Shown here: positions 1 to 64,000 of the stretch, one piece after another | Position numbering within the stretch: position 1 is the first letter of the stretch | How the letters are laid out: each line of letters opens with the position of its first letter | Origin: Penicillus capitatus | Lineage: Eukaryota; Plantae; Chlorophyta | Length of the DNA stretch: 64,000 nucleotides | Assembly (NCBI GenBank): GCA_965649825.1 | Contig: OZ287707.1 | Location: 674,292 to 738,291, forward strand | Reading direction: 5' to 3' | Made by a program: the position numbers and the translations under genes | The notes under the pieces: generated by a model | The model's input: the letters and a program-made list of their open reading frames with translations, nothing else | Database searches by the model: none | Told to the model about the DNA's origin: nothing

Positions 1-1071
1 CCAGTTGGCGTAGGGTCCTTCGCCTGTAACGGCTGCCTGGACAAAGAATCCCTAGAATCATCCAAACACATGAACCACTGTTCGTAGGAGTCAATGTCAG
101 AGATCACCAGTGTGGCCATCATTGCCAGTCTTCCATTCTTGATCTCCTTCACTTTGAGTTCTTGGAAGACCTCGGGATCTTTGGCGAAGTCGAACGGATC
201 GAGGGGTCCACCCGGGTAGAGAGGATCCAATCCTTCGAAGACGGAGGAATCGAATTTTCCAACGCCTGGTGCATAGCCAGATGGTCCCTTTCCTGATCGT
301 CTGTAGCTCTCGACTGCTGCCATCAATCCCACTTCCACGGCAATGACAGCCACGAGGGGTAAGGGGTTGCCCACGATACCCCAAGGTACAGCAAAGTAGT
401 TCAGGGTGCCCCCGTCAAGCATACCCGCTCCCGTTTCAAACCATGTGGCCGATTTGATATCTGCACCGTTAGCTGCCAGACCCTCAGGAATGATCATCCC
501 GGCTACACCCAACATAGCCCAACGGGCATGGATCAATTCAAAAGCGCGGTATTTTTCGACCGTCTCCGCGTCCTTGCCCAGACTCAGGGGATCGTAGCCA
601 TAGCTGAGAGAAACCCACAATGCGTCAAACAAGACATTGCGTGAATAGGGAGGTATTACTCTCCGGCGAGTTCTCCTGTTAGGTACGGAGCGACTTCAGA
701 GCTATTTAGGAGACCGATTGGCAGGAAGAGCGCACGGTTGGGTCCTGTCATCAACGGCGTTATCGCACAGAGTGCAGCGAAAGGATGGACGTGCACTCAC
801 CATACCACTTATTGAGGTTCTGAACTCCACCCTCACCGCCGAACCACCCCTTCGTTTTAACGACGTCCGAGGATCTCGGCTTCGATACGACACGTTTGGC
901 CGGGGCCGGTTTTCGCGAGGGAGGAGGCGAAGACTTCTTAGGGAAAATCTTTGGAGGCGGAGACTTCTTCGGCAGGGACTTCTTCGGCGGAGATTTTTTC
1001 GATCCTGTCTTTGTGGGCTCCTTCGTCGAAGGAGTTCCAAATCGTTTAAAAAACGCCGCCTGAGTTTTCAT
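1..1071 (-). CDS. LHCB5: Minor PSII antenna protein CP26 (chlorophyll a/b-binding), 3' end runs off the window
   Basis: Spliced translation (3 GT-AG introns) gives MKTQAAFFKRF...NLNKWYG|PNRALFLPIGLL...LTGELAGE|YGYDPLSLGKDAETVEKYRAFELIHARWAMLGVAGMIIPEGLAANGA...TWFETGAGMLDGGTLNYFAVPWGIVGNPLPL...ELKVKEIKNGRLAMMATL|GFFVQAAVTGEGPYANW. This matches chlorophyte CP26. Confidence 0.95.
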
Positions 1072-1406
1072 CTTCGCGCAGACGGGGGTAAAACAGAAGA
1101 GACGGACAAAACGAGGCGAAAGCAAGGCGTTGAGGGTGCAAGAGATTTAGATGATAGATCGTGGTGACGTATGATCGGATCTCAAAGCGTAGGTCATGTT
1201 CAGCGTCGTCAATAATCGTAGACAAAGCACCGTATGTATCTCCTGTCCTTTTCGAAGGGATTTAATGACGTGAAGGATGTGTCGGCATCAAACGAATCAT
1301 CAGAAGAAACGGTTTTCGCTTAAAAGGCTTTCGCGTATCGCAGTTTAGAGAAGTTCTGAATTTTTGGCGCCTCTGAGTTTCGCTTTAGAGCACGCCTTTT
1401 ATCAAC

Positions 1407-1700
1407 ATGAAGAGTCACTACATCTCCCTTTTCTGTCTCCTGCTGTCTTGCTGTGCCGTCTTTGGACAAGAAGGAGAATGTGAAGAATCTGAATTGGGCT
1501 ACGCCTGCAAAAAGCAGATGACAGACTACTATGCGCTGCACTGGTCGTTGGGACCCACGACGAAGGGCGCCGAGGCAGAGGAAGGCGAAATTGCTATCGC
1601 TATGGTTGCTGCGACAGAAGGATGGGTTGGATTCGCTTTCGCCGAGGAGCCAGGTCAGATGGCTCCAGCAGATTTTGTGATTGGCTATGTCGACGGCGAA
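1407..1700 (+). repeat. Near-identical duplicated tract A (partner 4292-4585)
   Basis: Direct comparison: 294 bp with only a few substitutions, covering the signal peptide and first half of DOMON1. Confidence 0.95.
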
Positions 1701-2684
1701 GACGTTGTTGTCACTCCATATCGTTCAGAAATACAATCTATCACAGAGGATAATGAAGACGATACCGTCATGCTCGCATCCATTGAAGGAATGGAGGAGG
1801 TAGTCGACGAGAGTACATTTACAACGATCAAATTTGTACGCAGCCTGACAGAAGGCACAACGGAGATTGTGCTGGACGAAGAAATTCCAGTCAACATTGC
1901 CACAGGTGCCGCGGACGTACTCGGGTACCATGGGCCTGTGACACGCATGGCGACGACAGTGATGTTGAGCCTTGCAGACGATGGAACGGAAAAAACAGGT
2001 CCGGCACCTGAACCGGCACCTGCTGTGGAAGAACCTGCCGCAGAACCCGTTGCCGAAGGACCTGAATCAGTCGAGGATGATGGCGCACCGTGCACCCCCT
2101 CCACCTTGGACTACGCTTGTATGATGGATGCGGGACTCGTCACCGTTCATTGGACCGCTGGACCGTTCGACGGTGAAGGATCGGTGCCGGAACTCTCTGA
2201 AGGAGAGATTGCCATGGCCATCTCTGCCGAGACCACGGGATACGTCGCCGTGAGCTTTGCCGAAGAAGCAGGAGAAATGACGCCCGCCGACGTCATCCTC
2301 GGATGGGTCGACGATGAAGGAGTCACCATCAATGCCTACGACATATCCGTACAGTCCATCTCCGATGCGGATCAGTCGGACGAAATCGGATTGACTCCCG
2401 GAGAAGGCACGGAAGAAGACGGCATCACGACAATCGCATTCGTGTTGGATGGAACATTCACTTTTCCTGTCGACCTGACGGAGACAGTCAACATGAACTG
2501 GGCCATCGGAGAGGGCGACGAGCTCGCCTATCACGGTACCGATAACAGAGGCTCGTTTACCATCAACTTCTCTGCGGGTGAAACACCTGCGATCGGGGAA
2601 CCACCTGAGAGTAGTACAACACCAGTTGAGGGACCAGGAGAAATGGACGACGAAGCTCTGGAAGATGACATGGAGGATTTTTAA
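1407..2684 (+). CDS. Secreted, highly acidic protein with two DOMON (heme-binding type) domains and no cytochrome b561 domain
   Basis: Intronless 425-aa ORF. Signal peptide MKSHYISLFCLLLSCCAVFG; two DOMON repeats (LHW...IAIAM...GWVGFAF...MAPADFVIG...YHG and VHW...GYVAVSF...MTPADVILG...YHG) with the Met/His heme-ligand positions; acidic tail, TAA stop. Confidence 0.85.
   Translation: MKSHYISLFCLLLSCCAVFGQEGECEESELGYACKKQMTDYYALHWSLGPTTKGAEAEEGEIAIAMVAATEGWVGFAFAEEPGQMAPADFVIGYVDGEDVVVTPYRSEIQSITEDNEDDTVMLASIEGMEEVVDESTFTTIKFVRSLTEGTTEIVLDEEIPVNIATGAADVLGYHGPVTRMATTVMLSLADDGTEKTGPAPEPAPAVEEPAAEPVAEGPESVEDDGAPCTPSTLDYACMMDAGLVTVHWTAGPFDGEGSVPELSEGEIAMAISAETTGYVAVSFAEEAGEMTPADVILGWVDDEGVTINAYDISVQSISDADQSDEIGLTPGEGTEEDGITTIAFVLDGTFTFPVDLTETVNMNWAIGEGDELAYHGTDNRGSFTINFSAGETPAIGEPPESSTTPVEGPGEMDDEALEDDMEDF
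2060..2537 (+). repeat. Near-identical duplicated tract B (partner 4888-5365)
   Basis: Direct comparison: 478 bp with about 5 substitutions seen, covering DOMON2. Confidence 0.95.
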
Positions 2685-4291
2685 GCACAGGACAAGAAAC
2701 TCTGAGAAAGGGAAATTCTGTTTGCTGTTCTTGATTGTTACATTCATTTGTCTGCTGTGTGTGGGTAGAGTTCTGACGCTGAAGAATTATTGTTCTTGAC
2801 GTTGTCTTCACACTGATGACTGGAAATCATGATCCAAGTCTGAATGAAGCCTCTCGATTATTGTTCTAACATCTGAATACATTTCATTATCATACTTGTG
2901 TCTTCAGCGCTGTTTCAAACGAAAAACCACAAAATGACCTTCGCAGATCCCATGTCGAACGATTGACGCTGTCTCTACAAGAGTAGACAGAAAGAATCGC
3001 AACTCTTGATGATACTCGAGGAGAATAGGATGGATCAGCTCATCGAAAACAGGTCTCTGAGATCATAAGCAATGCACCGGATTAAACGAGAAGGGTATTT
3101 CCAATGACAGATCTGTCCAAATGCGTGCATCGTTTGAAGTAAGCAATTGGCATCCGTTGCTGGATGAGACAAGGAAGATGAACGGACAGATAAGGTTGTG
3201 ATGCGTAAACACTTCCTCTTCGCTGAGTTGTATATCCCAAGAAGAGCTGTTTTTGTCTTAAGCAAAAGATGCTTATCGATTCTTGGCTCCGGCTATGCGG
3301 CATCTGAGATAAAGAAATGAGAGAATGCATACCATGCAGACAGCTGGTTTAGTAGATCAGTAGAAGCTAGATTCGTTGCTCTCCTGCACACAAGGCGCAA
3401 TGCAGAAATACTGTAGAATGGCGACGCGATTGCATTAGAGGCATTACTACCAGGCTGCTGCGATGTATCCTGCTTAAAAGAGAAAACAGAAAACAAAACA
3501 AGGCAGGACGATCTGATAATCCAGAGCACCGCATAACAGAAAACGGCAACAAAGTCTTGAAGTAGAGCACTGTTACATCAAAACAAAGTCGTCCTTAAAA
3601 GGAACGGCAATTACTAAGTCAACTGCATCAATGGCTGGCGTTTTTCGGAGAGTTATTCTCTGTTTTCTTGATCTTAGTCAAACAACCGTCGATGGGAGAA
3701 AACTGCCATGATACCTTTCCTGAGGCGAAGCAATCAAGAAAAATTTGTGCGCTCTAACAATCCGAGGCTGTAACTTTGCTCAGTCTGATTCGAGGTCGCG
3801 CCACAAGACCATCGAGACGGACTTCATTTGCATCGACGAAGCAGCGAGGCTGCTGCCTGACAACTTCTACATAGTGGAGTTTTTCAGACAGTCGATCGTG
3901 GACAATGCCTCATCCATCGGTCGCTTCGAAGTTGGCACATGTGTGTCTATACGATTCACTTTTTTCGGACACACGAGTAAAAGAGCGGCATCTATTTAGC
4001 ATTCGTGTCTACGAGTCAGCTTTGAGTTCCAGAGGAAGGAGACGGGGGTATTCGCAGACTTTTTTGGATGATACGATCTCTGTAACTTCTCGAGAACAAT
4101 TAAGTTCGAATGACAGCGGCTAAAGAGAAGCTCCTTCACGCGAAAAACGCGTCATGCACGGGTCGTGTCATGAAGCTAGACACCGTTCACTCTCGCGTAT
4201 CTCGCGTTAAACACCATCACGCAGTATTTAAGTTTGGAAAGACGAACTTCGGTGTCTCTGAGTTTCGCTTGGACGTACACTGGGTTTCAAT

Positions 4292-6637
4292 ATGAAGAGC
4301 CTCTATATCTCCCTTTTCTGTCTCCTGTTGTCTTGCTGTGCCGTTTTCGCGCAGGAGGGAGAATGTGAAGAGTCTGAATTGGGCTACGCCTGCAAAAAGC
4401 AGATGACAGACTACTATGCGCTGCACTGGTCGTTGGGACCCACGACGAAGGGTGCCGAAGCAGAGGAAGGCGAAATTGCTATCGCTATGGTTGCTGCGAC
4501 AGAAGGATGGGTTGGATTCGCTTTCGCCGAGGAGCCAGGTCAAATGGCTCCAGCAGATTTTGTGATTGGCTATGTCGACGGCGAAAATGTCCCTGTCGCT
4601 GCGTATCGTTCAGAAGTACAATCTGTCACACGCCAAGATGAAGACGATTCTGTCACGCTGCGCGATGTCAGAGGTGGAATGGAAGAGAGAGAGGACAGCA
4701 TGTACACGACCATTCAGTTTATCAGAGATTTGAGTGAGGGAACGACGGAGATTGTGTTGGACGAGGAAATGCCGGTCAATGTGGCTATGAGCCCACTAGA
4801 CACTCTTGGTTACCACGGAGAGAACGAGCGTCTGGCTTCAACTATCACATTGAGTCTGGCATCGGCTGATTCGACTGAAACTGAAGAACCTGAATCAGTC
4901 GAGGATGATGGCGCAACGTGCATCCCCTCCACCTTGGACTACTCTTGTATGATGGAGGCGGGACTCGTCACCGTTCATTGGACCGCTGGACCGTTCGACG
5001 GTGAAGGATCGGTGCCGGAACTCTCTGAAGGAGAGATTGCCATGGCCATCTCTGCCGAGACCACGGGATACGTCGCCGTGAGCTTTGCCGAAGAAGCAGG
5101 AGAAATGGCGCCCGCCGACGTCATCCTCGGATGGGTCGACGATGAAGGAGTCACCATCAATGCCTACGACATATCCGTACAGTCCATCTCCGATGCGGAT
5201 CAGTCGGACGAAATCGGATTGACTCCCGGAGAAGGCACGGAAGAAGACGGCATCACGACAATCGCATTCGTGTTGGATGGAACATTCACTTTTCCTGTCG
5301 ACCTGACGGAGACAGTCAACATGAACTGGGCCATCGGAGAGGGCGACGAGCTCGCCTATCACGGTCTCGAAAACAGAGGCTCCTTCACCATCAACTTCTC
5401 TGCAATTCCGTCCGAAGACGCCGCAGCAGAAGAAGTATCAGAGGAAGAAGAACCCGCTGAAGAACAGGAGGAGGAAGCAGACACCGAGGAGCAAAGTGTC
5501 TTGGAAGATGAATCGATGTCTGTCTCCGGCGATGGATGTGTCTCTTCTATGTTGGGATACGATTGTATGACAACTCTCGGGGAAGTCACTGTCCATTGGA
5601 CACTGGGACCGGCAGATGATTCAGAATCTGTTCCAGAGTTGGCTGAAGGAGAAGTGGCCATGGCCATCTCTGCCGAGACCACTGGATACGTTGCTATCAG
5701 TTTTGCTCAGTCGCCACCATCGATGGCACCAGCTGATGTTATTCTCGGTTGGGTAGAAGGCGGAGTTGCTACGATCAATGCCTACAGCATTAGTTCGCGT
5801 AGCATTTCCGAGAATGAGCTGACGGACACAATCGGATTGACTCCCAGAGGAGGCACGGAAGAAGATGGCGTCACCACAATCGAGTTTGTCTTGAACGGAA
5901 CGTTCACATTCGACGTCGATTTTCAACAGACTCTTGCTATGAACTGGGCAGTCTCACCTGCAGACAGCCTTACCCAACATTCTAGTAGAGCGTCTTCTAC
6001 TATAAACCTTCTTTCGGGGGCCGCTACCGAGCAATCACAAACCCTCAAGTACTATAAAGCTCATGGCGCATGTATGGTGATCGCTTGGATCGGTCTGGCG
6101 CCACTTGGAGTACTCATTGCACGCAATAAGTATGTTTTCAAAGACATCAGCAAAGGAGCGTGGTTTCAGATCCACAGAGTCGTACAGATCACTGCACTGG
6201 TGTCCATGATCTGTGGATTGGTCGTTGCTCTGTCAGAATTCAAAGATCCTGCGACAGAAGAAGGAAAACGTCATCGTCGCGTTGGCATCTCAATCGTTAC
6301 CATTGGTTTGGTTCAAGGCTTCATTCCTTTCTTCAGACCACATCCAGATGGAAGATACCGTTACATTTTCAACTACGTGCATTGGTGGCTAGGCCGTGGA
6401 GCTGTCGTTTTGGGTATTGCAACGGTGTTCTTGGGAATCAAGGCTTACGATATCCTCAACAGAGACGATGTCGACAACTGGTGGATCACCAGTGTCGTTA
6501 TTCTAGGCGTCTACTTCGCCTTTGCAGCCGTAGGCGAATTTAACATCGCGTTTAAACTCGGAGAAGACGAAAGAATGAAGCCATCGAGAGCAGCCATGCA
6601 ACCACCACCCAACGTCGAAGAAGTGGAAATGTCCTGA
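4292..6637 (+). CDS. Triple-DOMON plus cytochrome b561 protein (CYBDOM / ferric-chelate-reductase-like)
   Basis: Intronless 781-aa ORF. Signal peptide, three DOMON domains, then a transmembrane b561 domain with four His ligands (AHGACM, QIHRVVQ, RHRRVG, VHWWLG) and a further TM helix. Confidence 0.92.
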   Translation: MKSLYISLFCLLLSCCAVFAQEGECEESELGYACKKQMTDYYALHWSLGPTTKGAEAEEGEIAIAMVAATEGWVGFAFAEEPGQMAPADFVIGYVDGENVPVAAYRSEVQSVTRQDEDDSVTLRDVRGGMEEREDSMYTTIQFIRDLSEGTTEIVLDEEMPVNVAMSPLDTLGYHGENERLASTITLSLASADSTETEEPESVEDDGATCIPSTLDYSCMMEAGLVTVHWTAGPFDGEGSVPELSEGEIAMAISAETTGYVAVSFAEEAGEMAPADVILGWVDDEGVTINAYDISVQSISDADQSDEIGLTPGEGTEEDGITTIAFVLDGTFTFPVDLTETVNMNWAIGEGDELAYHGLENRGSFTINFSAIPSEDAAAEEVSEEEEPAEEQEEEADTEEQSVLEDESMSVSGDGCVSSMLGYDCMTTLGEVTVHWTLGPADDSESVPELAEGEVAMAISAETTGYVAISFAQSPPSMAPADVILGWVEGGVATINAYSISSRSISENELTDTIGLTPRGGTEEDGVTTIEFVLNGTFTFDVDFQQTLAMNWAVSPADSLTQHSSRASSTINLLSGAATEQSQTLKYYKAHGACMVIAWIGLAPLGVLIARNKYVFKDISKGAWFQIHRVVQITALVSMICGLVVALSEFKDPATEEGKRHRRVGISIVTIGLVQGFIPFFRPHPDGRYRYIFNYVHWWLGRGAVVLGIATVFLGIKAYDILNRDDVDNWWITSVVILGVYFAFAAVGEFNIAFKLGEDERMKPSRAAMQPPPNVEEVEMS

Positions 6638-6919
6638 GCTGCGACAGTCCTGTCATTAACACACATTGAGCATTTTTTTGTTGAACACATCATCATGATC
6701 GATTTGCTGAACACCATAAGCATTGCTTCAAACATCGGCACTCGTTCGTCGCGTCCATCTATCCATCCATCCGGCTGATAAAAACAGTATTGGATGCGCA
6801 CAGATCGCTTGCTCCCATCAGAAAGGAACAGCAAAAATAATAATCATAAAAGTGAAAACGACATTTGCAGAGATGAGCTTTGTTCCATGCCATTCAACGT
6901 CAGATCGATGCGCATCGTC

Positions 6920-7713
6920 TCAATGCCATGTTTTTGTCTCAAACACCTCCAGACAGTTCATGTCTACAGTACAGACAGGTCACATCATTTCTGTCTCATT
7001 CAGTGCAGGTGATTTACCGGGATCTCTGAAGAAGACGGCTCTTCTGCCGGACATACTCTCTGTGAACTTAATATTCGATTCTCTCAGTTTTGTCACCAAT
7101 GGATCCAGCTGCTCGATGCCCACACAGAAATGTCGATCTCTTCCCCCGTGCTCCGGCCGTCCAATTTTGGGATCCGGATCTGGAAGCTCCATTAAATGAA
7201 TCATTTCGGTGCCGATCCACAACCAAGCCCCTCTATAAGGAAGCTTATCATCCGGACGATCCGGATTAATCTCCAATCCTGTGACATCTCACACATTTCC
7301 ACAATCCATACCATATGATATCTCTACCAATGATATCTTGATAAAAACGCAATGATGTCTCGAGGTTGGCACAAAGAAGTCCAACGTGATGGACACCGTG
7401 GAAATTCAGGTCATCGTCTACGGTTTGCAGATTCGTTGGTCTATTTGGGGAGATTGTTCGTGTCTTACCCTCAAACTGCGTCTCTGCGACATCCGTGCTC
7501 AATGTCGCCGGTCGATACGGAATTGTGCGTCGCATGCGTCTCTCTGCGCGTTTGGCGCTCATTGCACGGATAACCCTGTGCAAACACCCTTTACATGTCT
7601 ACCCGAATTCGCGCACGCTCATACCGATTTGAGAAAGTCGCTGTGCATAATGGCGCTTTGTGAACGGCGCCGTTCATTTCTCGGCACACGTGCGACATCT
7701 GACCACTGACCAT
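6920..7713 (-). CDS. Glyoxalase/VOC-superfamily (lactoylglutathione lyase-like) protein, probable organellar transit peptide
   Basis: Four GT-AG introns join ...FHGVHHVGLLCANLETSLRFYQDIIG|LEINPDRPDDKLPYRGAWLWIGTEMIHLMELP...HGGRDRHFCVG...SMSGRRAVFFRDP|DMNCLEV. Confidence 0.9.
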
Positions 7714-7817
7714 GATGTCAGACTTCCTCAGAAATTGGCCTTCGATCTGGAGAGACACCCGATCCACGTCATCGCCTCGATGCAAATAATGTGCATTAGA
7801 GTGCATCGAAACCGCGA

Positions 7818-9849
7818 ATGGCGCGGGATTTTATCGAGCAGTTCTTTGGTTCGCAAGAACCACCTGCACCAGTTTGTTCGTTCAAGCCACGGGACGTCGC
7901 ATTGATACAGAGAATCGAAAAAGTGGCAGAATTCGCCAGCCGCAACGGACCAGATTTTGTACAGCTCATTGAGAACAAGCAACTGCACAATCCCGACTTT
8001 CAGTTCCTCTTTGGAGGCGAAGGACATGATTACTACCGGTAATCTGAGATCTATCCCATCTATCCTCCAAGCAGCACCTCTGTTACAGTTGGCATCTCTA
8101 CCATCTCTTGACAAGACCGCCGACAGATGCTTCAGCCTCACATCCATCATCAGAGATCCAGACAGAGAGTGTGCTGGAGAAGGTGTCCTTACCGAATGAT
8201 GTGGGGACAGAAATGCTGGATCGCCTCGATCAGTTGGACGGCAGTCGGGTGCGCATCTGAATAATGGCAGAGGGTATTGTTTCGAAGAGAATGTACAGCA
8301 GGAGACGACAAAGAGTTGTCAGCATTGCTTTCTGCGTCACATGGATTGTGCAGAGGAATTGGCAAAGCTGCTGTACTATCGAGCACAAGAACTGAAGGAG
8401 GCACACAAGCAAATGGATATTGCATATGTCATCAATGACATTCTGATGAAGAGGTCTGCTGTCGACTGTGTGAACAGAAAATGGATAAGGGAATGTTTAG
8501 CCAGAGTCATTTATCAGATCGAGAACTCCGACAAGTCACCGGAAGTTTCCAACCCATCATAGGAGCCCTCTTCGCTATGATCTACGCACACGGTCATCAA
8601 GAAGAAGATGTCCGTTCATCTAGTCATCCAACAAAGGCCGACAGGACTTCGTGTGATTGTTAGGTATACCGTCGGTTGTCGAAGTTTCTAGGCAGCTGGG
8701 CCGAGTACGAGATCTTTAGCCGAAGGAGCATTGACAGTTTCGAACAAGCAATGTTAACAGGGAACACTGAAATGCTGCCCCAAGTGTGCCCATTTTCTTC
8801 CGCGCCATCTTTCTTCAAGTGACGCGCCCCCAGAGTCTCTACGAGGGATACACACCGCAACATGGTAGTCATGGATCTGAACGGCCACCGAGGATGGACG
8901 AAGGCTCACGTCGTCGACATCATCGATCGGACGGATGGGATCACAAGAGCACGCACATATCACGACATTCCTCCACGGGCCTTCCTCCACACATGGCTTC
9001 CAAAACGCCATCTAATCAAGCTACAGTGATTTTGGACATGTGTCTTATCATACATCGTGTGAGGTCAGTTGCCTCGTAGGGCCGCGGATCATCGATACAG
9101 GAGCAGGGAGTGAGAGGGCTGCGATCCGATGAAATGTTATCGGATAGCCGAACCCTGTTGGCATCCAGTCGTATCCGAACACGCGCCGCCTTTGATCCTC
9201 CACCAGAGAGGCTTACACAAACTGGCGTGGTGGATGCTTTCTCTTTTCCACCTGGTCTCATTCCGAATTTGGTCGCCGAAAAGCGAAAGTACTCTTTCTC
9301 CTACTGCCCGATCAGTTCGGTGGACATCCAGAAAACGCGTAACTCGGCCCACTGCCTTCCGTCTTCGCATTCAGTGTTGTCATTCAGATTACCCGACAGT
9401 AGTGGATCCAAACGATCCTTACCTGAAGTCCAGAATGGAGAAATTCTATGCGGAGTTGGATGAATACCGGCCAGGAATGATTCGAGAACACATCGAATCC
9501 CGTAAGCGAAAAGAAGAGGAAGATACAGAGGCAGAAGTCGGCAGTGATACGCGTCGTCGTCGGACACATCGCAGTTCACTTGCCCTAACTGAAGAAGGCA
9601 AACTCACCGCCACCCTTCCAGACGGTTCCTTTGCAGGCATACGTCTTCACCACAATCCACTATCCATCCATCAGATATCGCTGCTTAGGTGAAGGGAGTG
9701 ATTCTATGTATGCTGGCCTTGGAGCACAGCCAGTGTCGAGAAGAAGTGAAGAGGACAAAGCGTTCAGCGAGTATCGGAAGCTACGCAGCGATGTTTATCA
9801 CAATGTTCTTCCTAAAGGACCTGCTCCAAGCCCCTCCAAGAAGAAATAG
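7818..9849 (+). CDS. SURP/SWAP plus CID domain splicing factor, CHERP-like
   Basis: SURP motif IEKVAEFASRNGPDFVQLIENKQLHNPDFQFLFGGEGHDYYR, CID-like YVINDIL, later FSFPPGLIPNLV...YLKSRMEKFY and C-terminal AGLG...AFSEYRKLRS. Multi-exon; internal exon boundaries only partly resolved. Confidence 0.75.
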
Positions 9850-9879
9850 ATAAATAGTGATGCAGGCGAGCTCTGTTGC

Positions 9880-10837
9880 TTAATCGTCTGAATCATTCCC
9901 AAAAATATCGCGAGTTTTGTCAACGGATGTTTTGCTAGCGGAACGCGGTTGGCTGTTTGGCTGTTTCTTTCCAGTTCTCAGATGAAATACCATTCCTGTC
10001 GAGGTGGTTTGTTGGATGGCTGTCAAGTTCTTGGCTTCCGCCTTTGGTTTTGACGCCTCTAGTGTCTCTTCTTCTTTCCTCGCCCGCTCGAATCTGCACA
10101 ACAATATTCCACCCACCCATCCTGCAAATGTGATCCTCGTCCCATGCCATACTGTTCGGCAAAGGCATCCAGATCCCGCGTAAGCTGTTTCTGTTCTTTC
10201 CTCAGTCGTTGTTTTTTGGTCCTGCCAGCCACCATCTGATTCATTTCCTTCCATCTCTGAAAAGACAGCGCTTTGATGGTGGACATGACCCACACACAGA
10301 GTCTGTCTGCTTACTTTCTTGTGGTGATGGTCATAAGAGCTCAGATGCATCTCCCATTCCATCGCCGTTTGATACTGTTTGCCACAGGGCTACAGAAACA
10401 CAGAATCGTGGCAGAATTCTTGCGGATCGTGGAATGATGCCTCGCAGTAGAATTTGGCTTTGGCGTCATCATCTCCCTTGGAAGCCTCTCTGCTTCTCTT
10501 CGCACGTGCCTATCACCAGGACTCCATCGCAAAACAGAGAATTCAGGCAGTACGTCGGCTCCTCTCGTTTCGCTTTGGTTGTCGAGAGAGACCACTCTCT
10601 GCGTTGTTTCCTTTTCTTTTGGTTTCATCGACATCTCTCTCATAGAATCTCTACCGGCACTGGTGAGACTGCTACCTGCAAAGAGACGGGCACATAGCCT
10701 GGAAAAAAGAGATGCGTTTCAGTCAAAGCACACGCGCCACAGAACGAAAAAAGCAGCCGATACGGCAACGGAGGTGAACGATGATGGCTCTCGAAGCACG
10801 TACCCTCTTCCTTTTCTTCTGGCCGGTCCATCTCCAT
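9880..10837 (-). CDS. Small C2H2 zinc-finger protein (finger of the type found in G-patch/ZNF804-like proteins)
   Basis: Spliced KFYCE|PCGKQYQTAMEWEMHLSSYDHHHKK|RWKEM. The intron at 10390-10440 is GC-AG and is required to join C..C. Confidence 0.8.
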
Positions 10838-10873
10838 CGGGTTTCGTGAGAATGACGCGACAGAGACATTTCA

Positions 10874-12315
10874 ATGCATATGTATGGGACGACCCCAAGC
10901 GAACGATTCCAACAGTCATCAAACATCGCGATCTCTCTCATGCCCAGTCCATCTAAAAGAGTCAGAATACACAATGCTGAGCTGAACGGTGACGCAGATG
11001 CCATCGAATTAGACATGCTGCAGCGCGGAATGGGCATCGCGTTAAGTGGACGGGGATGGGCCGTCGTGTGTTGGCAGAAGGGAGATGGGAGTGGTGACGA
11101 CGAGGAAGAGCTTTGCAGGATGTTTGCCATTGTTCCGGATGGGCGGGCATTTCTGTCGTACTTGCCAGATTCAGGCCACGCGATTTTGGCATTCGTATAA
11201 GATTTTTGGTGACTTCATGGAAAACACTACCGTCGATGCCATGACAGACGAAACTTCGGAGAATTCTTCTTCTCACGATGTTTCTTCGCTTAGCGACATG
11301 CCAGTCATGATTTACAATGCTGTACGTCCACTGCATTCGCCAAGTCGTCTTCATTTCTCTGAGCGTGTGTCTGCGCTGTCACAGACACCCTTCGTCGAAG
11401 ACAACGTGCAGCGACAACTCATTGCCTTAAATGGCCCGTCCTCGCATGTCTGCCTCGGCATGTCCCTGCACGGCCAGATGCATTGCAGTTCAGGTCGCGT
11501 TGTTGGCGCCAAGCGGAACGCCACGGAAGCTCAAGAATGGTTGTGTGGAGTACATCGATTTTGAGACGGGGCAACGCACGCGGGTAGCAGGAGACCGTTG
11601 CATTGCTCTGCTGTCCTCTCTGGAATCTCTGATCGATCCTGCTCTGACAGACGATGAACCTGTCGACAACGAAGCGGCATTGCGGGCACTTCTTGATGAG
11701 CTGGATACCAAGAAAGAAAGCCGTCACGTACCGGAGGATGGAGCACTGCGCACGTCGACTGTTCTGAATCGCACGCGCCTTACGGCGCCGCCAACACAGC
11801 AACTCGATGCGAAAATGGTGGATAAGATGTCGACGGATCCACAGACGCCGCACAAACGGACGCGAATGGGAGAGAACGTTCGTCCTCGGGCAGCGGCGCC
11901 CAAGACGCAAAGCGAAGAACTCTTCATGCGACACTACCAGAATTTCTGCGTCCTGGATGATGTTCTGCACAGAACCAGTGGGCAGCGTGGTTTCTCAGGA
12001 CATGGTGAAAAGGTGCGCGTGGAGATGAAGTCCTTGGAAGATGGCTACAAGTCCGTGCGTTCTGATACGGCAGTTTCACTCTTATGAGTGTGGCTTGTGG
12101 ATGATAGATGGCGTAAGTACGGCAGAAAGGAAGTCAAGGGCAACACGTATCCGAGAAACTACTTCAAATGCACGTTTCCAAATTGCATGTGCAGAAAACG
12201 CGTCGAACGGAATCCTGAGAATCCTCGAATGCTGATTGCCACCTACGAAGGCAGACATATCCATCCGCCGCCGTTTCTCTCACAGACAGCGACATCTTTA
12301 ACACGTGATCGCTGA
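10874..12315 (+). CDS. WRKY transcription factor (single domain, WRKYGRK variant, C-X4-C-X23-H-X-H finger)
   Basis: LEDGYK|WRKYGRKEVKGNTYPRNYFKCTFPNCMCRKRVERNPENPRMLIATYEGRHIHP. The 5' exons and start codon are uncertain. Confidence 0.9.
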
Positions 12316-12561
12316 TGCATAATCGACATGGATTGGGTACACAGGAGACAGAGCAAAGGGTGTATTGCATGCTGGCGGGGCATTCTTTCATAGGAAAAGC
12401 AAAATGAAAGGACCTTGGGGGTGCGATTCTTTCTGCTGTTTGATTCGGTTCTGAGCGATTGGCAAACATCATCTTTCTGTGATTGGGAACTAGGTTGAAG
12501 CGAGAGAGTGTGTTGTTAATGATCTGTAAAGCTGTTTGTGTACAGAATCGCGTCATCATGA

Positions 12562-13367
12562 CTAATGACGTCGATGTCGGCGTCCGGCAGGAGATAAGTT
12601 TGATCTCACTCTTCGATGTGGAGACCGTGATCGGCGATGTCTCTCTGTACAAGGCTCCCTAGATGATCGTCTCTTCTCTTCTCTGCGATGTCTTTTCCTC
12701 TCTTTCTTCTCTCTGTCTTTTTTCTTTCGCTTTCCTTCTCTCGTCGATTCGATAGATGTGCGAAGGGGAGTTTGATTCGGGGGTCTTCTTTGAGGGGCGT
12801 TCTCGGCAATGCCGACCCCTTCCAGCACTTCGTGTGTCGTGGATGTGGCCAGCGCCAAAGCGGTACGGCGAAATCCCAAACCTCTTGGACCCAGATCTTC
12901 CGTCTCCTGTGCATCGCCATCTTCCTTCTCCCGTCTCTTCAGCAGTTCGTCCACTTCATACCTTTCCACAACACACATCCATCTTTCTCCTATCGCCGAA
13001 GGGGGAGGTGCATCACACTTCTGCAGTTTCTTGCCAAAGTCGGTTGTCTCCCTTTTCGTTGCTTTCTTGATTCCCAGCGCCTCGAGCATCAATTCTTCCT
13101 CCCGCTGCTTCACAGCCTTGACCTCCTCCTCCAATTCTTCAAAGCGATTTTTGAGAAGGGGTATGGAAAGACAACGCCCTTACTGGAAGCATGTTGCCCC
13201 TTATCTCTGGCATACCAGTACGGGTCCTTGTTTTTCTGCCAGTGTCCGACGAGCGCTTTCACGGAGTGTCCCAAATAGAACTCGCGATCTTTGTCGCCTT
13301 TGACAGACTCCCAGCTGAATTGGTCGCGCCCACCACGGGAGCCCTCGCGAATTGGTCCGTCGTACAT
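12562..13367 (-). CDS. MMTAG2 (multiple myeloma tumour-associated protein 2)-like protein
   Basis: [48 protein letters not shown], then [10 protein letters not shown] and a K/R-rich tail; two introns. Confidence 0.9.
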
Positions 13368-13523
13368 GATGCCGTTTGATGTGCCAGCGCGTGATTCGAC
13401 ATCTGCGAGAAGCTCCACACGGCAGGCGAGACAATGTCCAAGTCCCAACCTCGTAAGACGGCGTCCTCTTCCTGTCCCATCTCTCCTCCTCTCTCACTCG
13501 ACTTTCATTGCGTCTTAGTAAAA

Positions 13524-14606
13524 ATGCTGACTGGGAAGGTCGCTGTGGTCTCGGGAGTCAGCACACCTCTTACTGCTCTCCTGTGTCTGAAGCTCGTGAG
13601 ACGTGGTGCTCGGTTGTTGATGATAGACGGAACGACAGCGCGACCTTGTGCACGAAACATGAACCTGTTGTGGGCAGGGCTTGACGCGAACTATGCTCAA
13701 GAGAACGAAACGGATCTGTGGGGTACTCAACCAATTGCTGCTCCGTTCACAAGGAATCGAGATGATCATCACGGAGAAGAGATTGTCGAATGCTGTTTGG
13801 AATTCTTTGGAAAACGTCCAGATATCGTCGTGGATGTGGAAAGAAGTTTCGAGATGAAGGATGTTCAAGAGATCTTTCCACTTTTGCCACAGCACTGTCG
13901 ACTATGTGTTCAGTCTATCGATCCAGACAGTCTACAGAGTGAGCATTGGCCGGAAGCTCGTCATAGAGAGAATGTCTGTCCTACGGCAGTGTGCCAAAGC
14001 ATCTCTCTGTTTGGCACATGTTCTGTGGAGCTGCTAGAGGCCCTCAGTCCACAACCAGAGTGGCGAGAACTGTGTCAGAAGGTGTGTTTGTCGCCGTCTG
14101 CCTCCGCGATGCTCTGCAAGACAGACGATCCGATCCAGTTCCTGACGTATGTGCTCCACGATGGGACATTGAGTCGAGCGGAGGATTTCAAGGTCTTGCT
14201 GGGTGATGTGACAGATCCTGAGGAATGGAGTTCTGCTTTGCGGATGGAGAGTGTTGCTCTGGCATCTCTGTGCAAACAGACATCCACTGCAGAAAACTTG
14301 TTCAGAGAGGTCGTACCCTGTCCACCGACGCCGTCGGAATTGGAGGCGACGAATGGCTGCATGAGCAGCAGTCCTTCCGACCTGTTCAACAACAGCAATG
14401 CCACCTTCGATGCTATCTTACAGAAATCAAAGGATTACCCCATAGACTGGTGTGAAGGAGGATCTGAGTGCTTCATTGCTATGGACGATATCAATTTCAA
14501 AGTCATGACGCGTGCAGTGATTAACTATACTGTTAGATGGCTCGTTCTGGGTTACTTAGTCATTGGCTTTGCCGTTCCCAAGGCTCTGGGCTGGGATGGA
14601 CCATGA
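13524..14606 (+). CDS. Divergent SDR-like Rossmann-fold protein with C-terminal TM helix, function unknown
   Basis: Intronless ORF starting MLTGKVAVVSGVSTPLTALLCLKLVRRGARLLMID (SDR beta1-alphaA-beta2 pattern without GxxxGxG). C-terminal hydrophobic WLVLGYLVIGFAVPKALG. Confidence 0.55.
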   Translation: MLTGKVAVVSGVSTPLTALLCLKLVRRGARLLMIDGTTARPCARNMNLLWAGLDANYAQENETDLWGTQPIAAPFTRNRDDHHGEEIVECCLEFFGKRPDIVVDVERSFEMKDVQEIFPLLPQHCRLCVQSIDPDSLQSEHWPEARHRENVCPTAVCQSISLFGTCSVELLEALSPQPEWRELCQKVCLSPSASAMLCKTDDPIQFLTYVLHDGTLSRAEDFKVLLGDVTDPEEWSSALRMESVALASLCKQTSTAENLFREVVPCPPTPSELEATNGCMSSSPSDLFNNSNATFDAILQKSKDYPIDWCEGGSECFIAMDDINFKVMTRAVINYTVRWLVLGYLVIGFAVPKALGWDGP

Positions 14607-15074
14607 AATCCCTGTCAAATCACACAACCTGCTCCAACAAGAATCTAGAGGACAGTGACGATCATTTTTGCTGTTGGACTGAGCTGATCAATCACTTCAA
14701 TAGAGATAGATCACATAAGCATTCGTTTCTGTTGTGAACGTCACCATCAAAGCGTCCGAGGCAATGGAGGATTCATGGCTGGATCTGGGTCGGTACAGAG
14801 ATTGGGAATTTCGGTTTGTGACATGAGTGCACAGTTATCGTAACTATATTCATTTCTAGCGTCCATTTCTTGAACACATCTGCATCTATTCGAACACGAA
14901 AAGTTCTTTGATTAAGGGACATTGCTTTGACTCCTGTTTGTTAATATCAGTGTCTTTCTCTGCAACATTCGATTGACGGCATTGCACATGTACCAGCAGA
15001 CAAGGGCAAGATCTTTTTACAGAACCATAAGACACATACAGGAAAGCCCGTCTCCCAATCCATCATATAAAGTA

Positions 15075-15984
15075 TCAAACCATAGCAGGTGTCTGTAGTC
15101 GAGTCGACGTCGATTCAGTTGTGACCTCCTCGCGTATCGCCTGGATGAGTGCAGCAATATCATGCAATTGTTTTTCTTTTGGAATGTGGTGAAACTGTGG
15201 AACGTGAACGAACAAGCAATACCATTTTGGCTGTTCCAGAAGCTGTGCTTGTCTCAAAGAGCGAAAGTAAATCCAGTTGCAGATGTAACGGCCAGCATCG
15301 AAGGATTTCTTTAGATGCACGTTTCTCTGGGACAGTCTCTCTACGTGACCATCACACATAACGTGTGGCAATCATATGATAGACATACCGAGCACTCCAT
15401 CTATGTTCAATTTGGAGACAATCGCCTCGTCGTAAGGAACGGCATTATCGATGTATTGATACATGAACTGGCAGCCATCTTCATCGGGACTCAAGAAAGA
15501 GGCATTGTTGACTGCTTGACTCTGTTAGCACAGGTTCTCACACATCACACAATCGCCCGGCATGATGTGACGTACCTCCAAAGAGATTTCTTTGGCCCCG
15601 GGATCAACTCCAAGGTGAATCTAAAGACGCGAGACGGAAATGACGGAGAGGCGAGGTGGAGAGAGACGCACCCAAACGACGGTCTGGTCCATAAGGTCCT
15701 GAGCAACCGCTTTGGCTGTTTTGGCCAGATAGACATCGCAGGCATCTGCCGAGACCTTAAGAGTGGAGCACTCGAACAGGCAGCCTCCATCTACAGCGTT
15801 GCTTTGCAGTATGAGAGGCGAATGTGCTCAGTCGTTGTGCGAGACCTCTTTCGCAGCGATTCTTCCAGTAATGCGGCAAAGTATTTGCTATTTCTTCCGT
15901 TGGGTTCTCGGCGACCCCATGGAAACGAGAGAAGCCTGTTATGACGAATTTCACCTCGTCCTCACATTTTGGAAGCGATCCCAT
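15075..15984 (-). CDS. Pyroglutamyl-peptidase I (peptidase C15)
   Basis: VKFVITGFSRFHGVAENPTE, IHLGVD...ISLE, SFDAGRYICNWIYFRSL (catalytic Cys), LFVHVP (His); four GT-AG introns. Confidence 0.92.
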
Positions 15985-16033
15985 GGGTCAAAACTCCTGA
16001 TGCAGTCAAACAACGGCACGAATGATGATCTAA

Positions 16034-17644
<1,611 letters not shown>

Positions 17645-17680
17645 CATGCCATGCTGCTTAAGACGAGACGTGTCTTTCGT

Positions 17681-18490
17681 CTATATGATTTTCTTCCTCG
17701 TGAAGAACCGCCTTAAATACCACACTTGCCCAACGGTGATCGCCACACAAACCAACACACAAAGCAAACTCAGCGTCGTCACTCTTGTGTTTGTTGCCTC
17801 TAAAGCAGACAGACAGCGTCTTTCTCTACTGAGTGAACAGGTGAGCAGGTTTTGTTTGTTCGTGCCTGTGATTTCTCGCATCTTGTTCTCGGTGATGCGG
17901 ATCTCTTTGAGTTCATCGTTCAGCGCTTTGATTGTTCGTGTGAACCGTTGCATGTATGCATCGATCTCATCCAGATGCTCCTTCTTGGCAATGACATCCC
18001 AGTCAAACGACGCCGGTCCCATACGCCATTCCAATTTCAGCTTGACACGCGAAGCTATGGCATTGCCTAGATGCCACCCCGTACACTGAGAGCTTCCTCT
18101 CTTTATGCCTTGGCGTACTGGGGACATTAAAGCAGGCTTTGTAGTCGCCCTGATACTGCGCTTTGAATGTCACATTGCCATAATCTGCCGATCCATCATA
18201 CACGGAATTGCCACGAGGATCTTCGATCTGAACAGCCTCGAGAGAGGGCCGAGAATGGCTGAAGGCATCACCATTACTCTGGTCTGAACCGCACGGTTCG
18301 CATCCTGTTTGTCGTATGTCCTGTACTCCAACTCCACTTGCGTATTCCGCAAAATCTCTTCGCTGATGCATTTCGTCATAAAGAGCATATTGAACTCGAC
18401 AGCCTCGACGCCATGAGCAAGCACGGTTAGAAGGACACAGACGAAAAGGCACAAGGCCTCGCGACGAATCTTCTCGCGAGACACACGCAT
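17681..18490 (-). CDS. p24/emp24/gp25L (TMED, delta-like) cargo receptor
   Basis: Signal peptide, TKCISEEI, GOLD domain (GDYKACF), coiled coil REIT|EATNTRV, TM helix and YLRRFFTRKKII dilysine tail. Confidence 0.93.
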
Positions 18491-18548
18491 GTTTGTTCGT
18501 TCACTCGTGCATACACGGAGATGATCGTTCTTCAAAATTGTGCGGAAA

Positions 18549-20142
18549 ATGAACCCAACGAGTGAAGCGTTGGAGCGTTTTCGGAGCATCACCGGCGCTA
18601 ACGAAGAAACTGCCCGTCGATGTTTGACGGCAAGGAACGGCAGCGTCGAGGCCGCTGTCGAGATGTACTATACGTCAGGTAGATGCTCAGCAACAAAGAG
18701 ATGCGTCATGCGGTGCGTGCTCAGCAGAGGAGTTCCGAGAACAGCGACCTGAAGAGCCAGCCCCGCCGCGAAATCCGCAACCACCTGATGTACAGGCTGG
18801 GGGCGGTGTCATTCGTGCCGTATCGACTCTCGTTGCCACCGTCGTTTCATCTCCATTTCGAGCACTGCGGGCAGGTTGAGTGCAGGGCCGGCCATATGAT
18901 AATGGATGGTGGTATCATTAAGTGTGTTTGTTCGTTCAGCTGCGGCCTATTCTCTGAGGGATCCTGATGAGAGGCTCCTCGCTCATGACTTTATTCGAGC
19001 CTTTGAGTATCATTACGGTGAATGGCATCCGGATTTTGTCGAGTTGGGATGGAAGGAGGCAACGCAACAGGCGGAACGCCAATCCAAATTCCTCTTTGTC
19101 TATATCCATTCTCCAGAACACGAAGTCCCTTCACCGCTGCCCCGATGACATCTCCATTCTTTCCTGTCTGCAGGATACAGATGCCTTTTGTCGTCAGGTC
19201 TTATCATCTGCTCCCGTTGTGACATTCCTGAATCAAAATTTCGTGTGCTGGGGTGGATCCATTCACCGTACACCTGCCTTCTTGGTATGTGATAACACAA
19301 GGGAGCCTGTTAGAGATATGTTGTGCTTGGTGAGGACAGTTGGCGAACAACACCGGAGCAACCACCTACCCTTTCATGTGTTTGCTGGGGCACATCGGAG
19401 CACAGGTTACCGTGATTTCATCGGTACAAGGCAAAGTGGCAGGGCCGCAGTTAATAAACGTCCTGCAGCAGTCTTTGGATGAACAAGGGGCGGTCTTGAC
19501 TGCCCAAAGAGCAGAAAGACGTCAACAGGCATGCCGTCCATACGCTGAATCCATGGTCGATGTTTCGTTCGTGGTTTTCAGGAAATGGACCGTCAGCTGA
19601 GACAGGATCAAGATCTAGAGTTCCAACGTGCATTGGAGGCCGATCGAGAACGGGATCGAAAAAATCGTGAGGCGGCTGCAGCACAGGCAGCGCGAGAAGA
19701 GGCCGCTCGGGTACGTGCCGAAGAGGAACGACTGGCACAGGAAGCAGAGGAGCAACGAAAGAAAGATCAACAGGAGGCCATTGTCAGGCGCCGCAGAGAA
19801 AAGCTGTCGGCTCTCAAAGCAGAGCCTGAACAGACGGGCAACATCACTCAGATTCGCGTCCGACTTCCAGATGGAAGCACACACAATAGGAAATTCCTTG
19901 AAACAGATAAGGCACGATGCATCCCTCTCACATACATGAATGCGTCTTGTCACGTCCTTGACATCTAGGTTCAAGATGTGTATGACTTTGTGGATGCCTT
20001 AGAGAGTTTGCATTGTTGGGACTATACATTAGCCAGTTCCTATCCTAAAATCGAGTTCGCTTCTGACACCAGAGATAAGAGTCTGCTGGAAATGGGAGTG
20101 GAGCACAGTGCCACACTACTTGTCCAGTCTCACGATGACTGA
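18549..20142 (+). CDS. UBA-like plus UAS plus UBX domain protein (PUX10/FAF2-like)
   Basis: ALERFRSITG...AAVEMYY; FIRAFEYHYGEWHPDF...KFLFVYIHSPEH; LRQDQDLEFQRALEADRE; IRVRLPDG...RKFLETDK|VQDVYDFVD...LASSYPK. Two GC-AG introns. Confidence 0.93.
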
Positions 20143-20741
20143 GTTCTGTACGAGCATCTTCTGTCGTTTTTCCGTGAGAGGGCGTGCTTAATTCTGTAGT
20201 AGAGGTCCAACAAACGCATTGTTACTTACGCTTGCACAAGATTCTTAATGTCAAAAAATGCATCAATCACAAAAACGCATGAACTCGACAGCAAAGGGCA
20301 GACATTAAAATCCATGGGGCAGAAGTCCAACTACCGTGCTCTCTGACGCACCTTCTCGTACTCGACACTGTTTTATTGCATGGATGATCTGTCACACGAA
20401 ATGACACAGAAGATGTTAGCTTGTGTTCATAAGCTGAAACGTACCATAAAGGATCATCAATGTCCATAAAGAAGACCACTGAATGTTACTCGATTTCACG
20501 CACACACGAATAAAAACAAGATACAACAGATCGATTTACTGCATGAAAGAATAAAAAGAAGTTTATAAAACGATCAGCATAGAAAGCCGCTTTGCCTGAT
20601 GCCAGAGTCGCTCACATGAGACAGTTAGTAATGGATCCTGATGGCAGTCATGTTTCAGACGGGGTTCTGACAGTCGCTGGCTGTCATCATGCCCAACATG
20701 ACAGAAATGCCGGATCCAGTCAGAAGGTGGTAGGTACTACT

Positions 20742-23033
20742 TTAGACAGATCCATAGTTAAACTCATAGACACGCTGCATATCATGGAAGCCACGAGGGG
20801 ATGTTTGTGGCTCGATCTTCGAATTCATGAAACTAGACATTCTAGAAAAGGCCGCCGTCGAACAAAAACACGCATTCACTGCCTCACCTCTTGTTGGATT
20901 CATCTTCCTGAAGGGGCAATGCATGGTGCATCGCTGGTTGTTGTTGCCCTGGAACATTCAAAGGGGAAGTGGAATTGGCAGAAGAGGAGTGAGCAGAAAT
21001 CCATTCACTATCGTAGGCATTTTGTCCATTCACACCATTAGGAACATTATTGGCCAAAGCAATCATCATCGAATTCGGCAGTGGCATTGTGGGAATGGCT
21101 TTGTTCAAAGGCATTCCTCGGGCGGAATCTCCTGGGAAAGCGCCATTTGGAGTCATCAAGGATTCCATCGTGTCAGAAGCACCGCAGCCATCGCGATCGT
21201 TCATCAAAGCGGAAGATGCAATAGGAAGGCGTCCATCAGCACCCATCTCCTAACACACACACTCCTGTCAGATGCACCCAATAGAATCACAGCGAAGTTA
21301 GTAGCACTTGCTTCCCTCCAAGCGACTGCTGGAGACGATTCAAGAGCATTCCGATGACGCGTCTATTGGCAAGCAGCTGAGATTCGACCTGGCGATATTC
21401 AGAGACGTAACGACGCATTTCCATCTTCAGCGTAATCAGTTCACCCTCCATGTGCCTAAACACACAGCCCAGTCATGTTTGGTGTCATTGTAAGTGAGTG
21501 ATGGTGATAATGATGATGCAATGACCTGATCCGTGCGCTGTCCTCCTCGATCTGATATCTGAGAGGATCCATTCCGCTGAGCTTGGATTTCATTTTCAAC
21601 ACTTCGTCCATGATTCTTTCGGAATCGAAGCTGAGTTGACTGAAGCTTGTCTTCATGCGTTTATAGTCGACTCCCATAGGAGGCCTTGTAGGATCGCCCG
21701 ATTTCTGTGATGGCGCGGAGTTCTGAAAATCCCAATGCATTCCATCAGCACTGTCATTCTCTCGAGTTCGTTTCCCATAACCGCTTCCCAACTCTTCTTG
21801 GTCCATATTGAGTGTAAAACGGTGTTTTCTTTGTTGTTGTACAGGATCGTGCAGGATCTCTGGTTGCATAGATGAAGCGCTCTTGTTGGATTTTTTGCTT
21901 CTTCTAGAAGAGACCTGGGCGAAGTGCCTATTGACAGAAGCCAGGCCAACAGCAGCGTTAAACTCATAAACAGATGTCGGGGCCGGCACAGATCTATTAT
22001 TCATAGTCGATCGGATGCTTTCCGCTTCGCCAAAGGGAGCATGCGAACAACGCTGCTTCTGGCAGGACCCAAAAACTGCCGTCTGTGTGAAACTGGTCGA
22101 CTTTCCAGATGACTTCTCTTCACTCTGGGCACTTGAGCCCGGACTACAACTTCGTCCTTCGCATGACATCTTTTCGTCTTTGGCGTCATGCCAAGGCTCC
22201 TGGAGAAGAAGAGAAATCGATTAGAAAGGCATCTTAACAGGCGTCAGGTACACAGACTTCACAGATACATGCTTCAATGCCAGCAGAGACCATGACTGTT
22301 TCGTTGCTTTTTTGATCCAACACTTCCACATCGACCAGACAAGGACACAACCCCAGCGTTGATAAATTGTGTCGAATCACTGATTTGCACGCAGCAAATC
22401 TCAAACAAAAGGCCGAACGATGCACAGCGGATACCTGTGAACATGTATTGGTTGTCTGCTCCGTATCTGTTCCTGTCCAAGTTTGTTGTGTATTGTGTCC
22501 CTTCGATGTCTGTCAGGTAGTGTTTCTTCAGCTCATCAGACACTCTAGACCAACACACAACGGCCATTGGCTTTCTGTTGATCATCATGTATCGTGTTTC
22601 GCAGCACCTGTGTGTGCCACAAGCCAGGTTTACGACTTTGGTATGACGTGTGTCCTGCGAAAGAATCTTAAGGACGTTTCTTTGCGTGGGGCAATGCAAA
22701 GCTTCGACTTCTTGAAGAATACTCATAACCTATGTTCATTTCACATCTCGCACAGTTTCGCATCGCATTATCGAGACAGACTTGCAAAAAAGCTGCAGTG
22801 ACACTGGCACAGGCATCTGTCTCATTGACCTTGTAGATAGGTGAGCTCGGTACTGGATAATGTTGCCAGCGAAAATAGGCTTTGTATCTAGACCACATAA
22901 CCCTTAGGCAAAAACACAGAAGAGCGGGAAAACCGTACAGTAGTTGATTGTTGGTCGGACGAGTACGTACAGTTGCTCGTTCATCAGCCGTTCTGCCCAT
23001 CTTAGCAGCGGTCATAGATGGGTGACTATGCAT
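20742..23033 (-). CDS. Hypothetical multi-exon protein, largely low-complexity (M/P/N/S-rich)
   Basis: Long collinear ORFs 21456-22169 and 20884-21246 plus 5' exons with GT-AG boundaries. No family recognised; ends approximate. Confidence 0.5.
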
Positions 23034-23725
23034 GGTATCAGCAGATACTCAGAAACGAAATGGACTGGATTCCAATCACGCACCAGCGTCACTATCATAC
23101 ACAAACAACGCGTCAGTTAGCCGTCCTTCGCGTTTCGTTGGTGTTGGTGAAAATGGCAAACATCTACATCGTGAAAAACAAACGAATATGAGGCGCGCAT
23201 CGCAGACCGGTACGTGCGAAGCAGCTTCATCCTGTCGCTGCTGGCACAGACCCGGCGCTGGCCAGCGCACAAGCCGAGTTCCATCGCCGACCGCGAGCAA
23301 TTCGTGTCGGCATTTGAGACGAAACGACGACGGGTCTGTACCCTAACACACGTCGCGATAGCGTTCGGTCCAGAAATTTGCACGCCTGTCGTAAATGCCG
23401 TTCGTTGAGGGACATGCGCTGACGCGTGTTGTTTGACGCAGGCAGGCGAGTTCACGGACCTTTTGTTTCGGACCGTTCTCCGAAACTCGTTTCCGAGACC
23501 AATGCGACCCAACGAAAAAACACGCACGTAGGACCCAGTTGCCGACGGAGAACAGTGGATAGGCGTTCGTCAAATAATCAGTCCAGTCAGTCAGCACGCA
23601 CTGCCTTGCGATATGAGCCAGACCGTAAGAGCCGAGCAGAAGTGCAAATGGCACTGTACGACAAACGCAAACGCCGCCATTGTTGAGCCACAATTTGAAG
23701 ACGCAACGCGCAGACCGGCACCAAC

Positions 23726-24456
23726 ATGATCATCTACAAAGACATCCTAAGCGGTACGCATACGCGACTCTTCATCCAATCTCCATCCCAGACGCGCCGC
23801 GCTGTCTAGGCGATGAGCTCTTTTCCGATTCCTACGCTATGAATGAAGTGGAGGATGGATTCTTCTATGAAGTCGAAGGGAAAGTGAGAGATACTTGATA
23901 TGGGGAATAGGGGAAAGCACGATGGTATGCTGCATGGTAGTGGGTTGTCGTCGGTGAGCAGGAAGTTGACATCGGAGCGAATCCTTCGGCAGAAGGAGGA
24001 GACGAAGAAGGAGTGGATGACTCGTCAAGGAGAGTGGTGGATCTAGTGGACGCTTCACGTTTGCAAGTGAGAGGTCTTGGTTGAAGATGGAAGCTAACCG
24101 GAAGCTGTCTATTCTATCAGGAGCAGCCGGCTTATACCAAGAAGGACTTCATGGCTTACGTAAAGCCATGGCTCGGAAAGGTCCTCGAAAAACTCCCGGA
24201 TGAGAAAAAAGACGAGTTTAAGGCAAAATCACAACCGGCGGTTAAGTTTCTCCTAGGAAAGATCAAAGACTTGCAATTGTGAGTGCCGTGATGTCCTGTC
24301 TCGATACTGGATGCATGAATGCGTGTATGTTTGTGCAGCTTCACGGGCGAGTCGATGGACGTCGAAGGAACATTGGTCTATGCTTATTACAAAGAGGGAG
24401 CCGCCAATCCAACGTTCCTCTTTCCAGTCTACGCCCTGGAAGAGATGAAGTGCTAA
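23726..24456 (+). CDS. TCTP: Translationally controlled tumour protein
   Basis: MIIYKDILS|GDELFSDSY...YEVEGK|WVV...[10 protein letters not shown]...[11 protein letters not shown]|[17 protein letters not shown]...IKDLQF|[10 protein letters not shown]...ALEEMKC; four introns. Confidence 0.97.
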
Positions 24457-24539
24457 GCTGTTCGGCGAACAGGACTCTGCAAGAAGTTGTTTCGTGCAAC
24501 GGTTGACAGTTCTTGAAAACCGTTTAGCTGAACTCGATG

Positions 24540-26020
24540 TTATTTCAGAAAGACTAGCAGACGCTCAGGCCGTTCAAGGAACTGCTTCCATCGATTGGAG
24601 AATTCTACGAGGTTGGCGCCATCCAGGACACGATGATCGGCTCCCCAACTGATGGGCATCATAGGACATGCCTTGAGGTCTGTAAGATGACCGGAAACGT
24701 CCTTGCTGTCCTTCACTCGCACAACAGGCCGCATTCTGCCGATAGCGACGATAGCTGTCTGAGGTGGGACAATAAGAGGCGTGGCGTAGATGCCGCCCAT
24801 CGAACCGATGTTGGATATCGTAATGGTAGCACCTTGCAGATCTTCAGGCTTCAGGCAATCTGACGCGGCAGTCGATTTGAGGCTGTACAGCTCATGTGCG
24901 ATATCGACGATTGTCTTTTGTTGAACGTTCTTCATCACGGGCACGACCAGACCAGTATCCATAGCCATAGCGATGCCGATGTGATGGGCGCGATGGACTA
25001 TAATCTCCGAATGATCTTCACTCAAACTGCAGTTGATTTCAGGAAACTCCAACAGAACTGCAGACAGGGCCTTGACGAGAATAGGAAGCAGTGTAAACGA
25101 CAATCCACGCAGACGCGGTTCATCGGCAATGTTGCTCTTCATCGTCAACAGCGACGTCACATCCACATCGTCTGTAAAATGAAAGTGTGGAATCGTCATC
25201 GACGCTGTCATGTTCTTCAGCATGCTTCGTCTAATGCCTTTGATCGGAATCCTCTTCTCTTCCCCGATGTGCTCTGCAAGACACAACTTGAACGTTGCTT
25301 TTCTTAAGTGGGCGATGCACTTGGTGTCGACGGTTCGCGATCCATGGCAATGTACTTAAGAACATCTTCCTTTGTCACTCTACCTCCTGGGCCCGTTGAT
25401 GGGACATCTGCCAGATCGATGTGTTTCTCTTTGGCCAGGGAGCGAACAGGCGGCGCCGCCAGTACCGGTTTCTTTGGTTCTCTATCCTGCCTTGCCTTCT
25501 CTTCGCCTGGGGTGTCCGATTTTTGTAAGGCGGCTTCTGATGGCGGACTCGTGATTTCTGCTGAAGTGTCTTGATCGACATCGATTTCCATCAAGGTACT
25601 TCCAACTTTGATAATATCTCCAACTTTGTGTGGTAATGAGGTGACCGTTCCTTCGTACGGGCTAGAAATCTCGATCGAAGCTTTATCGCTCTGAACTTCG
25701 CATACCTTGTCAAATCGTTGAATTCTGTCGCCTTTCTGCCATCATGAAGGCCTTTTGACGGAAGCATAAGCTCAGCTGGTTGTTACCTTGACGAGCCATT
25801 TAATCAGTTCACATTCGGCGATGCCTTCTCCGGTTTGAGCCAGAGGGAATTGTACGACAGGAAAGCGGAGAACAGAAGAGGTCGAATACCAAGACCTGAT
25901 GCTTCTAGATGGACCGCGAAGCGTCCCCGACGAAGACGGCTGTCTCAGATCTGTCCAATAGACAGCGCTCGAACGCAAAGAGAGCGCACGCAGCACACGC
26001 CGGAGACAACACCTTTGCAT
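24540..26020 (-). CDS. DBT: Branched-chain 2-oxoacid dehydrogenase E2 (dihydrolipoamide acyltransferase)
   Basis: Lipoyl domain FPLAQTGEGIAECELIKWLVK|...EVQSDKASIEI, E3-binding VLAAPPVRSLAK, catalytic TITISNIG and WGADHRVLDG. Confidence 0.93.
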
Positions 26021-26550
26021 CTCGATGTGAAAGACTGTACAACTGTCACATCATACACACACAATCCTTGCTATGCCGTTCACTGCCGACCGCTGTATGC
26101 TGTATGCTACCTCTGACGCTATGATCTGAGTCTGGTGCTACCCGTGTGGTCAAGGGGCGGCAATTAACGTCCTGCTGTTTTACATAAGGCACCTCACAAG
26201 CGTCCGACGCTCTTCGATCTCTAATAGGTCGAGGCCGAAGACGACATCTGCACGATCCTGCGATATCGTTTTAGCTAAGTCCTATTCTTCGAACGACTGA
26301 CAGACAGCATTCAAAATCCTTAGTTTCCGCTTATGACACTTTTGTAGTCAGGATAAAACCACGAGGAGTCTCTGCTGTATGTGGACAAGAGGCTCTTTTT
26401 CCCACCTATGAATACCGTTGTGTTCGTCTGCGATCTGTTCTGCCTTCTGCGTGCATCCGTTGACGCTCATGCCACTGCATTCGACTCTGTTTTAAGAGTG
26501 TCATGTGTTAGACGCAGTACTTAACGGTGGTGAGTTTAATCTCTGTTACC

Positions 26551-29188
26551 ATGACGCAGAAGAATGATCGACAGGGACACATTCGCATCTTTCTTCGCGC
26601 TCGTCCTTCGCGCCGAGCGTCACGAAATGCGCAGATCGACCGCGAAGAAAACCGCATTGCATTCACTGTACCCAAAGACAAGGCGACTGGGTATGCCATA
26701 CCAACTGGCTTCGACCATAACCTGCCTCTTATTGTGGCTCTCCATAGCTATGTCAACAACAGCACTGAATATCACGCCTTCTGTTTTGATGGCGTCTTCG
26801 ATACCGATGCCACACAAGAGCGTGTAAATCATCTCAGACCATTACCCTCTGCCTGCGATACATACAGGACTTGACAGGTGTTTGATGACGTGGCACTCGA
26901 TGTGATCCAGGGTTCTCTGGAGGGCTACAATGGCACACTGTTTGCCTATGGGCAAACGGGATCCGGAAAGACGTTCACCATCACTGGAGGTCCAGAGCGC
27001 TACGCTGATCGCGGGATCATTCCGCGAACCATCGCAGCCGTTTTCTCAGAAGTGTCACAGAGATCCGATCAGACATTCACGGTGATCCTGTATCCAAGAG
27101 AACGCCACAGAGGAACCCGATATCTCTCCAGATTCACATATCGTACCTAGAGATCTACAATGACGTCGTCTATGACCTTCTGGATCCTGATCGGGAAATC
27201 AAAGATATCGACGATCTGCCGAAAGTCGTGGTCCGTGAAGGCGAAGACGGTCATCTTGTGTTCAGCAATTTGAGAATCTGCAAAGTCGAGAACGAAGAAG
27301 ATGCGCTCAGTCTCGTAAAGAGATGATCCTTGGGTGCCTTGACAGATAATGGTGTGGTTTAGCTGTTCTTGGGCGACACTAATCGGACGATTAGCGAGAC
27401 TCCGATGAACATGGCATCCAGTCGATCGCATTGTATCTTCTCCATCCATATCCAGTCAAGAACAGTAAACGCACGATCCTTCTCGTGTATGTGACAGACA
27501 TGACGTGTGTAGAATGGTCAAGACTTTGTGCGAACTTCGAAGCTCAATTTGGTCGATTTGGCAGGATCGGAGAGAATTAAGAAAACGGGTATCGATGGAA
27601 CAACGTTGACAGAATCAAAATACATCAATCTCTCACTGCATTACCTGGAACAAGTCATCGTGGCCCTTCAAGCACGCGGACATTGAAAACTGGAGAAGGG
27701 TCGATTTCGGATGGGTGTTTTTTAGGAGAATGCAATGGGTAGAGATCGTTGGTACATTCCCTATCGGAATTCTGCCATGACGATGATGTTGCGGGATTCC
27801 TTGGGTGGTAACTGCCGTACGGTTATGATCGCTAACATAAGCATTGAGCAGAAACAGTTAGATGAATCCATCTCCACCTGCAGATTTGCTCAACGCGTGG
27901 CAATGATCACCAATGAGGTACAGAGCATCCAGATGCAGGATGACGACACTCGGTGTCCCAGGCGGTGATCAACGAAGAAGTGGACCCGGCTTTCGTGATC
28001 GCCCGTCTCAAACGCGAAATCTCCGATTTGAAACAAGAGATCAGAATTCTGAAAGGACATGAGGATGCCGTGTGTGAAGAGGATGTTGAAGATTTGAGAG
28101 ATGGTTTCAGAAAAGAGCTCGTCGACTATACTCTCTCCAAGATCGACGACCTCGACCTAAACAAGAGCATCTCCCTTTTGAGATACGGTCAGAAATCGGA
28201 TGCTGATGGCAGTCCGTCGCTTGGAGTGACGACGGCATCTCCTTAGGCTTCGAAGTCATGAAGGAACTTGTCCACGATGCAAAAAGCTCCAAGCAGTCAG
28301 GGACAGCACAGATAAGACGCGAAAGTAATGTTGAGAGGAAGGCAGAAGAGAGCAAGCTGAGAAGGGTCAATGACTGTGACGATCTCCCTGTGACAAAAAC
28401 AACAGTGTCGAAGCATGCACAACAGGTGCAGATGATGTGACTTGTCAACGATGTCGTCTTTGTGCGATGAAGATGGAGGAAAGTGGACAGAATATCGAAA
28501 TCACACAACGGGAGGCTCTGCTGCACAATCAAGAAGAACTGAAGCAGAAAATTGCGATGGCGAAGATGGAAGGCCAGAAACTCGCGGAGTCGAAACAGAG
28601 GCTGACCCAACTGAAAGCCTTCATTGAAAAGAGGAGACTCAAACGATCCGTTCTGCAGCTCTGTGCACCATCTGAGGCATACGTACCAGAAGGCTCAGCA
28701 GAACAGCCGCCACTCGATCACGAGGAAGAGAAGGCACTGCAATCTTTAGCAGAGGTCTGTTCGGCCGTCACATCCAGATTCTGCCTGCTCTCATCGTCTC
28801 ATGGTGACCTGGTTTAGGAGAAGGCAAAGTACAGGAGGTCTTTTCATACGCTGCGCGATTTGAAGAAAGAAATCGAAAATCTGCAAAGGTTGCTTGCACA
28901 CAATAGACAACAGATAAAGGTCGTCTGCTGTGATCGAGATCTATCTGCTTCCATCCTTTGACACATCAGGCCAATTTGGAGAATCGCGATTTGAAGGACA
29001 GCGGCACAAAAATCCAGAGCAGCCTTTCAAATGCTGCTTACTTGGAGCAGCAGCGCGACAAACAAGCGATCGATCCAGAAGTGTTCAAGCGCGCCCAACA
29101 GCACCTCACCGGAAACCCTTCGGCTGATCGAGAGATTCTGCACTTCTATCAAACAAAGCATGAGATTGAAAAACAGCAAAGAGGATGA
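26551..29188 (+). CDS. Kinesin-9 family motor (KIF6/KIF9-like)
   Basis: [74 protein letters not shown]|...[37 protein letters not shown], coiled-coil tail; about 11 introns, one GC-AG. Confidence 0.92.
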
Positions 29189-29585
29189 AGCTTAATCACA
29201 GGATTTTCTTCTTCTCTTTGTACAGTTTCTCTCTATACACATGGCTAGAGTAAATCGAACAGATGTTTGAACAGAGAATCGCACGATTCATCTGTTTCTG
29301 TGGTGTGTCCTCTGCGTATTCACCAAATGCCGTCAAGCGTGAATTATTAGCTGACACAAAGGACAGCTACGAACTGGATGATGGTCATTGATCAAAGCAG
29401 AAGGTATCGAGCTATTCTAAACCCTCAAAGCTATCCTTAAACCCCAAATGAGGATAGAAGGACGCTGTGGCTAACACTTAGAACAAACAAACACGGAAAA
29501 ATAATCGGCTAACTCTCTGAAACTGCATACGTTCTTCCACTCCGATGATTGAACGGCGGCTGACAATGTTTGCCTGCGTCAATCG

Positions 29586-30639
29586 TTATTCTCTATCTTT
29601 CTCTTCGATCCATTGGCTCATGAATCTTGTTTTTGCCCAGTACAGACAGGCAAACCAACGAAAAGCGCATAGATGACCAACAAAGGTGAGGCAGTAGGCA
29701 AGCGGCGACCATACGTAAGCTGTACTAAGAACCTGCATCCAATAAATCGATGCTACTGATAGAAGAGATGTCATCACTCACTGGATAGATCCACAGTCCA
29801 GTGTGGACATGATGCATGAAGAGCCATATGATGTAGACACAACACCAGACACCGACAGATCCTCTCAAATGATCGAAGAACGGAATCCTGTTCATCATCA
29901 ATTCCACAACCATCATCAAAAGATTCAATGCATGCTACATCCATTCCTCCTCACACAAGATTCCCTCCCTTTCAGAAGTCACACTTCGATGTAGCTGAAC
30001 ACATTGAAGAAGAAAGTGGCGTGGAGATCAGGATAGGGGCGAGAGAGTGGATAGAGAATGGCCCAGGTGCCAATGTCCACAACCCAGACCGTCTGCCATG
30101 TCATGTGTGAGAATCACACTTTGGAGAAGAGACGATGTTTTGTGTACTGTCATGTTTAGATGAAACAAAATAATGGCGAGGTAAGATCCTGGTCCAAAGG
30201 GATGCTCTCTTTCTTTTGATTTGCGACGGCGAAACCAGTATGTCTCCCAAACCGTCACGCCAAAATACAGCGTCAGACACCAGAAGTTCCTAAATTCCAC
30301 CACCCTGTACAACGCATCTCGTTCATGACTGCCTCACCATTTGGTGTAGAAACGCAAAGGACGAATGCCCTTGATTCGCAAATGCACAAGGGAGACAATA
30401 AAGGCAAATAGAAATGCCACAAGACGGTAGGCAAAGAGCAGATTGGGATGGACGGCATAACTCAGCACCACATCATCGACAGTTGAGCTGAACCACACAT
30501 CCACCGATCTAGACACGCACGCTTGCGTTATCGTCTATCCTCATCTTGGACACTATGCGCGTTGCCTTGTCCGAAAACACTTCGCACTGCGGAAGAGACT
30601 AACGAGGCCGACGGCTAGAGACACTGCGGTGTTGGACAT
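29586..30639 (-). CDS. Multi-pass membrane protein, 'rolling stone'-like family
   Basis: Spliced hydrophobic segments LFAYRLVAFLF...RFYTKW|NFWCLTLYFG...HALNLLMMVVELMMNRIPF...GLWIYP|VLST; start inferred through a GC-AG intron. Confidence 0.65.
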
Positions 30640-30872
30640 TCAAGAGAATGGCGCGTCCTTTTGCAATCTCTTTTGCCTCAATCGCTCGAGAAAGGCGTTT
30701 GGAATCGTTGTTAATGCAGACGTCAAACATCAGGCCACGTCCAAATCATACGCAGATAAATGAACGGTCTTTTCCAAAGACAGCGTGTCGAATACATGCC
30801 AACACAGATGCCAATCACACATGCACACTTTTGGTGTCATTGAGTGAGACAAGAGTGACGCATGAGATACGT

Positions 30873-31193
30873 CTAGGTGTCTCGGGCGGAGTCTCTTGGC
30901 CAGAAGCGACGAGGGGCGCGACCATTTGCGGCATCGGAATAATCCAACTGTAGGATGGTCAGTTTGAAGAGCATGACGGGCACGGCGACGCAGGTGATGC
31001 CCAGAATCAGAATGTTTTTGGGCGAGAAACGAAACTCCTCTTCCAGTGCTTCTCTTCGAGCATTCCACTCTTCGACATACTTGTTCTTTGTAATGGGCAG
31101 ATTTCCTTCCCAACGGCGCTGTCCCGCGAAGGGCGACCCGGAAGAAAGTGACCACCCGCGACGGCGGAGGGCTTGAGCGAGATAGGATGCCAT
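30873..31193 (-). CDS. NDUFB4: Mitochondrial complex I subunit B15/NDUFB4 (plant type)
   Basis: TKNKYVEEWNARREALEEEFRFSPKNILILGITCVAVPVMLFK...NGRAPRRFW, matching the plant B15 pattern (NKNKFIEDW...RENLE..FRW...GRP.RKF); single exon. Confidence 0.8.
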   Translation of the reverse strand: MASYLAQALRRRGWSLSSGSPFAGQRRWEGNLPITKNKYVEEWNARREALEEEFRFSPKNILILGITCVAVPVMLFKLTILQLDYSDAANGRAPRRFWPRDSARDT

Positions 31194-31262
31194 ACTTAAC
31201 GCTAGACGACTTCGGCAGAGATCGAATGTGCGAAACCGACGACAATTGTACGGCTCTGTCGA

Positions 31263-33934
<2,672 letters not shown>

Positions 33935-34310
33935 CAGATACGACATCCATGCACGACGGATCTTCAAATTCGCCGAGATCGCATTCACCTATCTGACGCA
34001 CTGTCACATCAGCACAGGGAGAAGACAACGTCATCGTCTGCCGGTTTTCGATGGAGGGGGAGATAAGAGTTGAGGAACAACAATTGATTAAACTGTCGAT
34101 GTTGTAGATTGAGTGAAGTGAGGCGAAACGAGAAGCATTCGTGTAACAATGACCATAATCACATTACGTGCGTGCGTATTGCGTCAATATCGAACAACTC
34201 TGTGTTTACCCTACACACAATTCCCAAGACGCTGTCGTTAAGATGTCATGTCGACGGTTCCTCGGCGAGGCCGAACAGAATCACCGCAGTTCTCTCATGA
34301 AGGCAACAAC

Positions 34311-37300
34311 TTATGCTTCAACGGAATCTGTTGTTTCATCAAGGTCGATCAATGGCTTCTCAACTGCCAGGAACTGTTGAATAAATGCCATTCGCCGAGT
34401 TTCAACGACGCCCTTTGGAGAATGCATGGACGGCGATCCCTTAAAATAGTGCTCTACAGAAGAAGCCCTAGATGTGCATCGGCAGGGATGGTGGATGTTC
34501 TTACTGCTCAGAGATCCTCTGTTGATGTCCTGAAAGAAAATCTGACAGAGAACTCTGCCCACCTCCTCCTCCGTCAGTTGGTTTTTCTTTCTGTTGGTCT
34601 CTACCAGAGCGGAACGCATGAGTTCCATCGTCGAATCGAAAACAGCCCATTCGATTGCGGACATCGCTTCCTTCACCAGATTCATCGCCATCTCAGCAGA
34701 GACGTCTGAGATTTCGCAGTTCTGTGCTACGGATTCCGGAATCATGGGTGACGGAAGGTCCAGGAAGAAGCACAGCAGTGCCGTTGCCATGTCATGGGCT
34801 GTGATGCCTGTTGGGAGACTCTGGGCTTCGTCCAATGCCACGCGGATTTCGAAGACGGCTGGTATCGTCGCCCTGCTATCTCCAGCCTTGCAGATCTGTT
34901 TCATGCTGTCGACAAACAGATTGGCCGTCCGCAAACGACCATCCGTTGCCAGAAAGTATAACATTCTTGAAATCTGGGATGGGATCATTAAACCGGTGGG
35001 GCCCTCCAGTAAATTTGGCTGAGGACCTGAAAACAGATATCCATTCCAATTGAAAAGAGTGCTCGAGTGAGATCCATTCCTGACCTGTGGTTGCAATGGA
35101 ACTGGAATGCTGTAATTCATTTCGCTGGGGATCATGGGGGGAGGCAACGAGATGGTCGTCCAAATCCAACGACGACATATCTTCCTTCGCCGGTAGTTCC
35201 CAGCCACTGGCATAGGGCTGGCTCTCACGGTATTGCATGCTTGGAAGAACCGTCGCCTTCGTGATCTTTCCACGATGGAGTTTGTTCTGATTCCGTGGCA
35301 ATTGCAGTGCAAGATGGTTAAGAGAGATGCCGAAGCACGACAATGTGTAATTTCCCATAATACTTATGAAGAAATCGGATCCGCCTTCGACATGTAGAAC
35401 GAGAATGTGATCCAATTTGCATTCTGGATTGCCTACATCCACACTGTCTGTATAGAGTGCCGAAAGAGGCATGCCTTACCAAACAGTTCATCGGCACTGC
35501 CCCATTGACCGCCTTCGATACAGACAGTGAGCTTGATGTTCTCTTTCTTTCCGGCTTTGACGATGCCAGATGTTGGCTTGGCTGAGAGCCAGCTTGGGAA
35601 TGGACTGCGTATACGATGACGACTAGGATTGGGAGGAATGAAGGAATACACAGCTGTTGTCTCTCCTGTATTCTGGATTGTGACGGTGAATTCCTTAGGA
35701 ACTCCATAGGGCACCATGCCAGCTTCGATAACCGTTGGAGATAGCTTGCAGCGAGGAATGCTTGCCATTTCTTCAACATCGACACTCCTCCTTGCCTCTT
35801 GCAGTGCTGCATCGACTTTCTGGATATTGAACTTCCGCGCCTCCATCAGGAATGTTCCGATCACTGGTTTGTGATCCGAAACCGAGATGGGGGCAAAGCT
35901 CCCGTACAGCAGCTGATGTAACTGCTTTCTGGAAGAATACCAGAGAATTCGATCAGTCCAAGCAGGCGTACGAATCTTCTTCGGTTTCTTCTTCGGCTTC
36001 TCTTCTTTCTTCGCTGCGGCAGTAACATTTCCTTCAGATTTTGCTCTCTTGGGGAGTTCTGTGTTTCTGGGAAAGAAAACACAACGCAGATCACTGTCAA
36101 TAGGGTATGGAAGTGTTCGATCGTACACAAAGAGAGATTCTTTTCTTGAGGGATCGATCTTCGACTGGGGCATGGAGCCTCTTGTCGGGAAGGGAGTGTG
36201 TGACTCGGACGTGTCGTGCTTAACGGGATGCGATGGCACATCTTTCCGCAGAGCTGCAAAGGCGCTGTCATCCAGATCGATATCTCCTTCCGATTCCGAA
36301 GAGGAATCCTCGTCAATCTCTCCTGTGTAGTAGCCGGTCCCTCGAATGAATTTGTAGGTCGGCGGAAAGTCGATTGGCGCTTCATTAAAATCCTTCAAGA
36401 GGCATCACTCAAAAGCCATCCAGTGAAAACTGACAGACGCACTTGGAAAACTTTGCCGGCGGCCCGTTCGACGGAGAGTTGATCGTATTCGAGTAACTGT
36501 GGTAACCTGAACATCCACGTGTCGTCTCTGCAAGTGAAGGACACGATGTTACCTATCCGTACGGATGAGTTGGATGACATCCTTGATCTTTCCAGTGATC
36601 CGATAGTTCAGATCACCGACCCAGATGATGTTATCCAAGTCACGCATGCTTCGGAGGGATCCCCATTTCCCACCCACAAATGCACGTTTGATATCATAGG
36701 TTGCATTGTCTGGTATGCCTTCGGGTCGGACCGAGAAATCCTCAACCGATGTTCCATCGTCTCGGGTGACGCGTGTAAGTTCGACTTCGTGGGGAAACTG
36801 TGTTCTTCGAATGATCTCTGAGAAATCGAGGTTTCTTTTGATCTGGTCTCCATCATTCGATCCCGAAGCCAGATGCGACGTCACAAAGACGAAGACAGAA
36901 TCGTCGATCCGGAAACGCACAGCGATGGCCCCTACACATGCATCTTTGAGAATGATGCTGGGCTGACACATGACGACTCCATCTTGCCTTTGTTTGCTAA
37001 GTATCCGAGTGCGCCTGTCGCCACCGTTGTCACTTGGACACCACTAATGCGTTTCACCAGACTCTTGCGGACCCATCCTGTCACGAACAGTCCAACGAGC
37101 TGATATCTGAAAAGCTGCAAGAATTCTTCATGCTCTTCGCTGCCCTTTGGTTTTTGCTTTTCACTCTTCTTCGGAAGTTTGATCGTCGTCGGTTCCTCAG
37201 CGGCCATCTCTTTCTTGGGGTCTACGGAATGGCTCTTCACTAACGGCGAGTCCGTCATCGAATCAAATGAGATCAGGTCTGCCATGTCAGCTGTATTGGA

Positions 37301-38234
37301 CTGCGAATATCTCCTTTTCGACTCCTTCAGATGATCATTGAACTTCTTCTCGTCCAAGCTTGACCCATGACGCTTCAGCGCTTCCATCCTTGTCGTCTAA
37401 AGCAAAAGAGATTAACCACAGACGATGGCAGTGTGGAACGTGGCAGCACATCGGTCAGAGAGTTCTTGACTCGGGACTCGAGATTTGCAGATGGCACCCC
37501 GGACCACCCTGATACATAATAGTCGATGATGGACTTCTCGTGATCCCCTCTTCCAAATGGCGAAAGACCAATCTCCTCTTCCCTGTCAAAGAGAGACGTG
37601 CATCAACATTGCCATCGATTCCGACAGCGCATACGTTTTCCAAGGATTCAAGCATCGATCGATGGCCATATCCCAACCAACAGGCGCAGCAGTCCATCCT
37701 GGATACACAACGATGTCGTAGGATAGTTTGGATAGGAGTGTTGGATGCCTGCAATGATGTTTTGTGCAGTTAATGGAACGGCCTCTTGAAATCCCATCAC
37801 ATAGATATCCGCCCGATCCGGACTGCCCTTCCCGGAAGCCTTCTCCCGTGCCGGCCACCTTGACTGCCATTGAGCAATGTAGTCTTTAAAATCCAAATCG
37901 TCTGGCGGTTTCCTCCCGTTCAGATTATACGTCGAGGCCTGTCACGTCACATCTTTCACACTTTTCCAGATCATGCATTTCGCACCCAGATGCGTATTTC
38001 ATTCATTTCCGTATAATGTTCTTCCGGTATTTTATAGAACTCCGTTCTCACTCGTTCACTTCGGGTGTTCTGAAGCAGCTCCTCCAACGTTGCATACTCC
38101 ACACTGGAACGCACTGACACAGACATAGGTGTTATCTTGGCCGACATGACGCCGGTTCCCTTACTCTTCACTTCTTCATTCTCATTCCAGCTTCCAGCAT
38201 CCCTTGTCTGTCCACTCGTCTGTGTATTACCCAT
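34311..38234 (-). CDS. Type II inositol polyphosphate 5-phosphatase with ASH and RhoGAP-like domains (OCRL/INPP5B-like)
   Basis: YVMGFQE, NKG|AIAVRF, FVTSHLASG, IIWVGDLNYRI, FPPTYKF, TPAWTDRILW, SDHKPV, ASH-like Ig region ending LHVEGGSDFFISI, then a RhoGAP-like C-terminus. Two GC-AG introns. Confidence 0.93.
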
Positions 38235-38392
38235 CGTTACACACGAATTGACACGTGGCAAAAAAGAACAACAAGAGTAAAGAGACGGAACGCTCGGGAA
38301 CACGATGATAATAATGATGACAAACTCAATCGCGAATGATACAGTCCAGCGCGGCGTCGGTTGACGCGACTTTGACCGAGAGTGCGACTCAA

Positions 38393-39514
38393 ATGGCGCG
38401 GAAACACGCGGCGTCGACCAACGGCGTCGTCGTTCCTTGCGACAGTCAAGATGAAGAAGAAGACAGATCTTCTTTGCAACACCGTTATCGCGAGCTCTCA
38501 CACCTCGTCGAAGAACGCCGTCCTCATCTCGTCCAACCAAGCAATACAGAACTGCTCTCCCTCGTTCAGAAGGCAAATCAGTTGACACGTGAAGATCAGA
38601 CGCCGACGGAGAGACTGATGGATGCACGGCTGTTTCGAAGTCTGACGCGGTGTGGAGACGTGAAGGGACGTCGTCTTTCTTTCGGCAGTGCCCCGATGAC
38701 ACCCCTCGAAGTGGTACTCGCCATTGGCGAGAAATACAAAATGGATGTGCCTCGTATTTCCATGGAAGGGGATCATTTTGACGCATCGTCTAACGGAGAC
38801 ATGCCTGTCCTGAAGCTGGATTGGGCGCGAATGGGGGAAGATCTGACAGCCATCTGCAATCAACCTCCAGGAATGACGTGCATGAAGGGATGGACAGTAT
38901 GCATCGAGAAGAAACAACGAGCGCCGCGAACTCACCGCCGAAGGGAACGGCCAAGCGACAACATTCAGGAACCCGAACGCCACGCAGCTCGAGACGTGGC
39001 AGCCTCTGCGTCCGACACAGAGAGAACCGTGCATCGAATATGGAGCAGTGTTCAGGAAGGGAAGCACAGACAGGGGATCCCTCTTACACAGCTGGCACTT
39101 GATCACGATTCCTATCCTCGGACAGTAGTGACGATGTTCGAAGCAATGTTTCTCATCAAAGATCTGCGCATTTCTTTGAAAAAGCGACGGGATGGGACAC
39201 TGATTGTGACGCCCGTGCCACAACGGCTTTCAAGGATGCCAGTAGTGGAACGGCATCAGACATTCATCAGTTTGACCTTCAAGATGTGGGATGCATGGTG
39301 TCAGCAGATATCACCACGTGAGTGTCTGGTTCCAAAAGAAGAGGAGGAGCAAGTGCATCAGGAGAATGAAGAGGACAGAGAAGAGGAGGAGGAGATTGTT
39401 ATGGAAGAGGTGCAAGTTGAGCCACTATCGACTCCGTGCACAATCAAATCCGAACGGTCGAAACGCGGCTCCTCTGGGAGCAAAGGCAAAAAGATCCGAC
39501 GACGTCTAAGCTGA
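38393..39514 (+). CDS. NSE4: SMC5/6 complex kleisin NSE4
   Basis: Intronless. N-terminal LQHRYREL...PTERLMDAR and C-terminal LDHDSYPRTVVTMFEAMFLIKDLRI correspond to Nse4 motifs (R..YR.L, REQ..DAE, SF.QTVENLF..SFLVKDG). Confidence 0.75.
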   Translation: MARKHAASTNGVVVPCDSQDEEEDRSSLQHRYRELSHLVEERRPHLVQPSNTELLSLVQKANQLTREDQTPTERLMDARLFRSLTRCGDVKGRRLSFGSAPMTPLEVVLAIGEKYKMDVPRISMEGDHFDASSNGDMPVLKLDWARMGEDLTAICNQPPGMTCMKGWTVCIEKKQRAPRTHRRRERPSDNIQEPERHAARDVAASASDTERTVHRIWSSVQEGKHRQGIPLTQLALDHDSYPRTVVTMFEAMFLIKDLRISLKKRRDGTLIVTPVPQRLSRMPVVERHQTFISLTFKMWDAWCQQISPRECLVPKEEEEQVHQENEEDREEEEEIVMEEVQVEPLSTPCTIKSERSKRGSSGSKGKKIRRRLS

Positions 39515-39812
39515 ACGGCGATGCATCACACTAGTGGATCGCCTGTCACATCACGCGACGGTTTGTTCATACTCGAACGCGGACATCGTACCCAGCTGTA
39601 CATAGCGATTTAGGAACCAACAAACTTCGATACAATGTTGGGAGTTAGGCATCAATCATCTTATCAAGTGGAGGAGATAGATACTGGGTACAGTCAGTCA
39701 GCCATGTTAAGAAAACGGCCCAAGCAAGTGATTCGCATGTATCCCTGCTATAATGATTCGACCAAGCCTAGTCTCATCTAACATTAAGATGTATATATGG
39801 CTATTCCGCCGA

Positions 39813-40712
39813 TTACGTTGTCAGCGGAAACGAGTCTTTGTCGATGGAGCTTTGAAATCTGTTAAAAATGGATGCAAGATTATCGACGGCTCTAGACAGG
39901 TCCTGATATCGAGTGATGGTATCGAAGACGTCGATGCGACACGAGAACTCGCCGTAGAAAGGATTCGCACCGGCTAATGCCACTTTGATCGATTGAAAAC
40001 GCAGATCGAGATCGCACGATAGTTCGACATGAGGAACCATGATAGATTTCCATCTAAAACGGTGCGCGACATAAGAATGACGTTTGGGGAGAAAGGTCTT
40101 GGGAGGCAATTCAAAATACTCAGCCACGTCGGGAAATACGTCCAAGACGTCTTCGAAAGTATCGAACTCAACGACCTTATCCAGCTCATCCCCTTTCATT
40201 TTGAAAGTAAATCGGTGGTAATCCGAGTGAATGTCGCAGTCCAGGTGAGTGTCGACGTCTTCGTCATCGTCCGTCGGAAAGTTGAATGTCTCTGGATCGA
40301 TGTCCCGAATCTTGAGCGCCGGTTTGATTTCCACCTTCTTCTTCAGTTTACCGTCTTTGATTTTCTGCTCCTGACGTACTCGGGCGTAGCAGGATGCGCG
40401 ATAGGGTATGGTCGCGACATTGTCTTCAGGCAGAGGCGCACCATCGTCCTGTGTCAAGAGCCAGGAGTTCTCTGTGAAAATCTTCTCATCGAAAGACTTT
40501 TGAGGCGAAATCTTGTGGCCAGAGATAGAGACAAAAGAACTCCACAGTGACGTCGCTCGCTCGACGAGCATTGAGCGGTCAGTGACATCGGCGAAGGCAT
40601 CCATGTTCAGAATCACTTGAAATTCATAGTTTTTGAGCCACTGTTGTGCCGGACACGCTGAAAAAGGCACATTCGCTGCAGTCGATTTGCTCCCGGCCAC
40701 CTGAATTTCCAT
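39813..40712 (-). CDS. Intronless 299-aa hypothetical protein, possibly CYTH/triphosphate-tunnel-like
   Basis: Uninterrupted ORF with globular-protein composition. Beta-rich motifs YEFQVIL, LKIRD, LSCDLDL, GEFSCR loosely recall bacterial CYTH-like proteins. Confidence 0.6.
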   Translation of the reverse strand: MEIQVAGSKSTAANVPFSACPAQQWLKNYEFQVILNMDAFADVTDRSMLVERATSLWSSFVSISGHKISPQKSFDEKIFTENSWLLTQDDGAPLPEDNVATIPYRASCYARVRQEQKIKDGKLKKKVEIKPALKIRDIDPETFNFPTDDDEDVDTHLDCDIHSDYHRFTFKMKGDELDKVVEFDTFEDVLDVFPDVAEYFELPPKTFLPKRHSYVAHRFRWKSIMVPHVELSCDLDLRFQSIKVALAGANPFYGEFSCRIDVFDTITRYQDLSRAVDNLASIFNRFQSSIDKDSFPLTT

Positions 40713-41117
40713 CGCTGACTTTTATAGAGGGACCGTCCCGCGAATGGTACTTACGCAAGCGGTTAGTATAAGCAAAACGGCAGAGCAAGTGCTCAGCGAG
40801 ATGGTCCACTTCATGTTGTCGCTGTATCACTCTGGACGGAACAATCGAACGGCGTCGGCGAAGAATTGGAACAGCCTGACGGATCGGAGAATCGCGCGGC
40901 GGCACCGTCGGTTCGCAGCTGACATTGCGCAACGTCATCATCGAGTAAGGCCATCCCGACCTAAAATTAACCACGATGGCGCATCGGACGCCGTTCTCAT
41001 CTCAACAGTCTTCGATGCGCGCCATCGTCACAGGATCAAACGTAACGCGATAGAAATAGTCATCACTAGAAGACAGATGCGCACAAACGAGCTCAGTTTC
41101 AGCCGATTCTGTGTTTC

Positions 41118-42583
41118 TTACTCTTCATGTGCATGGTCGTCAGGTAACTTGTCTTTGTAAATCCAGCACTGCAGTGATCGGCATGAAGGGGATCCCATAT
41201 GGGCAGAATGCATGTACCTCGTATTCGATGTTCTGCACACGACTGTGGATGCGTTCCTTTCGTTTGACGAGTTCCTGTGGGCCCAAGTCTTCAGGGACCA
41301 AATGCATGAACTCTTTGTCGTTCTTGACGGCGAAGCTTTCCTAAAACGACATTGAAAAAATGATGCAAGACAGCGAAGTACAAACCAGATCCTCTCTGTC
41401 ATAGAGATACCCATGCTCTGCCCATTTCGACCCATCTGGCAACTCATAGAAGGCAAAGAGATTGGACCAAGAGAGCAATGGACTGCCGTCTTTGCCCTCG
41501 CCGATATTGAAACAGGCACAGTGCTCTGGGTCTACGGCAGACATGACGGCCGTGTGTTATGAATGTTTTGCAGGTTCTCTCGGAAGGCACCTTGAAGACT
41601 GAACTTGAAAACGCGGTTTTGATCGTCGGCGTCTACGACGTGGACCACTTCATAGAATATCATCTTGGCGAGGTCGATTCCTGGATGTGCTGCAGCCACG
41701 GTTGAACCGCGAGGTGGTTCAGGGATTTCTTTCTGGAATGTCACTCGAGCATCGCCGCCAGAACGATTTACCGTTCTTCGATTAACGACGGCCTCTTCCT
41801 TTGCCATCGGGCCTAGTTTCCAATACACGTGTCACCCATCCTTGTTACTGGTGGAAACATACGCGATGTGAGAGAAGGCGGTTTGGAGGAAGAAAGCTTT
41901 GCTCTAGGCGACGCCAGTGCCGACGATTCTGTTTGGACAGTTTTCTTGCCAAGAATCTCAGCCAAAGGAGCCGGCAGAACGGCCTGTCGCTGCAAAGGCA
42001 ATCGAGCAGAGGGCGTTGCCGCACGCGTTGCATCATATCGCATCCTTGGCCGTGCCCTCGGCTACATTCCATCGCACTCCTCCCTCGCTCAAAGAACATC
42101 CGCAGCTGTACTTACATCTGCCATAATTTTCATGAGCTGTCGGGCTGTGCGTCCCTGCAATTCATTGGCAATTCTCTGCCAACTCCATCCCAACTGACAG
42201 GCCTCCTCGACCAAGAGATACTCCTCTTCAGAGATCACCAAATCACGTGTCATATCATTGAGCACTTCCGAAATCTCTCCGCTATTTGGAATGACCCGAG
42301 CCGGTGGTACATAGCTGACACTTCGAACGATCTCTGCCATCACCGTCAGCATCATCATACAGTTGTGGACGGTCATTGAGCTCTAGGACATGCCTTGTGG
42401 TGGAGACAGTCCCACAAAGAATCTCGGTGCCTTTCCCAGTCGATGTCCCTTCTCGCTGACAGCATCGCCATATGCTTCCTTTCCTTCGTGCTGCGTCTTG
42501 GCAAGTTTATTGAGGCCCGTCGAGTAAATGGGCGGATCCGTCAGTGGATCTCGAAGCCGCGGATAAGACCGTTTGCGTACCAT
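41118..42583 (-). CDS. Myb/SANT plus BAH-like domain chromatin protein
   Basis: ISEEEYLLVEEACQLGWSWQRIANELQGRTARQL (Myb/SANT helix pattern) and LFAFYELPDGSKWAEHGYLYDREDL|ESF...E (BAH-like); multi-exon, first intron GC-AG. Confidence 0.6.
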
Positions 42584-42668
42584 TCACAGAATAGAAGCTA
42601 CAAAACAGTACGACACACGACTGCGCTGCTTTTATTGTGTCTGTCATTGTGCGTCCCATTTGACAAGC

Positions 42669-44577
42669 ATGGACGTTCGGAAAGAAATCTTGGATTTCGG
42701 GTTGTTGCCGTCGGCCGTTCTCTCTTCTAGGTTCGACAGCGTCTCTGCCGTGACGGACTTGCATTCGAAACTCCTAAAAGAGACGGAAACGATAGACGGA
42801 CAGCGAGGTCGAACCCTGACGTTTTCTCCCCTGACCGTACCAACGTGTTCCAGGGTTCGTCCGTGTGAGTTTCGTCCGGAAGCTCCTCAGAATGACGCCG
42901 GATGTGTGGAATCTTCTCTTCAACTTCTTGGATTCCATTTGCTGCAGAGGTGCCGGAAAACGATGGAGACTCTGTTCCGAAGACGAAACACGAGTGGAGC
43001 TGCATGCCTTGTCCCTCTTTCTCTTTATACAGATATATGGAAAACAAGCATCAAGACGAACAGATTATGAACTACGTAGCTTAGGCCATTGCTGTCGCCT
43101 CCTCCACAAGCGATTCTGTTTCTAGAAGGGAATAACAACAGAGAGACGACACGTGGATTGGCGCCACGTGGACTGAATGCATTGACATTCTCGTCGTTCA
43201 TCAGACGACATTTGCAGACACTCTTGTATCTCATCAAGGATGATCCTCCGGAGCTGTCATCTCCGGGATGGTGTCTTCCACGTTCGCCGACGCCAGGGGT
43301 GGCAGCGCCATCAATGCATCACCAAGATCCAACGCGTGCAACAATTTGGATCGGTCGTGAAGAGGTGGATCGTCTGGAACTGCTGCTCAGAAAGCGGTCT
43401 TGTGAGGGCAATGGGGATATTAAGAGAGATCATCATTCGGATATCTATGGGCTCGCATCATACCTCTCGTGTTTCAAAAGCTATAACAAGGATATCTTTA
43501 CCGCTGCGTCGTGCATAGAAGTGGCAACTTGTCTCAAGGCATCGATTTTGGATTCGGATGGCGAAGCGGATAATACATCTGGAGCAGGCAGGATCTGTGG
43601 AATGACAAAAGGGACACTCGTTGAAGGAGAGGACAGTTTTCCCGATGGACAATTGATGATACACGAGTGTCAAGACTGCTGCATTTACGCCTTAGCTCCG
43701 CTGACAAGTGTGAAGATCACTGCATGTTCAGATTGCATCATCGTTTTGGGTCCAGCATCTGGATGTGTCCTAGTGGAGAACTGCACGAGGATCAAATTGA
43801 TCTATGCAGCCAGGTCAACGTGCATCACCGCTTGCCACGAAAGTATACTGCATCTAGCAACGACCCGTCCACCTTTACTCCTTGGCGACAATCGATTTCT
43901 GCAGCTTGCTCCGTACAATATCGAATACGAGCGTCTTCCAGTTCATCTTTCGAAAGCTGGGCTCAATGTGTCTGCTAATAAATGGGACCAGCCGGTTCTG
44001 CTGAATTTCAGGGAAAGCACAAGAGATGAAGACGGTGCAGATCTGGCATCTGAGAGTGGCAGTTATGGTGCAGACAATCGACGGCCATCAGAGGATAACT
44101 CCTTGGAGGATTTGCTACTGCCCCCCGAACAGCTCCTTCCATTTACCGTTCCTTTTAAAGGAGGACCCGGTCCTTTAGCAGGGGGTGCACCAAGCAATCC
44201 ACAAGTTTCTTGGGTCAATCGTCTGGGTTCTGGTACGGGCAATGGTCCGCCCTTTCCACTCTCTCCTGTCTATGCGACTGCCCTGACATCGCGTCTCAGA
44301 AAGGTGTCAGAATTGCAAGAAACTGTGGGAAAGGTTCTCCTTTGGCATGGCGGCGGCGGTGGGCGAGAACGCATTCTGTTTGTGTTTCTAGGCGATCAAT
44401 GACCTGAATAACCGCCGCGATGTCCAGCTAGCCATTCAGAGATACTTTAAGGAATGGTTGTTCAAGACGGCCAAAATCCGTCAAGTGTACGATCTTGCAA
44501 AACTGGAGCAGCAAATGATCTCTGAAACGAATTCGGGCCATCCTTCATCGTCCACGAACCACAGCACCAGCACTTAG
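42669..44577 (+). CDS. TBCC (C-CAP/cofactor C) domain protein, TBCCD1-like
   Basis: IHECQDCCIYALAPLTSVKITACSDCIIVLGPASG...ENCTRIKL...ITACHESILHLATTRPPLLLGDNRFLQLAPYN...NKWD; C-terminal AIQRYFKEWL. Confidence 0.9.
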
Positions 44578-45166
44578 TCATCACTCTCACTTGATCAGGT
44601 CCTCAGTTCGCTATCTGCTGCACGTACAAAGACTCGACTGACCACCACGACCATCCTTCTAAATAATCAGGACAGGACAACGTATTGCCACTCTTGTACT
44701 TTTTGTCAGCAGACATACCGTACGATGCGACATAGCACATCGCATTTTAAACAGGTCTCTTCTTTGTCCAATGCTGACATAAAAGCGTTATTCCTATAGA
44801 ACATGAAAACAGAAAATAGTAGGAAAATTTATCGACAATTTCTAATAATTCTCTCATGCCTTGATTGATGGATGCGAGGGGAGTGTTTTTTATTTTCGCC
44901 AGTCATGAATGGACTCACGGGTCGAGGAGTTGCATGGGTGGTGATTGGCTTGAAAATTTCTAGTTCGCTGATATTTCCATATTCGATGACTATTGGTTGT
45001 TGTTGTTGTTAACAAATACTCAGCTGTCCACCGAGATCGCAGAACTGTATTGCTTGCGGTGATGAGATGGGAGCATTTGCACCGTTCAAGTTTCGAATTT
45101 CTGGAACCTGGTGCCATGTGATAACTGACGCGACGGAGACAGCGTCGTGACTCGACAGCGCCATCC

Positions 45167-45724
45167 ATGAAGTGGACGGACGGGCACGACATTCTAAACG
45201 TCACATCATCACCGACGAGCCATGGATTCTGTGCCTCATTCAGACAACGCCGTTCGTCGATACGCCCTCCAAAGAGACGACGGCATTGACTGTAGGTGGA
45301 TGTGGACGATATCGTGACGTCCTATGGCGAGCTGACGGATCATCCCGGTTTCCGTGGTGGTAATTGTGAGGTGCTCTACGGGACGACCGGCAACGAGGCT
45401 GATCAGTATTTCTGCATCTACCCTACCGGTGTCATCGTGACAGGCGTCACCAAATGCCACCCCCTCGTTCAAGCAGGGGAGGCACTGCTGCGTGACGCCG
45501 ATGGCGAAAAGGAGAGACGTATTCGGATCGCTCTGGAGAACGAAGACTACTGGTTGGTTTCAGATCGTGGACAGAAGGCCAAGATCCCGAAGTTTACGGA
45601 TCATACCTTGTGCAACGTACACATCGACGATCAGCAATTCCGTATCCATCATCCCTTCGACACAGCCCTGCTCAATTTCAACCCCCGGCTACGAACAGAT
45701 CCAAAATTGCTGATTAGACGGTGA
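45167..45724 (+). CDS. Small hypothetical protein (about 150 aa)
   Basis: Open frame 45296-45724 with plausible first exon MKWTDGHDILN joined by GT-AG intron 45200-45295; no family recognised. Confidence 0.55.
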
Positions 45725-45941
45725 GGAGACGGCAGACCTGATGCGATGGGCAGCCGGGTGTGATGATGATGTAGGTGTCATTGGGAAGGTCACATCGCTG
45801 TCTTGTCAACGCGTCCCAGGACGATTCGACACATGAGACGTCGTTTGGTGACCGTTACCAAGTACAGCGAACTGCGTTCGGTTACCGCGTTCGAATTCGC
45901 GATCTGACGGGCGTTCGTCTTTGAATTTATTACGCCCTCCT

Positions 45942-48938
45942 ATGTTGAACACCGAGCAATATGCAACTGTTATTGGCAGTGCGGCCGTCGGTGCGCTAGT
46001 GGGTTGGTTGTTCGGAAGGTCGACAGCGTTTTCGATTTCTCACGCTCGACGCCGTATCTAGGGCGACGCGTTTTCGGGAGGCTCGTCGACTATTGGGAGA
46101 TAATCAATGGTGGATGTCGGAACAGGCAGCGCTTCGCTTCTCGATACCTTCCTTAGGCATGACTAGGGTTTCGACAGGAGATGTATGTGGCCAGCGGATT
46201 GATTGCGGCTGGACATGGACATCTATTATCGTACTGGTCACCAGCAGGCACAAACGACGCCCTAAAGAGAGAGTTCATGATGATGGTGCTATTGTCCATC
46301 AAACATGCAGCACGGGATCTTGAAAAATTCCGAATCGCTTTGATTCAGCCGCCCGTGTCACAGAAGAACCCTTACTATATGCAAGCACACGACGATGTTC
46401 GTGATGACCCTTATTACTGGTGCCAAACAGACTCATCGATCTGAAGCTGGATGGGTCGGGACTGTATGGGTATAGGATGCGCGATGATTCGAGGCGACAT
46501 CCAATTGTGCAAGCTCACATAAGAGCTGAGAATCGATATACAATGTCGGTCATGGCGGATACGGTGCAGTTGCAAGAACTGATGTACAATGAGATGCGAG
46601 CACATACCAAAGAACAGGACACCAGTGCGCCGCTGCGGTATTGCCTCGATCATCTGATGTCCCATGATCGCCATTTAGAGTGCAGAACTACTTCTACTAC
46701 ACAAGAGTGTCACAGAACCAAAAACGCGCCGTCCACTGCCGAAGAAGGGTCGGATGGGTATCCAGACCTGCCGAATACGAAAGATGTGTGGCTGTCTTCT
46801 TAGGTCCGGCATCCCGATGAGCCTCAGAGTGTGACTGAGGTGATGGATGATGGAGTCCCTGAAGAGATTCTGTTGGATGAGAACGAAGAAGGACGGCGAT
46901 ACGTTTCCTATGATGTGTGTGGGTTGAAGATCTCGCCTAACGAACAGCTCCTCGCCTACTTTCAGGATACAAAGGGCAACGGATTCTACTCGCTCAAGAT
47001 CAAACACATTTACTGTGGCAAGCAGTTCCTGAAGAACCAGATCCGCACAGCAGGGAATCAATGTGAATGGGGTAGCAACTCCGCCACGCTTTTCTATTTG
47101 ACGTTGGACGCCGTGGGAAGACCCAATAAAGTCTGGAAGCATGTATTGAATACTTCTCCGGACGAGGACACATGTCTCTATACAGAGGCAGATCCTGCAT
47201 TTTATGTCTCACTCTATAAGACAAGAGACAAGTCGACCATCTGCATCCAATCAAGCACGCATCCGATCGTCGTGCCTGTCTTTGCAGCATTCAGATGTCT
47301 TTGTAGTTTCCAAGACAATGACGGAGTGCAGGATTTTGAATGCAGACTGTCCAGATGAACTGACAGTCGTCCTTCCGAGAAAGCAGGATGTGCATTACTG
47401 GATCGAACATCACAACAATAGCTTTTTTCTCCGCATCCAAGATCCGCAGAGACTGAATTCTGAAATAGCGATTGCACCTGTGGCGGATCCTGAAGATCAG
47501 ACAGTTGGTTTCGCCAGTTCGTGGCCAGGTGACACTAAAGAGCATAATATCTAGGTGCTGATCCCTCATCATCATGATCGGAAGATCGAAGAGTTTGTTA
47601 TGAGTCGTCGTTATTTGACGATCTTCTGTCGCAAAAACGGTCTGCAGACAGCATTTGTCTACATTGTGCCACATGATATAGAAAACGTACGGCAACTGAG
47701 AAACTCCATTGAACTGAAATTTGAGGAGGCCGTGTTTAGCTTAAGGCCAGGTAGAGACATTCGTATGCTCAGTCCTCAGACAGAAAAGTGGTTTAGTAGG
47801 TCCTCAAGGGGATTTTGAGTCTGAGATTTTGCGTTTGACATATGCGTCGCTGATCACACCAGAGTCGATCATCGACCAGCATCTGGGAACATTCGAGAGA
47901 TGCGTCAAGAAGATGGAGGACGCACCACTTGTCGATTACGATGAAACAGATTACAGGAGCGAACGAACGTGGGCCCTTGCTGCCGACGGTGTCCGCGTTC
48001 CCATCTCAGTCGTCTACAGAATTGACGCCGTGCAGCACAACGGAACAGATCCTCTGTTAATGGAAGTCTATGGTGCCTATGAGCACTGTCTCAATCCCTC
48101 GTTCTCCAGCAGGAGAATCTCTCTGATGAGAAGAGGCGTTGTCTATGCCATTGCTCATGTGAGAGGCGGTGGCGAATTGGGAAGGTAATCGTCAGCAGAG
48201 ACACTACGCGATCACCCTGTTCTCGTCAGAGCTTGGTACGAAAACGGAAGACTGATGAATAAGAAGACAACGTTCTCCGATACAATTGCATGCGCCAAGC
48301 ATCTGATCGACAAGATGTATTGCAGCGGATCTAAATTGTGCATCACCGGAACGGGTGCTGGAGGATTGGCTGCTGCTGCCGCTGTAAACATGCAGCCTGA
48401 GCTTTTCTGCGCCGCCATTCTGCACGAGCCTTTTGTGGACATACTGACATCCATCAGCGATGGGAACATGTCTCTAAGAGCAGAAGACTGGGGCGAATGG
48501 GGCAATCCTCAAAACGAAGAGCACTACAAGTGAGGACGGCATCCTGCCTTAAGTACTTCCCAGTCTCGGCGTCTTGCGATAGATACATGAAAAGCTACTC
48601 CCCTGTGGACAATGTGGAGCACCAAGACTATCCACACCTGCTGATGACTGCCGGATACCATGACGCGAAACTCGGCTATTGGGAGCCTGCAAAGTATGCA
48701 GGTTTGTGTCGTTGTCGATACTTGGCTTCGGTCTCAGTTGCCGTGTGTAGCGAAAGTGCGCGATTACAGCACCAATTCAAGTATCGTAATCTTCAAGTGC
48801 GACATGGACGTGGGGAATTCCTCAAGCCGTTCGCGGCTCTTGCATTATAGAGATGCCGCTTTGAACTATGCATTCTTGCTGAAGGCTATCGGACAGCCTC
48901 CGTCCAGAAACGGAGAGACCGAAAGCAGTAACCTCTGA
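45942..48938 (+). CDS. Oligopeptidase B / protease II (S9A) with N-terminal hydrophobic extension
   Basis: [11 protein letters not shown]|[73 protein letters not shown] (nucleophile site reads GTGAG, see findings), [38 protein letters not shown]. Confidence 0.9.
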
Positions 48939-49447
48939 ATTGTGCAGAAGAGCGACGGAAACGAACACAAGATGAATCGAACCTCTCTTCGTTACTTCCA
49001 AAGAAAGCTCGCCGAACGAGAGCATTTCTGTCGAGACGACAAGGATATCTTCGAGCGCGCTTATACTATTTCCAATACTTCTGAACTCGCGAAAGGCGTC
49101 ATGCAAAAAGAATCCATGAACGTCGGCCCCTCGCAACATTCTGAACGAGATGCGGCCTTAGGCATCACCATCATCGCCGGAATACGTTACCCATTGAACT
49201 GTTCCTAGATGTGTCAAGCGTGCGACCTAGCCAGTCGTTAGATCCAGACCTTTTCGCCTTAGGTCCAAAACCCGATGATGGAAATCTACGCGACGTGGTG
49301 ACGCTGAACGAACGCGTTCGCTGTTTGCCTGCAATTCTCTGTCGCGCGTCGAATGGCGAAAGCTTTCTCGTGAACCTGGAGTGATGCTCGAATCCTCTCT
49401 GCACTTTCTCTGAGACGCTGGTGTGTTTCAGTGACGTTCAGCGAACA

Positions 49448-52400
49448 ATGCTCCGTAAGAGATTGATTGGAAAGACGGCAAAAGAGTGCAGCATTGCGAA
49501 GAAGTGCTCGCAAAAGGTAAACGAAAACGCCGACGCATAACATACGCCCTTTCTATGAGCAGGTCAAGGGGGAATACAAAGCAAAGGACGGCCATCCCGT
49601 GTTCCCTCGCATTGCCGACACGCGTTCTGCAAAGGGCCGTGCGCAAAAGCTCTCTGACGATTTCTTCTTGACGGATCCGGAAGTGATATATCGAATCAAC
49701 AATACGCTCCGTGCCGTTGAGAGACTTCGAGAGTCTTACCACGATCGGCCGAACAAAGTAACAACCGATGCGAGTATTCGACGACTGGATCACAAGAAGG
49801 CATGTGCGAAACAGACTGCGACGGATGAGGCTGTCGCGACAGTCTCCGATACCAACGAAGAGGTCCGGCAGCTAACCTGCAGGACACGCCAGTACCGAAC
49901 TCTCTTCTCTCAGGCAGATAACATTGACACAGACGCAGTGGCGATCGATGGGGAGAGTGAAGATCATTTGAGACTTGACGTCTGTCTGAAAGGAGATGAT
50001 GATCAGCCGCGTTCGTCTTTGTCCATGGATGATCATCCTTTGGAACATGGTGGCAAGAGAAAGAGATGGCAGTCGCAGCATTGCAGCCATTCCGCGAATG
50101 CCGTCAGCCCTCGTGAACATGACTTGTTTACGATGGATGACTTACGACTTCATACGGACAAGATTTTTCACAGCGTCGAGCAATTGAAGATCTCGGGAGC
50201 CGGTCTCCAAACTCAATGTGACTTTTCGCCACATTGCGTGCGTGATAGGTCTATATGAAGCGCGTTGTGGCAGTCTTATGCTCATTCCATCGACACGTGT
50301 CATCAAAGGGCTAAAAGAAGAACGATGTCTACTGGATCATACACGGATCGCCAGAGAAGGCGCTGAAGCACTCGGTCAAGCATTGCTGATCAACAACATC
50401 ATCGAAAACCTGAGTCTCGTCGATTGTGCCCTCGATGCAAAGGCAGAGATCGCCGTCATACGCTCGCTATGATTCGAAACAGTGTTTAGCAGGCTATTGA
50501 GAGTATCGTCGACGGCCTGAGAAGTGGAGCAGCGAACAATTCTCGTTATTGTAGGCAACTCACGACCTCCGTCGCGCAATCAGCCATCGGAGGACATCAG
50601 ATTCGCAACCTCGATCGTGGTGCAAGCATGTCAACGGAGAGAAAGAAACTTGGTCTCTCCCTTGCGCTGTCCAATCTAATTGGAGGATAGACTAGTCACC
50701 ACCTGACTGTGTAGGAAGTGTGGCGACGCGAGATCTGTTGGCTGAAGATATTCAAAGACTCAAACAGGCGGCCCGAGATTCACATGTGCCAACGAAATCG
50801 AAGGTTACTGGACTGAATCTGTCAGAGAATTCCCTCGGCGTTCCTGGAGGACGATGTATTGCAACGCTGCTCGATCCTAACTTCACGGCGTACTTTCTAC
50901 TGAACCTCGCCACCGTTGTTCTTTCTGATCACCGCCGTCTGCAGTTATCCATCGTTGAAGTCCCTGATCTTGGCGAAGACGAGCTTAACAGACGATGGTG
51001 TCCTCGCCATTGTGCGAGCACTGATGAATGGCAACTCTTCCTTGACGGAACTAAATCTGTCGGCGAATAACATTTCCAACAAGAGTGCATCAACCATTGG
51101 TGAACTCCTTGATTCCAATCATGCTCTCAAGAACCTAAACCTTTCCTGGAACACGATTAAGGTAGGAATACATCAGTGTTGGATGCCAAGGGTATGTGCG
51201 TCTGTGGTTAAACAGTCAGCTGGAGCCGCGAGTTTGGCTAAGGGATTGATGGCGAATGAATGCCTTGAACATTTCGATCTATCCTGGAACGGTTTGGAGA
51301 ACGAAGGTGCCGTTCAACTAGGCGAAATGCTGTCGATTAATCTGAGCCTGAAATCTCTCAATCTGATGCACACAAGAACAGGAACAGAAGGCAGCCTTGT
51401 CATTGCAGATGGCTTGAGAGTACAGCCATCCACGATCGAAAGCAACTTCCCCAGCTCAGCATTTAGGTCAACGGCTCTCTGGAGAAAATCTCGCTCGATG
51501 GCAATCCCATCGGCGAATTTGGAGCTAGGCATCTGATGCTAGCCATCAGTCATAACAAGACATTGAAGTTCCTTGGACTCCAAGTCAGATACCGTTTTTG
51601 AGGATCTGTGCTTGGAGCACTTGATGGCTCTCAGGGATCCAATATGAGTTCGACCGTGGCAGATGGCGAAGCAGAATCCGCCAAGTTCAATCCTTCATGT
51701 CCAGATGGCAGTTATCACTTGGATCTCAGCAACCAGACCGACCGAACCGTCGCTGTTCAGCTGTGCCAACTCAATACCTCAGTTTCTCCTAGTCAGATGC
51801 GTAACGTCACATTGGACGGCAAAGAGATCCAATCCCAAAACATGGACTGGCCAGACAGGCAAGCGTGATACCCGTAGCTCTTTTCTATGATACATGGATC
51901 TACAGATTACCAACACAAGGAATACTGAAGCTCGACTATGTTTCGTCGTCGACGCGCAGAACGTTATCGGTAATAGATAACAAGAAAATCACGGCGCTTA
52001 TTGGGCAGTTCTCGCATCCATCGATGTCCGATGGAGAGAGACTGAATATTGTGAACATCTCAGCGCCTCACCACTTCTTTCTCTGCCATCAGATCTGTCA
52101 GATACTGCAAAAGTTTCCATTGAGCGATGAACGACTCGAAGCTGCTTGTGCCTTTTTCACACGGGCTGTCGATACCGATGAACATTTGGATGTCATGTTG
52201 AGTCCACTGCACGACAGAGAAAGAAACATGTTTTTCGGAAAAGTCGCCCACTACGCCGCATATGTCTTCTCTAATCCCACAGGCAAGAAACGTCGCTCCT
52301 CTGCCGCAAGGAATCGGTGAGTGAGAAGTGTATGTAGGACATTACGAACTGAACTTGACGATCCCGTTCCATCGGCTTATTGCCAACCGACTCAAGGACT

Positions 52401-54083
52401 GCGTTTATGGAGAAGCACAGGGACCCGTTTGGTGTAACATCATCTACGATGAGTACTCTAAACAGCTTCGGCTTTCCTCCAACTATGGCCCACCGGAGAG
52501 TTGGAAAACGATGATTCCCACAATCGGGACACTGTCTCTTGACTATGTGACACAAGAACCGGTGCCAGCAGAAGCACAGCCTCTAACACACAGCAGCCTC
52601 ATTAACCTCCTTGAGCATAAAGTGCCCACCCAATGCATGAATAACTGTCGGAGACGGGCCAGTGGATTATAGGTGCTTGTGCCGTTCAAGAAGGAAGAAT
52701 GCGTGCCGATTGCTTCTGCAAATTTCAACGTTGCTGATACACAGATCATGCAACTTCGGCGGGAAATCACCAATCGATTCCTAACGTGCGAACACCTCCT
52801 AACAATCATCAGCTGTTTCTCGGTGAGTTGCGGCGGCCAAGATCGATTGCTGAGTGTTTGTTGTCTCCTATGGTGTGCAGCTTGGCCCTCACAGAGTGGA
52901 AGCCATTGTGTGCTGTTTCGGTAATCTCGTGGATCGCGAGAATCTGTGGAAAGTGCTCAATACCTTGAAGCCGCTAGAACAAGCAGTGATGATGATGCGT
53001 TTGGGTCCTATGAACTGCACTTCGATGCAGCACAAGACCGCGCACTGGATCCTGGACGTCACGAACCCTCAGCATGGCGATATTGCTAAGAGACTCGTTA
53101 AAGCAGCTCTGAGCGACACCGAACTGCCGAATCTATGGAACATACGTCTCAATGGTGAATATCTCCGCCGTTCTCTACAATTATTGCCTTTCGCTCGGTG
53201 TCTTCAGGGAGACGCAAACAGATTACAGAAAACTCAAACTTGTGGGCGGTATTGACGACGGACACCTTTACGCCATTTCTGGAATTCGACTTTATCGGTA
53301 ACGATTCTTGGAACTGCGTTTTTGATTTGGACCCAGAAGAGCTTGCCGCCCTAAACAATGGAGAGAAGCTCGAACTCCGAAAGCACTACGTAGATTCAAG
53401 TCTGCCTGGACATCGATGCGATCTCAGTATTCGCTTGCAGGCTGCTCGCCTCGAAGCTCAGAGGATGAGACAGATCTACGGTTACTTTCGCGACAGCAGT
53501 GGCTACACCTGCAGCGAGTGGCAAACGAGAAAGAATCTCATGCAACCGCTCTTGGAGAAACCGCCTTGGCTTGCTGTCTGGGATCGTCTACTCCGACGCC
53601 TCGTTCGCATGACCTCCAGACTCGGTTGCTTCATCCCTCCCACTCTTCATTTCGTTCATACCTTTGGTCAGGCGACATCCGAGGCGCATCGCCTTTGGAA
53701 GATGTCTTCGACAACGCACTATCCGATGACGATACTCTCAGCCTCGAAGAATTTCTCGAGGTGATGGGATACAAGTTACCGCACGCACCTTCTATCCTTC
53801 GATCTAGGTGATGAGATCCATGGGATCTTATCGTTCTGAGCTGGAATTCTACGAACGAGCTGCACAAAGAATGTGCTCAGGAGAGGTTGACACCATGATG
53901 CCGACTGACCCAAGTTCGCAGGGAGTTGATCTGATGGACGGAATAACTTTCTCCGATTTCGTTCATCTCTTCATGATGGACGCGCCAATGGTTTCCATCT
54001 CCGAAATTAAACCTCTCGTTCCAGAACCGTCGGCTCAGAAGGCAGCCGCCAAGAAAACGAAACAATCATCGTCATCACGTTAA
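49448..54083 (+). CDS. Large RNI-like leucine-rich-repeat protein with NPTGHY-type repeats and C-terminal EF-hand-like motifs
   Basis: Many LRRs (LNLSENSLG, LILAKTSL, LNLSANNI, LNLSWNTI, FDLSWNGL, ISLDGNPIG), FNPSCPDGSYHLDLSNQTDR and NPTG|HYELNL repeats, DDDTLSLEEF and DGITFSDF. Start codon uncertain. Confidence 0.8.
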
Positions 54084-54858
54084 TGAAACAGTTTTCTTAA
54101 AACACGTCGTCCTCGCAAACATGTCTTTCCTCCATCGCTTGTTTCATCAAGTGCTAAATCAGTTTCTCGTCGACGCTTTGGCAAACAGGTTTGGCGACAA
54201 TACTTTCCCTGGTCTAAAGGGCCAGTCTTAATGTCTTTGTCAATGGTGTTGCTAGTCGAACGTTCCAGAGGTTTGCAGTCAAGTCGAATCAGATGTTCAA
54301 AGATCTGTCCAAGAACGGATTGGGCTCTGTACAAGACTTCGGACAAGCTTTCAGTGAAGAGGTCATCAGTCACCACCAATCTGTCTTTACAATCCCTGGT
54401 GATGTGACTTGTAGTTCCGGAGGAATCTAATGAAAGAAGGATCGAAAAAGGCAAAGTCGAAATCTTAATCTCTCCGTTTCTGTGACGATTCGCATCTTTA
54501 TTTGTCTCATGTGTAATCTCAGTTTACTGAATGGACAAAGGATTGTACAGCAACAGAGTTTTCAATCAGAGAATACACTCTACGTACAGAAGGCTGAAAG
54601 CAGATGGTGGCATTGTGAAACAATGTGATTATTCTTTTCCGCGATATTTAGACAAACAATTTGAGCTAGAGAAGTCTTGTGACCGAAACGGACAAAAAAA
54701 CCGATTGCACAGAAAGGAGACTATGAGCAAGGCAGTCAGTCTAAACAGTTTGCGGAACAGACGGTTTATGTTCTTCGGAAAAAGAACGGGGATTCAGTTT
54801 TCCGCCTCTTCTTCTATCGTCCGGCCACTGTTGGTAGTCGGCTTCTCCTACAAATCCA

Positions 54859-56949
54859 TCACCTCATCTCCTTCAATTTGAGTGGACGTTTTACTTTTCC
54901 CACTCGGTTTCTCCAGTCCAAGATTTTGCCTTTGATAGAATTGCCGAGCAAATGATGGCTCCAATGCGTTGAGCCCATATGCACGACCAAGCTGTAGGTT
55001 GGCAACATGACAAAACTGATGTGAAAGAACGATCCGGTATTCAGTAACAAGACAAGGATCCAGGTTGTGAAATCCCAATTTCCGTGTTCGTCTTCTCTAT
55101 GGAAGACGCAAGATTTGGCACCGTACTGAATGGCCAGTGATGCCTAGACAAACACCCCCCGTTTAGAACGAACGCTGTGAAGAACAATAACATACCGTGA
55201 TGGCAAAGATAGCGGAGTTGACGAATAGAGTATACCGAACGACTGGCAGCAGAAGTCGTGGCTGACTGAACCAGAATACAGAGGGCTCCAATTTATTGAT
55301 GCGTCCTTCTCGGGTCACGTGGCGCACGACCACAATGAGTTTTGTACAGATCAGTAGAACGGAGCACACGAAGAAGATGGTGCAACCCAGAAATGCCGAT
55401 CCAGAATACATCACTGGTGCCCACAGAGTTTGCACGACGACAAGAGTTACCCACCCAGCCATAGAGATCTTCACAACTTCACAGACATCATCGTCTAGAG
55501 CTTTGACGAGATAGGACATGAAATTGAAATTTTGTGCTCGACGATGCTCCAACATGAACGATGCTCGCATAATACGGAATTCCTTCTGAGTAACGGGGCG
55601 CACGAACTGCTTAAAGAAAGAAATCACCCATTCCGTCTGCCAACGGACCATTATTTTGACTCTGTTGTACACATGACGGATCAACAGACGGACATTCCAA
55701 CGAATGGTGCTTACTTATTATTGTCTTGAGGAACCTCGCCGGCTCTATGAAAGATTCTCAAGACGCTACCCGAGTTTTTGACTGTTTCTGTTCCTCCGTC
55801 TTCTTGTGCGACGACCTCTTGTCCATTGTCTGCGCACTCCCTTCTCACCTCCCTCTCAGCTGCAGGAGTTTGACCGTCGACAGTGATCGCTGTTGGCACT
55901 TCGCTGGAGCGATCCAACGGTTCAAGAGTGACAGATTGCAAACACGATGATACACTGTCAGTAGCAAACATTGCGATTTAGCTATCTCCAATGGATCAGG
56001 AAACGTACCAAAGAGCGTATTTGTCATCATCCAGTTTCCATCTGCGCCAGCGATTCACTCTCATGTTCGCACACAGCACCATGATCACAACGTTCACGAC
56101 GTGAATGACTGTTAGTAGAAAGATGGCAAGATGTGCCTAAGCAATCCTTTATTGCACTGGATCTGTCAGGCCTCACTTCTTTACTTCGTGCAAGACTGCC
56201 GTTGACACCAGGGGCTCTTCGTCTTCGCCGCATTTCGCTTCGCCGCCACCACCCATTAGGCGTCGGTGGTTGAAATCATAAGAGGAGGTATGGTAAGCAG
56301 CATCTTCTTTCTGTTCCTGAAGAGCAAAGTGTTTGGAGACTGTATTGAATGGCATAAATGTTGACATAATCATCATGGTGGTGATTTCCTGTTTCGTACT
56401 CGTGCGACGAAGAATCTTCCCAAAAAGGACAGTGATGTTCTTCTTTGTATTGAGAACTTATGCTTTTCGTATCTTTGAGACACGAATCGCATTCCGGTAC
56501 CTGCTGAATCGACACCCATCGCTCATAATGTGTAAACTTGCTCACTGAGCACAAATACCATGTCTGCCTAAGAAATGCCTTGTCCATGATGCTTACCACA
56601 AATATCGGCCAGATGGTCCTCGATAACGATCAAAATCAAACTGATAAAGCCTACCATCATCACTTCCTGGACGATTGACTTCAAAGCAACCTGGGCGCAT
56701 CTTTGCGTCAAAAAAAACGGAAACTATGTGTTCGACGTTGTCACCTGAAGGCCGTTTCGTCCAAATTTCGCCAGTTGGTGTTCGATGAATTCCAGTCCCT
56801 GTATAACCGACCACCCATGCATTCAGCAAGACTTCCCGGTAGACAGCGCGCTGCACTTTTTCGATGACAAGAGACATTATCAAGAAGAAGGCAAAGACGG
56901 CGCCATAGATGTAAGAGGGGGTCTCGAAGCCGGAAAGGCCATCAGCCAT
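54859..56949 (-). CDS. MLO: MLO-family seven-transmembrane protein
   Basis: FETPSYIYGAVFAFFLIMSLVIEK, ELMLLG-type region, QFVRPV...FRIMRASF...FNFMSYLVKALDDDVCEVVKIS, FWFSQPRLLL, LPTYSLVVHMGS and Trp-containing calmodulin-binding segment ILDWRNRV. Confidence 0.92.
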
Positions 56950-57072
56950 TGTGGGAACAAGTCGATTGGTGTAGCTTCTATTCAACCTGTGCTTTGCGGC
57001 GTGAATTCGTTCACTGAATGTGACATAACGGGTCTTAATTGAATCGGCGCGTTTTGTGCTGCGTTTGGCTTG

Positions 57073-58506
57073 ATGGTCTCGAAGGCGCTGAAATTTCTGA
57101 CGTCTCTTCGCGAAGAGCGTCCAGATTTGGCATCCGCTCTGGACGAGCTCTGTGTTCTGTACGAAGGGAAGCTCTGGCATCAGTTGTCCCTTAAACTCGA
57201 AAACGTGGTTGACGATGCAGGCTTCCAAATTGGCGACACTTTGATCAGCCTCTATCGGCATTTCGTATCAGAATTCGGCGGAAAACTGAATCCGCTGAAA
57301 TTCGTGCAGTTCGCTGTGCGAGTTTCGGAGCGCATCGATAACATCGATGAACGCATGGAGTTTCTCGTGGACGTGCAGGACCACCTGAAGCAAGAGAGCC
57401 ATGTGACGCGTCTCACTGCGTTAATCGAACCGTCTCTCTACGTCCAAATGGCACTCTTGCAAGACAAACTCATCAAAGGCGAGACAGAACAGTGCAAACG
57501 GGCCCTGTCAGAAGCCAAAGAGACCTTAGAGAGTCTTTCGAATGTTCGTGCACTGATAGAGGGCGGTTGGGATGAGAATGGCAAACCTAGGTGGATCCAG
57601 TTGTCAGTGCAAAGGTCTATCATGCCAACTGTCAACTGCATCGTTTGATGAAGCACCATGGAGAGTTCTACAAGGATGCTTTGATGTATCTGGCGTTCAC
57701 CGCCTCCGACAGCATCGAGCCCAGTACAAGAGAAGTACATACACCTTTGTATAGGGTTTATGCTTCCGCAGAGATGCGTTCCAGGCATTGGCTGTGGATA
57801 TCGCTCTTGCTGCATTGCTGGCCGACGATGTTTACAACTTTGGAGAGCTTCTACTGCACCCGATTGTAGTTTTGGGATCCCATTCATTCTGTTTCATTGC
57901 GCGAGAGGTAACTGTGTTAGGTCAATTTGCCAGCCACCTCCCAACACAAATGGCTACACGAGATTCTTGAAGTCTTCAACCGTGGCGACATAAAGAGATT
58001 CGAAGCGATGTGCAAAGCCCACGCAGCAGACATCGAGAAGTTTCCGGAATTGGTCGATAAATTCAATCACGTCCGACAGAAAATCACCATCATGTGTCTC
58101 CTCGATCTCATCTTTCAGTGCGTTCTCGCCTGTCGACTGTGTTTCCATCAACCATCCTGTCTCCCAGTTTGCCGGCTGATGAGCGTCGCATCCCCCTTAA
58201 AGTCATCGGAGAACAGACGAATTTGGACAACGACGGGGTCGAATTTTTGCTGATGCGAGCTTTGTCATTGCATTTGATCGAAGGAACCATCGATCAGGTT
58301 GACGAGTTCGTGCAGGTTTGCTGCTATGCCAGACTCACTGTTGTACAACGGATCGATGTGCTCTGCAGATAACATGGGTCCATCCGCGTGTTCTGACCCA
58401 GCCCGAACTATCCAATCTTCACGATCAAATGAAATCGTGGATCTCGAAAGTTGGAGCCGTTAATCTGGAACTAGAGCAAGAAACGGTTGGTGCAGTGGAA
58501 GCTTGA
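57073..58506 (+). CDS. RPN9: 26S proteasome lid subunit Rpn9/PSMD13
   Basis: LYEGKLWHQLSLKL, FGGKLNPLKFVQF, EFYKDALMYLA, DVYNFGELLLHPI, QKITIMCLLDLIF, EFLLMRALSLHLIEGTIDQVD...VQ|ITWVHPRVL. Confidence 0.97.
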
Positions 58507-58553
58507 AAATCAAGCGACGTTCATTCAGCACGTTTTAATTTGGTTCGTTCTTT

Positions 58554-59435
58554 ATGAAAAGCCGAGAAGCGGCGGGTGCTTCAGATGTTCCGCGTCGTGC
58601 GGCAGCGTACCGTACAGCCAATGTGGCAAAGGAACCTTTCAAGCAATCCATGGAGCGCTGGTATTCGGACTTCGCGCAAGGGTACGACAGCGACGGACGT
58701 CACAAACGCATCGCCGAGCACCTAATCGAGAAACTCGACGTTCGAGAAGGCGATCGAATCCTGGACATCGCCACCGGTACAGGCCTGGCAGGATTCGCTG
58801 CACTGCGGAAGGCGGGGCAAAGCGGATCGCTGGTGGCCGTCGACATCTCGCCGGAGATGCTAGAAGTGGCCGCGCGCGATGCCGAATCGGAGGGGTTGCA
58901 GAATGCGGAGTTCGTCCTCTGCGATGCGCAGTACCTCGATCTGCCGGAGGAGAGCTTCGACGACCTGATCTGTTCCTCGGCAATAGACCTTTTTCCAGAT
59001 GCTGAGTGGACGTTACGGTACTGGAAGGGATTCTTGGTATCTGGTGGCCGTTTAGCTGTCCACTGTTTTCATGAAAACTCCTTTGTCGCCGGAAAACTGA
59101 TTCAGACGGTGGCGGCAGAGCGCGGGGTGGAGCTCGTTTTGAGGGAACCTACAGGTACAGCTGAAAAATGTCGCAGATTGCTGGAGAATGCTGGCTACGA
59201 TTCCATCGCGATCGACGAGGTTACAGGAGGAAAATACCAAACATTAGAGAGATTCATGACGCTGTGGGAAACAATGATCGACCACCCGAAGGTGCAGCTG
59301 CCGACTCGGATTCCGGACGCTGCCGATCTCGATGCCATGAGAGAGCGCTACCGCGAAATGGTGAAGGGCCTCGAAACGGAGGAGGGAATCTGGGACGAGG
59401 ACATGATCATGTACGTCTACGCTCGCAAGCCGTGA
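58554..59435 (+). CDS. Class I SAM-dependent methyltransferase, intronless, bacterial (cyanobacteria-like) type
   Basis: RILDIATGTG (motif I), VAVDISPEML, EFVLCDAQYL, FDDLICSSA, LVSGGRL, ...PTGTAEKC..LLENAG..., EEGIWDE...YVYARK. The start could be 58554 or a downstream ATG. Confidence 0.93.
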   Translation: MKSREAAGASDVPRRAAAYRTANVAKEPFKQSMERWYSDFAQGYDSDGRHKRIAEHLIEKLDVREGDRILDIATGTGLAGFAALRKAGQSGSLVAVDISPEMLEVAARDAESEGLQNAEFVLCDAQYLDLPEESFDDLICSSAIDLFPDAEWTLRYWKGFLVSGGRLAVHCFHENSFVAGKLIQTVAAERGVELVLREPTGTAEKCRRLLENAGYDSIAIDEVTGGKYQTLERFMTLWETMIDHPKVQLPTRIPDAADLDAMRERYREMVKGLETEEGIWDEDMIMYVYARKP

Positions 59436-59710
59436 CGAGCACTATCGTAACGGCATTACACAAAGCTGTTTTTGCACCTCATGTTGCTAGAACCGCACGG
59501 GGATGCGCGACGTGATGGCCGTCGGCATCCATCAAAGGACATAGTAGAAACAGGGCAGACTGGCACGGTGTCATGCTTCGGCTTGATGGGACACACCGAG
59601 CACAGCGCCGACAAAGTACATGCAGAACAAAAATGAAAAGTCAGTGCGAGTTAGCACTTTCAAAACTGGTTAACGAAGCAACAGCCGCAGACGTCTCCAG
59701 GAAGGCGGCC

Positions 59711-60425
59711 TCATGCGTTCACCTTCTTCTTCAGGTAGGGATCGCCGCCCGCCAGATCGAACTGGGGCGTGTACGTGTGTCTCCCAAACTCCTTCTCTGC
59801 CTCTCTGGCCATCTCGTTCAGGTGCGCCGAGGAGAACTTTCTCCACCTGCCACGCATGACTCAGCCGACGCGATCGACCGACGCACGTCGCCTCACCACT
59901 TGTCTCGTCTGAACAGCGTCTCGGTGGCCTTGTGGGTCGGCGACACATCGCTCTCCTGCACGAACGCACATTCAGGCGATCCCTCGAAAGGAGCTGTGTG
60001 CCGCACGGTGTCGTCCGAGTCGCCGGACTCGATGTGCGAGGCGTCTCTCCCGTCCGAGAACGCTTCCTGCAGCTTCTGGATTACAAAAACGCTGGGCGCC
60101 GACTTGCGCGACAGCTCAGGGCGCCCTAGACAGCTCTATTCGCTCTCCGCCGCCCGCGCGCTGCCGCACCTGTGGGCAGAGCCATGGTCCTTCCCTCGAC
60201 GGACTTTCGCTTGGCTATCTGCGCGCCCTTCTCCAACGACCTAACAACACTACAGCCTCAGCGCCCCGCGCCAGCCGAAGACCGAGGCGCGGTACATGAT
60301 TTCTTCGCGCAGTTCTTCCGGCAACCCTACAGGCCACACGCGTCGAGCGGGCGAATTGGCGACCGCGGCGTACCCAGCTGCGGCTTCATTGGTTCAGAAT
60401 CCCATCCTGGCAACAAACTTCCCAT
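59711..60425 (-). CDS. Conserved green-lineage uncharacterised protein (MGSL..GWDS family); not visible in the ORF track
   Basis: Four GT-AG introns splice in consistent phase to MGSLLPGWDSEPMKPQLG|LPEELREEIM|SLEKG...MALPTG|RPELSRKS...LFRRDK|WRKFSSAHLNEMARE...KKKVNA*. The ends resemble (from memory) plant proteins starting MGSLMAGWDS with a W..S.WAFLNE motif. Confidence 0.8.
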
Positions 60426-61806
60426 CGTCGAACAGAATGTGTTGTATGGAACAAGACAAACGTAGATAGAAACACAACAATGCGGAACACGTATTCAGTC
60501 CAGAGAATGCGCCTGAAGATATTGTTTATACGGTTGTATACGGTAACTGAGTCTGTCGCGCCGCATTTCCAACACAGGAGATCGAAGAAGGGAAAAGCTC
60601 TAGAATCGTGAGTTCGGGTCATAGAAGAAAAACTCAAACAACAGTACGATTAAGGGACGTGGAGTGAAAACAGATCCCGAAGTACAATGCGTGCATTTCC
60701 TAGGGCCCCGCAAAATCCATCCTGCATAAAAGAAAGAGAGAGTTTGTTCGAGGTCACCATGTCGACGAGCGAAGCTATCGGCGAAGGAAGAAGCAAGTGT
60801 GATGTCACAATGTGCATGTCAGTGGGTTGAACTGCCATGCGCATCAAGCAAAACTTTTGAATGCCATCGTAACCGGGTAACGAAAATCCTCCTTCTGAAC
60901 GATCGAGTTTTGAAAACTAAGTTTACGCAGTGATGCCGAGAAATCTTCTCCTCCAAGACATTTTGATGAAGGAGAACGGTGCGTAAGAAGAGTATGCATC
61001 GGCATAGCTTCTGGCACTATAGCACTATCAATCAGGATGGGAGCGTCGACGATACGCGAGGTCTCCGAAGAGGCGGTCATGGTACAGCTATATGCTGTTA
61101 TTCCACGGATCCAGCATGGCTGAATCAGTTTCGTCGGCTTGAGGCGATTGAATCTTAGCTTTACATTTAAGTAACACCGTCATCGATTTTCCGATTTTTA
61201 TACGACGACATGGTCAAGGGCATCGTCGCATGTGACTGGAAGCATGCGGCATCTTCGATCGTATATGTTTTGCACGAATGTGCGTTACACTTGAATTGGG
61301 GCGGTACTCGATTTTACCGTTCACGAAGACGGATTCGATCACATCTCAGAGCGATCGGGGTGAATCTGGAGCACAATTCGCTACGGAGTTTGGCCAAGTC
61401 GACGTTTAGATTTAAACTGTTGACGGTAGCTCTTTACACACTTATGGTCCTCTACGAAATCGCCGCGATTTATATCCTGTCCGTTTAGGAGTACATTTGT
61501 GGATAGGCTACAGAAATGCATGATATCAGCGAATAGAGAAGAATAGAGGACGAACGTGGCCCTTTTAAAGCACGTTCTTGAGTCATAAAAAGGCCACATA
61601 GAAGAAGGGGATACGGATGCTGTCCCATAGCACCTTGCTACAGTGATGCAAACCCACTAACACAACAGCTACACAGGCAAGATGATTATATCTACCGACA
61701 CAACAATCGTACGCTCTCAAAAATCACAGTCCTGCATTCCTATTCCATCTGTGGTGAATTTGTATATCAACCGGACAAATCAATATCGTACAGAAAAAGC
61801 ATCCCC

Positions 61807-63794
61807 CTATTTTGTATCTAAACAAGTAGATTCACTGGTCTCTTGCCCAACGAAAGAGTGCGTTTCGCATAGATTGGCCTGATAGAGCAAATAAGTCTCT
61901 TTATTAAGACGGTGCATCCCATGGAAGACATAGATCAACGAATAGATCGGAATCCACGGAATACATCGAATGAATGCTGCAGTCCTTGTCGAGAGAGCCA
62001 GATGCACATACGACACCACAGTCACAGGAGATAAGAGGTTGCAATGGTAGATTAAAGATGAATGACTGGAAGATCACCGGCAGAGGCATAACGGACAACT
62101 CCACGAGAGTAAATCCACCTGATCGATCGGAGACGGATCTCCTACAGAGAGACAATGAGCGGAACACACCTATCGATAGCATCCATAGCCAGAGAGGCCA
62201 ATCGTATTCGATCGAGAGTCTTTCGAAGATGCTCACAGCGATGAGCAACACGAGACGCAACGTCAGAGAGCGAAGGTTGTTGGATGGGACATCGCTGGGG
62301 CAGGGCAATCTCTCCACCCTCACGCATCTGCAACGATACAGTCGACGTTCTTTATCCGTTGGTGGAGAAGAATCCGAACCTGTTTCAGATGGACGCCAAA
62401 GGAATAACGGCGTGGACGCACTGAACGATAAAGGAAAGCATAGGGAGCAAGGCATGGATATCGAAGAACAAAGCAAAGAGAGTACCAAGAGTTCCCATAA
62501 CCAATGTCGCTGTCAAAGGGGTTTCTGTTGCTCGATACACCGATGCCTAAATATCTGTCCCACTCTGAATACGGAAAGGCTTGCACTTACAAGCTGATGT
62601 CACAGAGAACCGTTTTCTCCTAAAACCTTAGCAAACGACTGGCATCACATAACATGATGAACACTGTCGTCGACATGACGCACATAGAACAGAACGAAAC
62701 AGTACGACCTGCACAGTTCCATTTCAGCCGAATGAAGGCGGAAGAAAAGGACGTGTCAACATCGATGGCTTATACCTATCCATTTCATCGATCCTATCGA
62801 ACACAGTTTGTCTAGAGTGTGCCCACGAAACGATGCCGATGAATGCCGTTGCTAAGAGGCTATACAGAATGATGCAGACGACAAGGCAGACAACGATTGC
62901 TATGGGCAGATTTCTAGATGGATTCTGTGCATCTTCAGCGACACTTGCGAGGGAGTCAAATCCGAGGTAGGCATAGTAGAGAAGAGAGACTCCACGACAT
63001 ATCGTCGTCACCTTGGCGTCCTTCGGAAAGAAAAGCATGTAGTTTTGGACGTCCACATTGGGAATGGCGGCCACAAAGATGAGACGATGACCGTTGTTAT
63101 ACTGATTGCTATGGTGATGCCAGTTACCGTAAAGATGCTCGAACGCCATATGCCAGCAGAAGGGTCGACATCGCTGTGAATGCAGCTCTGAGGTCATCGA
63201 TCGCCACTTCGTCCGTATGATTGAATCAGATGACCAGAGTTTCGTGATCAATGCCTAAGGACGTCGAGATATAACCAGTGAATCCCTTCATCATTGCTCC
63301 ATGAAAGACGACGTATGCAAACAGAAAACTGCTGGCGACTGACCTAAAACGCGGCACCATCATGTGTGTATTGAGGGAGGTCGAAACCAGCCAGGGAATT
63401 CGCCGAACACAAGATCGATGTACATACAGCACGAACCAGCGATCGGCACATCTGCTGCAAATTGTGCATAAACGAGAGAGCAGAAGAGGGCGGCGATGCC
63501 AGCCAATCCATAAGAGAGGATGATGGCAGGTTCTGTCTTCACATGCCACCTCTCATGTCACGACGAAAAGGCCAGAGCCGATCACGGATCCCAATCCAAA
63601 CATGACTTAGGTCGGCATCCAATACGCAACGAACGGTCGGCGTTCGAGACGTCCATAGGGCGACGTCTTACCACATCCAATGGACCGAGTAATCGTTTGA
63701 GCTTCGTCGATAGTGAGGCTTTGGCAACCATGTCATCGACGGAGGCACAGCGAAAAGCTTTATCGCGAAAAGTCGCCCAGAAATTTGAAATCAT
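61807..63794 (-). pseudogene. Cationic amino-acid transporter (APC/CAT family) with in-frame stops and frameshifts
   Basis: LKRLLGPLDV|MFGLGSVIGSGLFVVT*, PAIILSYGLAGIAALF...YAQFA, AYLGFDSLASVAEDAQNPSRNLPIAI, TPLTATL, IRCIPWIP. In-frame TGA at 63553-55, 63226-28 and 62385-87; apparent 1-nt deletions near 63130 and 63082. 3' end approximate. Confidence 0.75.
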
Positions 63795-64000
63795 CGTGTC
63801 GGGTTGCCACGGGGAGGATCAAATCGGCGACGCCTGAGGTGCCGTGCGGACGAAGTCGGTCAAGAAATCGACCTTCTCGGAGGCAATTTCGATGCGTTTC
63901 TTGTGTCTTGTATACTTTGTCGTGCGATTGGGACCCTTTGGAATAAATGGATCTTCGTATGCTTCGACTGTATTTTCGTCTAACATACGCGACTTGTAAG

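Follow-up and report, generated by a model that had tools for sequence, protein, structure and literature searches.

Frequent GC-AG introns with a context-rich donor site in a gene-dense stretch of the green alga Penicillus capitatus

The window analysed here is a 64,000-nucleotide stretch of the unannotated contig OZ287707.1 of the chlorophyte Penicillus capitatus. It is gene-dense, with a GC content of about 50% (48-51% throughout), and its genes are interrupted by very short introns, for which the median length is 51 nt and the 5-95% range 46-63 nt (134 introns). These introns are 49% GC, and the exons are alike in GC content. Curation of the donors between positions 3369 and 54367 gives 16 GC and 118 GT sites, a GC share of about 12% (range 9-16%) that rests on these 51 kb and on GT introns drawn from our own, partly curated gene models. 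At least one confirmed GC donor is present in 11 of the roughly 24 genes modelled in this stretch. About six further model-called GC introns stand as candidates beside the curated 16, and another, at 27104, was rejected because it proved false. All 16 curated intervals begin with GC and finish with AG, and in length and base composition they equal the GT introns. They are listed below with two GT introns whose counterparts are GC (a slash marks the junction). B is a sister species that aligns end to end with positions 3369-54367 at 86-87% identity, and C is a more distant species.

8468-8517, plus strand: GT-AG intron in the window (act/GTGTGA), GC-AG in B (act/GCGCGA); indels inside.
9637-9688, plus strand: GC-AG intron of a SWAP/Surp-CID gene (cag/GCATAC), newly found; 3- and 4-nt indels relative to B, conservation with B falling directly past the donor; GC in B.
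10390-10440, minus strand: GC-AG intron of a zf-C2H2_jaz protein (gag/GCATCA); Pfam zinc-finger match unbroken across the junction FYCE/PCGK; in-frame stop on read-through, no GT-AG alternative; GC in B.
16851-16900, plus strand: GC-AG intron of NDUFAF7 (cag/GCAAGT); gap-free against 5ztz across INDAQ/VRWH; frame shift (50 nt); GC in B.
17800-17865, minus strand: GC-AG intron of a p24/TMED gene (cag/GCACGA); MREIT/EATNTRV gap-free against TMED10 and TMED2; +1 and -4 indels within the interval in B; GC in B.
19529-19581, plus strand: likely GC-AG intron of a FAF-type UBX protein (cag/GCATGC); frame shift; 6- and 7-nt indels in B, one GT alternative (+27/+24) surviving the frame test; GC in B.
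19912-19968, plus strand: GC-AG intron in a UBX domain (aag/GCACGA); FLETDK/VQDVYDFV gap-free against the FAF1 UBX domain; stop on read-through, no GT alternative; GC in B.
23754-23809, plus strand: GT-AG intron 1 of TCTP in the window (gcg/GTACGC), GC-AG in B (gcg/GCACGC); the TCTP Pfam match spans residues 1-157.
27672-27725, plus strand: GC-AG intron of a KIF9 kinesin (caa/GCACGC); universal VIxAL helix motif retained and gap-free against the homologue, part of this motif being removed by the GT alternatives; GC in B, with 7 nt of indels inside.
30509-30565, minus strand: GC-AG intron of a membrane protein (aag/GCAACG); GT in B (GTCACG) and in C (GTGAAA).
32696-32745, plus strand: GC-AG intron of DHX35 (aaa/GCGAGT); junction ISK/ASAVQRAGR, restoring helicase motif VI; the intron-less relative L004 reads straight through; GC in C (GCAAAA), GT in B via a 2-nt insertion.
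36932-36987, minus strand: GC-AG intron of an OCRL-like 5-phosphatase (aag/GCAAGA); junction NKG/A, gap-free against 1i9y and 7a17; GC in both B contigs and in C (GCAAAA).
37699-37748, minus strand: GC-AG intron of the 5-phosphatase (cag/GCATCC); junction NIIAG/W, gap-free against 1i9y; frame shift, no GT alternative; GC in B, GT in C.
42334-42393, minus strand: GC-AG intron of a Myb/SANT-like gene (aag/GCATGT); frame-breaking 4-, 1-, 3- and 2-nt indels relative to B; GC in B, GT in C.
47255-47306, plus strand: GC-AG intron of oligopeptidase B (caa/GCACGC); gap-free against 4bp8 across ICIQS/ISKT; GT in B at the same base.
50443-50492, plus strand: GC-AG intron of an LRR protein (aag/GCAGAG), newly found; frame shift, 4-nt indel relative to B, flanks conserved; GC in B.
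51859-51905, plus strand: GC-AG intron of the same LRR gene (cag/GCAAGC), newly found; frame shift; 4- and 7-nt indels relative to B, from which the sole GT alternative is absent; GC in B.
52283-52337, plus strand: GC-AG intron of the same LRR gene (cag/GCAAGA); junction NPTG/HY, frame shift; 1- and 4-nt indels relative to B, where a GT 9 bases downstream is AT; GC in B.

An earlier note on this DNA had claimed 13 GC-AG introns among 80-100 traced, a proportion close to the curated 16 of 134. Each of the 13 has GC at its start and AG at its end, and homology and the sister species place 12 of them at their exact coordinates, the one at 19529 as likely only. The remaining interval, 42383-42430, was rejected as an intron: it is exon, because its three differences from B are all synonymous in frame, and 42334-42393 takes its place. 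Read-through had been said to fail in most cases and does so in 12 of 13, the interval at 17800 being in frame and stop-free. The further statement that GT donors in the right phase are absent holds at only three loci; the other ten have a frame-preserving GT-AG alternative, and what excludes it is either homology or the sister species. Once the intron is removed, alignments to solved homologues, Pfam models or the intron-less relative run gap-free across nine junctions, and the support at 30509 and 52283 is the sister species and the reading frame only. In a donor competition that treated all 16 dinucleotides alike, with context scores trained on GT introns only, 12 of the 13 claimed sites were recovered with identical coordinates. 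It counted 59-71 GT donors, 14-17 GC donors and 1-10 (mean about 3.5) for each other dinucleotide, and the outcome was unchanged without the sister species; without the context score, GC was not separable from background in this competition. The comparison confirms at the sequence level that the GC-AG excess is real, such introns being unusually frequent at about ten times the usual share, and we infer that a share of about 12% holds genome-wide.

At the 16 sites B keeps the +1 G and the 3' AG in every case, and carries C at +2 in 13 and T in three; wherever it departs, the result is a canonical donor on the same base. Two near-identical B contigs agree. Whether relatives have GT at these introns, as the earlier note had wondered, varies with site and species, since C has GC at two orthologous introns (DHX35 and the 5-phosphatase intron at 36932) and GT at three. 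Change is also seen in the other direction, with three of the 118 window GT donors matching GC in B, of which 8468 and 23754 are solid and 40371 is uncertain. At 30509 the same position is GT in both B and C, and the C of the window is therefore derived. Judged by these alignments, donors change between GT and GC from one species to another, and by our own arithmetic GC-to-GT change at 3/16 and GT-to-GC change at 3/118 would balance at a GC share of about 12%, equal to that observed. With one exception, the modelled acceptors are AG in the window and in B alike (B: 139 of 140).

The GT donors hold 1.1 bits over positions -3 to -1 and +3 to +6, in agreement with the earlier description of them as very variable. 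The GC donors had been called degenerate too, and the full GCAAGT is indeed not the rule, but they hold 5.9 bits in a strong compensating context, AG/GCA(N)G, a strength possibly inflated because site selection used a donor-context score and poor-context GC donors may be missed. They match the consensus at 4.06 of 6 positions versus 2.96 for GT donors (P = 2e-4). An A is found at -2 in 16/16 (100%, against 55% of GT donors; P = 1.7e-4), a G at -1 in 13/16, and an A at +3 in 15/16 (94% against 41%; P = 4e-5). Both clear B-specific GC donors, act/GCGCGA and gcg/GCACGC, are without the -2A. As for the branch point, no motif was found, YTRAY being present in 22 of 134 introns and in 14 of 134 exon controls. 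As predicted features, then, the introns and their GC donors are real and a compensating context exists.

We consider it probable that these are ordinary introns of the major spliceosome (U2-type), very short and of near-fixed length, whose 5' splice site is loosely read in this lineage, so that GT donors would need little beyond the GT. A T-to-C change at +2 would be tolerated if its neighbours pair well with the snRNAs, that is, with an exon ending in AG, an A at +3 and often a G at +5. Loose reading of GT and this context-dependent tolerance would therefore let point mutations convert GT to GC and back, slowly and in rough balance, so that about 12% of donors are GC at any one moment. We infer both this splicing mechanism and the near-neutrality of the +2 change from sequence. 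The small GT-donor signal, the lack of a branch-point motif and the tight length fit loose 5' reading helped by intron length. The compensating context of the GC donors is of a kind also found in GC-AG introns elsewhere. It argues that the last exon bases and the first intron bases still depend on normal pairing with U1/U5/U6, and that no change in U1 or U6 need be invoked. The relaxed 5' splice-site recognition proposed earlier is thus supported by the low-signal GT donors and tight length, but not by the context-rich GC donors, which do not call for a changed U1 or U6.

An altered spliceosome, in which a change in the U1 5' end, in U1C, LUC7 or PRP8, or in the U6 ACAGA box makes +2 C and T read alike, appears unlikely. 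It would suit GT donors that are nearly signal-free, introns with no branch-point motif, a GC share some ten times the usual in a genome that is not GC-rich, and those GC donors of B that lie outside the AG/GCA context. However, the far stronger context needed by the window GC donors is unexpected if C equals T, and GT-to-GC change is rare (3/118) though intron sites differ by about 25% between the window and B. In the earlier high-GC-AG algae, putative U1 genes were also retrieved in search of peculiarities; the passage on them gives no more than their G+C contents, and the origin is described there as an "enigma" (PMC3033335). A scan of the window and of loci L001 and L003-L006 found no snRNA genes.

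It is more doubtful still that the GC donors are weak sites maintained for a purpose, with retention or alternative splicing regulating the genes. The intron at 19912-19968 is 93% identical between species as against about 75% for other introns, the one at 17800-17865 could be retained in frame without a stop, and two GC donors are common to the distant species C. Yet the +2 C is kept at 13/16 sites (81%), no better than neutral intron sites (75-80%), the host genes are housekeeping genes with no relation to one another, and three of five orthologous introns in C are GT.

That the site set as a whole is an artefact, made of T-to-C consensus errors or of chance GC..AG pairs with true GT donors nearby, is highly improbable and largely refuted: at most loci chance does supply a frame-preserving GC..AG pair, loose gene models yield as many introns for any control dinucleotide as for GC, and one claimed intron was misplaced (42383-42430) and one model call false (27104), but conserved motifs fix the exact junctions, the -2A/+3A context is far from chance, the B differences at +2 are all T, and the consensus error raised earlier is contradicted by the same C in independent assemblies from other samples, namely two contigs of one sample and, at two sites, a third species, so that conservation in a sister species and a more distant relative excludes assembly error.

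The predicted GC introns have the hallmarks of U2-type GC-AG introns, with GC and AG ends, restored protein continuity, GC or GT in relatives, and a stronger donor consensus in which some selection bias is possible; their excision is predicted. U12-type introns (donor RTATCCTT, with TCCTTAAC as branch site 10-26 nt upstream of the 3' end) were rejected: 37699 (GCATCC) alone partly resembles such a donor, B does not conserve its branch-like stretch, and the remaining GC donors read GCAC, GCAA or GCAT without TCC. Introner elements were rejected too, an all-vs-all blastn-short comparison of the 134 introns giving one 13-nt chance pair.

Abundant GC-AG introns are a known oddity, seen earlier in a few other algae. 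Published shares are 39.6% in Aureococcus anophagefferens, 22.2% in Micromonas pusilla CCMP1545 and 7.7% in Chlorella sp. (PMC3033335), and in Emiliania huxleyi the share is about 56-60% (PMC4028052). These high-GC-AG genomes have a GC content of about 65-70%, to which their authors attribute the abundance (PMC3033335, PMC4028052). Like them, the window has a share far over the usual 1% or so, canonical AG acceptors and presumably U2-type introns; unlike them, it is 50% GC with introns of 49% GC, and has a lower share and a near-fixed length of about 50 nt. The Micromonas introner elements IE-A1, for which a permissive spliceosome has been suggested, have 53% GC donors in AG/GYGCGT (PMC3879977). 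There too GT and GC are exchangeable at the donor in a green alga, but introners are repeated mobile copies, whereas the window introns share no sequence and occupy positions common to the species. The BOC1 introns of Mamiellophyceae are AT-rich relative to exons and for the most part GT-AG, though TG and CG acceptors also occur (PMC3879977). The window introns are likewise short (<75 nt) and numerous, with weakly conserved splice signals and no visible branch point, but they match the exons in GC content, their acceptors are AG in all but one, and they do not form an AT-rich class (<43% GC) in a low-GC outlier region, the window being even in composition. The best named relative is also an ulvophyte, not a mamiellophyte. 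In plants and animals GC-AG introns make up about 1%, orthologous positions are GC or GT, and the GC consensus is stronger (PMC7072748, PMC6310983); here the share is about tenfold that figure, and compensation is limited to -2, -1, +3 and +5, while +4 and +6 vary freely.

Gene finders restricted to GT would mis-model about one intron in eight here, which is relevant for the annotation of this and related metagenome-assembled algal genomes. Abundant GC-AG introns are found here in a genome that is not GC-rich, and they are not introner repeats; three related species are at hand for comparison. Tentatively, an entire uncultured chlorophyte clade, with at least three species represented in public metagenomes, may possess a spliceosome that uses almost no 5' splice-site information, with genome-wide GC-AG shares of at least 10% at only 50% GC. 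If true, this would break the usual view that GC-AG abundance follows GC-rich DNA, and would point to a changed recognition step, for example one that gauges intron length or uses a variant U1/U1C. As a natural experiment, the lineage is useful for asking how much decay the 5' splice site can undergo when introns are tiny and their length is fixed.

Each of the 13 intervals that an earlier note had proposed as GC-AG introns begins with GC and ends with AG. That note also held that no GT donor gives the right phase, but a frame-preserving GT-AG alternative is present at 10 of the 13 loci, and a chance frame-preserving GC..AG pair can be found at most loci. Thus frame tracing by itself proves nothing. 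Gene models built from codon usage only either fragmented the genes or ran through everything, and were rejected. When scoring was based on a sister species (B) with a loose intron penalty, any control dinucleotide yielded about as many introns as GC did (28-75 for the controls, 50 for GC). Since this count was uninformative, it was replaced by a 16-way competition, a dynamic-programming gene model in which all donor dinucleotides stand on equal terms. The scores cover codon usage, synonymous and non-synonymous differences from B, frame-breaking indels, intron length, acceptor context, and a donor context (exon positions -3 to -1 and intron positions +3 to +6) trained on GT introns only. Over four penalty settings, the competition returned 59-71 GT and 14-17 GC introns, with 1-10 for each other dinucleotide (mean about 3.5), and the GC result was unchanged without B. 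When donor context is left out, GT drops to 36-49, GC becomes indistinguishable, and power is lost. The GC excess therefore depends on donor context, and the enrichment means that, at positions compatible with the frame, GC sites with GT-like flanks are far commoner than any other dinucleotide. GA-AG introns, GA being second among the controls (8-10), were on inspection mostly shifted versions of nearby GT introns (once of a GC intron). The GC-AG observation is genuine and well above chance.

The competition recovered 12 of the 13 proposed introns with identical coordinates, and most are held in place by protein alignment or by relatives (lower coordinates are used as names).

Evidence for individual GC-AG introns
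10390, zinc finger: intron removal gives a gap-free alignment over the junction
16851, NDUFAF7: the same
17800, p24: the same
19912, UBX domain: the same
27672, KIF9: the same
36932 and 37699, 5-phosphatase: the same, over both junctions
47255, oligopeptidase B: gap-free alignment over the junction; GT in B at the identical base
30509: GT in B at the identical base
32696, DHX35: a further relative (L004) reads through intron-less
52283: frame shift; indels of 1 and 4 nt relative to B; the sole GT alternative is AT in B

Because L004 lacks the intron, the DHX35 junction is fixed to the base, and the frame shift at 52283 makes an intron there a requirement. A GC-AG intron is likely at 19529, where one GT alternative also survives the frame check. 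The thirteenth proposal, 42383-42430, was mistaken. It differs from B at three bases, each a synonymous change at a third codon position of the reading frame, which marks the interval as exon. The true GC-AG intron (42334-42393) adjoins the claimed interval and carries indels of 4, 1, 3, and 2 nt relative to B. Three GC-AG introns beyond those proposed (9637-9688, 50443-50492, and 51859-51905) were accepted: they contain frame-breaking indels, conservation falls at their donors, and B has GC as well.

A gene model restricted to GT and GC donors gave 117 GT and 23 GC introns. One of its GC calls, 27104-27150, is false, an easy misreading of a GT-AG intron at 27082-27131 (+) that restores the kinesin motif ISYLEIYN. 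As this case was settled only by SYLEIYN, frame-based intron calls are fragile here. About seven model GC calls were left out of the curated count; those at 7776, 8241, 9767, 10676, 13144, 40961, and 46129 were without support or had GT alternatives. The curated set holds 16 GC and 118 GT introns, a GC share of 12%, within a range from 9% (13 counted) to 16% (all 23 model calls). At the usual share of 1%, about 1.3 GC introns would be expected.

The two donor classes differ mainly in their flanks.

Donor context and intron properties (feature; GT introns; GC introns; P)
Information outside the dinucleotide; 1.1 bits; 5.9 bits
A at -2; 55%; 16/16; 1.7e-4
G at -1; 47%; 13/16; 0.01
A at +3; 41%; 15/16; 4e-5
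G at +5; 50%; 11/16; 0.13 (not significant)
Consensus matches out of 6; 2.96; 4.06; 2e-4
Median intron length; 51 nt; 52.5 nt
Intron GC content; 49%; 49%

At GC donors, positions +4 and +6 are free. Most of these donors do lack a full GCAAGT, as had been observed, but they are not degenerate: they are clearly compensated.

Comparison with relatives, which were reached via protein look-ups (B, C, and L004), shows how such donors come and go. B comes from a separate sample (ERZ26696514), and its loci L006, L001, and L005 align end to end with 3369-54367 of the window at 86-87% nucleotide identity. Part of the region is covered by two B contigs with 99.5% similarity. These contigs (520 kb and 2.24 Mb; L001 versus L005/L006) are 99.5-99.7% identical over common stretches, and they may reflect separate haplotypes, separate strains, or duplication in the assembly. 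The more distant relative C (Logan SRR33785045 and SRR33785046; L003 and L007) carries DHX35, the 5-phosphatase, a Myb-like gene, and a membrane protein, while DHX35 in L004 has fewer introns. At the 16 GC sites, B keeps both the +1 G and the 3' AG in every case, and its +2 is C in 13 and T in three (through a substitution at 30509 and 47255, and at 32696 through a 2-nt insertion that makes GTGCGAG). In the other direction, B has GC opposite three GT donors of the window; two of these cases, including that of TCTP intron 1, are solid, and one is uncertain. In C, GC donors, both reading GCAAAA, are present in the introns of DHX35 and 36932, and the orthologues of 37699, 42334, and 30509 are GT. 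As GC is present in independent assemblies of three species, assembly error is excluded. From turnover in the two directions (3/16 and 3/118), our own arithmetic puts the GC share expected at equilibrium at about 12%, which matches that observed. Retention of +2 in B is 81% for C, no better than the 75-80% of neutral intron sites, and far better, at 97%, for T. This sequence comparison fits purifying selection that would keep T at +2 at most donors, and strong-context donors that would drift almost neutrally between T and C.

No branch-point motif is visible in the introns, YTRAY is not enriched, and no sequence common between introns was found. Toward their 3' end, G and T rather than pyrimidines are abundant (GTGTG, TGTTT), with GTGTG in the last 35 nt of 24 introns vs. 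1 exon control, and intron position -3 is C or T. Two intervals stand apart from other introns, which are about 75% identical to B: the GC-AG intron of the UBX gene at 19912-19968 (+) is 93% identical, and the 51-nt stretch at 9767-9817 (+) has a single-base difference. Either could contain an element with a regulatory or structural role, or could stay in some transcripts. At positions 3-6, the donor GCATCC of 37699-37748 (-) looks like that of the minor spliceosome (RTATCC), but its branch-like stretch is not conserved in B.

At a length of about 50 nt, recognition across the intron is probable, and intron length and the G/T-rich 3' tract would reinforce a 5' signal that is itself very weak. 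Under this model a GC donor would be used provided that the exon end and positions +3/+5 give extra pairing, first with U1 and later with U5 and U6, as in other eukaryotes. The mechanism first suggested is partly supported, by the weak donors and fixed length, and partly contradicted, by the compensation of the GC donors. The stronger idea, that of a spliceosome with altered U1 or U6, has a low probability, and nothing seen here requires such a change. An Rfam scan for snRNA or other RNA genes over the window and five related loci found none. U12-type, introner, and BOC1 intron readings were also tested and rejected.

The analysis placed the window on contig ctg340467 (894 kb) of the ENA metagenome assembly ERZ25074695, which carries no annotation. 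Its GC content is flat (48-51%), and neither tRNA genes nor Rfam matches were found in the window. Gene density is high, at about 24 genes modeled in 51 kb, interrupted by very short introns.

Other genes in the window
7818-9849: SWAP/Surp-CID splicing-related protein
11217-12315 (+), 23726-24456 (+), 24540-26020 (-): coordinates given for a group that includes a WRKY transcription factor, TCTP, a 2-oxoacid dehydrogenase E2, pyroglutamyl peptidase, a glyoxalase-fold protein, and Nse4
1407-2684 (+) and 4292-6637 (+): adjacent intron-less genes for DOMON-repeat proteins; a cytochrome b561 domain is present in the second; common DNA stretches 74-86% identical

Long open frames of 260-350 codons, including 17034-18086 (+) and 16859-17641 (+), coincide with real genes that use another frame or the opposite strand (one lies opposite the p24 gene); ORF length by itself is an unreliable criterion here. 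Named affinities are with green algae: the best named match of a TBCC-domain protein is in Caulerpa lentillifera (53%), followed by trebouxiophytes at 31-39%, the best match of KIF9 is the 7n61 kinesin-like chain, and a WRKY gene is present. Judged from few genes (the Caulerpa hit and the WRKY gene), the host is taken to be a chlorophyte, possibly near the ulvophytes.

Kingdom-wide, GT-AG accounts for 98.3% of introns in animals, 98.7% in fungi, and 97.9% in plants (PMC7072748). Higher GC-AG shares are known: figures given in PMC3033335 include 39.6% in Aureococcus anophagefferens, 22.2% in Micromonas pusilla, and 7.7% in Chlorella sp., and the share is about 56-60% in Emiliania huxleyi (PMC4028052) and 53% in the Micromonas IE-A1 introners (PMC3879977). 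These known high cases are genomes of about 65-70% GC or repeat introns, whereas the window has 50% GC and unique introns at conserved positions. The BOC1 introns of Mamiellophyceae are likewise short and signal-poor, but the introns here do not share their AT-richness. The window represents a new lineage with an already known oddity.
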